DNA of 64,000 bases. Origin: an uncultured Candidatus Saccharibacteria bacterium. Lineage in GTDB: Bacteria; Patescibacteriota; Saccharimonadia; Saccharimonadales; Saccharimonadaceae. Below, piece after piece: positions 1 to 64,000 of the stretch. The stretch spans positions 29,965 through 93,964 of the forward strand of contig CANENS010000001.1 of assembly GCA_947428935.1 (NCBI GenBank). Direction: 5' to 3'. Within the stretch, counting starts at the first letter, position 1, and every line of letters starts with the position of its first letter. A program made the position numbers and the translations under genes. The notes under the pieces are model-generated. The model saw nothing but the letters and a program-made list of their open reading frames with translations. It was not told where the DNA came from and ran no database searches.

Positions 1-185
1 GTGCCTCCACGCGAAATCGTGGCATAGGTGCCGGAGCTGCAGTTAAAACGGATTACAGTCGGCTTCTTTTTCTTCGCCTTTGCCGCCGCCTGCACCTCCT
101 GAGGTACAGAAACCACGGTTGCGACAGATGTCGCAACCAACATCATTATCAGTATCAGTGCAACTTTTTTAATCATTTTTTTCAT
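1..185 (-). CDS. Secreted protein, N-terminal part only (runs off window start)
   Basis: ATG at 185 with AGGAGG RBS; MKKMIKKVALILIMMLVATSVATVVSVPQEVQA is a typical signal peptide; frame open to the edge. Confidence 0.7.
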   Translation of the reverse strand, partial: MKKMIKKVALILIMMLVATSVATVVSVPQEVQAAAKAKKKKPTVIRFNCSSGTYATISRGG

Positions 186-321
186 ACCACTTCTCCTCCT
201 GTTTTTACGTATGAAAAATCAATAGTTTCCGTGGCAAAAGCCAGTAACGCACCCCTATCTCGAGCAGCAGAATTCGAGAAATTTCTGTCAAGGTGCGAGC
301 GGTTTTGCCACTCATATCTCC

Positions 322-350
322 ATTGTAGCACACATGCTTAAAAAAGTCAA
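322..350 (-). promoter_or_regulatory. sigma70 promoter of the accessory-gene family
   Basis: TTGACT-17bp-TACAAT with extended TG; near-identical to promoters at 25481-25509 and 55110-55138. Confidence 0.7.
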
Positions 351-554
351 TACTTTTATGCTAAATTTTTGGTATTTTCTAGTATATTGTATAATGCTTA
401 TGTTTAGCAACAGGGGTGGAGCAAGATTTTTCGAGAGGTATCTATGTTATGCTATAATGATTATATTTTGTCAATAGAATTTGTGCGTACAGGGGTAAAG
501 GGTGGAAAGGAGCGATTTTTGAGGTCGAGCGGGTAAACGTGGTATAATGGGAGT

Positions 555-1829
555 ATGACTGTGGTGAAGAGGCTGAAAAAACGATTTTATTTTGTGGCGG
601 CAGGTTATTTCCGGGTTTTTGCGAGTTTGGCTTTGCGACGTTGGCATCCGCGGGTGATTGCGGTGACGGGCTCGGTAGGGAAGACTACGATGTTGCATTT
701 GCTGGAGTTTGAGCTGGGGAGGCGCGCGCATTATTCGCACGATGCGAATTCAGCCTTTGGGATTAGTTTTGATCTTTTGGGTATGGAAGGGATTCGGGGG
801 TCGAAGTGGCGCTGGATACGGCTGGTTTTTGAAGCGCCGTTTAAAGCATTGTTTTATCGGCGAGAGGGGGAGTTTTACGTGGTGGAAATCGATGGCGAGC
901 GTCCGCGCGAGACGGAATTTTTGGCGAAGTGGTTGAAGCCGGAGATAACGCTGTGGGTTTCGCTAGGGCGTTCGCATGCGGTGCAGTTTGAACGTGAAGT
1001 GGCGGAAGGGAAGTTTTCGGATTTAGATACGGCGATTGCGCATGAATTTGCGACTCTGCCGGAGGCGACAACGGGAGTAGTGTATATAGATGGCGATTCG
1101 AAGCGTATGCGTGAAGTCACTGCTCAGATTGGGGCGAAAGTGGTGGAAGTGAAGCGAGCGGGTTTGAAGAAATATGAGGTAGCACCGGATCGGACCGAGT
1201 ATGAACTGAAGGACGGAACGAAGTTTCGGTTTGCGCAGCCGGAGCCGCGCGACTTGGCAATTCAGCTAGGAATGTTGCAGAAGTTGACTAAAGAGCTAGA
1301 CGTGCCGCTGAAGACTGATTTGCGCGAGTTAAAAATGCCGCCGGGGCGAAGTAGCTTTTTACGAGGGAAACACGGTTTGCGACTGATCGATAGTAGTTAT
1401 AATGCGCATTTGATTAGTGTGGGGTCGATTCTCGAAATGGTGAAGGAGATGCCGGATCAGCATAAGTGGTTAGTGATTGGTGATATCGTTGACCAAGGGT
1501 CGATTGAGGGGCAGGAACACCGGAAGTTGGCAGATTTGATTGCGAAAGTGGAGCCGGAAATGGTGGTTTTGGTGGGGTGGCGGACCAAGCAGTATACCGC
1601 GCCGAGGCTGAAGGAGTTAGGGGTGCGAGCCTGCACGACGGTGGACCCACATAAAGCGTTGGAATATATTGAACAGCATGCGACTGGGGAAGAGGTGATT
1701 ATCTTCAAGGGGAGTCAATATTTGGAATGGATTATCGAGAAGCTGCTGGAGAATCCGGACGATGCGGAGAAGTTGCCGCGCAGAGAACCGGCGGCGGTGA
1801 AGCGGCGCAAAAAATGGGGACTAACGTAA
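555..1829 (+). CDS. Mur ligase family protein (MurF-like)
   Basis: P-loop VIAVTGSVGKTT and C-terminal DSSYNA/GDIVDQG Mur ligase motifs. Confidence 0.8.
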   Translation: MTVVKRLKKRFYFVAAGYFRVFASLALRRWHPRVIAVTGSVGKTTMLHLLEFELGRRAHYSHDANSAFGISFDLLGMEGIRGSKWRWIRLVFEAPFKALFYRREGEFYVVEIDGERPRETEFLAKWLKPEITLWVSLGRSHAVQFEREVAEGKFSDLDTAIAHEFATLPEATTGVVYIDGDSKRMREVTAQIGAKVVEVKRAGLKKYEVAPDRTEYELKDGTKFRFAQPEPRDLAIQLGMLQKLTKELDVPLKTDLRELKMPPGRSSFLRGKHGLRLIDSSYNAHLISVGSILEMVKEMPDQHKWLVIGDIVDQGSIEGQEHRKLADLIAKVEPEMVVLVGWRTKQYTAPRLKELGVRACTTVDPHKALEYIEQHATGEEVIIFKGSQYLEWIIEKLLENPDDAEKLPRREPAAVKRRKKWGLT

Positions 1830-3241
1830 TGGCGAAGCCAGTTTTGTACATTATCCACGGGTGGACTTATACCACTGAACATTGGAAAAAGACTCTGGTG
1901 ACGTTGGAAAAGCTGGGGATTGAACCAAAAATGCTGAATGTGCCGGGATTGACGGCGCCGTCGAAGGCGGTCTGGACGATTGCTGATTATATGAAATGGG
2001 CAGATGAGCAGATCCCGGACGGTGCGGTGGCGCTCGGGCATAGTAATGGCGGGCGGATTTTGTTAAATCTTTGTAGCCAGAATCCGGCGAAGTTGAAGCA
2101 TCTGATTTTATTGGATGCAGCGGGGGTTTATGAGCCTTCAACGAAGCGGGATGTGGCACGGACTCTTTCCAAGGGCATGGGTTTTTTGAAAAAAGTTCCG
2201 GGTGCGACTAAGGTTTGGCATAAGTTGACTGGCTCGTCGGATTATGCGCGGGCACCGGAAAATATGAAGAAAACTTTGTCTAATATGCTGGATTCTGATC
2301 GAGATTTGGCGATTAAAAAAGTGACTACGCCAACTTCGATTATTTGGGGCAAAGCTGACACGACTACGCCACCGCGCCAAGCGGAAAAAATGCGTCAGGA
2401 ACTGCCAAATAGTACTCTGGAGATGCACGAGGGTTGGACGCATGCGCCGTATATTTCGCATCCGGAGGAGTTAGCACGAGTGATTTTCCGGATTCTGAAA
2501 AACCCTCCGCGTAATCCGCAAGTGGTTGATGATACATTGTCGGTTTCGGCGGCGCATGCTTTGAAGCGAGCGAGCGGGCCGGTTTTGTCTAGTGACCAGG
2601 ATGTAAATGGGGTGGTGCCAGGTGCGCCGACTAAGTTGGAGCTGAAGAATGGAAAGACTTCGCCGGCGGAAAAGATCGTGATTTCGGAAGAAGATGCGGC
2701 AGCGATTAAATATGATACGAAGCCCCCCAAAGAAGAACCGAAACCGACTGATGTGGCGGAAAAGTCGGCTTCAGCGAATTTTAAGAAAGCACAGACGAAA
2801 GCATCGCCACAGTTGGACTCGACGGCGGTTTCGGCGTCAGCAAGTTTACCAAAAGTTGATAAAAAGGGTTTGCTATTTCAGAAAACGCATAAACGTTCGG
2901 CCTCCTTGTCCTTGAAGGCGAAGGAGAATGATAGAAAGAAGAAGTCACTGGATCATGAAAAAGGCGCTGCGACGGTCGAAAAGGAGGAGAATATTCCGAT
3001 CGTAAGCGGCGAGGTGATGACTTCGGAGCGGATGCCAGAAGACTTGAAAGAACAGAATAAGCTGGAAATTGCAAGGAATGCGGTGTCAGGGCTTGGACTA
3101 CGCAAGCGTATGCTTGGCCGAAAAAATAGTCGCGAAAAGGTGGATCCGAAGTCTAAAAAGGTTCGCGAGGCAGAGATTGCGCCGAAGATGGAGGCTTCTG
3201 AAATGGTCGACTCAACGGTGACTTCAGAAGGGGCGAAATAG
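1829..3241 (+). CDS. Alpha/beta hydrolase with long low-complexity C-terminal tail
   Basis: HGW and GHSNGG nucleophile motifs; start ATG overlaps the upstream stop (TAATG). Confidence 0.8.
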   Translation: MAKPVLYIIHGWTYTTEHWKKTLVTLEKLGIEPKMLNVPGLTAPSKAVWTIADYMKWADEQIPDGAVALGHSNGGRILLNLCSQNPAKLKHLILLDAAGVYEPSTKRDVARTLSKGMGFLKKVPGATKVWHKLTGSSDYARAPENMKKTLSNMLDSDRDLAIKKVTTPTSIIWGKADTTTPPRQAEKMRQELPNSTLEMHEGWTHAPYISHPEELARVIFRILKNPPRNPQVVDDTLSVSAAHALKRASGPVLSSDQDVNGVVPGAPTKLELKNGKTSPAEKIVISEEDAAAIKYDTKPPKEEPKPTDVAEKSASANFKKAQTKASPQLDSTAVSASASLPKVDKKGLLFQKTHKRSASLSLKAKENDRKKKSLDHEKGAATVEKEENIPIVSGEVMTSERMPEDLKEQNKLEIARNAVSGLGLRKRMLGRKNSREKVDPKSKKVREAEIAPKMEASEMVDSTVTSEGAK

Positions 3242-4473
3242 TGCTATTCTTGGGGCAGGCTGCGAATTATTCAGCGCCGGCTATGTGGCGTCAGTTGTTC
3301 GTACATGGTAACCGGAGAGATATGGAGGCTTTGGCGCAGGCGCTAGCGGAGCGTTATTTACCGAAAAAATTGTTGGAGCAGGGTTTTTCGACGGAAAAAA
3401 GTACGCAGCGGGAAGGAAACAGAGTTGTGCTTTACCAGAGCGGCCGTTCGGCGCTGGCGGCGGCAATTATGGCGACGGTGCCGCGTGGGTCGGCAGTAAT
3501 CATTACTGGTCTGACTTGTATTGCGGTAGTACGGGCAGTGAAGGCAGCGGGCTGTGTGCCGGTGTTTGCGGACATAGATCGTGAGACTTTGCAATTCAAT
3601 GCAGAAACTGTTAAAAAAGCTCTTGACAAATGTAGGCATAAGGATTATAATGTGAGAGGAATAGTCGTGCAGAATACTCTAGGACGACTGCTTGAGGTGT
3701 CTGCGATTGAAGAAATTGCGAAAGAGCATGACTTGGTGATTATTGAAGATTTAGCGCATTCGGCTGGTAGGTTTTATGATGACGGGCGCGAAGTTGGAAC
3801 GGTGGGCGCGGCGACTATATTGTCTTTTGGGAAGGGAAAAGCGATCGATACGATTACCGGGGGAGCGGTGATTATCCGAGCGGAAAAGCCTTTGGTTTTT
3901 CCGCGCCCACCGCAGCGCCGAGCTCGGCTCGGCGCCCGACTTCGCGCCCGCATTTATCCCCTGCTTGGCAAAATAATCCGGGGCGGTTATTATCTACGGA
4001 TCAATAAAATTATCACTGCGGTTTGCCTGAAAATACATCTGATTGAGCGTTCGGCGGATGTGGAGCTGAATTTGGATCTAAAATTGGAACCTTGGCAAGC
4101 GAAGTTAGCTTTGGAACAGTTGCGAAAATTGCCGAAGATGCCACTCAGAGAAGGTTTTTTAGTGCGAAAACGGGAGCGCTTGCTTGCAGAAATGCGCAAA
4201 AGAGGATATCATTTGGATGAAATTTGGTATGATGTGCCGGTTTCGCCGGCGCGCTATGCTAAAGAGGCGAATTTTTCGTCCGAAGATTGTCCGGAGACGG
4301 TGCGAGTGGCGCAGGAAATCGTTAATTTACCAACTTATTATTCGGAGCAAAAGTTGGCGCCGGTGCGAAAAATGATTGCAAAATATGAGATCAATAATAA
4401 GGATATTGTGAAAAGTTGCAACGAGTCAATGGATGGTGCTCGAGCTAATGACGAAAGGGAAGGAGCGAAATGA
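3241..4473 (+). CDS. DegT/DnrJ/EryC1/StrS-family PLP-dependent aminotransferase-like protein
   Basis: SGRSAL, IEDLAHS, SFGKGK and VNLPT motifs; GTG start overlaps the upstream stop. Confidence 0.75.
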   Translation: MLFLGQAANYSAPAMWRQLFVHGNRRDMEALAQALAERYLPKKLLEQGFSTEKSTQREGNRVVLYQSGRSALAAAIMATVPRGSAVIITGLTCIAVVRAVKAAGCVPVFADIDRETLQFNAETVKKALDKCRHKDYNVRGIVVQNTLGRLLEVSAIEEIAKEHDLVIIEDLAHSAGRFYDDGREVGTVGAATILSFGKGKAIDTITGGAVIIRAEKPLVFPRPPQRRARLGARLRARIYPLLGKIIRGGYYLRINKIITAVCLKIHLIERSADVELNLDLKLEPWQAKLALEQLRKLPKMPLREGFLVRKRERLLAEMRKRGYHLDEIWYDVPVSPARYAKEANFSSEDCPETVRVAQEIVNLPTYYSEQKLAPVRKMIAKYEINNKDIVKSCNESMDGARANDEREGAK

Positions 4474-5870
4474 GCGTAAAAAATCAGCAAAGACGAGGTA
4501 AGGAACGTTTGAAATTGGCAAAAAAAGCTGGTTTAGTCGGAGGTTCCTTAGGCGTGGAGGCGAAACGTAGCAAGAACGCTATAGGTGAAAAATCTGAGGC
4601 AATTGACGATTTGGATAGAATATCAAATCAGGAAAAATCGGGTGGGCCGACCGGAAATAAGATTGAAAATGGGGCTGTTTCGGTAGCACGAAAGAAGGCG
4701 AAGGAGGGTCATCCTTCTATTGTAGCACAGATTGACAAAAAAGTCAATACTCCTTACGCTTCTTCGCCTAAAAAGCGCCAAAAAGCCCTAGATGGGGCTA
4801 AAAAAGAGCTCAAAACTGTCCAAAAGAGTTTTAAAAACCCCAAAAATGATACTGGTGATTTAGCTGAGGTTTCGGGCGGCGTGACAGAACGCGAGTGCGC
4901 GTGGGAGCGGATTTTGCAGCTTTATCCGGAGGCGAATTTCTTGCAATCGCCAGAATGGGCGGAGGCAAACCGGGCGATGGGACATCGCCCGGTTTGGGGC
5001 GACCTCGGCGAAAAAGCTTGGTGCTTGATGTTGGTAAAAAACGCGAAAAGGGGTCGGTATTTGGAAGTTCCTGGTGGTCCGTTGCTGGATTGGCAAGATG
5101 AACAGGCGGTGACACGAGCTTTCGCAGCTATTCGCGAGGTCGCCCAGCACGAAAACTGTGTTTTCGTGCGCCTCCGCCCACAATTGACGAAGTCTTCGTC
5201 GCATCAGGCGATTTTTGCGCGTCAAGGCGCAAAAATCGCCCCCATGCATTTACATGCGGAACATACGGTAATTCTTGACTTGATGCAGAGTGAAGAAGAT
5301 TTACTAAAAAAGATGCGTCGACAGACGCGATATGAGGTGCGCCAGGCCGTGAAAAAAGGCGTGCAGGTTGATTGGGGAAATAGTGAAGAGCTATATCGTG
5401 AGTTTCATAATGTGCAGCATGAAACCGCGTTGCGTCAACACTTTGTGCCGCCAAATTTAGTAACTTTGCTGGCTGAGCGTCAGGGTTTTGGTCAGAATGC
5501 TCGGATTTATGTGGCGAGAGATGCGAAAGAACAGCCAATCGCTTATGGTCTGATTTTTTGGTCAGGGAAGGAAGGTGAATATTTTGAGGCGGCATCGACC
5601 GATTTGAATCGAAAATTACCGGGTTCCTATGCTATAATTTGGCAGGCGATGCAAGACTTGAAGGGGTTGGGCTTGGAGCGCTTTAACCTTTGGGGGATTG
5701 CGCCACCGGGAGAGACAAAACACCGCTATTCGGGTGTAACCACTTTCAAGACGGGTTTTGGTGGCGAAGTAGTGGAGTATCTGCCGGCGCAGGATCTGAT
5801 TATCCGGACGGCGCGCTACAAAATTAATCTTTTAGTGGAGAGAGCACGTAAAAGGTGGCGGCATCTGTGA
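4470..5870 (+). CDS. FemABX-family peptidoglycan peptidyltransferase with ~137-aa N-terminal extension
   Basis: FLQSPEW, PGGPLLDW, RRQTRYEVRQA, FNLWGI, FKTGFGG motifs; ATGA coupling to upstream gene. Confidence 0.85.
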   Translation: MSVKNQQRRGKERLKLAKKAGLVGGSLGVEAKRSKNAIGEKSEAIDDLDRISNQEKSGGPTGNKIENGAVSVARKKAKEGHPSIVAQIDKKVNTPYASSPKKRQKALDGAKKELKTVQKSFKNPKNDTGDLAEVSGGVTERECAWERILQLYPEANFLQSPEWAEANRAMGHRPVWGDLGEKAWCLMLVKNAKRGRYLEVPGGPLLDWQDEQAVTRAFAAIREVAQHENCVFVRLRPQLTKSSSHQAIFARQGAKIAPMHLHAEHTVILDLMQSEEDLLKKMRRQTRYEVRQAVKKGVQVDWGNSEELYREFHNVQHETALRQHFVPPNLVTLLAERQGFGQNARIYVARDAKEQPIAYGLIFWSGKEGEYFEAASTDLNRKLPGSYAIIWQAMQDLKGLGLERFNLWGIAPPGETKHRYSGVTTFKTGFGGEVVEYLPAQDLIIRTARYKINLLVERARKRWRHL

Positions 5871-5966
5871 GCACGATGATTAATGCGCTGCTGTATAATA
5901 TTTTGGGGTAATGGCTGGGTTGAGAACGCTAATTTGTTCAGTGTGACCGATGGACTTTCTAAAAAA

Positions 5967-6022
5967 TGACTAACGGTCAGTAATTTTACCCCTGGTTTTA
6001 GTGGGAAAATGACCAATAGTCA
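5967..6022. promoter_or_regulatory. Tandem palindromic operators TGACY-N3-RGTCA
   Basis: TGACTAACGGTCA (5967) and TGACCAATAGTCA (6010) inside a ~27-bp direct repeat; perfect version at 33996-34014. Confidence 0.55.
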
Positions 6023-6039
6023 GTAATTTTAGATTTTGC

Positions 6040-6234
6040 TCCGCAGCGGGTGGAATAATATTAATAAGGCTTCTATGAACTCTGCAGGCGCCAATAGTTA
6101 TTTATGGTCGAGTACTGGCACAGATTTAATTGGTGCATACTTTATTCGTTCTGATCAACCAAGGGTTACACTAGCAGATTCGAACTTTCGTCATCTCGCC
6201 TTCTCCCTCCGCTGCCTAGCTAGACTGTAATAAT
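6040..6234 (+). repeat. Orphan DGR-VR-like cassette 1 (intact, type A end)
   Basis: CGCAGCGGG...TGGTCG...CTCCGCTGCCTAGCTAGACTGTAATAAT; encodes RSGWNNIN...WSS...AYF...FSLRCLARL*. Confidence 0.85.
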
Positions 6235-6347
6235 ATATGGTAGGGTATGTGTCAAGGTTACGTTCCTTATTCTTTGGCGAGTGGGTGATTTTTTGGTTTT
6301 AGCTTTATTTTGGGGGTTCCTTTTATAATTATGCTGTTTATGTTTTT

Positions 6348-6500
6348 TCTATACTTGAGCGGCGGAGAGGGTGGTGGTAAAAGCACATACTACTACGAGA
6401 TAGGTCGAGATTAGAAAGGTCAAGAATTAGATAATAAGCGTAACGGGTGTTGTTTGCGGGTTGAGCGGACCAACTATAAAGTCAAACATAAAATGTTGAA
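6348..6500 (-). repeat. Orphan VR-like cassette 2 (decayed, type B end), convergent with cassette 1
   Basis: Minus strand reads YSWSAQPANNTRYAYYLILDLSNLDLSRSSMCFYHHPLRRSSI; 3' end matches cassette at 28820 at 21 of 24 nt; 5' part has a stop/indels. Confidence 0.7.
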
Positions 6501-7118
6501 ACTATAATGTCTGTGGAAAACTTTGGCGTTGGTGGAAAAGTGGTGGAAAACTTTTGCTCCTGTTGAACAGGGAAGAAGGATTCTACTTGTGGAAAACTCT
6601 GCCAAGAAAGCTTAAAAATATGAAAGAAAATGTCAAAAAACTCTTGTAGTTTTTGGGGAAATTGTTTATACTTAAGTCAGTGGACGAACACCCACACAAA
6701 CAGATAAAATAACTACAAAAATTATCCTAAAATAAAAGAAAATACAAAAATTTAGTGAAATATAAGTAGGTTTTAGCTGCGAGGATTCACCCACTTGGTA
6801 TCGTAAGATTGTAGATTAACAAGGTTTGAGACTGGACAACTAGGAGTTTCGGCGCGCGTTTGGGTTACGCGAAATCTAAGCCAATATGCACCTCGAAAAA
6901 AACACCTCCCAATTAACTCTATAGATTTGCACTTGTGCGAATCTCAACCACTCATTTACACTATAAGTCTCTCAACGGTCGCGTATTGTGATTAGCTTCG
7001 GCTGGTCGGGTCGCGATGGATCTAAAAAGTGTATGATGTTAAATAAACAGCAAAGAAAACAAAACCGCGGAAGTTTCTAGTTGCACGGTCTCAAACAATG
7101 AGTGTATAATATACACAT

Positions 7119-8021
7119 ATGGAAGAACTTCATCAGCCAGTGTTGTTGTCGGAAGTACTCGAAGTTTTGCAGCCGAAGCCGGGCGAGTCGTATTTGGATT
7201 TGACGGCGGGGTATGCGGGGCATGCGAGTGAAGTTTTGGATGTGACACGGAATTATAAGGATGCAGTTTTGGTCGATCGGGATCAAAATGCGGTCGAAGT
7301 ACTTGAGGAGCGGTTTGTGAGTAAGCCGATTCGGATAGTGAAGGCGGATTTTTATGATGCGGTGTTGCAGGAAATTGAGTGTGGAAATACTTTCGACATG
7401 ATATTAATGGATTTTGGAGTTTCTTCTCCGCAGCTAGACAGAGCGGAACGGGGTTTTTCCTTCGCGAAAGATGGTCCGTTGGATATGAGAATGGATCGGA
7501 CGCAAGAGTTGGATGCTGGAGTAATTATCAATAAATGGGGCGAACAGCGTATCGTTAGCATCTTGGAGAAATATGGCGAAGAAAAGTCAGGTTTTGCGAA
7601 AATGATTGCGCGGGAGATTGTGCACGGACGGCCTTGGCAGTCGACGAAGCAGTTGGGGGAGGCTTTGGCGAAGTACGGTGGAGGCGGACGAGTGCACCCG
7701 GCGACGCGGACTTTCCAGGCGATTCGGATCGCGGTGAATAATGAGTTGGAGCTGATTGCTTGGACTTTGCCGCTGGTCTTGAAGGTTTTACGGCCAGGAG
7801 GGCGCGTAGCGGCGATTACTTTTCATAGTCTAGAAGATCGGTTGGTGAAAGATTGGCTGAAAGCCGAGACCACGAAGGGGGAAGAGTCGGAACTCGTGCT
7901 ACTGACGAAAAAACCGATTACTGCGGGAGATCAGGAGTTGTTTATCAACCCGAGAGCGAGAAGCGCGAAACTACGGGCGGCGCGTAAAAGATCGGACGAT
8001 AGTCTGTCGTTCGTGCGGTAG
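7119..8021 (+). CDS. rsmH: 16S rRNA m4C1402 methyltransferase RsmH (MraW)
   Basis: HQPVLL, DLTAGYAGH, DFGVSSPQLD, ITFHSLEDR, NPRARSAKLR. Confidence 0.97.
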   Translation: MEELHQPVLLSEVLEVLQPKPGESYLDLTAGYAGHASEVLDVTRNYKDAVLVDRDQNAVEVLEERFVSKPIRIVKADFYDAVLQEIECGNTFDMILMDFGVSSPQLDRAERGFSFAKDGPLDMRMDRTQELDAGVIINKWGEQRIVSILEKYGEEKSGFAKMIAREIVHGRPWQSTKQLGEALAKYGGGGRVHPATRTFQAIRIAVNNELELIAWTLPLVLKVLRPGGRVAAITFHSLEDRLVKDWLKAETTKGEESELVLLTKKPITAGDQELFINPRARSAKLRAARKRSDDSLSFVR

Positions 8022-8247
8022 AGTGTGGAGACTTAGCCAAGCACCAAACTAAACGTCGAGCTTTTCGTGGGGTTAGTGGACGTTCATAGGCGATGGCAGC
8101 AGGTCGGAGCGCAGTGGAGGTTTTTGAGCTTTAGCAAAAAGGTTTTACGCGCGTTAGGACCGGAGTCAGGAGCTTTTTGAGCGCATAATCACTAGCCGCA
8201 GGGCCGATAAAAATAAAAAATAAAATAAATCAAAAAAGGAGGCAATT

Positions 8248-8319
8248 ATGCCACGACAAATCATTGTAACTAGCAACCGTTCACGCGCACAAAAAGTGAA
8301 GGTTCATTTTGCAAAATAA
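8248..8319 (+). CDS. Candidate 23-aa small protein MPRQIIVTSNRSRAQKVKVHFAK
   Basis: AAGGAGG RBS 5 nt before the ATG; lies in the rsmH-ftsL spacer. Confidence 0.45.
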   Translation: MPRQIIVTSNRSRAQKVKVHFAK

Positions 8320-8890
8320 GTCGCGAACGACTATAAAAATAACAAAAGCGTAGCCGATGGGGCGGGTCGGCTATAACATAAAATTAGAAAAAGTATGACT
8401 TAGCCGTAAGCGCAGGCTGCGAGTTATGATCCAGTCAATATTTTGTTTCTGGAAGATAGTGAAAAGCTTCTAGAGGCATGGACAATTTTCGAACTGACGT
8501 TAGAATAGAGAGATCCTCAGTTTTGCGATGCAAAATTATGGATCACATAACAGAGAATTGGAAACGTTGGTTTCGTGGAGAGATTGATTTTTGATCGATT
8601 CCAAATGCGCTGACATGGGTCGACAGGCCCACCACGGTTGTAGAGTTAATGCCGTAGAGTGTTTTACAATACCTTATACATACATGACCTTCCCGGAAGT
8701 TGTGCGGGAGATTGATAATTCCGTCTCCCGCTTTCGACCGGTCTACACTCGACTCGGACAACCTATTTACGGCAAAAATACGGATTCTATGCGGAGTTTG
8801 TATGCGAGGGTAGTTTTTGATGCAGAGATGCTGAAATTGCTCAGGAAAACAATAAAACCTAAATAAAATAAAAACAGCGAGGAAATTTTA

Positions 8891-9238
8891 ATGAGACCCC
8901 AGACCTATACAACTAGAAGGGCGACGACGAACGGAAGTGGTTGGTCGCGTAACCAAAATATAGTGCGCCATAAGGCAAAGAGTTTGGGCTCGATTTCCAA
9001 TGCAATGATTGTCGGTTTATTGGTTTTGATTGTCGGATTAATTTATGTGTCGCAGGGAACGAAAGCTACGAATTATGACTATGAGCTTTCGGCGATTGAA
9101 GATGAAATTTCGGAACTTGAGGCGAAAAAAGAGGATTTGGCGGTCGAGAAGGCGCGTTTGACATCGATTGCTTCGTCCGAAAACAGTACGGTGGCGCAAA
9201 CTATGGAAGGTGCGAGTGTTGGGGGGTATGCAGAATAG
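8891..9238 (+). CDS. ftsL: FtsL-like cell division protein
   Basis: Single TM helix then leucine coiled coil; positioned between rsmH and ftsI. Confidence 0.7.
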   Translation: MRPQTYTTRRATTNGSGWSRNQNIVRHKAKSLGSISNAMIVGLLVLIVGLIYVSQGTKATNYDYELSAIEDEISELEAKKEDLAVEKARLTSIASSENSTVAQTMEGASVGGYAE

Positions 9239-9322
9239 GATTTATCAGTAAGGGTGTTCGAAGCGGCGTTTCTACGGAAGCGCTGTTTTTCTGATGGAAC
9301 TTGGTATAATACTTTTTTGCTT

Positions 9323-9433
9323 GTTCGCAGCGGGTATGTCAATTCTCATAATGGACGCCTGGTCGGCACTGGCCTTAACGGTTATGTATGGTCATCACGT
9401 AATAGCGTTAATGCTCACTGTATCTATCGCCTT
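9323..9433 (+). repeat. Orphan VR-like cassette 3 (5' half only)
   Basis: GTTCGCAGCGGGTATGTC start; VRSGYVNSHNGRLVGTGLNGYVWSSRN...IYRL; similarity is lost after ~9433. Confidence 0.8.
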
Positions 9434-9928
9434 ACTGATTTGCGTTTTTCAAATGTTTTGGTCGAAGATCAAGCAACGCAGCTTGGGCGGAAGATAGATC
9501 GTTTGAATAATGATTTGTATAGACCGGAAAGCCTTCTGGAAGAAAAGGAAGATTAGCTAAATCGTAAAATGCTCTAGCTTGCTAGGGCATTTTTGCATAC
9601 TTTTTGGTGTTTATGGCTATTTTAGCCGGTCTAGGTGGTTTTTAGTATAAAACGCATACTGGTAGCGGTTTATTGTTAGAAAGGGCTTCTGGAGGCTCTA
9701 AAGAGGTTTCTAGGGGTATTGTAGAATAGGGCTAGGAGGCACGGATAGGCATTTTAAGGCTATTCTGGCTTCTGAGAGCCGTATAACGGCGTATGATGAT
9801 GTTTATGGCTAGAATGGGCTGAAAATGGTGAAATATAGCGAAATAGCGGGAGTTTTTGGGGCTTAGCTCTGAAAATATGCGCTCAGGCTGGTAAAGTGGG
9901 GGAGATTGTAGTATTATTAAGAATAAGC

Positions 9929-11686
9929 ATGTCGGATAACAAAAAAATGCTTAATCGGAATAAAGTCTTGCGCGTGGGGCTGCTGTTGGTTATGGCCGTG
10001 ATTGTGACGCGGCTGTTTTTTATCCAAATTGTGGAGCACGACGAATGGCTGGCGAAGGCGGCGGCGCAGCAGACTTTGCAGAGTACGATTGTGGCGAAGC
10101 GGGGCGAAATTTATATGATGGATGGGGATGAGCCGGCGCCGGTGGTGATGAACGCGACGGTCTATACCGTGATTGTGGATCCGATGCTGGCGAATCGGGA
10201 AGAGATTGAAACGCAACTGAATCAGATTTTGGGCGAGCGGCGTATGGCGGAATGGGATGAGGTATTTGCTGATAAGACGCGGCGGTATTATATCGTGGCG
10301 AAGAATTTGCCGCGGGCTCAGGCGGAGCAAATTGCGAAGGGGGAGCTGGAGGGAGTTTGGTTGCAGGGAAATACAGAGCGAGTTTATCCGGAAGGGGATT
10401 TGGGTGCGAAAGTACTGGGGTTTGTGAATGCGGATGGGGTTGGTCAATATGGGGTGGAAGGGTCGTTGAATGAGCGCTTGGCAGGGAAGGATGGATTGTT
10501 GCGAACGGTGAAGGATATTAATAACGTGGCGCTTTCGATCGGAGAAGGGAATATTAAAACACCGGCGGTCGATGGTGAAAATATTGTCTTGACGATTGAT
10601 AAAACCATGCAGCATAATATTGAGCGGTTGATTCAAGAGCAGACCGGTAAGGTGGGTTTTTCGCATATTAGTGCGCTAGTGATGGACCCGCGTGATGGGC
10701 GGATTTTGGCTATGGCCGATACGCCGAGCTATGATCCGGGTGATTTTGGTAATGTGGAGAGTGCGGAGGTTTATATTAATCACGTGATTGAAGATCCGTA
10801 TGAGCCGGCGAGTGTTTGCAAAACTTTTACTTTTGCAGCTGGTTTGGAGTACGGGGTTTTGACGCCGGAGTCAACTTATGTCAATCAAGGTGTGACTTAT
10901 GTTGACAATTGGCCGATTAAGAATGCAGCACAAAATCCAGGCTTGTTGGGAACGACTACGATTCAGACGGCACTGAATTGGTCGTTGAATACGGGTTCGA
11001 CGCAGGCCTTGCGTTGGTTGGGCGGGAGCGAGGTGGAAATTAATGCTCAGGGGAGGGAACGTTTATATGAATACTTTCATAACCATTTTGGGTTAGGGCA
11101 GGAAACGGGAATCGAACTTTATGAAGCGACCGGAACTGTTATGGAACCGAATGCGGAAGTGTATGGTATTGATTCAACTTATGCCAATATGACTTTTGGA
11201 CAGAATATGCAAGTGACGATGCTGCAGACGGCGGCGGGGTTTGCTTCGGTGGTAAATGGTGGGCAGTATTTTGCGCCGACGATTATCGCAGGAAAGATGG
11301 AGAATGGGGAATTTGTCAAGGCGGAGCAGCGGGAAGCCGTGCGGGAGGCGGTGCGTCCGGAAACTAGTGCCACTATGCGTGAAATGCTGTATAATACAAG
11401 GAGAACTTGGCGAGGGAACGGGACTGATCCGGCTGGGTATTATGTCGGTGGGAAGACCGGAACAGCGCAGGTGATTCGGAATGGGGCGTATGTGTTGGAT
11501 GAGACCGTGGCGACTTACGTTGGTTTTGGCGGAACGGAAGGGGAATTGCCAGAGTATGTTATAATGGTGAGAGTGTGGGAGGACGGCAAGAAGGCAGAAG
11601 GTGATACGCACGCAGTGGTGGTTTTTAATGCGCTGAAGGGGTATGTGCAGGATCGGTTACGGGTGCGGCCGGCAGCAACGGAATAA
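9929..11686 (+). CDS. ftsI: Class B penicillin-binding protein FtsI/PBP3
   Basis: N-terminal TM, RGEIY, PASVCK (SxxK), SLN (SxN) and KTGTAQ motifs; dcw context. Confidence 0.9.
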   Translation: MSDNKKMLNRNKVLRVGLLLVMAVIVTRLFFIQIVEHDEWLAKAAAQQTLQSTIVAKRGEIYMMDGDEPAPVVMNATVYTVIVDPMLANREEIETQLNQILGERRMAEWDEVFADKTRRYYIVAKNLPRAQAEQIAKGELEGVWLQGNTERVYPEGDLGAKVLGFVNADGVGQYGVEGSLNERLAGKDGLLRTVKDINNVALSIGEGNIKTPAVDGENIVLTIDKTMQHNIERLIQEQTGKVGFSHISALVMDPRDGRILAMADTPSYDPGDFGNVESAEVYINHVIEDPYEPASVCKTFTFAAGLEYGVLTPESTYVNQGVTYVDNWPIKNAAQNPGLLGTTTIQTALNWSLNTGSTQALRWLGGSEVEINAQGRERLYEYFHNHFGLGQETGIELYEATGTVMEPNAEVYGIDSTYANMTFGQNMQVTMLQTAAGFASVVNGGQYFAPTIIAGKMENGEFVKAEQREAVREAVRPETSATMREMLYNTRRTWRGNGTDPAGYYVGGKTGTAQVIRNGAYVLDETVATYVGFGGTEGELPEYVIMVRVWEDGKKAEGDTHAVVVFNALKGYVQDRLRVRPAATE

Positions 11687-11720
11687 AAGAGATGGTAAAA
11701 AGGAAAAATAAGTAATAATT

Positions 11721-12749
11721 ATGGAAGATACGCTCAATAATGAGACATTTTATGGATTAATTTTGGCGCTTTCGGCTTTTTTCTTGGCGACCTTTTTGAC
11801 GCCGATTTATACACATTTCGCTTATAAATATAAATTTTGGAAAAAGCAGAAGAAAACCACGGCTACGGGCGATGCCTTGCCGATTATGACAAAACTGCAC
11901 GAGAAGAAGTTTGCGCGAGCTTTTCCGACTATGGCGGGGGTGATTGGGGTGGTGACGGTGGCGATTGTGACCTATGTCTGCAACTGGAACCGAGAGCAAA
12001 CCTGGCTACCGCTGGCGGGGTTTTTGGGCGGGAGTTTGGTAGGATTGATCGATGATTTGATTAATGTTTTTGGTTCGGGTCGGGGCGCAGCGGGACTGCG
12101 TGCACCGGTGAAATTCTTTATGATCTCGGCGATTGGGGTGATTCTGGGCTGGTGGTTTGCGGTGAAATTAGGCTGGACGGCGATCGAAGTGCCGTTTCTG
12201 GGTGATTGGCACGTCGGTACGGTGGGCATGATTCTGATTTTTGCCTTTGCGGTGGTGGCGACTTCGAATGCGGTTAATATCTCGGACGGTCTGGATGGGT
12301 TGGCTGGTGGGTTAGCCATGCTTTCCTATGCGGCTTATGGTGCGATTGCACTGTTTCAGGGACAGTGGATGTTAGCGGGCTTTTGTTTGACGGTGGTGGG
12401 GTGGTTGCTGTCGTATATTTGGTTTAATGTGCCTCCAGCGCGCTTTATGATGGGGGACGTGGGCTCTTTTGCGATTGGCGCTGGACTGGGCGTGGTGGCG
12501 ATGATGACGAATGCCTTTTTCCTCTTGCCGATTATTGGCTTTTTATTTGTGGTTGAAGCAGGATCTTCGCTGTTGCAAATGTTTTGGAAAAAAGTGTTCA
12601 AGAAGAAACTTTTTATCTCGGCGCCGATTCATCATCATTTGGAGGCGACTGGTTGGGGAGAAGCCAAGATTGTCATGCGATTTTGGGTGATTGCAGGAGT
12701 ATTGGCGATTGTGGGCGTGTTTCTGGCGGTACAAGGGGGAATTGTATGA
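11721..12749 (+). CDS. mraY: Phospho-N-acetylmuramoyl-pentapeptide transferase MraY
   Basis: PTMAG, GLIDD, NAVNISDGLDGLA, MGDVGS, APIHHH. Confidence 0.96.
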   Translation: MEDTLNNETFYGLILALSAFFLATFLTPIYTHFAYKYKFWKKQKKTTATGDALPIMTKLHEKKFARAFPTMAGVIGVVTVAIVTYVCNWNREQTWLPLAGFLGGSLVGLIDDLINVFGSGRGAAGLRAPVKFFMISAIGVILGWWFAVKLGWTAIEVPFLGDWHVGTVGMILIFAFAVVATSNAVNISDGLDGLAGGLAMLSYAAYGAIALFQGQWMLAGFCLTVVGWLLSYIWFNVPPARFMMGDVGSFAIGAGLGVVAMMTNAFFLLPIIGFLFVVEAGSSLLQMFWKKVFKKKLFISAPIHHHLEATGWGEAKIVMRFWVIAGVLAIVGVFLAVQGGIV

Positions 12750-13002
12750 TGAGAGGGGGCTTTGTAGCGGTTTTTTTGGCTATTTTTGGAAAGACAAGCT
12801 TTTTGGCGAAAAAGTTTAAGAAAAGCCTTGTAACTCTGAGGGTGGTGAATAAAGATGCGTTTGCGCGATCTTTTGAGCGATGCAGGAGGGACTATTTTGT
12901 TTCCGTAAATTATGCCAAAAATGGGAATTACACATATTTTAAGGCAAAGAGTATTGACTTTTTTGATAACGTGTGCTATAATGGAAGGATAGGGTCCTGA
13001 TA

Positions 13003-14217
13003 ATGCGGAAACATAAGAGCGACCGGATTATTGGAGCGTTGACGGTGATTTTGCTGGGGATGGGGCTGATCGTGATTTATGCGATTGGTCCGATGCGGGC
13101 GAACGTTATGAATGCGACTTATGGAACCGATTATAGCGATAATTATTTCTTCTTCCGGCAGTTGTTTAGTGTGGTTTTGTCGTTAGCGGTGATTGTGCTG
13201 GCTTTTCGGGTACCGTACCGGATTGTGCGGAAGTTCGGTAAGCTGTTTCTAGTATTAGGGTTGTTGCTTTGTGCGCTTTTGGCAGTATTATCTTGGATGA
13301 ATAGCCCCTTGGTGAGTTGCCAGTTGGGCGCTTGCCGCTGGTTTGATTTGGGTGGGATGTTGAGTTTGCAACCGGCGGAGATTTTGAAGTTGGGGCTAGT
13401 GCTGTATTTGGCGGGGTTTTTGGCAGAAAAGCGCAAGAACGGCATGTTGGATAGTATAGTGGATTTTTGGTTGCCGTTCGGGATTGCTTGTGGTCTGTCT
13501 CTGGTGTTTGTGATTGTGATTCAGAAGGATTTAGGAACGGGAACAACTTTGATTGCAATTATTATGGCGATGCTATTTATGAGTGGGGTGAGTTTGAAAA
13601 AATATTTGGTGGTGTGTGTTTTGATTTTGATAGCGGGGGCGATAGCGATTTTGGGGTCGCCTTATCGCCGCGAGCGATTGTTAACTTTTAGTTCGGATGA
13701 ATCGAGCGATTCTTATCATATTGAGAACGCGATGATTGCGATTGGTACCGGCGGATTTTTAGGGGTAGGGATTGGTAATAGCGTGCAGGCGACCGGTTAT
13801 TTGCCGGAGTCGATTAACGATTCCGTGTTTGCGGTTATGGGCGAGACCTTCGGTTTTGTCGGGCTAGTGGCGATCATTGCGAGCTTTACGTTGCTGCTGA
13901 TGCGGTTGTTGCGTACGGCGAATTATTTACATGACGATGAGGAGTCGCTGGTGGTGATTGGGGTTTTTGCCTGGGCGGCGGCGCATGTGATCGTGAATAT
14001 TGCCGCGATGACTAGTCTGATCCCGTTGACTGGGATTACGTTGCCGTTGCTTAGTTATGGTGGAACTAGTATGCTATTTATGGCGGCGGCTTTGGGCTTA
14101 GCTTTACAATTATCTTGTTATACGAGCCGGGAGCCGCGTAAGGAACAACCGCGCGTTTCACGCAAGGCAGTAGAGAATGCTTCGCCGCGGCGTCGTCAAT
14201 TACGGAGGAATGTGTGA
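13003..14217 (+). CDS. ftsW: SEDS family protein FtsW
   Basis: QPAEILK, QKDLGT, LPESINDSVFA, PLTGITLPLLSYGGTS. Confidence 0.93.
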   Translation: MRKHKSDRIIGALTVILLGMGLIVIYAIGPMRANVMNATYGTDYSDNYFFFRQLFSVVLSLAVIVLAFRVPYRIVRKFGKLFLVLGLLLCALLAVLSWMNSPLVSCQLGACRWFDLGGMLSLQPAEILKLGLVLYLAGFLAEKRKNGMLDSIVDFWLPFGIACGLSLVFVIVIQKDLGTGTTLIAIIMAMLFMSGVSLKKYLVVCVLILIAGAIAILGSPYRRERLLTFSSDESSDSYHIENAMIAIGTGGFLGVGIGNSVQATGYLPESINDSVFAVMGETFGFVGLVAIIASFTLLLMRLLRTANYLHDDEESLVVIGVFAWAAAHVIVNIAAMTSLIPLTGITLPLLSYGGTSMLFMAAALGLALQLSCYTSREPRKEQPRVSRKAVENASPRRRQLRRNV

Positions 14218-15488
14218 TGGGACGGCGGAAAAGTCGGCGGGGAATGAGAGTGCTAGTGGTAGGGGGCGGCTCTGGGGGGCATATTACGCCGGCGGTAGCG
14301 GTGGTGCGGGAATTGTTAGAGTTGAAGCCGCAGAGTAAAGTAGAGTTTTGGACTGATCGTAAATATTATAAAAATGTGGTGAAGATTACGACCGAAATCG
14401 GTATGCCATGGAGCGAGGACGCGGAACGGACGGGGAAGCATATTCGCGTGAGGAAGGTTTGGTCGGGGAAGTTTCGGCGTTATGCCGGTTGGACCTGGCA
14501 AGATTATTTTAAATATTGGAAAATTACGCTTGGTGATTTGGTTTTTAAAAATTTGATTGGTTTTTTTGGTTTCATTGGCGGTATTTTGCAGACTTTTGTG
14601 CGTTTGCTCTGGCCAGGGAATCGGCCGGACGTGATTTTTCTAAAGGGTGGTTTTGTGGGTTTGCCGGTTGGCATCGTAGCGAGATTTTATGGAATTCCTT
14701 ATGTAGTGCATGAGTCAGATGCGGTGCCGGGGCTTGCTAATCGACTGCTAATGAAGCACGCGACGGTGATTGCTACGGGATGGAGTGGTTTGCAGAGTAA
14801 GCGACTGATGGTGCAGGTGGGAGTGCCGGTGGCGGCGGAATTTCATCAATTGAGCGTTGCCGAACAGAAGAAATTGAAAAAAACTTTCGGCTTTGATCCG
14901 GGTGAACCGCTATTGGTGGTGACTGGAGGCAGTCAAGGAGCGGAGAGTATTAATCAAGCTTTGATCGAGATTTTGCCAGAATTGTTGAAATTTACCAGCG
15001 TAGGCTTGGTTGCGGGGCGTAAGTATTACGAGGAAATGGTGAAGTTGAAGCATTATGAGGAATGGGAAAAGGCAAAATTGAAGTCGAATTTTCGGCTTTG
15101 GGAATTCCATTCGGCTATGCATGAGTTGATGGGCGCGGCGGATGTGGTGGTAAGCCGGGCGGGAGCAACTACGATTGCGGAATTGGCGGCTCTGGAGAAA
15201 GCGGTGATTGTCGTGCCGTTTGAGCGTCTGCCGGGTGGCCATCAAGTGAAAAATGCGGAGAAATTGGCGCAGGAAGGTTCGGCGCTGGTGATTTTGGATG
15301 AAGATTTGCGGAAGAACCCGAAAATCTTGTTGCAGGATGTGCGGCATTTAATGCGTGCCCCAAAGGCACGTGCGGAGTTGGCGCAGAAATTGCACTGTTC
15401 AGCGCGTCCAGATGCGGCGAAGCGCTTGGCGCAGATTTTGATCGACGTCAGAGAAGGCAAAATAGTAAACGATAAGACAAAGGGGTAA
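14214..15488 (+). CDS. murG: Lipid II N-acetylglucosaminyltransferase MurG
   Basis: GGGSGGHITP, KGGFVG, HESDAVPGLAN, GGSQGA, SRAGATT, HQVKNA. Confidence 0.96.
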   Translation: MMGRRKSRRGMRVLVVGGGSGGHITPAVAVVRELLELKPQSKVEFWTDRKYYKNVVKITTEIGMPWSEDAERTGKHIRVRKVWSGKFRRYAGWTWQDYFKYWKITLGDLVFKNLIGFFGFIGGILQTFVRLLWPGNRPDVIFLKGGFVGLPVGIVARFYGIPYVVHESDAVPGLANRLLMKHATVIATGWSGLQSKRLMVQVGVPVAAEFHQLSVAEQKKLKKTFGFDPGEPLLVVTGGSQGAESINQALIEILPELLKFTSVGLVAGRKYYEEMVKLKHYEEWEKAKLKSNFRLWEFHSAMHELMGAADVVVSRAGATTIAELAALEKAVIVVPFERLPGGHQVKNAEKLAQEGSALVILDEDLRKNPKILLQDVRHLMRAPKARAELAQKLHCSARPDAAKRLAQILIDVREGKIVNDKTKG

Positions 15489-15496
15489 AATCAATA

Positions 15497-16060
15497 ATGC
15501 GTGGGCGAAATAATGAATCGAAACGAATGCGTGCTGGTCGTACGATCGTGGCGGAGCGCGAGCGGATTGAATCTGATTCGGAGCGAATGCAGGCTCGTAA
15601 GAAGGTGAAGCGCAAGCATACAACGTTGGTAATCCTGGTGCTGTTGATTTTGGTGGCGATTGGGCTGGCGATTTTCTTAGGCATGAAGGAGCTCTCGAAG
15701 GAATACGTGGTGATTGGCGATGCGAAGGAGAAAAGCGAACCCTATGTAGTACAGGCTATGATTGTCGACGAAGATAATCGTGGGCAGATTTCGATGCGGG
15801 TGAATCAATATATTGGTGAATTAGAGCAAGCGTTTGCGGATTTGGGATATAAAGTGGTAAAAGTAACGCTGCCGACTGGTAAAAGCCGTGAGCTCTATGT
15901 GGATTTAGAGGGTAGAGAAACCTTTTTCAAAGTTAGTATGGAGCGGGGTGCAGCTGTGATAGCTGAAGATGCTGCGAGGATGATTCGTTATCTGGACGGT
16001 CACGATATACACCCGGTTTATGTTGATGTACGAGTAGAGGGAAAGGGGTATTATCAATAG
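15497..16060 (+). CDS. FtsQ/DivIB-like single-pass division protein
   Basis: Basic N-tail, one TM, C-terminal YVDVRVEGKGYY resembles the FtsQ C-terminus; follows murG. Confidence 0.6.
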   Translation: MRGRNNESKRMRAGRTIVAERERIESDSERMQARKKVKRKHTTLVILVLLILVAIGLAIFLGMKELSKEYVVIGDAKEKSEPYVVQAMIVDEDNRGQISMRVNQYIGELEQAFADLGYKVVKVTLPTGKSRELYVDLEGRETFFKVSMERGAAVIAEDAARMIRYLDGHDIHPVYVDVRVEGKGYYQ

Positions 16061-16333
16061 AATTCGGTTTCGGCTCATCACGTTGAAATTTTAATTTCGC
16101 TATTGACTTTTTTGGTAATATGTGCTATAATAAGGGTAGAGGGTGGTTTTTGACGGGCTGATTTTTCTAAACGCTAGTTCTCTGATGAAAACTAGGGAAT
16201 TACGTTCAAAGAAAATGAATAAAAGACTTAGTGATCAGATCAACACAACGAATCATAATGGCTGACTATCGTGCTTGTGTTTGCATATAAATGATGTATG
16301 TAATAATGTGTGTGCTTTTTGGCATTGCTTATA

Positions 16334-16510
16334 ATTATCATTGTTGCCTACGCTCGAGCAGCGGAGGGGAGGAGTTCCAGCGATCGTAGCTGTTGGACGG
16401 GTGGACGCCAGAAGCAGTAAAGACAAGATAGTATGCATAACGAAGACTAGAAGAATTAGCCCGGGACGACCATTCGTAACCGTTGCTACTGATGTAGACG
16501 TACCCGCGAC
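16334..16510 (-). repeat. Orphan VR-like cassette 4 (type B end; 24-nt internal deletion, 2-nt frameshift)
   Basis: Minus strand: GYVYISSNGYEWSSRANSSSLRYAYYLVFTASGVHPSNSYDRWNS, then shifted PLRCSSV. Confidence 0.85.
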
Positions 16511-16621
16511 AGAGCGTTTTTAAGTTCGGTTTTTGTTCGGTTATTTATAATCAAGAGGATGATATGGGGAGCGTTGATCCGTGTGGTGATGGGGTAAAAA
16601 CGCCGATAGCGTTTGTAGGTA

Positions 16622-16812
16622 AGGAACAATGAGGGGAAGCGGTATTAAAGTTAGCAGCAGAGACGTCAATTTTAATCGTAAAAACCGTAAGCGAAGAAAT
16701 GAGTTTATCGGCTGGTACATTTCGCGAGGCCTAGATATAGCGTCGTAAAATCTGTATTGTGCGACGTTAAGATTCCTCCCCATCAACGATTACAAATGTA
16801 TGAACGTATACA
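16622..16812 (-). repeat. Possible heavily decayed VR-like cassette 5
   Basis: TACGTTCATACATTTGTAATCGTTGATGGG aligns to the cassette 5' part; TAT ATC TAG GCC TCG CGA AAT aligns to Y-x-W-S-S-R-N; ends GCTTCCCCTCATTGTTCC. Confidence 0.45.
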
Positions 16813-17060
16813 CTCGGCTAGTACGGGAGCGGGCTTGTCCTCCCGTTCCGAGTTCGCTGTTCCATTCCCCTGTAATAAAGTTCCCAAAAAAGTTGCATTT
16901 CCTGGAATTGACCCGAACAGTATCGAGGCTCTAGAGAACGGAGCGCCCTATTCGATCTTGTCCGAAACTGGTAACGCTCGGAAAAATAACAATAGGTTAT
17001 CTATGAATATTAAATCCATAAAAAGAAAGGAAAAGCATGGATATTAAAGAGTTATGATCT

Positions 17061-20000
17061 TTAATTTTGCGGATTTTGCTCGTGTAGAGATATTTCGGCA
17101 TTGTCTGACAATTCCCGTGGCGGTTCGGAGTAGATTTGCGGATCATTATTATAATAGCTCGAATCCGGTGAATTGGGGTATGGATAGACTTGTGGTTGCG
17201 ATTGATAGTCACCATAGACGTTTTGAGCTTGCTGGTAATACTGTGCTGAGGGATCCTGAAGGTTATTTGAGGTATTATAATACTGGTCGTTATTATAATA
17301 TGCGTTGTTGTCGTAATAAGTGCTTTGCTCATAACCTTGAGTGTAGCTTTCGGGAACAGCTTGTGGGTGATTCTGGAGGAAGTTTTCGGCGCTTAAGGCG
17401 ACCTTGCCGGTTGCAACAAGGCGTGGGTTAGCCACTTGACCGACGAAGCGCGCGGCGGCATTTTGGGCCGCTTGCAGTTGCTGTATACTGGCTCCACTAG
17501 GCTTAGGCTGGGTATGATTGAACTTTTGGCCTAAGTCTTCTTCGTCGGTCTGTATGGACAAAGATACCTTTGCTTGAGCCGTATTGTTGCTGAGCGGATT
17601 TTTTGCCTTTGACGTTTTTTCTAGTTTGCTGCCCTTCTTTTCTCGTTCCTTTTTGACTTTATCTTTAACTTTATCTTTGGGTTTCTGGTCATTAAGGGTG
17701 GATTTTTCGTTATTTTTAGGGTTTTTGGGCGTTTTTTGGACTGGAGTGGGGTCATGGGAAGGTTTTTCATCGCGAGTTCTCTGAGCCGCTTTCTGGGGCT
17801 CCACATGGGTATTCCTAGGAGTGTTAATTGGTTTTTTCGCTAACGGCTGCTTTGGCTGCGTCTTTTCGGGCGTTGTGGGTTCTCCAGACGGCTTTTCTGT
17901 GGTTGTAGGCTTCTGGCCGGGCGTAACGGCTGGTGTATTTTCGGCAGCTTTAGGAGCGGGTTCTGGTGTCTTCTTGGCCTGCTTTTGTGCCACCAAATTC
18001 CCTAAATCCTTGAGACCGAGGCGGTTTTTACCCTCAGCGGCGTTAGGAGAGAGTTTCATTTTGCGGAAATCAGTCTGAGGCGTAGTGGGCACGAATTTAT
18101 AGTTCGGTTTTTGTTCGGTTTTATTCCCTATTGAAGGGGAACTGGTAGTAGTGCTCTGTTCGCCGGCGTTGCGACCGCTATCGGAGAGTTCTTTTTTGTA
18201 TTTTTCTGATTGCTCGATGGTTTCGCGGATTTCGGCTTCAATCTCGGACCGGGGGCGGGCAAAATTAGCGCGAGAATACTCGACGATTTTATCAAAATTG
18301 TCTTGCGGCGTCTCTGGAATTGAGAGGGTAGTGGCGGAGAAGGCCGGGGCTTTTTCGCCGTTAATGATCATAGAAATGACGAAATGACGGTTGTTAAGTT
18401 GAATCAAGTCGCTTTGGTCAAAAATCGGCTCGAACTGTTTTGATAAAATTGGTGCATCATCGGCGGAGACACGAAAACTGATGGTGGTACCGACGTTACC
18501 AAAGACGGCGTCGCGTACCGAATCAGTCATTTGCGACGTATATTGGTTGGCCACTGTGAGATTCAGTCCATATTTACGAGCCTCTGAGAGAATGACGGCG
18601 AAACTATCGGTGGCAAAGTTCTGGAACTCGTCTACATAGAGGTAAAATGGCCGCCGATCGCTAACTTCGGCGATGTCGGAGCGTGACATGGCAGCGAGCT
18701 GAACTTTGGTGATGATGAAAGCGCCGAGGATAGCGGCGTTGTCTTCACCAATTAAGCCTTTGGAAAGATTAACTACTAGGATTTTCCCTTCGTCCATGAT
18801 TTTGCGGATATCGAAGCTAGATTTGGGTTGACCGATAATGTTGCGAATGATTGGGTTGGCCGTGAAGGCGCCGACCTTGTTAAGCACTGGCGCGATGCTT
18901 TCGTTGACTTGTTTTTCATTCCATTGGCCAAATTCGTGTTTCCAGAACTGGAGCACGGTGACATCTTGGCAATAATCAAGCGTTTCTTTGCGAAAGTCTT
19001 TGTCGGTTAGGAGCCGGGAAACGTCAAGTAAGGTGGTCTCTGGGCGGTCTAAGAGTGCCAGGAGAGTGTACCGTAAAATATGCTCGAGACGTGGACCCCA
19101 AGAATCGCCGAACATACGCTTCAAAACGCCGATCACTTCTGAACAGACATTGGGTTTGCGGGCCGGATCAGAAAGCTCAAGTGGGTTGAAGGCAACTGGG
19201 TAATTGACATCGGCAGGGTTGAAGTAAACTACGTCTTCAATTCGGCCTTCTGGCACGAAGCGCAAATTGTCGATTGCAAAATCGCCATGTGGGTCAACGA
19301 TACAATAACCCTGGTCGTGAAAAGTATCACTCAGCGCAAAAAGTTCTAGCATGCCGCTTTTACCAGCGCCGGTTTGCCCAATAATATAGACGTGGCGTGA
19401 ACGATCACGGCGATAAAGCCCAAACTGATGATTGATGCCACGAAAATTAGTTAAGCCGAAGGCCGAGATGGCATCGTCGTTGGCGGGGTCGCCGGTAATT
19501 AACGGCAGCTTAGCTGGCGGCTCGGCGGTTTTGGAGGAAGCCCAGACGATATTAGGTGTTTCCACGGAAGTATGTGGCAGGTGATAAACCGAAGCGAGCT
19601 CGGAAATATTGAGAATAAAACCGCGTTCGGCGAAATGACGCAATTTATAATGGTCCAGGGCGTCGGCATCGAAGCTACCTTTGGTTAGTTTGAAGCCGTT
19701 CAGGCTGGTTGAATTGTATTGCTTAAAAGTGCCGACTAGTGCTTGCATATTGAGTTTAGCGTTGGTTTGGTCGTTGCCGAGGTAAGCCAGGCGGATTTTG
19801 ACTTCGTAGCCGAGTTTGGCGGCTTTTTCTTCGGCTTTAGCGATGCGTGTTTTGTCGAGTTCGGAAAGTTCGGGCTTGGCTTCGTCTTCACTACCGCCGG
19901 TCGGAGGCCGAAAAAGCGCGCCCAAGGCTTCTACTAACCAAGACCAATCCAGACCCAGAAAAATCGACTTCCCTCTTCCCTCTTTGACTCTTTTGATGTA

Positions 20001-20621
20001 GTGGTCGGTGGAGTTTTTGCGCCAATCGTCCGGCACGGGGCGAGTGAGGATTTGGATCCAAAGCTCTTCCGAATTGTCGGGATTGAGCTTGGCCAAGGTG
20101 CCAGTAATGCCAGCCAAGGGGTCGACTTCGAAATTCTCGAAAGTTTTGATCGGCAAGGCTTCATTCTCGACTAGGCTGAGCTCCGTAGTATAAGTGACCG
20201 AATATTTTTCGCGATCATCGACGTAATCTTCGTCAATGCGGTATATTTGTACAGTGGGATATTGGGCGTAAATTTGCCCTTCTACGAAACTTTGCAGAAT
20301 TTTTGGTACCCAGACGTAGAAGCGAATTTGGCCACCGGTAGAAACAATCTCGAATGAAAGATGCTCTTGGATGCCGTCGGAATTCTTCAGCTCGCTCTTG
20401 TCGCGTAGGATACCGTGTAAACTAGCAAAAAGCTGCTCGGCAGCCAATTCCTTTTTATCGTTGGCGCGCGGGATTTCTAGCATCAAGAGCACTGAATCGA
20501 CATTAAGAATCTTGAGTCGATTGTTTTTCTTATAATTACGATAAGTCAGGAAAGCCAAAAATGCGACTAACGGCACCCAGAAAATAGGCTGCGAGATAAA
20601 ATGAATGATCTTTGTCAACAT
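17061..20621 (-). CDS. VirB4/VirD4-like (TraG-D/HerA-FtsK superfamily) ATPase with N-terminal TM and low-complexity tail
   Basis: Walker A GQTGAGKS, DPHGD, Walker B LYVDEFQNF, EARKYGLNLTVANQ. Confidence 0.85.
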   Translation of the reverse strand: MLTKIIHFISQPIFWVPLVAFLAFLTYRNYKKNNRLKILNVDSVLLMLEIPRANDKKELAAEQLFASLHGILRDKSELKNSDGIQEHLSFEIVSTGGQIRFYVWVPKILQSFVEGQIYAQYPTVQIYRIDEDYVDDREKYSVTYTTELSLVENEALPIKTFENFEVDPLAGITGTLAKLNPDNSEELWIQILTRPVPDDWRKNSTDHYIKRVKEGRGKSIFLGLDWSWLVEALGALFRPPTGGSEDEAKPELSELDKTRIAKAEEKAAKLGYEVKIRLAYLGNDQTNAKLNMQALVGTFKQYNSTSLNGFKLTKGSFDADALDHYKLRHFAERGFILNISELASVYHLPHTSVETPNIVWASSKTAEPPAKLPLITGDPANDDAISAFGLTNFRGINHQFGLYRRDRSRHVYIIGQTGAGKSGMLELFALSDTFHDQGYCIVDPHGDFAIDNLRFVPEGRIEDVVYFNPADVNYPVAFNPLELSDPARKPNVCSEVIGVLKRMFGDSWGPRLEHILRYTLLALLDRPETTLLDVSRLLTDKDFRKETLDYCQDVTVLQFWKHEFGQWNEKQVNESIAPVLNKVGAFTANPIIRNIIGQPKSSFDIRKIMDEGKILVVNLSKGLIGEDNAAILGAFIITKVQLAAMSRSDIAEVSDRRPFYLYVDEFQNFATDSFAVILSEARKYGLNLTVANQYTSQMTDSVRDAVFGNVGTTISFRVSADDAPILSKQFEPIFDQSDLIQLNNRHFVISMIINGEKAPAFSATTLSIPETPQDNFDKIVEYSRANFARPRSEIEAEIRETIEQSEKYKKELSDSGRNAGEQSTTTSSPSIGNKTEQKPNYKFVPTTPQTDFRKMKLSPNAAEGKNRLGLKDLGNLVAQKQAKKTPEPAPKAAENTPAVTPGQKPTTTEKPSGEPTTPEKTQPKQPLAKKPINTPRNTHVEPQKAAQRTRDEKPSHDPTPVQKTPKNPKNNEKSTLNDQKPKDKVKDKVKKEREKKGSKLEKTSKAKNPLSNNTAQAKVSLSIQTDEEDLGQKFNHTQPKPSGASIQQLQAAQNAAARFVGQVANPRLVATGKVALSAENFLQNHPQAVPESYTQGYEQSTYYDNNAYYNNDQYYNTSNNLQDPSAQYYQQAQNVYGDYQSQPQVYPYPNSPDSSYYNNDPQIYSEPPRELSDNAEISLHEQNPQN

Positions 20622-20681
20622 AACTTTAGCTTATCGCTCCAACTCTTATTAAAATGTTTTTCTTTTTGACGATAGAATGAA

Positions 20682-21713
20682 TTATTTAGCAAGGGTATAG
20701 GAATCCTTGTCGACCTTAGTGAACAATTGTTTATTCTGGAGGTTGAGCAGGACGGTGGTCTCCTTTACTTTGCGGGCGTGTAGGACGCGTTTGACGATTT
20801 CTTCACGGGTCAGTGGTTCGCCGGCTTTTTTCAGGATGTCAGTGATGATGTCGGCTACAGTTCCCTTTGCATAGCCCCAACTACTCAGGGCATAAATTCC
20901 GCGGCCGATCAATACAAAGCGCGAATCTTTAATCAGTTCGTTATGAATCGCTTGGACAGTGACGTTTTTGCGGCGGAAATTCGACTCAGAAATCGCCTTA
21001 GCAATCTCCGAAAAGTGCATCGGTTCCTTATGCGCTTCGAGCACTACAAAGATCTTGTCGCGAATATTGCGTGGGTTGACAGTCGGCCACTTAGCTAGGC
21101 CCCAAAGACCATTGAGCGATGCCAGTAATTTTGAAATAGACGCGATCGCTTTGATATGGTCAGGATGTTCATAATTCAGAGCATTGTCAAGCTGCTCAAT
21201 CGTCATCGGCTCGCCGTGATCCTTGATTACGGCTACAATTTCATCAGTCTTGGCATGGATGGTTTTGGCGTCGCCGTATTCCGCGATGCCGATGGCAGGG
21301 TAATACAAATCGTTTTCGTCGAGCGCAGTCAAACTCTTGGAAATCGAACCGATAAAAGTGAGCTTCGCGCGCTCCACCGGTGTGGCTTTGTGCCCATAAA
21401 TACGGTCAGCGAGGTCAGAAGTGCGTGCTACACGACCGAGCTCGGTTAAATTACGGATAATAAGCTTTTCGGCGGCTCCGAGCTCTGGAATTTGCTCCTC
21501 ATCGGCGCCAATGCGGAGGCGGACGAGAATAGCTTTTTCGAGCTGACGGACGCGTTCGCGTGTGATACTGAGCAATTCCCCGATCTGTTCAAGGGTTTCT
21601 TTCTGTCCGGAAATACCGAAACGCCGCGAGATAATCTCGCGTTCGCGGTCTTGCTCAATAATGCTTAAGCTGCCTTTGATTGCGTTTTCGATCGTACTGG
21701 CGTTCTGCTCCAT
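20682..21713 (-). CDS. Sigma70 region-4 HTH plus HARE-HTH (RNAP delta-like) protein typical of CPR
   Basis: RRFGI..ETLEQIG..LSITRERVRQLE and EPMHFSEIA..TVQAIHNELIKDSRFVLIGRGIYAL. Confidence 0.75.
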   Translation of the reverse strand: MEQNASTIENAIKGSLSIIEQDREREIISRRFGISGQKETLEQIGELLSITRERVRQLEKAILVRLRIGADEEQIPELGAAEKLIIRNLTELGRVARTSDLADRIYGHKATPVERAKLTFIGSISKSLTALDENDLYYPAIGIAEYGDAKTIHAKTDEIVAVIKDHGEPMTIEQLDNALNYEHPDHIKAIASISKLLASLNGLWGLAKWPTVNPRNIRDKIFVVLEAHKEPMHFSEIAKAISESNFRRKNVTVQAIHNELIKDSRFVLIGRGIYALSSWGYAKGTVADIITDILKKAGEPLTREEIVKRVLHARKVKETTVLLNLQNKQLFTKVDKDSYTLAK

Positions 21714-21902
21714 CAGGTTCCCTTCGTTTTTTATCCTTGTGTGGTATTTTATTAAAATAATATTGAATTTTTCTTATGATAGCATATTTGCATATACGTG
21801 TCAACAGTGAAATTCAATATTATGTTTATATGTTTTATTATATCACTTTTATTCGAATTTAGCGGAAAATATTTTACTATTTTTGAATTTGGTTATGTTT
21901 TT

Positions 21903-22021
21903 CCCGAACAAAACCCGAACAGCCCTCAAATAACCCTCGAATAGGGTCTGAACAAAGCCAAACGAAGTTTAAACAAACACTGAGGAATACTTGAATAGAC
22001 GCTGCAATATGCATCGAATAG
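21903..22021 (+). repeat. Degenerate 11-bp periodic direct-repeat array (RAAY-N7)
   Basis: GAAC/GAAT/AAAC at 21906, 21917, 21928, 21939, 21950, 21960, 21971, 21993, 22016. Confidence 0.55.
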
Positions 22022-22166
22022 ATGACAGACTGGCGCTATGTAGGAAACGAATTTTCGTTAAAAAATCGAACAAATATCTAGCAGTCTTCAAGTCTGGCTT
22101 GTAAAGTCTTCTTAATAAATGCTTCTCTTACCTATAGATCTCAAAAACACAGTAAATTACTCGAAA

Positions 22167-24617
22167 TTACTTTGATATCTGGCTTCTGGAGCGTCGAGAA
22201 GGGACTTTGGGAGTGGTTTTGGTAGTCTTGGCTTTGGCGCCCGTACTTTTGCTTTTGGTGCTTCCTGTAGCCTTAGGTGAGCTCTTAGAGCTGGTTTTAT
22301 TAGTCTTTTTGGCGGTTTTGCGCATGAAACGCCGTCCCTTGCCGCTAGATTTTTCATCCAGCATTTTTTGTGCTTCGGCAAGCGTGATCTTTTTTGGGTC
22401 TTGGTCTTTGGCGATCTTTACATTATTGAAACGCCCTGGGCCTTTTACGTAAGGTCCGTAAGCGCCATTAATAATCATGATATCACCCCAGTCGGCGATG
22501 ATGGTATCGAGCTTTTCTTGCAAGAGTTTTTCGGCGGTTTTGAAACTGACAGTGTAGGGGTCGTGATTTTTGAGTTGAATATTGTACTTTCCAGCCTTAA
22601 GATACGGCCCAAAAGGCCCGCTGGAGGCGATAATCACCAGGCCGTCTTTGGTTTTGCCGAGTTCACGGGGTAGAGCTGGCAGCTCGAGTTGTTTGATTGC
22701 TTCGGCGAGGGTGACGGTTTTTTCGGTTTTTCCCTGGGGCAAGGGGGCGAAGCGCGGTTTTTGACCAGAAGTTTTTTCGTTATCGCCAAGTTGAATGAAG
22801 CCGCCATTGCGTCCGACTTTAGCGTAAATCGGCATTCCAGATTTGGGATCTTTTCCCAGCTCGCGCGCGTTATTATAGCGGGCGGCGTCGTCGGATTTTA
22901 CCACCTCTTTGGAAAAAGGACCATAAAAATCGCGCAGCATTTTCACTCGTTCGAGTTTATGCTCGGCAATTTTATCGAGATCTTCTTCGATATTGGCCGT
23001 AAATTGATAGTCGATAATATTATTGAAATTGTCGATCAGAAAGCCAGCTAATAATTCCCCGATTGAGGTAGGGAGTAATTTGCCCTTGGTTGAGCCAGTT
23101 TTTTCGGTGGTAATTTCGCGCTTAACCTTGCCTTTTGCTAAAGTAATCTTGATTACTTCGCGTGGTTCGCCCTCTGATTCTCCTTTGACGACGTAACCAC
23201 GATTTTGGATTGCTGACATGATGGTGGCGTAAGTCGAAGGGCGCCCGATGCCGAGTTCCTCGAGTTTTTTGACCAGTGAGCCTTCGGTATAGCGCGCCGG
23301 AGGTTTAGCAAAACTTTGTTTGGCGGTGATACTCTCGGCTTTTAGTTGGTCGCCAGTCTCGAGTGGCGGCAGTTCATCTTCTTTCATGCGTCCAGTTACC
23401 TTCAAAAACCCGTCAAAAACGATTACTTCCCCTTTAGCTTCAAAAGTATAGTCCAGCGCAGCTTTGCTGAGCTCCAGCTCGGCTTGCGACTCCTTGGAAA
23501 CCTGAATTTTGACAGTAGTTTTGGCGGTTTTGGCATCGGCCATTTGGGTTGCCAAAGTACGATTCCGGATCAATTTATATAGTTTGCGTTCAAAATCGTT
23601 CTTCCCGGCGGTTTCCTGCTCGATATGGGTGGGTCGGATCGCTTCGTGTGCCTCTTGCGCGCCGGCAGATTTGGTTTTAAAATTGCGCACTTTGAGGTAT
23701 TCTTTGCCATAATTATTTTCGATGTAGCTAGCGGTCTGCGCGATGGCCTGCTTGGAGAGATTGAGGCTATCAGTACGGTGATAAGTAATCAAACCGGCTT
23801 GATAGAGGGCCTGAGCGGCTTGCATAGTGGTACGCGAAGAAAAACCGAGCTTTGAGTTGGCTTCGATTTGCATAGAAGCGGTGGTGAAAGGCGGACTGGG
23901 GCGGCGGACACCATCGCTTTTTATAACATCTGTTATAATATACTTCTTTGCCTTAGCGAGTTGCTCTAGGTATTCGGTCACTTTCTTTTCGGAGTCAAAA
24001 CTATGATTCAGCGTGCCCGCGATCAGCTCGTCCTTTTCTTTATAAAAATTACCAGTCACCTTAAAAGTCGATTTACTGGCAAATTTCTCGATTTCCTGTT
24101 CCCTTTCCACGATCAAGCGGAGCGCCGGGCTCTGGACACGTCCTGCCGAAATCGCGCCGGGAACTTTGCGTCGCACGACGCCCGAGAGATCATAACCGAC
24201 TAGCATATCGAGGGTTTGGCGCGCTTGTTGCGAATGTACCATATCCATGTCGACTTTGCGCGGATTTTTAATCGCGGCTTCGAGCGCTGGCTTAGTAATT
24301 TCGTGAAAAGTGATGCGACTAGTGTTTTTGGGCAATTTCAGTACTTCCATAAGATGCCAAGAAATGGCTTCGCCTTCGCGGTCTTCGTCAGTCGCCAGCC
24401 AGACGGTGTCGGCGGCTTTGGCAGCGCGTTTGAGCTCGTTGATGATTTTGGTATGATCAGGGTCAATTTCGTAAGTGACATCGAAAGTCTCTTTGTCAAC
24501 ATGGGTATCTTTGCGAATATGCCCGACCGAGGCCAGGACATGAAAATCTTTGCCCAGATACTTCTCAATCGTATGGGCTTTGGCAGGAGACTCGACAATC
24601 ACTAAATTTTTCGGCAT
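22167..24617 (-). CDS. topA: DNA topoisomerase I
   Basis: LVIVESPAKA, ATDEDREGE, AGRVQSPAL, ITYHRTD, GIGRPSTYA; lysine-rich C-terminal tail. Confidence 0.97.
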   Translation of the reverse strand: MPKNLVIVESPAKAHTIEKYLGKDFHVLASVGHIRKDTHVDKETFDVTYEIDPDHTKIINELKRAAKAADTVWLATDEDREGEAISWHLMEVLKLPKNTSRITFHEITKPALEAAIKNPRKVDMDMVHSQQARQTLDMLVGYDLSGVVRRKVPGAISAGRVQSPALRLIVEREQEIEKFASKSTFKVTGNFYKEKDELIAGTLNHSFDSEKKVTEYLEQLAKAKKYIITDVIKSDGVRRPSPPFTTASMQIEANSKLGFSSRTTMQAAQALYQAGLITYHRTDSLNLSKQAIAQTASYIENNYGKEYLKVRNFKTKSAGAQEAHEAIRPTHIEQETAGKNDFERKLYKLIRNRTLATQMADAKTAKTTVKIQVSKESQAELELSKAALDYTFEAKGEVIVFDGFLKVTGRMKEDELPPLETGDQLKAESITAKQSFAKPPARYTEGSLVKKLEELGIGRPSTYATIMSAIQNRGYVVKGESEGEPREVIKITLAKGKVKREITTEKTGSTKGKLLPTSIGELLAGFLIDNFNNIIDYQFTANIEEDLDKIAEHKLERVKMLRDFYGPFSKEVVKSDDAARYNNARELGKDPKSGMPIYAKVGRNGGFIQLGDNEKTSGQKPRFAPLPQGKTEKTVTLAEAIKQLELPALPRELGKTKDGLVIIASSGPFGPYLKAGKYNIQLKNHDPYTVSFKTAEKLLQEKLDTIIADWGDIMIINGAYGPYVKGPGRFNNVKIAKDQDPKKITLAEAQKMLDEKSSGKGRRFMRKTAKKTNKTSSKSSPKATGSTKSKSTGAKAKTTKTTPKVPSRRSRSQISK

Positions 24618-24667
24618 ATATTATTCATCATACTGGGTTGTAGTAATCGCGTCAACTAGAAAAATAG

Positions 24668-24688
24668 TCCCAACCAGAGGTTGGGACG
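24668..24688 (-). terminator. Intrinsic terminator GTCCCAACC-aga-GGTTGGGAC
   Basis: 9-bp perfect stem with T-run on the minus strand; same stem recurs at 54668. Confidence 0.75.
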
Positions 24689-24744
24689 GAAGATGAAAAA
24701 ATGCACCGACAATCTGCCAGTGCATTTCAATGTACGAAACTTAG

Positions 24745-25437
24745 TTAGATCATATTGCTAATTAGTGGCAAATTATCGTGAATTTCCAGAAAAGTCTTCC
24801 GACCAAAGGAGTATTGATAGTCGATACGACTTGGCTCTTTTTCATAATAGTCTGGAAAAATCATTTTTGCCAACATCCTAGCGAAGCGATTTTTTGGTGC
24901 AGGATGCGTTATGGTGTGTGTTTCACTGTACCAAAGTTCATAATGACGGTTCTTGTCGCCGCTCCGATGTATTATGCTGTGAAATTCGCCACTAAAACAG
25001 CGACTGACATTGATACTAAAGGTTTCAAATTGGCAATCCTCTTCGTCACTGACTGGAACATCGATGACGATGCGAAACTCATGTTCGCGGATTCCTGCCA
25101 AATGCCAATCATCGTCTTTATTGACATACTGTAGCTCAACGCGATCAGGGTGTACTCGAAATCCTGACAGTTTCCATGTTGGGTCTGAGCCGTGGACGAT
25201 TTGTGAGAGGTTTGCTTGAAAAGCGTCCTCTTTAGCTTTCCCGTCTTCATCATAGCTTAATCTGACTATTCTCGCGTAATTCAACGGATCATCGTTGCTC
25301 TCATGTTTCATGCAGGCGGAAGTAATTTTTAAGGTTGGCAATTCAAAATCAGGGTCATTATAGTAGTAGTTCAGTCCTCCTGCAATACTGAAGCCAATCC
25401 AGCTATTTAATTCAATTCTGCCACTGATAGATAACAT
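24745..25437 (-). CDS. Orphan hypothetical protein (230 aa)
   Basis: Own promoter (25481-25509), GAAAGGAAGG RBS and terminator. Confidence 0.7.
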   Translation of the reverse strand: MLSISGRIELNSWIGFSIAGGLNYYYNDPDFELPTLKITSACMKHESNDDPLNYARIVRLSYDEDGKAKEDAFQANLSQIVHGSDPTWKLSGFRVHPDRVELQYVNKDDDWHLAGIREHEFRIVIDVPVSDEEDCQFETFSINVSRCFSGEFHSIIHRSGDKNRHYELWYSETHTITHPAPKNRFARMLAKMIFPDYYEKEPSRIDYQYSFGRKTFLEIHDNLPLISNMI

Positions 25438-25622
25438 TTCTACCTTCCTTTCCGTAACATTTTAAGGTACTTATACTTCAATTATAGCACACTTTGTTCA
25501 AAAAGTCAATAGTTTTTTGATGAATTAGCTTAAATTACGGGATTGCAAGATTGATAATAAGGTCGAGGTTTGTAGCGAGAACCTTGAAAAAGGCCGACTT
25601 TCGCAGTCGACCTTTGGAAAAA

Positions 25623-26108
25623 CTACTGAGGCAGAGTGTCTATGCCTTCGCTGCGCCAATAGTAGATGTTGCCGTAGCGATCTTGAATGATCAGCTCTGG
25701 ATCTTCTTGCTCGAGATTCGCGGCGAAATAGATCAGGTTGAGGTAATCGCGCGTCCGATCATTATCTTTTCGGGGGCTTTTGTCAATGCTAAAACTCAGC
25801 TCGATCATTGCGCAAGCGCGAGTTTTTTCATGCCAATGATCGTCGAAGTACCCCTGATGCGGACCGTGCACGAGCGGTATCTGCTCTTTTGCGTCATTGA
25901 TGCCTTGCCAAGCGCGTTCGAGCGCAATTTTTTCGATTTCGAGCTCTGGATCAAAGGCAATTGGTATTTTTTTGTAACGCTCTGCCCTGTCGGCGCCAGG
26001 TTGATACTCGCTCACCGTGGTATTCTCTAGGATTTTGCGCAACTTTTCCAGCGCTGAGTCAAGAGAAGCCTGTTCGATTTCCTTGTTAAGGTTGTTTTGA
26101 TTGTTCAT
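25623..26108 (-). CDS. Orphan hypothetical protein
   Basis: AAAGGGGG RBS before ATG 26108; promoter in module 26230-26336; hairpin terminator near 25590-25612. Confidence 0.7.
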   Translation of the reverse strand: MNNQNNLNKEIEQASLDSALEKLRKILENTTVSEYQPGADRAERYKKIPIAFDPELEIEKIALERAWQGINDAKEQIPLVHGPHQGYFDDHWHEKTRACAMIELSFSIDKSPRKDNDRTRDYLNLIYFAANLEQEDPELIIQDRYGNIYYWRSEGIDTLPQ

Positions 26109-26229
26109 ATTTAATCCCCCTTTGTCAAAAGACACTCTTGGTCGGTTGAAAAACGATTTCCTGCCTCTTAAAGTGCTTGTCTTCTAGTAACATTGAATTT
26201 GCCTATTCTTGAAATAGGCCTATCTTTCT

Positions 26230-26336
26230 ATTATAGAACACATTGTCTAAAAATCAAGGTTTTGTATAAATAATTTGTTCAATTTTAGGTATATTTGTGA
26301 AAATTGTTGTAAAATCAACAATAAAAGCCTTGACAA
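26230..26336. promoter_or_regulatory. Divergent promoter module copy A
   Basis: Leftward -10/-35, AATTTGTTCAATTTT box, TTGTTG..CAACAA inverted repeat, rightward TTGACA; 4 copies in the window. Confidence 0.7.
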
Positions 26337-26391
26337 AGGCCAACTTGTCGAAAAAAACTGGCCTGCCCTAGAGGGGCAGGCCAGAATCGTC

Positions 26392-27018
26392 TTATACGCC
26401 TTTTTCAACGGCCTTGACGAAGCCGCTGGAGTCGAAGCTTCTGTGGCTTTCTTGGGCGTAATGCGCCCATTGATACAGAAACTCTGGGTGACTACGCAAA
26501 TACTCGTGTTCATCCTGACGTATCACTTCAGGCCGCTCAATTGACACTTCTGTTACGCCACTAAGTTGGTTGTCTTCCCTGATGTGGAAAGGCGTGTCGG
26601 TTTTGATAACGATGCTCTGAACGCTATAATTATACTCATCGATCACGCGCCCGGCTAACAGCGTTCCTATTCTGCCAGCGAACAGACGGGCAGGGTCCGT
26701 GACTATGTAATATGGGTAATATGGTGAAAGATAAAAAACTATTTCGCTCCCAATTGCGAAATGCCCTTTCGGCCGTAAGTCGCAGAGAAGTGGTTTTTTC
26801 TCCGCTGGATCGATCATCTTCGCGAGTACCACCATTGTGTCAGTAGCTGTCTGGTTTTTCGCAACTTGTCCGGACAATAGATACCGCATGCACAGTTCTT
26901 TGAGTCCTTTCGGTTCAGCGCATCTGTGGTTTTCTGCGTCTAATCTGCGTTGCATCCAATACCGGTAAACCTTGCTAACGTTATTGTACCCCAAGGAAAT
27001 CAATTCTTCAGTCGGCAT
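26392..27018 (-). CDS. Orphan hypothetical protein; 5' end possibly frameshifted
   Basis: Open frame to 27063; RBS-backed ATG at 27073 is out of frame and stops after 17 codons, 2 nt before ATG 27018. Confidence 0.6.
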   Translation of the reverse strand: MPTEELISLGYNNVSKVYRYWMQRRLDAENHRCAEPKGLKELCMRYLLSGQVAKNQTATDTMVVLAKMIDPAEKKPLLCDLRPKGHFAIGSEIVFYLSPYYPYYIVTDPARLFAGRIGTLLAGRVIDEYNYSVQSIVIKTDTPFHIREDNQLSGVTEVSIERPEVIRQDEHEYLRSHPEFLYQWAHYAQESHRSFDSSGFVKAVEKGV

Positions 27019-27192
27019 TTTACAGATTTTCTTTTTTATTGATTGTTCTTGGCACCTTGACAACTTTTAACATAATATTTCCCCCTTTTGTTAAAATTTG
27101 AAGACGATTTTAATTTTCGATGCGGCAAAAAAACGCCACATTGTCTTTATATTGGCATAGATTGTGGTTCTTGCCAAGATTATTTTTGCTTT

Positions 27193-27394
27193 ATTATTAC
27201 AGTCTAGCTAGGCAGCGGAGGGGGAAGGCGTCCCAGCGATTATCGTTGTTAGACGGGTAGATGCCAGACGCATCGAAGGCGAGGTAGTATGCAGAACGAA
27301 CACCAGAAGAATTAGCTAGGGACGACCATCCGTAGCCGCTGATGCCAGAGACCCTCAAACGACCGTAATTAATATTGACGTACCCGCTGCGAAC
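27193..27394 (-). repeat. Orphan DGR-VR-like cassette 6 (intact, type A end)
   Basis: VRSGYVNINYGRLRVSGISGYGWSSLANSSGVRSAYYLAFDASGIYPSNNDNRWDAFPLRCLARL*; no start codon or RBS. Confidence 0.9.
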
Positions 27395-27486
27395 ACAAAT
27401 GGTTCTGAACGATAAGGTTTAAATGTCTCGAGGCTGTCAGATACCGAAAAATCTTAAAAATGGTATTAACGTTTTTTCAAAACGCC

Positions 27487-27802
27487 AAAAAGCCCCAGAA
27501 TTTCTAGGTAAGGGTGGGCATCACCTATACTCTTCTGAGGCTATTTGGCCCTATAACGCATCGTCGTTCGACTCCGGAGGTCCGGAAGCGCGACCCACCT
27601 CACACAGCTTGGGGCCCGCCGGTTATAGGGGTTGCTATGCTCTCGAAGCGACCCTAAAAGTGGAGGTAGTACTTATAATCTATGACCTTAGAGAAATCAT
27701 AGACCTTAGGGGTTTCAAAAGCACGCAACTTCTGATACTCTAATGAGTAACCAGAAATTTGTTGATTATTTAGGTGCAGTTGGAGTTAATTAACTCTAAC
27801 TA
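27487..27802 (-). ncRNA. Candidate ~315-nt structured ncRNA of unknown family
   Basis: Perfect TTGACA-17-TATAAT promoter (27809-27837), several hairpins, terminator-like end, no minus-strand ORF of 60 aa or more. Confidence 0.45.
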
Positions 27803-27830
27803 ATAAGCATTATAGCACACGGAGTATTAT

Positions 27831-28727
27831 ATGTCAACACTTTTTTCACACTTTTTTTCAAAAAACAACGAAATTCGACCCCAAAAGGCTGATTTTACAG
27901 AGGTGTTGAGCACTATTGCGGTTATGCCTAAAATGTTGTATTTTTACGGAAAAATGCCCCAAAATCGGCCAAAATCGGTCGCGATTGTGGGCACCAGAAA
28001 GCCTACTAAATATGGCTCGGAAATCGCTTATGATTTGGCCTATAAAGCCGCTAAACGTGGCGCGGTGGTGATCTCGGGACTCGCTTATGGTATTGACTCG
28101 ATTGCGCATCGCGGAGCTTTGGCGGCGGGTGGGGTAACGGTGGCAGTGCTGGGAACGCCGATTGACCAAATTTATCCGCGCGAGCACGAAGGTTTGGCGC
28201 AGGAGATCGTCGAAAAAGGCGGTATGGTGATGAGTGAATTGCCTCGAGGAGCGAAATATTATGCAAAAACTTGCTTTTTGCAGCGGAATCGGCTGATTTC
28301 GGGTTTGGCGGACGTGGTGGTGATCGTGGAGGCGGCGGAACGAAGTGGTTCGCTCAACACTGCGATGCATGCGTTGGAACAGGGGCGAGAGCTTTTTGCG
28401 GTGCCGGGCGATATTACAAGGGTGAATTCCAGAGGTTGTAATCGCCTGTTGGCTCAGGGCGCTGGGATTTATACTGAGCCAGAAGATGTGTTGGACTTGC
28501 TTTTTCCGCCGACTGAGGTGGCTCAGAGAGAGCAAAAGCGGCTGCTTTTTGGCGATAATTCGGGAGAAACTGCGATTTTGCGGGCGATTGCGGCCGGCGA
28601 GCGTGATGGCGAAAAACTGGCTGAAGCGGCACGGATGGAAGCAAGAATTTTTAATCAGAACATAACTATGCTAGAAATCAAGGGGCGAGTACGGGCTTTG
28701 GGTGCTAATCGTTGGTGTTTAGCATAA
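27831..28727 (+). CDS. dprA: DNA-processing protein DprA
   Basis: VAIVGTRKPT, ISGLAYGID, AVLGTPID, RNRLISGL, SGSLNTA; C-terminal winged helix. Confidence 0.95.
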   Translation: MSTLFSHFFSKNNEIRPQKADFTEVLSTIAVMPKMLYFYGKMPQNRPKSVAIVGTRKPTKYGSEIAYDLAYKAAKRGAVVISGLAYGIDSIAHRGALAAGGVTVAVLGTPIDQIYPREHEGLAQEIVEKGGMVMSELPRGAKYYAKTCFLQRNRLISGLADVVVIVEAAERSGSLNTAMHALEQGRELFAVPGDITRVNSRGCNRLLAQGAGIYTEPEDVLDLLFPPTEVAQREQKRLLFGDNSGETAILRAIAAGERDGEKLAEAARMEARIFNQNITMLEIKGRVRALGANRWCLA

Positions 28728-28819
28728 AAACTACAATAATGACCCTCATCGTGATTTCTTTCGTTTAAGACCACTATGACAAAACTTATGTCTAAAGATT
28801 AACTTAATCAAGCAATATG

Positions 28820-29017
28820 TACTGTCTATACTCGAGCAGCGGAGGGGGAAGCCGTACCAACGAGCATCGCTGTGCGATGGGTATATCCCGGCACCATAAG
28901 TACGGAAGTAATAGGCGATCGCCCTGTTAGTGCCATGAGACGTTGACGACCATATATCTGTGTTGATGCCAGGGCGCCCCAAACGACCGCCACCGACACT
29001 AACGTACCCGCTGCGAA
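28820..29017 (-). repeat. Orphan DGR-VR-like cassette 7 (intact, type B end)
   Basis: IRSGYVSVGGGRLGRPGINTDIWSSTSHGTNRAIAYYFRTYGAGIYPSHSDARWYGFPLRCSSID; begins just after a terminator. Confidence 0.9.
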
Positions 29018-29023
29018 TCGATG

Positions 29024-29049
29024 AAAAAGCTCCGGCCAGAGGCCGGAGC
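29024..29049 (-). terminator. Intrinsic terminator GCTCCGGCC-N3-GGCCGGAGC-TTTTT
   Basis: 9-bp perfect GC stem followed by T5 on the minus strand. Confidence 0.8.
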
Positions 29050-29283
29050 GAGCATTGCGTTTCGCCTAACTAAGCATTTGGGGCTGATCTTACAGTTAAA
29101 ATGCCCTTGTGACGCATTTTAAGGCTCCTTTGAGCGGTTTTCGGTTTGAAGAGCCGTTCAGATGTGGTTTTTAGGCTAAAACGCGGAGGATGCCTGCTAG
29201 GAGTGCATTTTTCGCCGTAAAAGCGCAGAGCGCCAATAAATAGCATAATAGCCTCAGAATGGCACCTGTGCTCTTCTGAGACA

Positions 29284-29895
29284 TTATGGAGCACCTTTGG
29301 GATTTTTGCGCTGAATTTGATAGCTGCGGACATCTTGGTCAACCCGGCAATGGCGCGGCGGTTGGTTCTGCGAATGAAGAATCTCTGCGAAAGGTGGCGG
29401 AATTTGGAAGCGCGCCTGCTTTTGGCTGTTCTCGCATTCGACAATCACTCCGAGCGGCTGATGGTGAAAATGGGGGTGATAAAGCAGCATGATACGAGTT
29501 TCGAGCTGAAAAAGCGGCAGAATCGGTTCGAAAAAATGCGGTGTAGCTTCGCTCGTACAACGAACTTTGGCACATAGATGGCCTTCAATCAGCTGAAAAT
29601 CCCCTTGCGCTCGATAAGAGAGGTGGGTGGGGCAGATTTGAAGCTCGAGACGATCGGTGCTAGTGGCTTTGACTCGCCCCCCGAAATGCGGATCAGGGAT
29701 CATAAAAGTTGGCTGGATCACGAATTTGGGAGCTGAATCGCGCTCAAAGTGATCAATTTTTCGTCGATCTTGATAAACATAAGCGTTGTAGTAACCGGCG
29801 ATAATTCCCCATTGATCTGGCCCGTCTACAATGTGCAAAATGGTATTTTGCGACGTAATCTTGATTGGCGTCTCGGTGATCTTTTGATTATTCAT
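29284..29895 (-). CDS. Orphan hypothetical protein
   Basis: AAAGGGGGAAAG RBS before ATG 29895 (MNNQK...). Confidence 0.65.
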   Translation of the reverse strand: MNNQKITETPIKITSQNTILHIVDGPDQWGIIAGYYNAYVYQDRRKIDHFERDSAPKFVIQPTFMIPDPHFGGRVKATSTDRLELQICPTHLSYRAQGDFQLIEGHLCAKVRCTSEATPHFFEPILPLFQLETRIMLLYHPHFHHQPLGVIVECENSQKQARFQIPPPFAEILHSQNQPPRHCRVDQDVRSYQIQRKNPKGAP

Positions 29896-30040
29896 CTTTC
29901 CCCCTTTACAAAACTGCTGGCGAACCTGGAACTGCACCTGATGATTCCCTTTTACGCTTGAACCTTAAAGAAACCTTAAAAAATCAATTTTAGCTTAATT
30001 TGGGTCGCAATGAGTTAAAGGGCGTCACAAGGTGATTCTG

Positions 30041-30559
30041 CTAATTATAACAGAAGTCAGAGATTTTTTGAATAATTTCGGTTAAGATGGCGGGGAGCTG
30101 GGTTTTTTCGGCTTCGCCGAAGTGGCTGAGCACGAAATCAGGGTCGGGTATTTTGGCGCGTGCAACATTGTTCGTGCCGAGGCGCAAGCGTGCAAAATCA
30201 TTGGTTTTGAGCTGGGCTATGATTGATTTAAGCCCATTATTGCCGCCATCGCTGCCTCTAGCACGGTAACGTATGGTTCCGAATTCGAGATTAAAATCGT
30301 CGGCGATTACTAGCATGTTTCCAAGAGGGATTTTGTAGTATTGCAGAAAATTGTGCACTGGAATGCCACAATCATTATAAAATGATTGTGGTTTGATGAG
30401 TAAAATATCATCTTTTTTGAGCCAAATTGCATTCATTCTTTCTTTTTGCCATTCAAGCTGATGGATTTTAGCATAAAAATCAAGCGCCAAAAACCCGAAA
30501 TTATGACGAGTAAAGTTATACTTCGTTCCTGGATTTCCTAGCCCAACTAGCAATTTCAT
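30041..30559 (-). CDS. pth: Peptidyl-tRNA hydrolase
   Basis: LLVGLGNPG..Y..TRHNFG, KPQSFYN, DGGNNGLKSI. Confidence 0.95.
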   Translation of the reverse strand: MKLLVGLGNPGTKYNFTRHNFGFLALDFYAKIHQLEWQKERMNAIWLKKDDILLIKPQSFYNDCGIPVHNFLQYYKIPLGNMLVIADDFNLEFGTIRYRARGSDGGNNGLKSIIAQLKTNDFARLRLGTNNVARAKIPDPDFVLSHFGEAEKTQLPAILTEIIQKISDFCYN

Positions 30560-31252
30560 AACCAGATTATAGCATAGAACGTTATACAAAACACAACGAA
30601 GCGAACGCGCGCCGAAGGAGTCCGAGACAGAAAATAATAAGTATTGCTGTTTTTAATGAAACGACGGAGTGGCTGCAGGATGAAAATAAAACTTGTTTCC
30701 TTTTTGGACGCTACGATGTCGGGAATGATGAGGCCACGATGATGACTGACATCTAGAGCGCAAGTTCGATGACGGCTGCTCTGCCTTTTTTTGAAAGAAA
30801 GACGGAGCATTATACATATCAAGTTTTACATCAGGGGTTAAAACAGTATTTTTACTAAAACTACAAAAGCTTTTAGTTTCTTGTCAAAAACGGACTTTAT
30901 GGGTTGGAATAGGCGTTTCGGGGTGTTTTTGAGCGTCAAGAGGAGTTTTGTGCTTAATGGGCTGTATCATGGCTCTCGAAAGCTTAAACGACTCCTAGCG
31001 CCTTTTGGTGACTTCAGAGGGGTCATTTTGAGTAATTTCACGGGTTTTTGGCTACTTTTAGCTTTTGTATTCATGGCTACCTCTGTAAGGATCAAATTGA
31101 GACTTGGTCTTTTGGATCAGAAAAATCGGCGTATTCTTAAATTTAAAAATATTATGGTAATTTCTACGTGGGTAGAACTTGTGATGATTTTACGCATGTG
31201 AATCTTGTTGCGCCAAAAAACTTGCAGCTACCCGGAAAGGATTTTATACTTG

Positions 31253-31329
31253 TGGTGGTTCCTATTGGGCTCGAACCAATGACCTTACGAATGTGAATCG
31301 TACGCTCTAGCCAACTGAGCTAAGGAACC
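31253..31329 (-). tRNA. tRNA-Val(CAC)
   Basis: Cloverleaf GGTTCCT..TAGCTCAGTTGGCTAGAGC, loop TTCACAT, GGTTCGAGCCC, encoded CCA. Confidence 0.95.
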
Positions 31330-31672
31330 CACCATAAACATAAAATACCTCTTCCTCGTAGCTTTGTCTTTTTTGCGCATTTTGGCTCATTAAGTAAGAG
31401 GCCGTAATTTTACTGAAAAAAATCGTCGCTTCTTGCGCTTCAACGGATTGAGCCAAGGAGTTGCTAAAAACGCAAAATCTTAAAAATTGCCCATTCCATA
31501 AGTCTATGGCAAATTTGTCGCCTAAAATTCGCAAATTGAGGAATTCTTAGAAAATTATAAGGAAAGTTTAAAAGCTCGCCTTATACATGTTATACTATCA
31601 TACGTAAGAGCAAAAGTGAAGGCAGAAGATGCTTGGAAAGCAGCAGTAATATATCGGCATAGATGGTAAAAA

Positions 31673-31862
31673 ATGAAGAATGTTTCTTTACAAAAGATTT
31701 TTGAGTGGTTTTCTGGAGTAACTCTGAAGTTTATTTGGCATATTTTATGTAGTTGTCTTTCTGCTGATGTGGTTAAAGTTTAGTCCGACCAGCTGGGTTT
31801 GGCGCACTTTTGGGGTGGTCGTAGCATTTTGCTTAAGCTCAGTGATCGTGCGGATTTTGTAA
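31673..31862 (+). pseudogene. Possible frameshifted small membrane-protein gene
   Basis: MKNVSLQKIFEWFSGVTLKFIWH, continued in another frame by hydrophobic VVVFLLMWLKF..FGVVVAFCLSSVIVRIL*. Confidence 0.3.
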
Positions 31863-32015
31863 AAAATTTTGCAAAAATCCGGTTTTGCTGCGGATCGTGT
31901 CATAGGTATATAGCGGAGTTTCGCTGGGGCAGCAGTAAAAAAATGGTCAAAGCGTAATTCTCAAAAAATCGTGTAGAAAATAATAGTAAAAGAAAAGAAA
32001 ACTGTTATAATAGGG

Positions 32016-33074
32016 GTGATGAAGTTCGATATTCAGAAGCTTGAGCGCGAAAAAAAAGAGATTGAGGGTTTTTTGGCACAGCCAGAAGCTTATGCACAGG
32101 CGGGTTTTGCAGAAAGGTCCCGGAGATTGGCAGAATTGACGGAGATTTTGGCTCTAGTACAGAAAATCGATCAGACTAAGAAGAATTTGGCCGAAGCGAC
32201 TGAATTAGTGAACGACGCAGAATTAGGCGAAATGGCGCGTGAGGACGTGCGAGTGCTCGGGTTGCAGGTTGATGCCCTGACCGTGGAATTAGAGGACAAG
32301 TTAATACCACGCGATCCTGCGGATGAGCGGCCAGCGATTATGGAAATTCGTGCTGGTGCGGGCGGGGATGAAGCTTCGTTGTTTGCGAATGAATTATATC
32401 GTATGTATGTGCGCTATGCCGAGCGGCACGGTTTGAAGACGGAATTAATCACTAAACACGAGAATGAAGCGGGTGGAGTGAAGGAAGTGATTTTGAAGGT
32501 GACGGGTGAGCGGCCTTATGGGCAGCTGAAGTTTGAGGGCGGGGTACATCGAGTACAACGTGTGCCGGTAACTGAGTCACAGGGGCGGATTCATACTTCG
32601 ACCGCGACGGTTGCGGTTTTGCCGGAAGCGAGCGAAACCGATCTCGAGATTAGGCCGGAGGACTTGAGGGTTGATATTTATCGTTCGGGAGGGCATGGTG
32701 GTCAGGGGGTGAATACGACTGATTCGGCGGTGCGGATCACGCATTTGCCAACCAATATTGTAGTGACAATGCAGGATGAGCGCTCACAGCAACAAAATCG
32801 CCAGCGCGCTATGATGATCCTGCGGGCGCGCTTGATTGAGAAGCAGAAACGCGAGGAGATGGCCGCAGCGAGCCATGCGCGAAAATCCTTGATTGGTACC
32901 GGCGATCGGAGTGAAAAAATCCGTACTTATAATTTTCCGCAAGACCGGATTACGGATCATCGTGTGCATTTTTCGCGATCTAATGTCGATGCGGCGATGG
33001 ACGGTGATATTGACGACTTGGTGAGAGAACTGACTCTGGCGGAGCGCAATAATTTGGCAGAGGATAACGAGTAG
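32016..33074 (+). CDS. prfA: Peptide chain release factor 1
   Basis: EIRAGAGGDEA, RVPVTE (RF1 PxT motif), GGQGVN, RTYNFPQDR. Confidence 0.97.
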   Translation: MMKFDIQKLEREKKEIEGFLAQPEAYAQAGFAERSRRLAELTEILALVQKIDQTKKNLAEATELVNDAELGEMAREDVRVLGLQVDALTVELEDKLIPRDPADERPAIMEIRAGAGGDEASLFANELYRMYVRYAERHGLKTELITKHENEAGGVKEVILKVTGERPYGQLKFEGGVHRVQRVPVTESQGRIHTSTATVAVLPEASETDLEIRPEDLRVDIYRSGGHGGQGVNTTDSAVRITHLPTNIVVTMQDERSQQQNRQRAMMILRARLIEKQKREEMAAASHARKSLIGTGDRSEKIRTYNFPQDRITDHRVHFSRSNVDAAMDGDIDDLVRELTLAERNNLAEDNE

Positions 33075-33078
33075 GATT

Positions 33079-33951
33079 ATGGCAAGAGAAAAACGGAATG
33101 ATTGCAGTGCAGATTTTGAGGGGACGGTCACAGTGGGCGATTGGTTGGCTTGGGCGAAGAAACAGATCGATAGCCTGGAAGCGGAAATTATTGCGACACA
33201 TCTTTTTTCTGTGGATGCGGAGCCGGTGGATCGGAGTTGGTTGGTGGCGCATAGCCAAGATAGTGTTGACCTAGCGCTTTGGCGGACAGGTAAAGAATGT
33301 GTGATTGAGCGCAAAATGGGGGTGCCGATTGCTTATGTGGTGATGAGTAAGGAATTTTATGGCCGCAGCTTTAGCGTGACGCCGGAGGTCTTGATTCCCC
33401 GCCCGGAAACGGAGGTATTGATTGATTTGGTGAAGGACTTGCCGCTTTCTCCTTCGGTTCGTATTCTGGAAGTTGGTACTGGTAGTGGTTGTATTGCAGT
33501 AACTTTGGCTTTGGAGTTCCCCCAGGCGACCGTTGTGGCGACGGACGTGGATGAGGAGGCTTTGGAAATAGCTAAGGAGAACGATCGTGAGTACGAAGGA
33601 CGAATTTTTTTTGTGGAGACAGATTTGTTGGATGGGATTAACGATCAGTTTGATGTGGTGGTGGCGAATTTGCCATACGTCGATGCGGTTTGGCCCTGGC
33701 TCGATCTCAAAGCTTTGAGTTACGAACCATATCAGGCGCTTTTCGCCCAAGACAAAGGCTTGGCGCTGTATAAAAAGTTGATGCAACAGATGTCGGAGAA
33801 GGGCTTGTCGAGATATTTGGTCATCGAGGCTGATCCGTGTCAACAGGATGAGCTAGTCGGATATGCGAAAAAATGCGGATTCGAGCTTTTGAAAGCCCAG
33901 GATTATGGTTTAATTTTTGTGTCTACGCAGAAAATGCGAAAAGGCTCTTGA
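33079..33951 (+). CDS. prmC: Release factor glutamine methyltransferase PrmC/HemK
   Basis: VLIPRPETE, EVGTGSGCI, NLPY; follows prfA. Confidence 0.93.
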   Translation: MAREKRNDCSADFEGTVTVGDWLAWAKKQIDSLEAEIIATHLFSVDAEPVDRSWLVAHSQDSVDLALWRTGKECVIERKMGVPIAYVVMSKEFYGRSFSVTPEVLIPRPETEVLIDLVKDLPLSPSVRILEVGTGSGCIAVTLALEFPQATVVATDVDEEALEIAKENDREYEGRIFFVETDLLDGINDQFDVVVANLPYVDAVWPWLDLKALSYEPYQALFAQDKGLALYKKLMQQMSEKGLSRYLVIEADPCQQDELVGYAKKCGFELLKAQDYGLIFVSTQKMRKGS

Positions 33952-33995
33952 CAAATTTGATAATGTGTGCTACAATGGGAGTAGATACTGTTGAG

Positions 33996-34014
33996 AACTG
34001 ACCGTTGGTCAGTT
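33996..34014. promoter_or_regulatory. Palindromic operator AACTGACC-gtt-GGTCAGTT
   Basis: Perfect 8-bp arms lying between a TTGACA/TACAAT promoter and the RBS of ORF 34050. Confidence 0.6.
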
Positions 34015-34049
34015 TTTCGATGAGATAGCACCTGAAAGGGGGAATAAAA

Positions 34050-34526
34050 ATGAAGAAAATCACCTATATGCCGCTTGCGGGGGAGAGGTTGGCTTGGTAT
34101 CGGCGTCAGGAGATGGTTGCGACTGGGATGAAAACAAAAGTCTGGTTAGCTAGAGTTTTGCAAGGATTAGTCATATGCGCTGGTCTTGTTGTTTCTATCC
34201 TAACGGCTTTCTGGTGGGTTCTGTATACTCAGTCAAAGATGACGGGGGGATTAACGATCGAATCGTTGGCTTTACGGCAAGCAATGTTTTGGCGTGCTAG
34301 CTGCTTTTCGCTCGGATTACTGATTGGGGGGTATGTAGGATTTTGCGCTATTTGGCGTCTCGAGTGTTTCATCGAGGATTGTCGCCGGGTTGTACCAAGG
34401 TCGATTTCGGGATCAATCGAAGATCACAATCGCCTTGCAGGACAGTTTATTGCACTTATCCTGATTGGCCTACTTGGCCCTATAGCGTTGATTGGAGCGA
34501 TAAAGATCTTTGCTCTAGTGCTTTAG
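34050..34526 (+). CDS. Orphan membrane protein (3 TM)
   Basis: AAAGGGGG RBS, three hydrophobic segments, own promoter and a bidirectional terminator near 34532-34556. Confidence 0.7.
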   Translation: MKKITYMPLAGERLAWYRRQEMVATGMKTKVWLARVLQGLVICAGLVVSILTAFWWVLYTQSKMTGGLTIESLALRQAMFWRASCFSLGLLIGGYVGFCAIWRLECFIEDCRRVVPRSISGSIEDHNRLAGQFIALILIGLLGPIALIGAIKIFALVL

Positions 34527-34560
34527 AGATAAAAAGCCTCTCGATGAGGGGCTTTTAGTA

Positions 34561-35808
34561 TTATGAGTTTTGTGGCTTGGCAGTGGCTTTTTGTTTGTTG
34601 ATATATGCTTCGTAACCTTCGAGGGTAAGATCAATGGTTTTTTCTTTGCCGTCACGCAGAATAGTGAGCTGGATGGTGTCGCCTGGCATATATTCTCCGA
34701 TTAGGCTGGCGATGGTGCCGGCGTTGCCAGCTGAGGCTCCGTTGACTTTGGTGATAATATCTTCGTCTTTGAGGCCGGCTTTGGCAGCTGGTCCATCCGC
34801 AATTACAGCGGAATTTTTACCGTCACCATAAATATAGGCACCGGAGGTGACTGGTAATTCGTAAGCTGCGGCGAGGTCGGGAGTAATATTAACATAGTAA
34901 ATGCCGAGATAGGCGCGATCGACTTTTCCATTCTTGGTGAGATTCTTGAGCATGCCTTTGACACTTGAGACCGGGATAGCAAAGCCGATACCGTCGGCTT
35001 CGGAAGAAGTGGCAGTGTTAATACCGATGACTTCGCCGGCAGCATTGACGAGAGGCCCGCCGGAGTTGCCGGCGTTGATGGCGGCGTCGGTCTGGATTAA
35101 ATCGCTAAGATCTTCGCTGTCAGAGTAGTCGCTGCTGATCGCGGTAATGGAGCGACCGGTGCCGGAAATAACACCGGCGGTGACGGTATTTTGGAATTGT
35201 CCGAGTGCATTGCCGATAGCGATGACTTGCTGACCGGCGTTAATGGTTTTGGAATCGCCGAGTTTAACGGTTGGGAGGTCAGAGACGTCTTTGATCTTAA
35301 GAAAGGCAATGTCGTTTAACGGGTCAGTGCCGACCACTTCGACTTTTTCGTAGGTGGTGCCGTCGTCAAGAATGACGCTGACTGAATTAGCGCCTTCGAT
35401 GACGTGTTTGTTGGTCAAAACGTAGCCGTCGCCAGAAACGATCATGCCAGTTCCGGCTGCGCTAGAAGTTGAAGCTTGGCCGAAGAAATTGGTGGTACGG
35501 GTTTCGGTTAAGATTGAGACGACGCCGGGCGCAACTTGGCTGGCGATTTCGGCGATGGTTCCCTCTTCAAAGTTGGCTGAATTACCATCGGAGTCGGATA
35601 ACAAGGTTAGGGTCTTTGGATTGCGGTTTATGTCAATCACGCAATAGATTAGACTACTGATCGAGGCAACCAACGCGATTGCGACTAGAACCGAGATAGT
35701 GTTACGAAAATCAAAGTTACAAAAACGGTGGGTTTTTGGGGTCGAATTTGTTTTTTGGCTATTGGTCTTTTGGTTTGACTTTGCTTGTGTAAGCGTTGGT
35801 TTAGACAT
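34561..35808 (-). CDS. htrA: HtrA/DegP-family serine protease with PDZ domain
   Basis: TNKHV, DIAFLKI, TDAAINAGNSGGPL, C-terminal PDZ; N-terminal TM. Confidence 0.92.
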   Translation of the reverse strand: MSKPTLTQAKSNQKTNSQKTNSTPKTHRFCNFDFRNTISVLVAIALVASISSLIYCVIDINRNPKTLTLLSDSDGNSANFEEGTIAEIASQVAPGVVSILTETRTTNFFGQASTSSAAGTGMIVSGDGYVLTNKHVIEGANSVSVILDDGTTYEKVEVVGTDPLNDIAFLKIKDVSDLPTVKLGDSKTINAGQQVIAIGNALGQFQNTVTAGVISGTGRSITAISSDYSDSEDLSDLIQTDAAINAGNSGGPLVNAAGEVIGINTATSSEADGIGFAIPVSSVKGMLKNLTKNGKVDRAYLGIYYVNITPDLAAAYELPVTSGAYIYGDGKNSAVIADGPAAKAGLKDEDIITKVNGASAGNAGTIASLIGEYMPGDTIQLTILRDGKEKTIDLTLEGYEAYINKQKATAKPQNS

Positions 35809-35837
35809 AGGGATCCTCCTTTAATATTAATTAAGAA

Positions 35838-36623
35838 CTAGTGGATGTTGAAACGAGGTTGGCTGAAGCCAATTAGTAAAACGGCAATGATAGCGATACT
35901 AAAGAGCACCGGCAGTGCGACATTGCGAAATTGAAATTTGTCGGTCGAGCGTGTGGTTTCTTGGTAGAGTTTGAAATAAGCAAAAGTTAGAACCGAGAGG
36001 ATGAGGCTGAGCTGCGAAATGCAGATGCCAGTTTTTCCGAAAGGATAAATAATTAACCAGGTGTGCGAGAGCCAGGCGATTTCAGAGAAAAAAAGTCCGC
36101 AGATTAGCGAGACGAAAACTGAGTCGCTTTTTTCATTCTGGATCAGGACGTGGTTTGAGGCGGCAAAACCGATAATAAACTCGGCAATCACTAAGACGGC
36201 GGAATTAGTGACGGCGCTAAAAACCGAGGCGGCAGTTGTGCCTAGGAATACTGCAATCAGGGCCTGAATGGTAGTGAAAAGCGCAGTAGAACGCGGTTTG
36301 ATAAAAATTAGCCAAATAGCATAGATTGCCATAAGGACGAAGTGGACGATCAAAAAATCGGTGCCTGCTGAGTAGGCTAGCAGGACGAGGCTGATGCCGA
36401 CGATGAGGTCGACCAAGTTTGAACGAACGTTGACGAGCCAGTAACGGTGGTTAACGGCAAAGATGCGCCATTTCGAGGCTACGACTAAGATTAGACCAAT
36501 CAGATAACTCCCGGTTACGACTGTGGCACCGATAGAGACGGTCGCCAAGAGAAGATTAAGCACGATGTGGAGCAATGAGCTTAGTGCATTACGACTTTTG
36601 CGAATAAAAATATAATCTGCCAT
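35838..36623 (-). CDS. Multi-pass membrane protein of unknown function
   Basis: About 8 hydrophobic helices; -10 box 6 nt upstream of the ATG. Confidence 0.8.
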   Translation of the reverse strand: MADYIFIRKSRNALSSLLHIVLNLLLATVSIGATVVTGSYLIGLILVVASKWRIFAVNHRYWLVNVRSNLVDLIVGISLVLLAYSAGTDFLIVHFVLMAIYAIWLIFIKPRSTALFTTIQALIAVFLGTTAASVFSAVTNSAVLVIAEFIIGFAASNHVLIQNEKSDSVFVSLICGLFFSEIAWLSHTWLIIYPFGKTGICISQLSLILSVLTFAYFKLYQETTRSTDKFQFRNVALPVLFSIAIIAVLLIGFSQPRFNIH

Positions 36624-36748
36624 ATTGTTATTATAGCATTTTTCGTAGGCTTAGACGTAGGAAAAGCAGTTAAACCCGATAGAAAAGTGAAATTTTAAGA
36701 AACATTAAGTTGCATCTTGAATGCAAAACTTTTGGAAAAATAGTCAAA

Positions 36749-36774
36749 AGGCCAACTGTAAAAACAGTTGGCCT
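36749..36774. terminator. Hairpin AGGCCAACTGT-aaaa-ACAGTTGGCCT
   Basis: 11-bp perfect stem; related imperfect copy at 26337-26366. Confidence 0.65.
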
Positions 36775-36937
36775 GCCTTATCCCTCCCCGTCTCTGAAGC
36801 CATGAATGAATTGAGTTTTTGTGCGATTTCGTTCGGGATCACGATCTAAAGACGTTCCTGACGAAATAAGCATTGCTCAGAGATTTTCTCCCTTAATTTT
36901 TTGCTCTTTTTGAGCGACGAATTGTAAAAGAACTCTT

Positions 36938-38110
36938 CTAATACCTCGGCGCCAACTCAGACGTATAGACTTCGTTCAGTGTGGTGCCGTATTTGCCGGA
37001 CTGAGCATAAGCCCAAAGGTAAGCATCAGCGCGATAGTTAAACACTTCGGCTGGTTGAGTGCGGCTATTAGCGGCTCCTTTGAAGCTACCGCTAATAGCG
37101 CCGTTAGCCTCAGATCCGTAGCTACGGTTTAGCTTGATCCCATTTGCCACCACCGGTCCGTTGAAGATGAGCTGTTGATTGCACCCGCCATTGGTTCCGT
37201 CGGCACTCGTTCCGGTTTCGGTGTCGTCCTTACCGTTCACAAAGTCGTGGCAGGTGTCGATCGTTCCACCCACAATTAGCCAGGCGTCAATGCGCTTCAC
37301 GTTCTTAGAAATTTTGACATTACTGCTCGTGTACAAGCTCCCGTTCCAAAATGCGACTGATGGTTTTTTAGCGAGCGGCTTGCATGAAGACTTCATGATA
37401 TTCCAGTAGCTATTGTCTAGTGGCGTCCAAGTAAAGCCGTTGAGATTGGAAAAATCGCGTGAATTGATCTCGCCGATATAATACTGGTATTTAACCTCAC
37501 CAGATGTGCAATATTTATCGCCAAGTGCACCATCAGGAACTACTAGATCGCTAAAATTTGGCCAGTTTTGGGTATCCCAGCTTGGGCCAATTTTTGTGTC
37601 GATGTTTTCTTCGGAATATTTTTTATTGCAACTTTGAGCAGCTCTTGAGTTGTATACGGTGGCGTAAGGATCGTCTTTGGAATCGACGAGCTTCTTGATA
37701 ATATCTGGCGAATATGGCACCCCGACCGATACACCGTAAAGGATGTGTTGATATTCTGTAATGCGGTGGGTTGGGTAATATGGCGCGTCGGTGACCCAAT
37801 AAGCACTAGCATCTTCCCCAACATAGAGGGTGTCAGTCCCGTTTTTCCCGTCGATTTCTGATTTACTATATACTTCGTCGGAAGGATATGGACTGTCGGG
37901 GTTGCTGGGATTTTCGGGGGTTTGAGAATCATCCGAATCTTCCATAGTGTACGGACGTGTGATCATTGCACAGGCGCTAGTGTCAACTTGCTTTCGGTCC
38001 TCAATTAATGCATCCCATTGTTTGTAGCTGAACCAGTTAGTGTATACTTCTTGGTCTTTGTCCCAAGAACTTTCGTCTGGATATTCAACCGTTTTTTCGG
38101 CGATCTTCCG
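36938..38110 (-). pseudogene. 5'-truncated large surface/secreted protein (C-terminal fragment ending ELAPRY)
   Basis: Frame stays open 48 codons upstream of ATG 37966 and ends inside a -10 box; no signal peptide or RBS. Confidence 0.65.
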
Positions 38111-38217
38111 TTATAGCATGCTTTGCTTAAAAAGTCAATAGATTGAACACTAAATTTGTTCAATTTTGGTGGTTTTTGTGGGTTTTGTTGTAATTTTAAC
38201 AACAAAACTCTTGACAA
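38110..38217. promoter_or_regulatory. Divergent promoter module copy B
   Basis: Same boxes as 26230, 42115 and 52839; a cassette starts 14 bp after TTGACA. Confidence 0.75.
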
Positions 38218-38230
38218 GCGGCAGTATGAT

Positions 38231-38428
38231 TTTCACAACGGGTTCGTTAATATTCGTAGCGGTCGTTTGGGGTTCTCTAGCAGTAATGGTTACGGTTGGT
38301 TGTCATGGTCTTATACTGATATTTATTCTGCGTCATACCTTGGTCTCTATGCATCTGGCGTCTACTCGTCTGGTGGCAGTAGTCGCTGGGCCGGTTGTCC
38401 TCTCCGCTGCCTAGCTAGATAGTGATGA
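38231..38428 (+). repeat. Orphan DGR-VR-like cassette 8 (intact, type A end)
   Basis: HNGFVNIRSGRLGFSSSNGYGWLSWSYTDIYSASYLGLYASGVYSSGGSSRWAGCPLRCLAR*. Confidence 0.85.
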
Positions 38429-38504
38429 AATATATACGCGATGTATGTTCATTCAGTCTGTGTATTTTATAAAACTAAAGCAAAATCGTGCTATAATGGG
38501 TGAT

Positions 38505-39146
38505 ATGGAGATGAAACCGAGTTTTTTTGTCAAGCATCCTCTCGCGAAGGATTTGCTGAGTTTGGTCTTGTTTGTGGTCTGCGTGATCCTAGGCACCATT
38601 TTGTTGAATTCGTTTGTGTTTCGTTCGTACAATGTGGTTGGATCGAGCATGGAAAATACTTTGCAAGATAAGGATCGGGTGATTGTGAATCGATTGACGG
38701 TTTCTTGGTCGCATTTCTTGGGAAAAGAATATCAGCCCAAACGTGGCCAGATTATTGTATTTGCGAATGGCGAGGCTTCGGGAGCTTTGACTTGTGAAGC
38801 GCCAGAAGGTCAAGCCGACCAGTACATTATTAAGCGGGTTATTGCCTTTCCGGGGGAGCGCGTGGTGGTGCAGGATGGTAAGTTGACCGTGTATAATGAT
38901 GAGCATCCAGACGGTTTTTCACCTGACGACACGACGCGGGTGGACGAAAACAATGGGCCGAAGGAAGATACTTCGGGTGAGGTGGACATGGTGGTGCCAG
39001 AAGGTGAACTGTTCGTGGCTGGTGACAATCGTGAAGGCCAGCATTCTTTCGATTCGCGTTCTGGTTTGGGCACGGTGCCGTTTTGCCGTATCGTCGGTCC
39101 GGCTTCTTTGCGGATTTATCCGTTCAATAAAGTACGTTTTTTCTAG
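38505..39146 (+). CDS. lepB: Signal peptidase I
   Basis: VVGSSMENTL (Ser), YIIKRVIAFPGE (Lys), GDNR..SFDSR; start chosen 7 nt after TATAAT. Confidence 0.93.
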   Translation: MEMKPSFFVKHPLAKDLLSLVLFVVCVILGTILLNSFVFRSYNVVGSSMENTLQDKDRVIVNRLTVSWSHFLGKEYQPKRGQIIVFANGEASGALTCEAPEGQADQYIIKRVIAFPGERVVVQDGKLTVYNDEHPDGFSPDDTTRVDENNGPKEDTSGEVDMVVPEGELFVAGDNREGQHSFDSRSGLGTVPFCRIVGPASLRIYPFNKVRFF

Positions 39147-39231
39147 AGTCTGGCAATTTTATATGAATATTTGAGATTCAGTATTAAGAGCGTCTTTTGT
39201 TTTGATTATTGTGTGCTTCGAGAGCTTTTTT

Positions 39232-40680
39232 CTAATTCGTTCGATTTCGAGAGCTATCTTGATCTTGGTCGTTGCGGAAAGAAAAGCAGATTGGCGTACC
39301 GACGAAGGGATATTTTTCGCGAATTTTGCGCTCCAAGAAGCGTTTGTATGACCAGTGTAATAGCCCGAGATCGCGGCCATGGATGACGAACCAGGGCGGG
39401 CAAATATCGGTTTGGACCATATATTTCAGCTTGGGTCGAGTGTTCTTAAGTCCGGCGGGCGGATGTTCGATAATCGCTTCGCCGAGAATTTTATTTAGCT
39501 CAGAAGTTTTGATTTCTTGATGCCGAGTCTGGTCGATCTCCAGCGCTAGCTCGAATAGTTTGGTGACGTTTTTGCCGGTTTCGCTACTAGTGAGTAGCAC
39601 GGGAGCATAAGGCAAAAAGTTGAAATCGCGCTCTAAGTCATCCAGAATTTCGTCAATAGGCTTAATATCGGGATTAATTAAATCGGTCTTCGTCACAATG
39701 ACTACGATGCCTTTTCCGGCTTTTATGATCTGTCCGGCAAGGGTTTGGTCGAGCTTTGAGTGCGGTTCGGTGGCGTCGACCAGCAGTGCGCAAATATCGG
39801 CTTCTTCGATCGCGGCTAGCGTGCGCAGCGCAGAGAATTTTTCGATGCCGACTTCACGCTTGCCGGAACGGCGCAGGCCGGCGGTGTCGAGAATTTCGAG
39901 CGTACGGCCATGAAAACGCACTTCGGCACGGTTAACGTCGCGCGTAGTCCCCTGACGTGAGCTAACCAGGGCCTGCTGCTTTTTACCAAGAGTATTGAAA
40001 AGGCTCGATTTACCTACGTTGGGTCGACCAATCAAGGCGAGTCTTAACGGCTCCGTAATAGACTTGTCTTTTTCGTGATTTTCCGCGTCAGAATCTGCGC
40101 GCGCGGTTCGCTTCTGCGTTTCAAGACTTCCTTGAAGTTCATCGAAAAATACCGCGTTTTGCGTTTGCTGCTGATGGCTCAGATTTTTAAGGCCTAAATT
40201 CTGATAGATGGCGTTTTTCAGTTCTTTGATTCCCTGCCCCGTGGTGGCCGAAGTGCGAAAAGTCTCGCTGGGTTTGATACCAAAGCGCAAAAACTCTTCG
40301 CTAGGCAAGCTCTCGCCAAGATCGGATTTATTGAGTAAAAGCAAAACTGGTTTTTTGGATTTTAAGGCTTTTTTGGCGATTTCGCGATCTTTGTCGTTTG
40401 GATATTTCGAGGAGTCGACCGTGATCAAGATCAAGTCGGCGCTATTAATTGCGTCGGCAATTTGGTCTTGGATATTAGCTTCGAAATCATCGGTTGGGTT
40501 CTTGAGCCCAGCGGTGTCGATTAGTAAAAAACGATTATCGATACGGGCCATAACGTTGTCGCGCGTGGTCCCCTCTTCGCGTGCTACGATTGCGATATTT
40601 TTGCGCGCAAAGCGATTCAGCAGGCTGGATTTGCCGGCATTAGTTTGGCCAATCAAAGCTACGATGGGAAGTTTTTTCAT
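39232..40680 (-). CDS. der: Ribosome biogenesis GTPase Der (EngA)
   Basis: Two GTPase domains (GQTNAGKSSL, GRPNVGKSSL, DTAG) plus a KH-like C-terminus. Confidence 0.95.
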   Translation of the reverse strand: MKKLPIVALIGQTNAGKSSLLNRFARKNIAIVAREEGTTRDNVMARIDNRFLLIDTAGLKNPTDDFEANIQDQIADAINSADLILITVDSSKYPNDKDREIAKKALKSKKPVLLLLNKSDLGESLPSEEFLRFGIKPSETFRTSATTGQGIKELKNAIYQNLGLKNLSHQQQTQNAVFFDELQGSLETQKRTARADSDAENHEKDKSITEPLRLALIGRPNVGKSSLFNTLGKKQQALVSSRQGTTRDVNRAEVRFHGRTLEILDTAGLRRSGKREVGIEKFSALRTLAAIEEADICALLVDATEPHSKLDQTLAGQIIKAGKGIVVIVTKTDLINPDIKPIDEILDDLERDFNFLPYAPVLLTSSETGKNVTKLFELALEIDQTRHQEIKTSELNKILGEAIIEHPPAGLKNTRPKLKYMVQTDICPPWFVIHGRDLGLLHWSYKRFLERKIREKYPFVGTPICFSFRNDQDQDSSRNRTN

Positions 40681-40765
40681 GCTATAATTATAACATAATC
40701 CTCTCTTTTTTATAAATAATGATGTACGAATTTTTATACAATAAGGCTTATGTGCTATAATGGAA

Positions 40766-40916
40766 GTGCCTTATTCTATTCAAATATCATTTACGTTAAA
40801 AATGATTAGCTTTTAGCATCTTTTTCCCGATGCACTTGAGCGGCATCGCATAAGTAATCATCGGGAAGCGTAAATGGTTATGAATGGAATTAAGGCACCT
40901 TGCGGTGTCGCTTTTT
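40766..40916 (+). ncRNA. Candidate structured RNA (6S-like rod or attenuator leader) with terminator
   Basis: Nested stems GTGCCTTA/TAAGGCAC, ATTTACG/CGTAAAT and TTCCCGATG/CATCGGGAA after TGTGCTATAAT, then a hairpin plus T5. Confidence 0.55.
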
Positions 40917-40967
40917 GTATAAAAGGGTGCACAAGGTTAGATATTAAAACAATAGAGGAGAATATCT

Positions 40968-42014
40968 ATGTCAAAACATAAAAAAATACTAGCTCTGGGC
41001 CTAGTAGCTTTATGCCTAGCTTTTGCTGCTAGTGCGACCACAACAAATTCACAAACATATGCCTCCGACGCCGCACAGAGCGCCACTTATCAATCGGCGA
41101 TTGATTCGATTGCGGATTATAATAAAGTTGATGCGCTCAGTGCGGCGATAGCTGCTACGCAAAAACAGATCCCAGAAGCTATCATTTATTGGGATATGAA
41201 ATATGCTGTAGACGAGATTAAGGGCCATACTTGCGGTACGATGGACTTGCGTGGAGCATGGAATATTGGCTGTGGCGCCAGTGTTTCTCGCAATTTGCTT
41301 TATCGTTTAGCCTTGGCGGATGGCGCAATTGATGAGGCAAACTTCGATATCGGCTCAGAGTTCCCCGCGCCGTACAAAGACTATACTATGCGCGAGACGA
41401 TTACGCTGCTGAAGGGTAAATCCGTATATAATGACGATGCTGAGCTTAAAAAGTTTGTGGACGCAGCGGAGGCTATGTATAATCGTGGCGTCGACACTCT
41501 TCGCGCGGACCTGAAAAAAGTCGACCCGAGCTTAACGGATCTAGATTCGAAAAATGGCGATCAGCTAATCGAGACTTACCAGAATTTGCCCGCCGTCAAA
41601 GCGGGAACTTATACGGATTTTGTTGAAGCCTACTCCCGAGCCTATTCGTTCGATAACTATGTTAAATATTTGGGCGGTGAAGAAGCGGCTAGGGCTGAGT
41701 TTGTTAATCTTGATGAAGACGCAACGAAGCTCTACGGTAATTTAGTCGCTGAAGCTGTTAAAATCAAGCCGGATTTTACAGTTGATCTTTCCGGCGTTAA
41801 ACGGTTGAATCAAGAGGACGCTTCGCAAATTTCTGCAGAACTTCCACAGTCATCGGCGCCAGGTGCTCCTGATACGGGCGGGCTCGGTAGTGAAAATGGT
41901 TCGGCCAATATCGTAACGGTGGCGTTTTTAGGAATTGCGGTGACGGCTAGTGTTGGCGGAATAATTTATGTCGCAAAGCGCTATCTCTTTAGTCCACTTA
42001 AACGACGCAAATAG
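40968..42014 (+). CDS. Secreted protein with sortase-type anchor (APDTG-TM-KRRK)
   Basis: Signal peptide ending AFA; C-terminal APDTG, hydrophobic helix and basic tail; GAGGAG RBS. Confidence 0.8.
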   Translation: MSKHKKILALGLVALCLAFAASATTTNSQTYASDAAQSATYQSAIDSIADYNKVDALSAAIAATQKQIPEAIIYWDMKYAVDEIKGHTCGTMDLRGAWNIGCGASVSRNLLYRLALADGAIDEANFDIGSEFPAPYKDYTMRETITLLKGKSVYNDDAELKKFVDAAEAMYNRGVDTLRADLKKVDPSLTDLDSKNGDQLIETYQNLPAVKAGTYTDFVEAYSRAYSFDNYVKYLGGEEAARAEFVNLDEDATKLYGNLVAEAVKIKPDFTVDLSGVKRLNQEDASQISAELPQSSAPGAPDTGGLGSENGSANIVTVAFLGIAVTASVGGIIYVAKRYLFSPLKRRK

Positions 42015-42043
42015 AAAAGCGAGATAACCGATTTAATTTGCCT

Positions 42044-42066
42044 GCAGGGCCCCATAGGGGCCCTGT
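42044..42066. terminator. GC-rich hairpin CAGGGCCCC-atag-GGGGCCCTG
   Basis: Perfect stem just downstream of ORF 40968-42014. Confidence 0.65.
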
Positions 42067-42114
42067 TGTGTAGTCTGCCTGGTTTTGAAAGGTTTATCTT
42101 TGCCCTATCCCCCC

Positions 42115-42223
42115 ATTATAGCACACATCGTCAAAAAAGTCAAGATTTTGTATAAATAATTTGTTCAGTTTTGAGGACTTTTACGGGTCTTGTTGTATTT
42201 TTTAACAACAAAACCCTTGACAA
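42115..42223. promoter_or_regulatory. Divergent promoter module copy C
   Basis: Same boxes as the other copies; a cassette starts 28 bp after TTGACA. Confidence 0.75.
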
Positions 42224-42250
42224 GTATAACCATAAGGCTGCATGAAACGC

Positions 42251-42452
42251 GTTCGCAGCGGGTTTGTTGATGTTAGTAATGGCTACTTCAGGCGGTCTGG
42301 CCTTGATGGTAGCCAATGGTCATCTCGCACTGACCCTTCTAGTGATCGCTATGCGTATTATTTCTACTATGGCATATCAGATCTTAATCCATCAAATACC
42401 TATGTTCGCTACTACACCTTCCCCCTCCGCTGCCTAGCTAGACAGTAATAAT
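42251..42452 (+). repeat. Orphan DGR-VR-like cassette 9 (intact, type A end)
   Basis: VRSGFVDVSNGYFRRSGLDGSQWSSRTDPSSDRYAYYFYYGISDLNPSNTYVRYYTFPLRCLARQ*; in-frame ATG at 42242 but no RBS. Confidence 0.9.
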
Positions 42453-42464
42453 GTATAAGAAAAT

Positions 42465-44762
42465 TTATTCGGCGTCCTCGGCTTCAGCTTCCTCGGTCTT
42501 TTTACTAGTTTTCTTGCTGCTAGCAGTAGACTTTTTGGTTTTGGTGGTGGTTTTGCGCGTGGTTTTTGGTTTAGTGTCGGTAGTTTCTTCTGTACTCGTG
42601 CTCGATGTGGCGGCGGTTTCTGTTTTAGGCTTGCGTCCGCGTTTTTTGGGTTTTGGCGGTTCTTCGATTGTTTTTTCTGGCGTTCCGTTTTCTTCTGGCG
42701 TATCTTTTTTCTTTGTTTTACGCCCGCGTTTTGCCTTTGGTTTTTCTTCGGTTACAGTCTCGTTTTCCGAGAAAGCGGCTAGCAGAGCTGCATCTGTGTC
42801 TTCTTCGACGAATTCAAGCACTTCGCGTACCGATTCGACCATATCTTCGGCTTCGAGATTTTCCTTGCGGCGTCGTAGATGCAGGATACTGTCGATTAAG
42901 AGCCAAATCATGCAGATCGTTAAAGTACCGAGCGAAATGGCTCCTCCTAGTTTGGTAGCTGGGCTCAAGCCGTAGTAAACCGAGATTATACCGTTGATGT
43001 GTGCGGGGATTTGGATTTTGACCAGACCGCTCTTCTGATCCGGCGTGATAGTGAGCTGTTGATGATTGACTTCTGCGATGTATCCGGGGTAGTAGATAAC
43101 TGGTAGCTCGATAGTGGCGCCATTTTCGTTATTGGAAACTTGAATTGCATACTTCAAGCCGTCGGTTTGAATTACATGTATTTCGCCGTCACCTTCGAAA
43201 ATTGGTGCGCTAGGGATAAGATTTTTGGTTTCCGGCTTTGGACTTGTTTTTTCACTTTCTTTTTTCTTTTGCGGATTCAGTTCTTTAAACGAAGTCGAAG
43301 CTGCGGAGTCTTCCTGTTCTAGTATTGCAAAATCGTCGTTTTCAGTGTTTTCTTCGTTGAGGGGTGCGGTTGGCTGGCTTAATCTCTTATTGCTGCATAA
43401 ATAATCAGTAGTGGTGCGGTTTTCGCTGCAGAGTAGAGCTGTAGGAGCATAGAGTACGGAAGGGTCAAGCTGGCCATCCAATTCGTTGGAATTTTCGGAG
43501 ACTTTTGATTCTATTAGAAACGGTTGTACGCTTGCTATAGCGATAAGGCCAGCCATAATTGCGCTGATTTGTTGTTTTTCGATCGAAAGATCACGTAATA
43601 GATAATATATTACGTAACTAGTGATGACTGGGCTGATCACGGCGAAAATTTCCAGCAATTGCCATGGGAAGCGGATTCTGAGCAAGTCGGTCGGTAGAAT
43701 TGCCCAGGTCAGAATCGGTAACACTAAGAACAGCGCAATCATCATGATGACATAGAGGCTGGTGAGGAAGCTGCGTTCGTCTTCGTTGTTGATTTTTTTG
43801 CGGATAAACCAAAAGCCAAGGATGCCGAGCAAGCTGATCGAGCCGATGGTCAAACTGCTTTCGGTGTTTGTTAGGTCGAGCTCGAGTAGGTCGTTCAGGG
43901 ATAATCGATGGTGGTTGACAGTAGCGTTCATTCCGCCAATCATGTGCAGATAAGTAGTATCAAAGACGCCATAATGACCGTTTAGTCTAGCTTCGACGAT
44001 GGGCAACGTGAAAAAAGCGGTAAGGCCAATGATTCCGACCGCTGTAAGTACGATGCGCCAGAGGCTTTCGAGATTGAAGAGGTGGCGTACGTTCAATAAG
44101 AGAAAAAGAGCGCTAACGATCATGAAAAGTGCGGCGGAGAGGCTATGGGTTAAGATCAACCCTATGCCGGCTAAAATTAGGGTACGCACGGCATGTGGAT
44201 TGTGATTGATGAGGCGAAATAGCCCCAGTAACAAAAAGGGTGCAATCGCAAGGGCAAACAGTTCATCGATAGCGCCGCGCATGTAAAGGTTAGTCAAGAG
44301 ATAGGGGGTGGACATATAGAACATCCCAGCTAAGGCGCCAAGAACGTTTTTTTGGCTAATTTTGGTAACCGCGCGGCACATAGCGAGGCCGCTGCCGATT
44401 AGGGTTAAGGTGAGGATTAAATTCAATACAACGGGCCAGGAGCCGATGAAGAGATGTAGCGCTGCTGCGAGGTACGACGGCAGCGGCCCGGCAAATAGAT
44501 TAAAGCCGTAACCTGCGCCGTCTAGCGCATTAGGATTAGTCTGCGGCACGACTTGACCATTGCCCCAGGCGGCACTGGCGGTTCCGAGCTGCGTACTTTG
44601 CCAGCCAATGTCGTCTCCGCTTGGCATAATTGACAAGTTAGACCATATATTAATACTTAAGATTAGGCCGAATACAACAATTAGAATGTATGCCCATAAA
44701 TTCGTCAAAAATCTTCCCTGTTTTAAGTCCGTCGTAAGCTTTTCTGTCTCTTCCCTAATCAT
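42465..44762 (-). CDS. GT-C-like multi-pass membrane protein (YfhO/PTPS-related type) with charged tail
   Basis: GDDIGWQ, YGFNLFAGPLPSYL, PYLLTNLYMRGAIDE, RFPWQLL; many TM helices. Confidence 0.65.
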   Translation of the reverse strand: MIREETEKLTTDLKQGRFLTNLWAYILIVVFGLILSINIWSNLSIMPSGDDIGWQSTQLGTASAAWGNGQVVPQTNPNALDGAGYGFNLFAGPLPSYLAAALHLFIGSWPVVLNLILTLTLIGSGLAMCRAVTKISQKNVLGALAGMFYMSTPYLLTNLYMRGAIDELFALAIAPFLLLGLFRLINHNPHAVRTLILAGIGLILTHSLSAALFMIVSALFLLLNVRHLFNLESLWRIVLTAVGIIGLTAFFTLPIVEARLNGHYGVFDTTYLHMIGGMNATVNHHRLSLNDLLELDLTNTESSLTIGSISLLGILGFWFIRKKINNEDERSFLTSLYVIMMIALFLVLPILTWAILPTDLLRIRFPWQLLEIFAVISPVITSYVIYYLLRDLSIEKQQISAIMAGLIAIASVQPFLIESKVSENSNELDGQLDPSVLYAPTALLCSENRTTTDYLCSNKRLSQPTAPLNEENTENDDFAILEQEDSAASTSFKELNPQKKKESEKTSPKPETKNLIPSAPIFEGDGEIHVIQTDGLKYAIQVSNNENGATIELPVIYYPGYIAEVNHQQLTITPDQKSGLVKIQIPAHINGIISVYYGLSPATKLGGAISLGTLTICMIWLLIDSILHLRRRKENLEAEDMVESVREVLEFVEEDTDAALLAAFSENETVTEEKPKAKRGRKTKKKDTPEENGTPEKTIEEPPKPKKRGRKPKTETAATSSTSTEETTDTKPKTTRKTTTKTKKSTASSKKTSKKTEEAEAEDAE

Positions 44763-44930
44763 TCTGATAATTATATCATAGATAAAACTAGTTGTCATTA
44801 AAATAAGAGAAAATGTCATGATTTCATATATGTTGTAATTTTGTTTTAGTCTGAGTTATAGAAAAGTTTTGTATTTTGAAGAAGTGTGTTATAATGAAAA
44901 TGTTCTGAGAACGGATGCCTGTTGCAATAT

Positions 44931-45007
44931 GGTCTCGTCGTCTAGTGGTCTAGGACGCCTGGTTCTCATCCAGGAAATCGCGGGTTCGACTCCCGCCGGG
45001 ACTACCA
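44931..45007 (+). tRNA. tRNA-Glu(CTC)
   Basis: GTCTAGTGGTCTAGGAC D-arm, CCTGG-TTCTCAT-CCAGG anticodon arm, GGTTCGACTCCC, CCA; terminator hairpin follows. Confidence 0.95.
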
Positions 45008-45242
45008 TAGAAAATAGTTCACGCTTTGGTGTGAACTATTTTCTATGGTATGTGCATTTTTAGCGGTCATTCGTGCAGATGAACGCTGATTTGCGCAATA
45101 ATATCGCTTGCGTTTAACGAAATTGCCATGTTATAATGGGAGTAAGGAGTGGGCGGATATTAAATAATTTTTCGTAGACTATTTGATTTGACTGATTTTG
45201 TGGGCTAGGTCGGGAGATTTAGTTGGCGAGATTGGAGGTAAA

Positions 45243-45335
45243 ATGGTTTTTAATATCGTGGCTCTTGGTGCGATCTTGAGTGTAGCTTTGCGCTACGGCT
45301 ATACCAAAGAGATGCTTGATGGTGACAAGAAATAG
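45243..45335 (+). CDS. Candidate 30-aa single-TM small protein
   Basis: GGAGG RBS; MVFNIVALGAILSVALRYGYTKEMLDGDKK. Confidence 0.45.
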   Translation: MVFNIVALGAILSVALRYGYTKEMLDGDKK

Positions 45336-45389
45336 AATCTTTTCTCTGCGCTTATTGTTTTTTTATATATAACCCTATATAATGAAAGT

Positions 45390-46283
45390 ATGAGTGAAAG
45401 CAAAGATGTTCGTGTCTTGGAGAAACGGCAGGAGGCTCAAAAAATTGACTCGAAAAAGCCGCCGATTGATGAAATTCCGCTTCGACATAGGGCTGAGCGT
45501 CGTTGTTGGATTTTGGCTGTAATCTTGATTGTGATGGTAGTGGTTGCGGTGCTGGCCTCTTTGATTGTTCTGTTTCTGAATCATACACATAATGGGGACG
45601 GGGCAAACAGCATTGACGGCACATCCGTGCAGCAGAATGGCATGCGTGATGCGCTCCGGTTTAAGAATGAATACGAATCTTTGAATAATACGGTGCGGCA
45701 GAGCGACGGTGCGACTTATGGCGAGGTCGTCATTGATGAAGATAATCCGGTTGTTTATGTTACGCCCACGGAAGTTTTGGATCTTCTGGACGCTGAAACG
45801 GCGGTGATTTATGTCGGTGCGGAGTGGTGCCCTTGGTGCCGCAATGCTGTGCCGGTGTTGCTGGATGTAGCGAAGCAGTATGGCGTAGATAAACTATATT
45901 ATTTAAATTTGGATGGCGAAAAATCGGAGTTCGAGGTTAAAAATGGTGAGCTGATTCAAAAGCAAAAAGGATCCGAGGCATATTATAAATTGTTGGATAA
46001 GCTGAAAGATAAATTGCGTGATTATGCAATTAGTGATCGTGACGGCAATGATTATTCTACAGGTGAAAAGCGGATTTACCAGCCGCACGTTTTTGGTATC
46101 AAGGATGGTAAAGTGGTAGCAGACAAAAGCGGTACAGTGGAGCTGACGGAAGGTCAAAGTAAATATGATACACTTTCGTCTGCACAGAAGAATGAATTGC
46201 GTAAAGTTTATCTTGAGCTATTTGAAAAAGTTTATGGTGAGCGTATGGAAACTTGTTCCACTGCTGAGCAGGTTTGTGATTAG
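45390..46283 (+). CDS. Membrane-anchored thioredoxin-fold protein
   Basis: One TM, then YVGAEWCPWCR (CxxC). Confidence 0.75.
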   Translation: MSESKDVRVLEKRQEAQKIDSKKPPIDEIPLRHRAERRCWILAVILIVMVVVAVLASLIVLFLNHTHNGDGANSIDGTSVQQNGMRDALRFKNEYESLNNTVRQSDGATYGEVVIDEDNPVVYVTPTEVLDLLDAETAVIYVGAEWCPWCRNAVPVLLDVAKQYGVDKLYYLNLDGEKSEFEVKNGELIQKQKGSEAYYKLLDKLKDKLRDYAISDRDGNDYSTGEKRIYQPHVFGIKDGKVVADKSGTVELTEGQSKYDTLSSAQKNELRKVYLELFEKVYGERMETCSTAEQVCD

Positions 46284-46690
46284 ACCTGGGAAAATTAATT
46301 GTAATGACTGCTGATGCCTATCCCTGTATAATTAGTATACTTTCGCATTAAAGAAGCATGCTCACGTTTTAGAAAAGTATACTTTTGTAATAGAAAAATA
46401 TACTAAAATATATTTTTGTAATTTATCTCTGGGAAAATAGGGTTTTTACTCTCAAAAATAAGTTTACCCAAAATATAATCAAGTTTATTCCCGGTATAGA
46501 AAAGTATGCTTAGACTATAATGGAGTTTGCTCGATGTCTAAAAAATTTAGTTTTGCATTAGTAGGATGTACATCTGTAATATAAAGAAAGTCTATACGAA
46601 ATATGTTGACAAGGTTTTTTGGCGCAGTGAGTGCCCATTAAAATATGGCTTAAATGGTGAAAATACGTTAGGGGTTTTCGCTAGACTATT

Positions 46691-47974
46691 TCAATAGGAG
46701 ACTCCGCCGGTGCTGGGAATGGCCGCGATCCAAAGTTGACCCGGAGCGAAGCTGATTTTGCTTCCTGCTGTATCGCGAAATACGATTTGATCATCTTGAC
46801 TGTTCTTTTGCCAGGTACCTTCGATTATGGTGCCGTTTTGAAAAATGTAAGCGTTACCGCTACCGATAGTCTCGATCTGCTCATGATAACCGTCGCGCAT
46901 GGTATATTGTTCGACCAGCATAGCGACTACGGCGGTTGGAGTGATTTGGATGGCTTCGCCGCATTCAGTTTTGGTGGTGGGCTGTTCTAGCTCCGGCGCG
47001 CAGTCGTAAGATAAATGCGGGGCGCCGGTCGCAAATGAACGGGTATAATTATTTGATTCGGGGTTGTATTGATAGGCGGTGTTGTAATCCGGCTGTACAC
47101 CGAAATTAATCGAAAAAGCCTCGACGGTTGGAGTATCGAGGACGCATTCTTCGCCAGCAGCGATTTTTGCGGTGCAGCTTTGGCGCTCGGAGACGATATT
47201 GGCGGTGACATCTGGAGTGAGACGCGGAAAGGCTTTTGGCTCGGAGGCTTTGAAGCCGAGAGTGTTGTTGTAATTGGTGAGTTCTGCGGGAGAGGTGAAG
47301 AGATTATTCCAACTGCGACTATAATCGTTTTCGCGCCAAGCATAAGCTCCGCCGTCAACATCGAGATTGCGAAAATCACCGTTGCCGACTTCGGCGAGCG
47401 CTTCGTCAGAACCGCCAGCGTGGACAATTGTGCAATCGAACGGTGCATCCCAGGAGGTGTAATAAGGCCGCAGGGAGCGAATTGGGCCGATCGCGCTAAC
47501 GTCGGGGTTTTGAAAAACGGCGGCAAAACGTGTAATACCGCGCTCGGCGATCGCCTCAAAAACCACAGCGGCTTGACTGAGACCTGCCTGCGGGCGAGCG
47601 CCGTCGTCACTATTCGGAATTTGGATGCAAAAAGTGGGGCTAGAGTTGAGCGCGGCGTCGGTGATTTCGAGGCCAGTGAGGGTACTATAGATCGGCTCGA
47701 CGAAATCCGCTTTTGTCGCCTCTTGTTCGGTTTTCTCTTGATTTGCCAGGACGAAAATGATGGCGGCCGCAACGATCAAAGCTAAAATAATAGTAATCAC
47801 AACAATAATAGCTATTTTGCGCTTTTTAGGCATAGAGGTTTTTTCCTTCTTGCTGCTATTTTTGATCTTTTTATGTTGGCTATTCTTTCGCAGTTCTTCG
47901 TCGGTCAGTTCAAGGTTAATCGGTTTCTTGCTCGTACTTTTGGTTTTAGTATTCTTTTTTCCACCCTGACTCAT
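46691..47974 (-). CDS. DUF3048-like membrane-anchored protein
   Basis: ARPQAGLSQA..VFE..AERGITRF, GPIRSLRPY, HAGGS. Confidence 0.75.
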   Translation of the reverse strand: MSQGGKKNTKTKSTSKKPINLELTDEELRKNSQHKKIKNSSKKEKTSMPKKRKIAIIVVITIILALIVAAAIIFVLANQEKTEQEATKADFVEPIYSTLTGLEITDAALNSSPTFCIQIPNSDDGARPQAGLSQAAVVFEAIAERGITRFAAVFQNPDVSAIGPIRSLRPYYTSWDAPFDCTIVHAGGSDEALAEVGNGDFRNLDVDGGAYAWRENDYSRSWNNLFTSPAELTNYNNTLGFKASEPKAFPRLTPDVTANIVSERQSCTAKIAAGEECVLDTPTVEAFSINFGVQPDYNTAYQYNPESNNYTRSFATGAPHLSYDCAPELEQPTTKTECGEAIQITPTAVVAMLVEQYTMRDGYHEQIETIGSGNAYIFQNGTIIEGTWQKNSQDDQIVFRDTAGSKISFAPGQLWIAAIPSTGGVSY

Positions 47975-48148
47975 ATTGTACTCCACTTTAGTTTTTACTA
48001 TTATAACATACGCAATTTTGCGAAGCAATTTTACGGTTAAGCGTATTAAGAGATTTTGGGGTGCTTTTGCTGGATATTATGCGACCTTGATTGCGGTGCG
48101 TAGTATCCGAAAAGGGAGTAGATTTTATTGTGTCATACGACGCTTAGT

Positions 48149-48350
48149 TTTCGCAGCGGCAATGTTAATGTCGATAGAGGCTTATTAAGGAACATTGCTT
48201 ATTTTGGCTATGAATGGTCGTCACAAACTACTGTACTCGACGATGGTCCTGTTTATAGCCTTGGTTTTAATAAGTCAGATGTCTTTCCGTCCGATAGCCA
48301 TGATCGTTGGATTGCTTCCCCCCTCCGCTGCCTAGCTAGACAGTAATAAT
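48149..48350 (+). repeat. Orphan DGR-VR-like cassette 10 (intact, type A end)
   Basis: FRSGNVNVDRGLLRNIAYFGYEWSSQTTVLDDGPVYSLGFNKSDVFPSDSHDRWIASPLRCLARQ*. Confidence 0.9.
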
Positions 48351-48455
48351 ACAAGGTAAAAGCTTAAGTTAATTTTATACTTCGAAATTTATCCCGTGCG
48401 TTAATGATAGATGCAAGTAATATATGTATCAAGTTGTAATCGTATGTGTCACGTT

Positions 48456-49895
48456 TCAGTCGTTCTCGATTGCGCTGATAGTGGAATGTAAGCGAGCGAG
48501 CGAGAGATTTTTGCCTAGAACATTGAGCGTAAGATGGAGCGCGGGGCTGAACGGCGCATAGGATAATGCAATGCGGATTAAGGAAAAAAGTTCCGCGGGC
48601 TTTTTATTGGTCTCGATCAAGAGGTTGTTCAAAGTTGTTTGTAGTGCATCAGCATTCCATTCGCTTTGTTCCAGTCTTTGTGCTGAGACTTGTAAAAGGT
48701 CGCTCAGTTCTTCTTCCGAGAATTTCTTGAGGAACTTATTTTTAATGATCATATCAAGATCGATTGATGGGTTTTCGAAGAAATATACAGTCATTTGGCG
48801 TAGGTCGCCGAGAGTTTTGAGGCGGTCGTAAATAATTGCGAGGACATGTTTTTTGTATGCGTCGTCGTAAGGCGCGGCGCTTTTGGGCCAAAAATTTAAG
48901 GTCTGAGAGTAGAGCGCGTCGATGCCTTGTTCGTTGACGATTTTGCGAATCCATTGTCCATTTTGCCAGAGCAGCTTTGTTTCGTCGAAGCGCGCACCGG
49001 AAGTTTGAATACGATCAACGGAGAATTTCTCGATCAGCTGATCCTTAGTATAAATTTCGTCTTCAGTGCCATCGTTCCAGCCCAGGCAGGCTAGGTAGTT
49101 CAACATAGCTTCGGCTAAGATCCCCTCCTCGCGATATTCGGTGACGGATTTTGCGCTATCGCGTTTGCTGAGTTTTTTGGTGCCAGTGGGGCCGAGAATG
49201 TGTGGCAGAGAAATAAAATGCGGAATTTCTAGATTTAAGGCTTCGTAGAGCGCTAAATAATTCGGCATACTGGAAAGGTATTCGACTCCGCGCACCACGT
49301 CGGTTACACCCATCAGTGCATCATCGACGATGTGTGCGAAATTGTAAGTCGGAAAACCGTCAGCTTTGATCAGGATAATATCGTCTTGTACTTCCGGACC
49401 AGCGCTAAGATCGCCCATGACTTCGTCGTGCCAAGAACGTACTTTTGGATCAGCCTTGAAACGTAGCGGCATGCCTTCTTGCCACTCCGGTGGGTGCTCT
49501 GGCCGAAAATCACGATATAGGAAGGGTTTTTTTTCATTATGACATATTTTACGATATTTATCAATAGTATCGGCAGGGGTGGGGTCGGCGTAAGCTCGAT
49601 TGCTGGCGATGAGCTTTTTGGCCCATTCTTGGTAAAATGCTTTGCGTTCGCTCTGAAAATAGGGCTGATTTGGCCCGCCAATGATCGGACCTTCGTCCCA
49701 ATCTAGCCCAAGCCATTTTAAAGTTTCTTCGATTAGCTCAGTCGCGCCTTCCACGAAACGGGTGCGGTCGGTATCTTCGATACGGAGAATGAACGTACCG
49801 TTATTTTGTTGTGCCAAAAGATAAGGATAAATGGCGCTGCGGACATTTCCGAGGTGAATATGGCCGGTAGGGCTAGGGGCGAATCGTGTTTTCAT
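48456..49895 (-). CDS. gltX: Glutamate--tRNA ligase
   Basis: RFAPSPTGHIHLGN, RIEDTD, KLSKRD. Confidence 0.96.
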   Translation of the reverse strand: MKTRFAPSPTGHIHLGNVRSAIYPYLLAQQNNGTFILRIEDTDRTRFVEGATELIEETLKWLGLDWDEGPIIGGPNQPYFQSERKAFYQEWAKKLIASNRAYADPTPADTIDKYRKICHNEKKPFLYRDFRPEHPPEWQEGMPLRFKADPKVRSWHDEVMGDLSAGPEVQDDIILIKADGFPTYNFAHIVDDALMGVTDVVRGVEYLSSMPNYLALYEALNLEIPHFISLPHILGPTGTKKLSKRDSAKSVTEYREEGILAEAMLNYLACLGWNDGTEDEIYTKDQLIEKFSVDRIQTSGARFDETKLLWQNGQWIRKIVNEQGIDALYSQTLNFWPKSAAPYDDAYKKHVLAIIYDRLKTLGDLRQMTVYFFENPSIDLDMIIKNKFLKKFSEEELSDLLQVSAQRLEQSEWNADALQTTLNNLLIETNKKPAELFSLIRIALSYAPFSPALHLTLNVLGKNLSLARLHSTISAIEND

Positions 49896-50061
49896 AGTAG
49901 TATTATACCATAGAAATTTAAGATGCCCTTAATTGATAAGGCATTATATCCAAGAGTCCCTGATTAGGATGGTTAATCCATAAAGTATCGGTAAAAGTTG
50001 CGCCTTCACAGTGGTATCATAGCACAAGAACGAGTTCTATCTATAAGATCTCGATTTTTTA

Positions 50062-50436
50062 TCAACTTCCTTCATTTATTAAGCAGCTAAGCCACATGAT
50101 GATTCCGATTATGGTTGGTGTGAGGCAAAGGATGATTCCTGCGATGAGGACGATATTCGTTTTTCGGTTAAAATCGTTTTTGCGAAGCCGAATATGCTGC
50201 ACTATTCCGATTAAGGCAAAAAGGATTCCGACTGGTATATGTATAGTGATAAACGAAACTGCGAAAGAAAATGCCATACCGAGCCCGCCAATTGGGCTGA
50301 AAGCGAACCCCAGCACAGTTAATAAGGTGTTAGCCACGCCAACAACGAATGTGGCTTTAACATGATTTGGTGTTTCTGTAGAATTTCCGTTCTGCTTTGG
50401 CAATAATTTTTCTTGATTTCTGTTTTCAGTTTTCAT
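50062..50436 (-). CDS. Small membrane protein (3 TM)
   Basis: 124-aa ORF with hydrophobic helices, directly downstream of the 750-aa gene. Confidence 0.65.
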   Translation of the reverse strand: MKTENRNQEKLLPKQNGNSTETPNHVKATFVVGVANTLLTVLGFAFSPIGGLGMAFSFAVSFITIHIPVGILFALIGIVQHIRLRKNDFNRKTNIVLIAGIILCLTPTIIGIIMWLSCLINEGS

Positions 50437-50447
50437 AATAATTTTAT

Positions 50448-52700
50448 CTATAATGATACTACGATATTGCGAAGCTGCTTCTTAGTGAGGTTGTCGTTCT
50501 TGGAGCTGATTTTGTAGAGGATGCCGGCGTTGACCCAAGCGGCATCAGAGCCTGAGATGTAGATTGTGATCCCCTGTTCGTGGGTGGTGGAATATTTGTC
50601 GCCCCAAGTCGGTTTGACGAAATTTCGCTCAAGCGCCACGCTATCCCATGAGGATTTTTCTTCGATCAGGATGAAGCTGGCGTCGTCGGGCCCTTTAAAA
50701 TTCATGCTAATTTTTCCATCTTCAGAAGCAACATCGCCCAGCGAATAACCGCGTGGAACATAGGATGGATAGGAAGCTTCGATGCCGGTTTGCATAGCAG
50801 CGACGCGTACGGAAATATCGGGCATATTGGAACTTACCAAGTAGAAAAAGGCACCTACGCAAGCTGTGGCACAACCAAAAGCGATTAAAAAACGTTTGCC
50901 ACCGCCTTTTTTGTGATTACGTTCTACTTCTCTTTTCTTTTGACTGCGGACTGAGTCGGCTGGCGAATCATTCATGGTGGCGACGGAACGCATAGTTTGC
51001 CGCAGCGCGCGTTCACGATCGGCAGCGGTCTTCTGACCCGTCGATCGCTTCTTAGTAGCCGTCGGACGCTGCATACTTTTTGATTTCGTCGGTATTGCTT
51101 GGTTGCGAGCAAGTATAGCTTGACGATTGTTAGCTGATAATGCCAGATTAGAATTATTATTGATGCGGCTGGCTGCCATGGCCTTGGCAGAGGAACGTGT
51201 AACTTTTGCGGCTGCGCGCGTGGCGCCGCGCGAGAGAGTAGTTCTATTGGGTTTAGTAGCTGGCTTTGGATTATTTTTCACACTGACTGAAGTTGTTTTT
51301 GTATTAGCGGCAGCTGCTTCTTTGCGCTCGATTGCTTCTTTGACGCTGGTCGATTTCATGGCGACACTAACGAATTTATCGATTGTATCGCTTAATTCTT
51401 GAATTTCTGGCGCGGTAGATTCAGTCCGAATTTTTTCTGAAAAAGCCTTGAGTGAAGTGATTTGTTCGGCGATATCGTTCGGATCGTTGGCTAGATGAAT
51501 GGCAGCGATCGCATCGGCAGCGGTGCGCGCGATTTCTTCTACCGAGGATGGAGAATGTTGGGCGTGACCGATCGCGAGATTAAGATTGTTCGGCTCACTT
51601 TCGTTTGGTTCAGACATGGCATATCCTTGATAATTATTACCATATTCAGCTACTGACGCGCCGAGGCTAGCAGCAGCGTAATCGGCGGCAATATTCATTG
51701 CGAGTTCGGATTGATCCATTACATGCTGACTATTTTCTGTGGCTTCTGAAACGGCGACCGCTGCGGCTGGAGCCATGTCCATAACGTCGCTAGCGGCTAC
51801 TCCGTTCATAGGTGTATAGTATTCTGATGTTTCGGATGTTGGCAGATTGCAAGTACTTTCGTTTGGAGTAGTAGGATCTTGCATTGAATTATTAGTAAAG
51901 GTGCTGTCACCAATTTGCTCGCTGTAGTAGCTATCTTTATTGTAAGCGTTTTCTGTCGGTAGGGCGTCGCCTGGGGTTTGCATTGCGTAACTGGAGTAAT
52001 TGGAGTAATTGGGGTTTGTTGCTTCAGGAGTCGGAACCTGGTGTGTCATCCTGGCTGCACTCATAGTATAGGCCATGGCTTCGGCTTCGTGGTCGATGCT
52101 GGGGGTGTCTAGTTCTGCTGGTGTGCGAGTTTCGGATCGGGGCGCCGAGGCTTGCGTTTCTGGGCTTGTAATGGATGGAGGGGCTAAGGATGGAGCAGTA
52201 AGCGCAATCGGACTTGCTGCCTCGTTTTGGTCTTGAAAATTATCGCCCCTGGTTTGCGGTAGGTCAAAATTATTTTGTGCTTCTTCGGATTTCTCGTTTG
52301 AGGTGAAATCGATCGTAATACTCTCTTTTTGGCTATCCTCTCCTCCCATTTCGATAACGTTAGAAAAAACTGTGATTGGTTTCGAGGTTGTTTTGTTCTT
52401 TTTGATTTTTGGCGATTTTGCTTTTGCTTCTTGTAGAACACGGTTTTTAGCGCGTTGGGCGGCTTCCAACTCAACACGGCGGACGCCTAAATTGACTAAA
52501 CGCGAAGGAGCGCTCTGAACAGCTTTGATGGCTGCAGCTTTTTCGGCTTCTCGCGCTGCCTCTTCGATGGCCAGATTGCCTGGACGATGGACATAACGCC
52601 GATCCAGCGTCATTGAAGCCTGGGTTAAACGATGAGTAGCTGAACTAGAGCGACCAACTTCATAGTTTTGTTTACTCATTGATTTTTTTGATTCCTCCAT
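50448..52700 (-). CDS. Large low-complexity protein with TM and DUF4367-like C-terminal domain
   Basis: TLDRRYVHRP N-terminus; S/A/T/E-rich middle; PSYVPRGYSL..AAWVNAGILY C-terminus. Confidence 0.75.
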   Translation of the reverse strand: MEESKKSMSKQNYEVGRSSSATHRLTQASMTLDRRYVHRPGNLAIEEAAREAEKAAAIKAVQSAPSRLVNLGVRRVELEAAQRAKNRVLQEAKAKSPKIKKNKTTSKPITVFSNVIEMGGEDSQKESITIDFTSNEKSEEAQNNFDLPQTRGDNFQDQNEAASPIALTAPSLAPPSITSPETQASAPRSETRTPAELDTPSIDHEAEAMAYTMSAARMTHQVPTPEATNPNYSNYSSYAMQTPGDALPTENAYNKDSYYSEQIGDSTFTNNSMQDPTTPNESTCNLPTSETSEYYTPMNGVAASDVMDMAPAAAVAVSEATENSQHVMDQSELAMNIAADYAAASLGASVAEYGNNYQGYAMSEPNESEPNNLNLAIGHAQHSPSSVEEIARTAADAIAAIHLANDPNDIAEQITSLKAFSEKIRTESTAPEIQELSDTIDKFVSVAMKSTSVKEAIERKEAAAANTKTTSVSVKNNPKPATKPNRTTLSRGATRAAAKVTRSSAKAMAASRINNNSNLALSANNRQAILARNQAIPTKSKSMQRPTATKKRSTGQKTAADRERALRQTMRSVATMNDSPADSVRSQKKREVERNHKKGGGKRFLIAFGCATACVGAFFYLVSSNMPDISVRVAAMQTGIEASYPSYVPRGYSLGDVASEDGKISMNFKGPDDASFILIEEKSSWDSVALERNFVKPTWGDKYSTTHEQGITIYISGSDAAWVNAGILYKISSKNDNLTKKQLRNIVVSL

Positions 52701-52838
52701 CGTGTTTTTGCTTGCTACTATTATAACTGCAAGCGCGTTCGAAAAGCAAGGGGCTTTTCGATTGATTTGCCGCGCAGGCTGTGGAAAACTTTAGTTTGTT
52801 TTTTTGAAAAGAAAGTTTTATTTCGACCCTATCTTCTC

Positions 52839-52946
52839 ATTATAGCACACTTTTCATTTTTTGTCCAGACTTCGTACACTAAATTTGTTCAGTTTTGGTG
52901 GTTTTTCGAGAAAATGTTGTATTTTTAACAACAAGAGTATTGACAA
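52839..52946. promoter_or_regulatory. Divergent promoter module copy D
   Basis: Same boxes as the other copies; a cassette fragment starts 23 bp after TTGACA. Confidence 0.7.
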
Positions 52947-52968
52947 GCGTAAATTTGGTGCTTTATGT

Positions 52969-53016
52969 TTTCGCAGTGAAGATCTTCATATCGCGGATGA
53001 CCAACTGAGAACCATT
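52969..53016 (+). repeat. VR-like cassette 11 (5' fragment), convergent with cassette 12
   Basis: TTT CGC AGT GAA GAT CTT CAT ATC..CTG AGA ACC ATT (FRSEDLHIADDQLRTI) aligns with cassette 10 FRSGNVNVDRGLLRNI. Confidence 0.5.
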
Positions 53017-53057
53017 ATGAGTTCATGCCTATACAAACAAATATGCTTTTGCTATAC

Positions 53058-53259
53058 ATTATTACTGTCTAGCTAGACAGCGGAGGGGGAAGCTGAAGTA
53101 GCGATTGCTGTTGTCGGACGGGTTGACGCCAGACGCATTGAAGGCGAGGTTGTATGCGCTATTAATATTAGATGAAATAGTTCTCGATGACCATCCGTAA
53201 CCGCCGATGCCAGAGGCCCACAAACGACCGCTATTGATATGGACGTACCCGCTGCGAAC
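53058..53259 (-). repeat. Orphan DGR-VR-like cassette 12 (intact, type A end, most AAY-rich)
   Basis: VRSGYVHINSGRLWASGIGGYGWSSRTISSNINSAYNLAFNASGVNPSDNSNRYFSFPLRCLARQ*; ~80% nt identity to cassette 6 by hand count. Confidence 0.92.
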
Positions 53260-53323
53260 GTATCCGAATATGTGCTTTTGTGTTATGCAAAATATTTATG
53301 ATATAATTAGAGTATCAAGGTAG

Positions 53324-54619
<1,296 letters not shown>

Positions 54620-54667
54620 TCTAGGAGAAACGCTCTCGGATCTTGACAGAATACATCGACAAAAAAC

Positions 54668-54689
54668 AGTCCCAACCAAGGTTGGGACT
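54668..54689. terminator. Hairpin AGTCCCAACC-aa-GGTTGGGACT
   Basis: Same stem as 24668; between convergent eno and the orphan ORF. Confidence 0.75.
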
Positions 54690-54701
54690 AATAGGCGTCT
54701 A

Positions 54702-54995
54702 TTAGTAGCGGTCACATAATGCCGAGCTATGTCTCCGTAGCTCCTCTGAGTGGTCGACCATGGCTTGTGTCGTACTACACAGTATTTCGCTGTGTTCGCT
54801 CATTTGTTGAGCCATAGTACTCATCATCTGGGTATGCCGATCTAAGGCCTCGGTTAGTGCAATTACAGCGGAGATACCCCCGCACCCTAAGACTTCGTTG
54901 AGTCCCGAGAGAGCTCTGCCACGTTCGCTCTCCAGAATGTCGTTTAGTCTTCTCAACTCTTCGGCCAAGTTGGCCTTTTTTTCAGAATATCCCAT
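54702..54995 (-). CDS. Orphan coiled-coil protein with His-led heptads
   Basis: GGAGGG RBS; HTQMMST-MAQQMSE-HSEILCS-TTQAMVD-HSEELRR-HSSALCD. Confidence 0.65.
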   Translation of the reverse strand: MGYSEKKANLAEELRRLNDILESERGRALSGLNEVLGCGGISAVIALTEALDRHTQMMSTMAQQMSEHSEILCSTTQAMVDHSEELRRHSSALCDRY

Positions 54996-55248
54996 CTTTC
55001 CCTCCATTTTTCTAAATAAACAGCAGTTTCGGTACACTAGAGTGACGATCCGATTCTCGTTTTCTAAGTCGCCTATGCTAATGTACCTAAGGATAAGCCT
55101 TATAATTCCATTGTAGCATACTTTGTTGAAAAAGTCAATACTTTTTATGTACTTTTATGAAAAAATACTATTTTTAACCTAGAATATTATGTTTTTTGCA
55201 AGGGGCTGGATTTGCATATTCTAGGGATTTTATGTTACAATATGGAAT

Positions 55249-56268
55249 ATGAAGAAGATTTTGGCGGTTTCGGGCGGGGTGGATTCGATGGTGATGTTGG
55301 ATATTATGCGGAAAGTGGAGCGTCTCACGATAGTCGAGCAGTGGTGTGATTTAGAACATTTTGGCTGCACACAACCACGGTTTACGGTGGCGACTTTCGA
55401 CCATCGTACGCGTGAATCCAGTAGTGAAGATGTGGATTTTGTAATAAAAACTTTGCGAAGACTGCATATCTATTTTGTGTCGGCGAGGCGGAAGGACGAA
55501 GGGCCGATTTCGGAGGCGAAAGCGCGAGAGATTCGGTATGAATTTTTGTATAATGAAGCGCGAGAGTTGGCGAATCCAAATGTTTTAATCACGGTGCGGG
55601 AGGATTATGATGCGAGTCGGATTCCGAAAACCGATGAAGGGATCGAAATTTATACGGCGCATCATTTGGATGATTTGGTAGAAACGGTGGCGATTAATTT
55701 GCTACGCGGCACGGGCTGGCGGGGGCTGGCGGTGTTGGATACACCATGGGTGCGACGGCCGTTTTTGGAACCAGAACTCTTGACCTATACGACTGTTAGT
55801 GGTGAAGCGGGGGTTTTTGTGAAGCCGTTTGATAGAAAACAGATTTTGCGTTATGCGGCGGAGCATGGAGTGATTTTTCGACAGGATCCGACCAATACCT
55901 CGATTCAATATTTACGCAATCGTTTGCGACGGAAATTAGCTAATTTTGACTCAAAAATGCAGATTTATTACTTGTGGCAGCGGCAAAAGGAACTGAAGCG
56001 CAAAATTGACCAAATTGTAGCAAAGTTGCTTCCGCCGGAGGATGATCCTTGTGAACGAGAGTGGTTTCGGGCATTAGAAAAGCAAGAAATGGGTGAAAAA
56101 ATTGCGTTAGAGCTTTTGCGAGCATGGCTATTGCGTGCGGAAATTTCCGCAACCAGGCCGCAAATCAAACGGTTTTACCAGGCGATTTTAACTTATCAAC
56201 CGGGAAAGAAATTTAATTTGCCGGGAGACAAAATGGCAGTAATTACTAAAAAATACGTTTGGCTTTAG
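55249..56268 (+). CDS. tilS: tRNA(Ile)-lysidine synthetase
   Basis: LAVSGGVDSM PP-loop, TAHHLDD..ET, RGTG, DPTN..YLRNRLR. Confidence 0.92.
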   Translation: MKKILAVSGGVDSMVMLDIMRKVERLTIVEQWCDLEHFGCTQPRFTVATFDHRTRESSSEDVDFVIKTLRRLHIYFVSARRKDEGPISEAKAREIRYEFLYNEARELANPNVLITVREDYDASRIPKTDEGIEIYTAHHLDDLVETVAINLLRGTGWRGLAVLDTPWVRRPFLEPELLTYTTVSGEAGVFVKPFDRKQILRYAAEHGVIFRQDPTNTSIQYLRNRLRRKLANFDSKMQIYYLWQRQKELKRKIDQIVAKLLPPEDDPCEREWFRALEKQEMGEKIALELLRAWLLRAEISATRPQIKRFYQAILTYQPGKKFNLPGDKMAVITKKYVWL

Positions 56269-56516
56269 TATTTTGTGTTTTAAGGTCCCTTAGGGCCTCT
56301 AGGAGAGATTTTGGGGTAGAAGTGGGGTGTGACAGCGCTTTTGATTCAGCGTGGCTACTGGTGATTTTAAGCTTATTCTGGGCGATAAATGTGGTTACTA
56401 GGTGGATTTTTAGCATTTTTTCGGAGTTTTGGACCGCTATTTTTATCCAAGATTTGAGCATTTTCTGCGAAAAAGGCGATTTTTGAATCAAAAATGCTTG
56501 GATTTGAAAATTTAGG

Positions 56517-57458
56517 CTATTTTACTTGATTGTAGCGACTGAGTACTAGAAATAGTGCTAAAATTGCGGCCAATAGGGTTAAGCTGATGATGAGGATTAG
56601 AGGTAGGAAATCGGAGTATTTTTCGGCGGTGACAATAGTATTCTTTTGATAATCGGCTTGGAAGGCGCCGGTGGAGCTGGCGTTGGTTGAACCCAGGAAA
56701 TTGATGCCAGAACCGACTGAGTGCTGGTCTTCGGAGCTACCGAGCGCGGGGATGTCGACGGTTGGTGAAGTTTCGTTATCGGAGGAGGCGGATGGGCTGT
56801 ATAAGAGCGGATAGATTAATAATTCTATGGTCAGGCTGCCCACATTTCCATCTTGATCTTTGGCTTTGAAGATGATAATTTGGGTGCCGGTTTGTCCGAG
56901 ATTTGGTTTAGGCTCGAAGCTGAAATTTTCGTCATTAAGCGTGATTTTGCCATCTTCAAGGTCGGTAGCAGTAATTAAACTTGAGAAATCAATATTGGAG
57001 TCGATTGGATATGAGTTTTGGCCATGATATTGGAGTTGCGGTGCGCTTCCCCGCTCTAGTTGTTGGATAAAATCACGGTAGGGCGTCTGTTGGCTGGTAG
57101 AAAGTTGCCGATATAGCGCAAGGATTTCGGATTTGGCTTTTTGGTCGAGCTTTTTATTTTCTAAAATCGAGCTGGGCGTATTTTGGCGATATTGTTCGAT
57201 ACGCTGAGTGATAGTTTGGGCGCTGGTTTGTAATTTTTGATTGTCTGAGGCGCTTTCCGGATCGTTCAGATTAGTCACGTTTTCAAAATCGTCGGGCGTA
57301 AAGTATGATTCGGAAAGATTGGCAGCTTGATGATCGAGGAAAAGATAGCACGAAAAACTAGAAATCCCAAAAAGCGAAAGCAAAATAAAAACGATTTGCT
57401 TACGGCGCATAATGTAGTCTAATATTTTAATCATATAATATATATAACGCTTCGGCAA
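56517..57458 (-). CDS. Surface protein with N- and C-terminal TM helices
   Basis: Hydrophobic termini; central Ig-like stretch (GTQIIIFKAKDQDGN). Confidence 0.7.
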   Translation of the reverse strand: MPKRYIYYMIKILDYIMRRKQIVFILLSLFGISSFSCYLFLDHQAANLSESYFTPDDFENVTNLNDPESASDNQKLQTSAQTITQRIEQYRQNTPSSILENKKLDQKAKSEILALYRQLSTSQQTPYRDFIQQLERGSAPQLQYHGQNSYPIDSNIDFSSLITATDLEDGKITLNDENFSFEPKPNLGQTGTQIIIFKAKDQDGNVGSLTIELLIYPLLYSPSASSDNETSPTVDIPALGSSEDQHSVGSGINFLGSTNASSTGAFQADYQKNTIVTAEKYSDFLPLILIISLTLLAAILALFLVLSRYNQVK

Positions 57459-57522
57459 TTGATATAATATATGTTATATCAAAAATAGTGAGAAAAAGCA
57501 ATTTACTATTGCATATGCTATA

Positions 57523-58044
57523 ATGATTATGCAAAAAAGAGTGCGACGTAGAAAACGAGAACAGCCGAAAGATGCGGTCGAGTGCTTAGTTGATTGTGTT
57601 TGTAATTTTTTGGGCCTGGCAAAGCATAAAATTTTTTGGCGCCAGTTTACTAAGTTTGCGATCGCGGGTGTTTTTAATACGGTCATTGACTGGTCGTTGT
57701 TTTATGTTTTAACTGGTTTTACGGGGTTGAATCCGTTAATAGCAAATGTTATTTCTTATACGGTGGCCATGATTTATAATTTTTTCGCTAGTACGCGTTT
57801 TGTCTTTCGAACTACGAAGCAAAAAACGCAGCGGCGCTTGTTTGCTGAGTTTGCGGTTCAAAATGCTTGCGGATTTTTGATTTCAGAAGGTTTGCTATAT
57901 GTTTTGATCGAACGCATGGGATTGCATGGTATGTTGTCGAAAATGATAGCGACAGGTGTGGTAATGATCTTTGATTTTGTGAGTAGAAAATTGATTTTGG
58001 AGGACCGGCCAAAACATCGAAAAAGCTGTAAGAGTAAAGTCTAG
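57523..58044 (+). CDS. GtrA-family flippase-like protein
   Basis: QFTKFAIAGVFNTVIDW..FVF; 4 TM. Confidence 0.85.
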   Translation: MIMQKRVRRRKREQPKDAVECLVDCVCNFLGLAKHKIFWRQFTKFAIAGVFNTVIDWSLFYVLTGFTGLNPLIANVISYTVAMIYNFFASTRFVFRTTKQKTQRRLFAEFAVQNACGFLISEGLLYVLIERMGLHGMLSKMIATGVVMIFDFVSRKLILEDRPKHRKSCKSKV

Positions 58045-58151
58045 AAGTTGCCGTCGTAGCTCGTGAGAACATGATATAATGGAGATGTAACCATGAAGTG
58101 ATTCAAGGTATAATCTATGCTAATATAGAAAAATGTGTTATAATTTTGAAA

Positions 58152-59690
58152 ATGGCAAAGAAAAAACAGATTCAACAGATTGGATTTGAACAGCATAAGC
58201 GGCGGCGCAAGAAAAAACAGCTGGTCAAGGTGTTGGTGGCTGAGATTTCCATGGTGCTGGCTGTGGCGGTGATTGTGGTTATAGCGTTGCTCTCGACCAT
58301 GGGTTTTTTCGTGAGTTCGGATGGCAATATTGAACAATCTGGCTTAATTCAGATTCATTCCCTGCCAACGGGTGCTTCGGTGGAGATTGATGGTGACACT
58401 TTGTTCTTCCGGACCAACGTCAGCCGCACTTTGCCTTCGGGCGATCATTATATTCGTTTGAGTCGGGAGGGCTATGACACTTGGGAAAAGAATGTAACGA
58501 TGTATCCAGGAATTTTGATTCGTTTGTATTACCCGCGGTTGTTTTTGCAAGATCGCAAAACCGAAAAAGTGGCACAGATTGATGCTGAACTGGCTTTCTA
58601 CTCGGCCTCAAATGACCGCACCAGTGCTCTATATGCCGAAGTTGGTGCGGTGGAGTGGCATTTTTTGAATTTAGAAGGCGATGAAGTGCGCTCGGCAGAT
58701 TTGGATTTGTCGGAAATTTTACCGGGTATAGAGGAAGGTAAATTTATGGGCGAAGTGAAGACTTTGAAATGGAGCGGCGATGGCGATCATGCTTTGATTC
58801 AAATTCAACACGATTCCGAAAAAGAATGGATCCTGCTCAATCTAAAAGATTTGAAAAATAGTCTGAATTTGACTAAAGTGTTCGGTATGAATTTTGATGA
58901 AGTTTTGATTGCGGATGGGGCAGCTAACCGGCTTTTTGTATTGGAAAATCATCACGTGCGGCGTATCAATACGGATGATCAGGCGATCTCGCGAGTGCTA
59001 CTGAACGATGTTTTGAGCATAAATAATAGTGGGTCGAATTTGATTTATACTTCGGTGACGACCAAGGACAGCTTGGACAAAGCGCAGCACGTTGGAGTTT
59101 ATCGTGATGGTGATAAGGGCGGCACTACGATCGCGACGGTGCCGATGGGTGATCGGCTACTGGTCGCGATTTCGAGCTACTACGATAATAATTATTTGAC
59201 TTTGGTAGTAAACGATGAGATGACCATTTATTATGGTAAGTTGCCGGTTTATAATGAAAAAGAATCTGCGGATAAAAATATTTTGGAAAACTTTACGGTT
59301 TTAGTTGAAAATCAGAAATTGGCCGTAACGCCGGAACGACTGAATACTAGCCCGGGTGGCGAATATATAGTGGCGCGTAAAGAAAAACAGTTTATGGTGG
59401 TAGATGCGGAGACTGGCGCTTTACATGAATATGAGGCGCCGACGGAGAGTTTGAATTGGCTGGATGATAGTATGGTTTATGCCGTGTTGGACAATGAGCT
59501 GAAAGTGTGGGATTTTGACGGCACCAATCAGCGCGTGGTGGTTTCGCGCAAAAAAGCGGTGGCCGATACTGAAAATGCGCAGACGCTGGCAAAGCAACCA
59601 GTAATGATTACGAATAATAACAAATGGCTTTATTATCTTACACGTGCGGAAAAAGGTTATTCGATTTTGCGTGAACAAATTCGCGATTAA
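58152..59690 (+). CDS. PEGA-domain membrane-anchored protein with propeller-like C-terminus
   Basis: SLPTGASVEIDG..LPSGDHYIRLSREGY..W PEGA motif. Confidence 0.8.
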   Translation: MAKKKQIQQIGFEQHKRRRKKKQLVKVLVAEISMVLAVAVIVVIALLSTMGFFVSSDGNIEQSGLIQIHSLPTGASVEIDGDTLFFRTNVSRTLPSGDHYIRLSREGYDTWEKNVTMYPGILIRLYYPRLFLQDRKTEKVAQIDAELAFYSASNDRTSALYAEVGAVEWHFLNLEGDEVRSADLDLSEILPGIEEGKFMGEVKTLKWSGDGDHALIQIQHDSEKEWILLNLKDLKNSLNLTKVFGMNFDEVLIADGAANRLFVLENHHVRRINTDDQAISRVLLNDVLSINNSGSNLIYTSVTTKDSLDKAQHVGVYRDGDKGGTTIATVPMGDRLLVAISSYYDNNYLTLVVNDEMTIYYGKLPVYNEKESADKNILENFTVLVENQKLAVTPERLNTSPGGEYIVARKEKQFMVVDAETGALHEYEAPTESLNWLDDSMVYAVLDNELKVWDFDGTNQRVVVSRKKAVADTENAQTLAKQPVMITNNNKWLYYLTRAEKGYSILREQIRD

Positions 59691-59819
59691 AGATATTTTA
59701 AAATTCGTAACTGCAGAATTTGATAATACTTATGTTTATGTAGTACGCATTGACTTTTGTACTGCCGCGTGATAGAATGACCTATATCGTAGGTCGAAAA
59801 GTTGAGGAGCGAATGAGAC

Positions 59820-61091
59820 ATGTCGAGGCGTGTGCGAGCACGACGTAAGTCCGAGAGTCAAAGAAAAATGTTGGGTGTGGGGTTGGCGGTTGTGATCTTG
59901 GCCGTTTTGATTTTAGGATTGGCTAAAAGTTCTTTTAGCTTTGGTGCGGAAGGCTGTGGGACCCGTGAAATTGATCCTGAGCGCTCAGGTTACTGTTTGA
60001 CCAACAGCCGTGATTTCGACGAGCTGGTAGTTGTGGTGGGTAATACGCAAAATTCGCCGAAGCCCGAGTTGGATTTTGGGGATGGTGAGCTGCGCGAGAT
60101 TTTGGCTGGAGTGTTTTACAATGCGGAGCGTGGTGATTCTCCTGCGATTTCAATTGTGTCGGCTGCCGGCGGTAATAATGTGGTGGAATTTACGTCGAAG
60201 TATAAGCCAGCGCAAAATATTCGATCTTCAAATGGCGCTTTGCGTAAGTTGGGGAATGATTTGTCACGGATTCTTGAAACTCCAGCGACGGCTGCCGGTG
60301 CAGATTATTTAGCAGGAATTCTGGAAGCGGCTAATTTGATCAGTACTAGCGCCAAACATCCGCTAATTTTGGTGGTCGGCTCCGGATATAGCGATAGTGG
60401 AGTACTAAACTTCGCACAAGATGATTTGTTTGAGCGCTATTGGCAGAATGAAGAAAATATCTCGGCGCTTTTGGCACGCGATCGAAGTACACAACGTTCG
60501 AGCTTGGAAGGCGTAGCAGTGTATTGGTATAATCTTGGTGATACGGTAGCGCCGCAAGTGAATATGAACAAATATAAAGATGATACTCAAGCGATTTATG
60601 AAATGGCTTTGACTGCTTTAGGTGCGAAAGAAATTAACTTACGTAATTATAGCGGGGTGAAGAGTGATGCGGCGGCGGTGGATTCGCCTTATAGTGTAAT
60701 GCCGACTTTTGTGGAGGAACTGGAGGCTGGCGATAGTTTCAATGTGAATGAGAACGTTGGTCAGTTTGAGCCGGATCGAGATATTCTAGTGAATGAGACC
60801 GAGGCCGAAAAACGCCTGCGTAACTTTGCACAGCGGTTCAATAATAATGGTGAATTGAAAATGCGCTTAACTGGCTACGTGGCTTATTGTCTAGAAAATG
60901 AAGATTTGGGATTAGCACGGGCAAATACAATTAAACGCGTGCTGACGAAATTGGGTGTTGATGAGCAAAAGATCCTTGTTGCAGGACGACGCGGCTCTCC
61001 CCCTAGATATGAAAAAGAAGAATATACTTGCGATAGTGATTTGCCGATGACGGAACGCAGAACAGTACATATCGAGATAATCGAGGAATAA
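59820..61091 (+). CDS. Single-pass protein with C-terminal OmpA-like peptidoglycan-binding domain
   Basis: One TM; LTGYVA...LGLARANTIKRVL..LGV..RRTVHIEI; promoter TTGACT-17-TAGAAT at 59750-59778. Confidence 0.7.
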   Translation: MSRRVRARRKSESQRKMLGVGLAVVILAVLILGLAKSSFSFGAEGCGTREIDPERSGYCLTNSRDFDELVVVVGNTQNSPKPELDFGDGELREILAGVFYNAERGDSPAISIVSAAGGNNVVEFTSKYKPAQNIRSSNGALRKLGNDLSRILETPATAAGADYLAGILEAANLISTSAKHPLILVVGSGYSDSGVLNFAQDDLFERYWQNEENISALLARDRSTQRSSLEGVAVYWYNLGDTVAPQVNMNKYKDDTQAIYEMALTALGAKEINLRNYSGVKSDAAAVDSPYSVMPTFVEELEAGDSFNVNENVGQFEPDRDILVNETEAEKRLRNFAQRFNNNGELKMRLTGYVAYCLENEDLGLARANTIKRVLTKLGVDEQKILVAGRRGSPPRYEKEEYTCDSDLPMTERRTVHIEIIEE

Positions 61092-61094
61092 AAA

Positions 61095-61943
61095 ATGGGT
61101 GAGAGTTTTCGGACTTATCAAAAATATTTGTTGCATGCGAAAGTATTTAATATTCTTTTTACTTTTTTGATTTCTGCTATTTTGGTGGGAACGTTTTGTT
61201 GGTATTTAGTTATATTTTGGCAAATAGAGATTAATTGGCTGGCGCCTGGGACCTGGTTTTTGATTAGCGCAATACCGCTGTTGGTTTGTGGCGTGATGGC
61301 TTTGGACCCGAGCTGTAAGATTGCTTATTATCAGACTTGGAATGATTGGCTAGCTGGCAAAAATGACCAAAGGCGAGCCATGCAGGAAGCAAAAAGTTTT
61401 TGGTCGCAAGAGGAATATGATGAGGCATTTTTGATCTCAACGAGCTATCTCAAGAATCTAGAACGACAGCGAAATTTATTATTAGGCTTGATATATCGTG
61501 AATATAGTGAGGAATTGGCGGTGCGGCATAATGCATGGTTGGAAGCAAATCGGCGGCTTGCGCAGGCCAAGATTGAACTTCGTTTTGCTGAAGCGATCAA
61601 AAAAAATAAAATGGAGTTGCACAATCAGGCGAAAACTGCCAGTGAAATTTATGCTCAGCGACAGAGCTTGTCGGAAAAGAGCGATTTATGGCAGAGCGCA
61701 GAAAAAAAGTTTTCCAATCAGGCGTCTTTGGTAGAATCTGCGGCTGCGGCCGAGCGAGAACTTTCGAAGCAGTATTGTATTGCGGTGCGTCAGATTGTTA
61801 AACTTTATGAAATAAGGCGCAGTCGCTATATTGCTACAATGACTGTAAAGATCGATCAGTTGGGGGAGGAAGACTATCGAGTGATTGATTTCGCGGATGT
61901 CGCAGAGTGGATGGAGGGCTTAACCGAGGAGATGGTAATATGA
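61095..61943 (+). CDS. 2-TM protein with long coiled-coil tail
   Basis: Two N-terminal hydrophobic helices followed by E/K/A-rich heptads. Confidence 0.75.
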   Translation: MGESFRTYQKYLLHAKVFNILFTFLISAILVGTFCWYLVIFWQIEINWLAPGTWFLISAIPLLVCGVMALDPSCKIAYYQTWNDWLAGKNDQRRAMQEAKSFWSQEEYDEAFLISTSYLKNLERQRNLLLGLIYREYSEELAVRHNAWLEANRRLAQAKIELRFAEAIKKNKMELHNQAKTASEIYAQRQSLSEKSDLWQSAEKKFSNQASLVESAAAAERELSKQYCIAVRQIVKLYEIRRSRYIATMTVKIDQLGEEDYRVIDFADVAEWMEGLTEEMVI

Positions 61944-62500
61944 AAACCAAGGAATGGATTAATCGCACATTTCGTTTTAGCCAAGAGTCATTAGCGGCTG
62001 AGGAATGCGACTGGCGCGATCTGAATGTTCTGTCGCAGGAGGCAGTAACGAAGGCAGAGCTTGATGCTTTGCAAGATGAGGTAGTTGGCGAAGTGAATGA
62101 GATGCAAACAGAGTTTCTGCAGCAAAAGATGTTGGGCGATCCGGAATTGATGGTGAAGCCGCAGAGTTTGTATTATTTTCATAAATATATCGACGCTAAA
62201 TTTAATAAAAAAAATTTTGATTTTGATCGTTATTTTTTGGGAAAGCAAAATTTAGTCGATCGAAAATATGCGGAAGGTCTGGGTGAATTGCGCAGTGAAA
62301 TTGCAACCTATCATGATTTGCTGCAACGGGCGGACGAGTTAAAAAAACGGTTACAGAAAAAGATTGATCTCTTGGATCCGGAAACCGAGGTAAAAATAGC
62401 AGATATTGTGCGGGAAAATGAGGTGAATTTTAGAGACGAGCTGCAGAAATTGCCTACACAGATTAACTGGCGGAAAATCGAGGAGGGAGTTACAACATGA
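61940..62500 (+). CDS. Soluble coiled-coil hypothetical protein
   Basis: ATGA overlap with the upstream stop; GAGGAG RBS. Confidence 0.75.
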   Translation: MKTKEWINRTFRFSQESLAAEECDWRDLNVLSQEAVTKAELDALQDEVVGEVNEMQTEFLQQKMLGDPELMVKPQSLYYFHKYIDAKFNKKNFDFDRYFLGKQNLVDRKYAEGLGELRSEIATYHDLLQRADELKKRLQKKIDLLDPETEVKIADIVRENEVNFRDELQKLPTQINWRKIEEGVTT

Positions 62501-63342
62501 AAAAAATTGATGATTTCTTAAACAAAATTCGGGACAATCGCGAACAAAAACGAGCTAAACGTCAACAAGAACAAAAGTTTAGTGAAGATAACGAAAGGTT
62601 GGTGAGCCATGGTTTACGGTTCCCTTGGTGCGCGCTGCTCTTTCTGGTCGTTGGCATGGCGAGCGAGGTGGTTGATGCAGTTTTTATGAATGCTACGCTC
62701 GAAAGTTTGAGTGCGGATTTGGATCCTTTGCAAGCGATTTTGATTTCATCGATTGTGGGAGCGGGTTGCTTTATGTCGATGGCTTTTGTCGGCTTTCAGC
62801 AAGCAAATCAAAAATACTATACCCGTTTAGGTGAAAAAATGGCCTATCTCTTTTGGATAGGGGCGGGCGCTGCCTTGGTACTTGCTAAGATTATGGCCGG
62901 TTTAGTAGGGGGCGGGTTAGCCGAAGCTATGTCGGGACATATGAAGATGGCGGAACTTTTAGCTACCGAAGAATTTATTGCTAATTTGGTGATCGCGATG
63001 GTGCAGATGGTTTTGTACGTTGGTACTGGCTTTATGGCTCGAGATAGCGTCAGAATCTTGACCGATTATAATTTGCGCGAATATTTTATGGTGCGTCGAC
63101 AGTATGAGCAAATCCTTGACGAATTAGCGATCTTGGAGGGCGAAATTGTCGAAGACTTAGCTAAGCTGGAAGCTTATCAAAAATACGCTACGAGATTAGT
63201 GCACTCTAAGCAGTCTGGTCAACAGCAAGTGCGGCAATATAATGAAGCGGCGCGCGCATTAGTTGAGGCTAGGATGGCGATGATAGCTGAGCCGGAATTG
63301 ATGGACGGTATTTATCGGGAAGCTATGGCACGCGAAAACTAG
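62497..63342 (+). CDS. Multi-TM protein with coiled-coil C-terminus
   Basis: ATGA overlap; about 4 TM helices. Confidence 0.75.
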   Translation: MKKIDDFLNKIRDNREQKRAKRQQEQKFSEDNERLVSHGLRFPWCALLFLVVGMASEVVDAVFMNATLESLSADLDPLQAILISSIVGAGCFMSMAFVGFQQANQKYYTRLGEKMAYLFWIGAGAALVLAKIMAGLVGGGLAEAMSGHMKMAELLATEEFIANLVIAMVQMVLYVGTGFMARDSVRILTDYNLREYFMVRRQYEQILDELAILEGEIVEDLAKLEAYQKYATRLVHSKQSGQQQVRQYNEAARALVEARMAMIAEPELMDGIYREAMAREN

Positions 63343-64000
63343 TTGAAGATGCTCTCGAGCAGAGTGGGACTGTTTGCTGGCATGGTAACGCCTTCGTTGG
63401 TGGCTGAGTTCGCTTCGGAGCCATTTGTTGGATCAAATTCAGGATTAATTTGTTCGGCCGTGATCAATAGACGATAGCGTGATGTTCCGAGTGGAGTACA
63501 AGTGATTAGGGTTAGAATTGGCTTGTCGATTGGGTAGATTAGTGCGTCAACGTCGGTAGGTTCAACCGTCTGTTCACCAGTCATTTGGTAGGTATATCGT
63601 ACTGACTGATAATTGATATAAATTAAGTCTCCGACTTCGAGGCGCTCGAGGCCAGAAAAAATAAATTTGTAAGGATTGCTACTATAAATATCTCCTGCTG
63701 AGTGTCCGGAAATAACTAAGTTCCCTACCTGCCCCGGCATGGCATTCGCGCCCGGGATGGAAAATTGTGCTACACCTTCATTCATAGCATTATCAACGTC
63801 GTCTAGCGGAATGTCAAAGGCAACCGGAACATCGACATTGATTTTCGGAATGATTAAGCGCGGTTCTGGTGAAACAGTTTGCGAAACATTCGGATCAACT
63901 GGAGTAATACTCTCGGCGACTTGATTCGTGTTTGGCGAGATATAAGCCATGACAGGCGCAAAAATCATACGGTTGTACTGCAGAAATAGGCCGGCGAGGA
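63339..64000 (-). CDS. Sortase family protein (5' end outside the window)
   Basis: ISGHS (His), LTLITCTP (TLxTC), RYRLLITA (Arg); frame open to the edge. Confidence 0.88.
   Translation of the reverse strand, partial: LAGLFLQYNRMIFAPVMAYISPNTNQVAESITPVDPNVSQTVSPEPRLIIPKINVDVPVAFDIPLDDVDNAMNEGVAQFSIPGANAMPGQVGNLVISGHSAGDIYSSNPYKFIFSGLERLEVGDLIYINYQSVRYTYQMTGEQTVEPTDVDALIYPIDKPILTLITCTPLGTSRYRLLITAEQINPEFDPTNGSEANSATNEGVTMPANSPTLLESIFN

Follow-up and report, generated by a model that had tools for sequence, protein, structure and literature searches.

Cassettes outside genes in a Saccharibacteria chromosome as probable fossil variable repeats of a DGR

Diversity-generating retroelements (DGRs) are usually described as compact loci made up of a reverse transcriptase (RT), a template and one or few target genes. 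Silent-cassette gene conversion is known from Neisseria pilE/pilS with its conserved Sma/Cla 3' repeat, Borrelia vlsE/vls, the functional pseudogenes of Anaplasma msp2, and MgPar of Mycoplasma genitalium. Among DGR targets, variable regions of the CLec2 type (DUF1566/DUF823/Fib_succ_major) constitute category 'd' of Wu et al. 2017, with Legionella LdtA as an example (PMC5758913), and a DGR clade restricted to Patescibacteria (clade 2) was described by Roux et al. 2021 (PMC8144416). DGRs with variable repeats far from the RT were reported in a 2012 study (PMC3521204), and the Nostoc all3226 paralogue shows remnant TR-VR homology with no RT nearby (PMC7517822).

We analysed a 64-kb stretch of a Saccharibacteria chromosome (hereafter the window), in which short repeated cassettes were located by tblastn and nhmmer. 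Judged by their sequence, these cassettes appear to be fossil DGR variable repeats, a known kind of element in a variant form that is new. With the CLec2 DGRs they have in common the scaffold, the correspondence of the cassette to the C-terminal half of the domain, the variation at positions 1-2 of NNY codons, and a G+C-rich, invariant 3' block. In related Saccharibacteria the likeness goes further: the RT has the SQ motif, the templates are rich in Asn, and a secreted protein ends C-terminally in the variable repeat. Unlike in CLec2 DGRs, the window repeats are found outside any ORF, amid housekeeping genes and with no RT or template nearby, and in the relatives the template is not beside the RT and variable-class copies are in excess by about 6 to 1. 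The cases of PMC3521204 and Nostoc all3226 are similar in their RT-distant repeats, in remnants without nearby retroelement parts and in spread by duplication. They hold, however, 2-4 variable regions, almost always in paralogous full-length genes, whereas the window and its relatives show dozens of copies of the repeat alone with precise common boundaries. The pilS, vls, msp2 and MgPar systems resemble the cassettes in that incomplete copies, lacking promoter and start, enclose a variable core between conserved flanks (as found here), and also in one full-length expression gene, an inverted array beside the expression site (here in the relative L138) and expressed alleles with blocks in common with silent copies. 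They differ in that our cassettes bear an RT (adenine) signature and that an RT is encoded beside the expression gene in a relative; no recombination event was directly observed in the present system.

Cassettes in the window

The window contained ten cassette copies of about 200 bp, six of them within 27193-53259. They occurred on both strands, exclusively in intergenic regions amid housekeeping genes, at a spacing of about one per 6 kb, and represented about 3.5% of the 64-kb stretch. Their position outside any gene was not mentioned in an earlier note on this DNA. The copies, named after their position, were as follows:

c06, 6010..6252, + strand: most divergent intact copy, outside the span of the earlier reader (tblastn, nhmmer)
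weak copy, 6337..6445, - strand: 3' half only, convergent with c06 (nhmmer E=7e-5)
c09, 9295..9488, + strand: decayed, 5' half recognisable and 3' block gone (tblastn, nhmmer); in the dcw cluster, upstream of the PBP gene
c16, 16322..16519, - strand: 5'-truncated, with a frameshift in the 3' block (tblastn, nhmmer)
c27, 27176..27420, - strand: intact open frame, RSGYVNINYGRL...FPLRCLARL followed by two stops; no start codon, in-frame stops just upstream
c28, 28815..29039, - strand: intact body with a tail variant (RCSSIDS...); directly downstream of an intrinsic terminator (29049-29029)
c38, 38202..38447, + strand: 5' block degraded (CACAACGGG); ends about 20 nt upstream of the lepB start codon
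c42, 42226..42469, + strand: carries an ATG (MKRVRSG...) with AAGG upstream of it; convergent with the gene for a 784-aa membrane protein
c48, 48127..48369, + strand: located by tblastn and nhmmer
c53, 53038..53283, - strand: richest in Asn among the window copies, with 8 AAY codons

Nearly all window cassettes lacked a start codon, c42 being the only copy with an ATG, and every one of them was preceded by in-frame stops a few codons upstream. Each cassette module consists of a variable core between a nucleotide-conserved 5' block, CGCAGCGGG, and a G+C-rich 3' block plus tail, together CCCCCTCCGCTGCC-TAGCTAGACAGTAATAAT, of which CCCCCTCCGCTGCC was invariant across 22 of 22 copies compared. The sequence TTCCCCCTCCGCTGC occurred 6 times in the window at up to 2 mismatches (0.16 expected), and CCGCTGCCTAGCTAGAC occurred 6 times (0.05 expected). 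A likeness of AGCGG in the conserved blocks to the Chi site of Firmicutes was dismissed, the motif being too short to be meaningful.

The cassette corresponds to the last ~60 codons of a lectin-like domain of the Fib_succ_major/DUF1566 ("CLec2") type. Single cassette peptides had no Pfam or NCBIfam match on their own, and a word-indexed protein search gave only 12 tiny ORFs; full-length relatives were reached by an exhaustive profile search. The cassette profile matched 5407 proteins, the matched stretch being positions 128-187 of PF09603 or 64-116 of PF07603, and it is through these profile matches that the window cassettes show the lectin-type scaffold of a DGR variable repeat. P0174, a full-length homologue expressed by a relative, was modelled by AlphaFold with a pLDDT of 82.6 and with confidence in the C-terminal region. 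When this model was put to a fold search, the N-terminal beta-sandwich had nothing beyond weak, pilin-like matches (E about 1e-3) and the lectin domain had no useful one, so that the lectin fold was unsupported structurally.

A structured RNA was also considered and rejected: RNAalifold on 22 copies yielded only an 8-bp terminal helix with no covariation, and Rfam matched only two tRNAs in the window.

Full-length genes, RT and templates in related Saccharibacteria

A metagenome scan with a DNA pattern on the two invariant blocks retrieved 128 cassette copies in 0.8 Mb of matched contigs, whereas peptide patterns found nothing. Their length was a multiple of 3 in 112 of the 128 copies and their frame was open in 106, with an upstream open frame of about 16 codons (median). 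In the relatives L108, L137 and L138 the cassette forms the C-terminal end of a full-length surface protein, whose gene follows infB in L137 and L138. The cluster of this expressed protein had 22 members, and 13 aligned alleles were near-identical over residues 1-487, their hypervariability being confined to the cassette. Such a full-length gene, a DGR-type RT, Asn-rich templates and adenine-specific differences between templates and orphan copies were observed solely in relatives.

The RT of L137 (413 aa) is encoded 1 kb from the full-length gene, matches Pfam RVT_1 (3.9e-9) and contains the DGR motif IGNLTSQ...YVDD. Its best PDB match was a 328-aa RT (4e-21); to judge by the 328-aa length, this entry, 8ub7, is probably the Bordetella phage DGR RT. 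Within +/-10 kb of the L137 RT no template was found. Cassettes of the relatives fall into two classes with distinct 3' tails, and tail class correlated with Asn content: 14 cassettes with the template tail averaged 8.9 Asn, compared to 3.1 for 87 cassettes with the variable tail. The 3' end is a candidate for an IMH-like element, which in DGRs differs between variable and template repeats. Most variable-class copies, which outnumbered the template class as stated above, were ORF-less. In a comparison of variable-class copies with their nearest template-class cassette, comprising 11 template/orphan pairs that span different samples and not a single genome, 36% of template A were substituted versus 7.4% of the other bases (odds ratio 7, p=4e-46), and every variable-class member was ORF-less. 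One pair from the more distant relatives had 12 of 15 mismatches at a template A and none in the opposite direction. In the nearest relative, the variable repeat that is expressed (P0174) was not NNY-like, and the retroelement may therefore have been lost in the lineage of the window.

Copies in the window carry the variable-class tail, which they share with the variable repeat expressed in the close relative L138, and the 3' flank of c06 was 93% identical to the flank following that repeat. Neither a template-class cassette nor the template-tail motif was present in the 64-kb window, in agreement with the claim of the earlier note that no copy here is the template. No window ORF of at least 150 aa matched RVT_1, the SQ...YxDD motif was absent from all six frames, and tblastn of the window with the RT of the relative found nothing. 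The 64-kb window also held no full-length target gene and no cassette at the 3' end of a target ORF. A scan of viral contigs found no relatives of the cassettes and thus gave no sign of a phage origin.

Adenine signature and stability of the cassettes

Our codon alignment reproduced the conserved A-free blocks and variable NNY codons that had been described from the sequence before, with one position reading GTC/GCC/CGG/AAC/TTC/CGC/TCT. The Ser after WS was indeed encoded by TCC, TCG, TCT and TCA among the cassettes. The two cassettes numbered 6 and 12 by the earlier note, for which ~40 differences had been counted with A in ~27 of them, were matched by c27 and c53, with 41 differences in 211 nt and A in one copy at 28 of the 41. 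Of the 46 columns that varied at codon positions 1-2 in the closest subfamily (c27, c53 plus two relatives from metagenomes), 41 contained A, against 25.7 +/- 3.3 under a composition-based null, and 0 of 20000 simulations reached 41. Seventeen variable columns of this subfamily were of the A/G type and one was C/T, and in pairwise comparisons A was involved in 72-89% of the position 1-2 differences. Across all seven intact window copies, by contrast, there was no A excess, since variable columns contained A no more often than they did G or T. A third of the third codon positions differed as well, mostly by C/T. An A excess is also partly expected for polar loop codons in any protein and is hence not wholly specific.

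NNY codons made up 75% of cassette codons, equally in both orientations, compared to 42% (+ strand) and 60% (- strand) in housekeeping genes. Codons of four-fold families ended in Y in 73% of cases in the cassettes, whereas housekeeping genes reached 36% on one strand and 66% on the other. As in DGRs, the variation was centred on the first two bases of AAY-derived (NNY) codons, and 29 codons of the cassette were hypervariable. Among window copies only 15 of about 200 columns were invariant, and synonymous C/T divergence was substantial, which speaks against a single template for all copies as had been supposed. No template/variable pair with one-sided adenine asymmetry was detected among the window copies and their nearest relatives. 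The proposed derivation from an unseen A-rich template by DGR adenine mutagenesis holds at its core, with support from the relatives and not from the window itself.

Comparison with 2 to about 10 other samples showed c27 to be identical in assembly L019, c28 in L019 and L020, and c48 in other samples; c38 varied by 3 fixed transitions, which made up a single alternative haplotype seen in at least 9 samples. Assembly GCA_951800845.1 belongs to the species of the window, with 99.95% identity. Ongoing hypervariation was found for none of these four cassettes across the samples. Being unchanged or nearly so, they are not mutating now, and 'hypermutation' does not describe their present state.

Origin and possible role of the cassettes

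We consider it likely that the cassettes are 'orphans', that they stem from the variable-repeat module of a DGR target but have no ORF, and that they were adenine-mutagenised in the past and are now inactive. Their diversity would have arisen when one or more templates, sited elsewhere in the genome or in ancestors, were copied by adenine-mutagenic reverse transcription. The copies may have been dispersed to intergenic sites via duplication, recombination or retrohoming, and would later have drifted by ordinary substitution, mainly C/T, so that those of the window lineage would now be inactive as targets of mutagenesis. The absence of RT, template and target from the 64 kb, the lack of an asymmetric pair, the missing A excess across all seven intact copies and the static state of the cassettes count against this reading. 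As for their present role, most likely they have none or serve as a reservoir of silent variable repeats. Homologous recombination at the two conserved blocks could carry such repeats into the single expressed gene.

Several findings would be in line with silent donors in a purely recombinational antigenic variation of the pilE/pilS, vlsE or msp2 kind. The copies have no start or promoter, and their flanking blocks are invariant at the nucleotide level. In L138 the 10 kb upstream of the expression gene hold an inverted array of at least 8 cassettes; every one of them is on the opposite strand, and some are in tandem. The 13 expressed alleles differ by cassette type, indels included, which is impossible from adenine mutagenesis of a single template. 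Cross-sample comparison further showed that allele P0301 shares 61 of 62 residues with a silent cassette found in other samples and that other expressed alleles have blocks of 15-34 residues in common with silent cassettes. Some silent copies continue into 68 extra upstream codons that are 98-100% identical to the expressed gene, and synteny breaks exactly at cassette 3' ends. Still, it seems unlikely that a DGR had no role in the lineage and that the adenine pattern reflects only inherited history or selection. The expression gene is absent from the window, the matches between alleles and cassettes cross samples with no switch seen within a clone, and the one-sided adenine asymmetry together with the adjacent RT in a relative indicates that RT mutagenesis is part of the biology of this family. 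Donor function is compatible with an origin as orphan DGR repeats as a second layer, not as a replacement.

Features of a different kind recall a MITE- or REP-like mobile or recombinogenic element with 8-bp terminal inverted repeats, derived from the 3' end of a lectin gene and acting as a self-spreading rearrangement hotspot. The cassettes have defined ends with an inverted terminal 7-8-mer (GCAGCGGG / TCCGCTGC) that all 22 copies compared, from several species, have retained, are only intergenic, occur in both orientations, in tandem arrays and as 5'-truncated copies, and coincide at the 3' end with breaks in synteny. In a neutral element the frame would be lost, yet length and frame were kept in most metagenome copies (112/128 and 106/128), and core residues of the lectin fold were retained through synonymous codon changes. 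Neutral decay of the interior was thus not what we saw, despite the 8-bp terminal helix. No transposase or recombinase was found near the cassettes and no target-site duplication was noticed in an unsystematic look, and we regard such an element as quite improbable. The least credible reading, in our opinion, is that of ordinary small-protein genes or pseudogenes, a paralogous family under diversifying selection with no special mutational mechanism. The ATG of c42 with AAGG upstream, the N-terminal extensions on the cassette ORF in few relatives (one, P0011, with a lipoprotein-like signal) and the 68-109-aa ORFs given by gene callers would fit it. However, start codons are mostly missing and start positions are not conserved among copies, the cassette is half a domain, and tandem cassettes are mutually out of frame. 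Third-base usage of the cassettes moreover ignores the strong strand bias of all real window genes, and the dichotomy of Asn-rich and diversified cassettes with distinct tails would be left unexplained.

Taking the orphan-repeat origin further, a two-tier system is possible, though we put it forward tentatively and with some doubt. An RT and remote Asn-rich templates would mutagenise both the expressed adhesin-like gene and dozens of scattered ORF-less repeats, and this heritable archive would recombine into the gene in a pilS/vls-like manner. Recombination through the invariant 5' and 3' blocks could then yield switches of cassette type with indels, beyond what a DGR alone can do, and the repeats would also be breakpoints for rearrangement and insertion of defence islands. 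If the orphans were retrohoming targets or recombination donors, mutagenic retrohoming would be linked with silent-cassette gene conversion, which have so far been treated separately. Both mechanisms would then bear on a surface protein of an obligate epibiont, an organism to which attachment to its host and evasion of phage or host are central. The variable-repeat module is here detached from its gene in a very small, streamlined genome, and likewise in relatives from many metagenomes. DGR-finding pipelines that are limited to about 10 kb of the RT, or that need an ORF-borne variable region, will miss such systems.

None of the first 13 related loci held orthologues of window genes. A Gabija-like gene pair is, in other strains, joined to c48 exactly after ...CCGCTGCCTAGCTAG (48339/48340). 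The cassettes also account for assembly breaks and strain-level rearrangements in Saccharibacteria genomes.

Orphan cassettes among core genes

Using tblastn with two cassette peptides together with an nhmmer profile, we found ten copies of the cassette in the window. Six of them lie within 27193-53259, the span described in an earlier note, and four lie outside it.

Cassette copies in the window (named by start in kb)
27176-27420 (-), c27, inside the span
28815-29039 (-), c28, inside the span
38202-38447 (+), c38, inside the span
42226-42469 (+), c42, inside the span
48127-48369 (+), c48, inside the span
53038-53283 (-), c53, inside the span
6010-6252 (+), c06, outside the span
6337-6445 (-), weak copy of the 3' half, outside the span
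9295-9488 (+), c09, decayed, outside the span
16322-16519 (-), c16, truncated, outside the span

Every cassette is intergenic, in either orientation to its neighbours. A stop codon stands a few codons upstream in the cassette frame, an ATG occurs only in c42, and a strong intrinsic terminator directly precedes c28. The reading frame is still open over about 60-66 codons in seven copies, with the peptide consensus (V)RSG[YF]V.I..GRL...G..GY.WSS......AY.L.F..SGV.PS....RW..FPLRCLAR, followed by stops. Among 22 copies from several species, conservation was found at the nucleotide level, including synonymous positions, in a 5' block CGCAGCGGG and a 3' block CCCCCTCCGCTGCC. The sole RNAalifold consensus helix (8 bp) pairs these two blocks, and RNAalifold detected neither covariation in it nor conserved internal structure. 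After the RC codons the tail is lineage-specific, yet its DNA is conserved across the frame change, reading CTAGCTAGAC(A/T)GTAATAAT in the window lineage and CT(G/T)AGTACTGTATTAG... in other lineages.

The 64-kb chromosomal stretch is crowded with housekeeping genes (among them mur/dcw, topoisomerase I, DprA, Pth, RF1/PrmC, HtrA, LepB, EngA, GluRS and enolase) and holds two tRNAs. All related loci recovered from species-level genomes are labelled uncultured Candidatus Saccharibacteria. The + strand has a very strong GC skew, reaching 0.39, that is uniform and does not switch anywhere in the 64 kb, and third codon bases are 40% G and 12% C in + strand genes, 35% C and 17% G in - strand genes. 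Surrounded by core genes, and with c16 directly downstream, is a gene for a 1186-aa protein with TrwB/TraG-type coupling-protein ATPase domains (17061-20621(-)). The window also repeats a family of extended -10 promoters (near-consensus TTGAC[TA]-N17-TGnTATAAT) with conserved surrounding sequence; the member at 27837-27809(-) matches perfectly (12/12), and some members are extended by a 110-nt family.

Repeated promoter families in the window
310-367, 4707-4764, 12952-12995, 16101-16144, 25469-25526, 27808-27849, 33946-33989, 42103-42160, 52838-52879, 55098-55155: extended -10 promoter family
26230-26339, 38111-38220, 42116-42225, 52840-52949: 110-nt family

Single cassette peptides had no match in Pfam or NCBIfam. 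An exhaustive search with the cassette profile matched 5407 proteins, and in the large ones the matched stretch was the C-terminal end of PF09603 (Fib_succ_major, 128-187) or PF07603 (Lcl_C/DUF1566, 64-116). This domain type is the 'category d / CLec2' class of variable regions of diversity-generating retroelements (DGRs) (PMC5758913). Many other matches were tiny ORFs or spurious long ORFs through tandem cassette arrays; in a related genome the tandem cassettes were mutually out of frame. Four long 'proteins' of another lineage (P0018, P0021, P0025 and P0028; unit FFPASGYRN...GFPVRCVQAS) are read-throughs of tandem half-domain cassette arrays, one unit being Asn-rich, and ORF-less arrays may therefore extend beyond Saccharibacteria. 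Scanning metagenomes for the two invariant blocks 150-180 nt apart yielded 128 copies on 106 stretches, with a length divisible by three in 112, an open frame in 106 and a median upstream open frame of about 16 codons. The orphan state is the rule among cassettes.

Adenine-centred variation and static copies

The earlier note had ascribed the variation between cassettes to adenine-specific mutagenesis by a DGR. The pattern is real and the mechanism is probably right for the origin of the copies, but those in the window are static and do not represent an active DGR. The conserved A-free blocks it quoted are far more frequent in the window than expected by chance, its codon examples, including a Ser codon using all four third bases, reappeared in our codon alignment, and its cassette pair corresponds to c27 and c53 (41 differences, 28 with A in one copy). 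Column entropy in this alignment was nearly equal over the codon positions (0.94, 0.81, 0.87), a profile unlike purifying selection. Codons ended in C or T in 75% of cases in cassettes versus 50% of 11,394 housekeeping codons (73% in four-fold degenerate cassette families; Fisher p=2e-12). This preference was the same in + and - copies (74% and 72%; real genes 36% and 66%), so that the copies are not equilibrated with the local strand bias despite a pairwise divergence of 20-40%.

In the closest subfamily (c27, c53 and copies from the related loci L007 and L008), A was present in 41 of 46 variable columns at codon positions 1-2 (null 25.7±3.3). These positions showed 17 A/G columns, a single C/T column and 24 columns with transversions or three states involving A. 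Third positions showed 18 C/T columns, and the third base was C or T in 101 of 116 cases in the 29 codons varying at positions 1-2. Between other close pairs, A was involved in 72-89% of position 1-2 differences, with one exception at 50%. Across all seven intact window copies A was not favoured, and no pair compared among window copies and nearest relatives showed a one-sided template/variable asymmetry.

Related loci carry two cassette classes: 87 copies with the tail T(G/T/A)AGTACTGTA... averaged 3.1 Asn, and 14 copies with a different downstream element, GCCGCGGYGGGGTGCCGATCTTT, averaged 8.9. We paired 11 variable-class cassettes each with the nearest template-class cassette. Template adenines accounted for 159 of 285 mismatches, with per-site substitution of 36% at template A versus 7.4% at other bases (odds ratio 7, p=4e-46), where non-A mismatches are expected because pair members come from different samples. 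Template A had changed to T, G and C, each commonly, and the variable-class member was ORF-less in all 11 pairs (upstream open frames 4-52 codons). The expressed alleles P0296 and P0302 depart from the Asn-rich cassette of loci L069/L101 mostly at Asn codons, with 12 of 18 DNA mismatches at L069/L101 adenines. The GCCGCGGYGGGGTGCCGATCTTT segment is a candidate RT-recognition or priming RNA, and template-class cassettes bearing it are remote from the only RT seen. It is conserved 3' of Asn-rich cassettes in seven loci (L069, L097, L101, L059, L065, L134, L135), with a hairpin after some.

The same loci from other samples were recovered by searching public assemblies for proteins identical to those that flank the cassettes. 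There c48 was identical in two samples that had 7 differences from the window in 1978 flanking positions, c27 and c28 were identical in two assemblies, and c38 had a single alternative haplotype (three transitions, at least nine samples) with a density near that of its flanks. Present populations therefore show no hypervariability of the cassettes. An RT domain was absent from every window ORF of 150 aa or more, and no frame of the window contained an SQ...YxDD motif. The variable-repeat cassettes of the window form a swarm that is ORF-less and at present static, and the RT, template and target gene must be elsewhere in the genome, or lost.

Expression genes and reverse transcriptase in relatives

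The closest relative with an expression gene, locus L138, encodes the 560-aa P0174 downstream of infB. The 3' flank of its variable repeat is 93% identical to the c06 flank. Since the P0174 repeat and the window cassettes have the same terminal tail, and no template-class tail was found in the window even at 3 mismatches, the window copies are variable-class repeats. The 10 kb upstream of the gene hold at least eight silent cassettes, each in the opposite orientation to it and some arranged head to tail, which resembles the arrangement of vlsE and its silent vls cassettes. Only 22 nt of the contig follow the gene. For the N-terminal beta-sandwich in the P0174 model (residues 55-200), Foldseek returned chaperone-usher pilin subunits and tip adhesins as weak matches (E ~1e-3).

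Features of L138 and of L137, a locus with target gene and RT
L138 85-7615, silent cassettes
L138 10001-11683, expressed surface-protein gene
L137 13915-14913 (-), 332-aa ORF
L137 9386-9781 (-), CdiA_C-like ORF
L137 12167-12667 (+), CdiA_C-like ORF

At locus L108 one cassette copy ends a 557-codon open frame encoding a 552-aa protein. This protein combines a signal/anchor sequence and a beta-rich N-terminal region with a complete Fib_succ_major-like domain (...CPKGWMLPT...APLYFVRSG...FPLRCLSTV), and we found 426 full-length homologues of it, of 460-630 aa. In a further full-length lineage, which includes P0268, P0231 and P0241, the variable regions are all the same length and vary only at discrete sites, where the alternative residues can be reached from AAY codons.

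L137, the locus of one allele from the L108 protein's cluster, encodes a 413-aa RT (RVT_1 3.9e-9; motif VIGNLTSQ...YVDD) that lies 1 kb downstream of the target gene and on the other strand. Among solved structures its best match is a 328-aa RT (4e-21), presumably the Bordetella phage DGR enzyme. The SQ dipeptide is a mark of the DGR clade (PMC3521204). No template repeat was found within ±10 kb of this RT. Overlapping the start of the RT gene is the 332-aa ORF, for which no family was matched; it may encode an accessory factor that takes the place of Avd. Two small ORFs resembling the toxin C-terminal domain CdiA_C stand on either side of the target gene.

Possible cassette exchange, and breakpoints

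Over residues 1-487, thirteen members of the L108 protein's 90% cluster are almost identical, with scattered single substitutions only. Hypervariability, with indels, sets in at RSG and extends precisely to PLRC, after which the sequences are once more conserved. These alleles differ in cassette type with indels and therefore cannot be produced by adenine mutagenesis from one template. In 61 of 62 residues the allele P0301 agrees with a silent cassette present in two other assemblies, other expressed alleles have blocks of 15-34 residues in common with silent cassettes, and some silent copies carry 68 extra upstream codons that are 98-100% identical to the expressed gene. Recombination of cassettes might thus form a second layer beside DGR mutagenesis, for which the evidence is suggestive and not proof because no exchange was seen within one clone. 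There are published DGRs in which a few variable regions are remote or even non-coding (PMC3521204, PMC7517822, PMC8144416). The combination of dozens of orphan repeats dispersed among core genes, templates remote from the RT and signs that cassettes are exchanged at one expression gene was not described in the literature we read.

Breakpoints between strains, which fall exactly at the 3' ends of cassettes, are part of this suggestive evidence. In two other samples of this species, the sequence right behind c48 is replaced by a Gabija-like pair (OLD/TOPRIM ATPase and UvrD-type helicase) and more DNA (1979-6151 in locus L009); the junction, at window 48339/48340, lies inside the cassette tail, directly after ...CTAGCTAG. 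Two sets of JGI contigs part at the final base of a cassette tail. L011/L013 and L012/L014, from strains of a related species, share identical sequence to one side of a divergent cassette pair, and the core genes to its other side are entirely different; the break, at position 9637, falls on the final tail base and points to a repeat-mediated chromosomal rearrangement.
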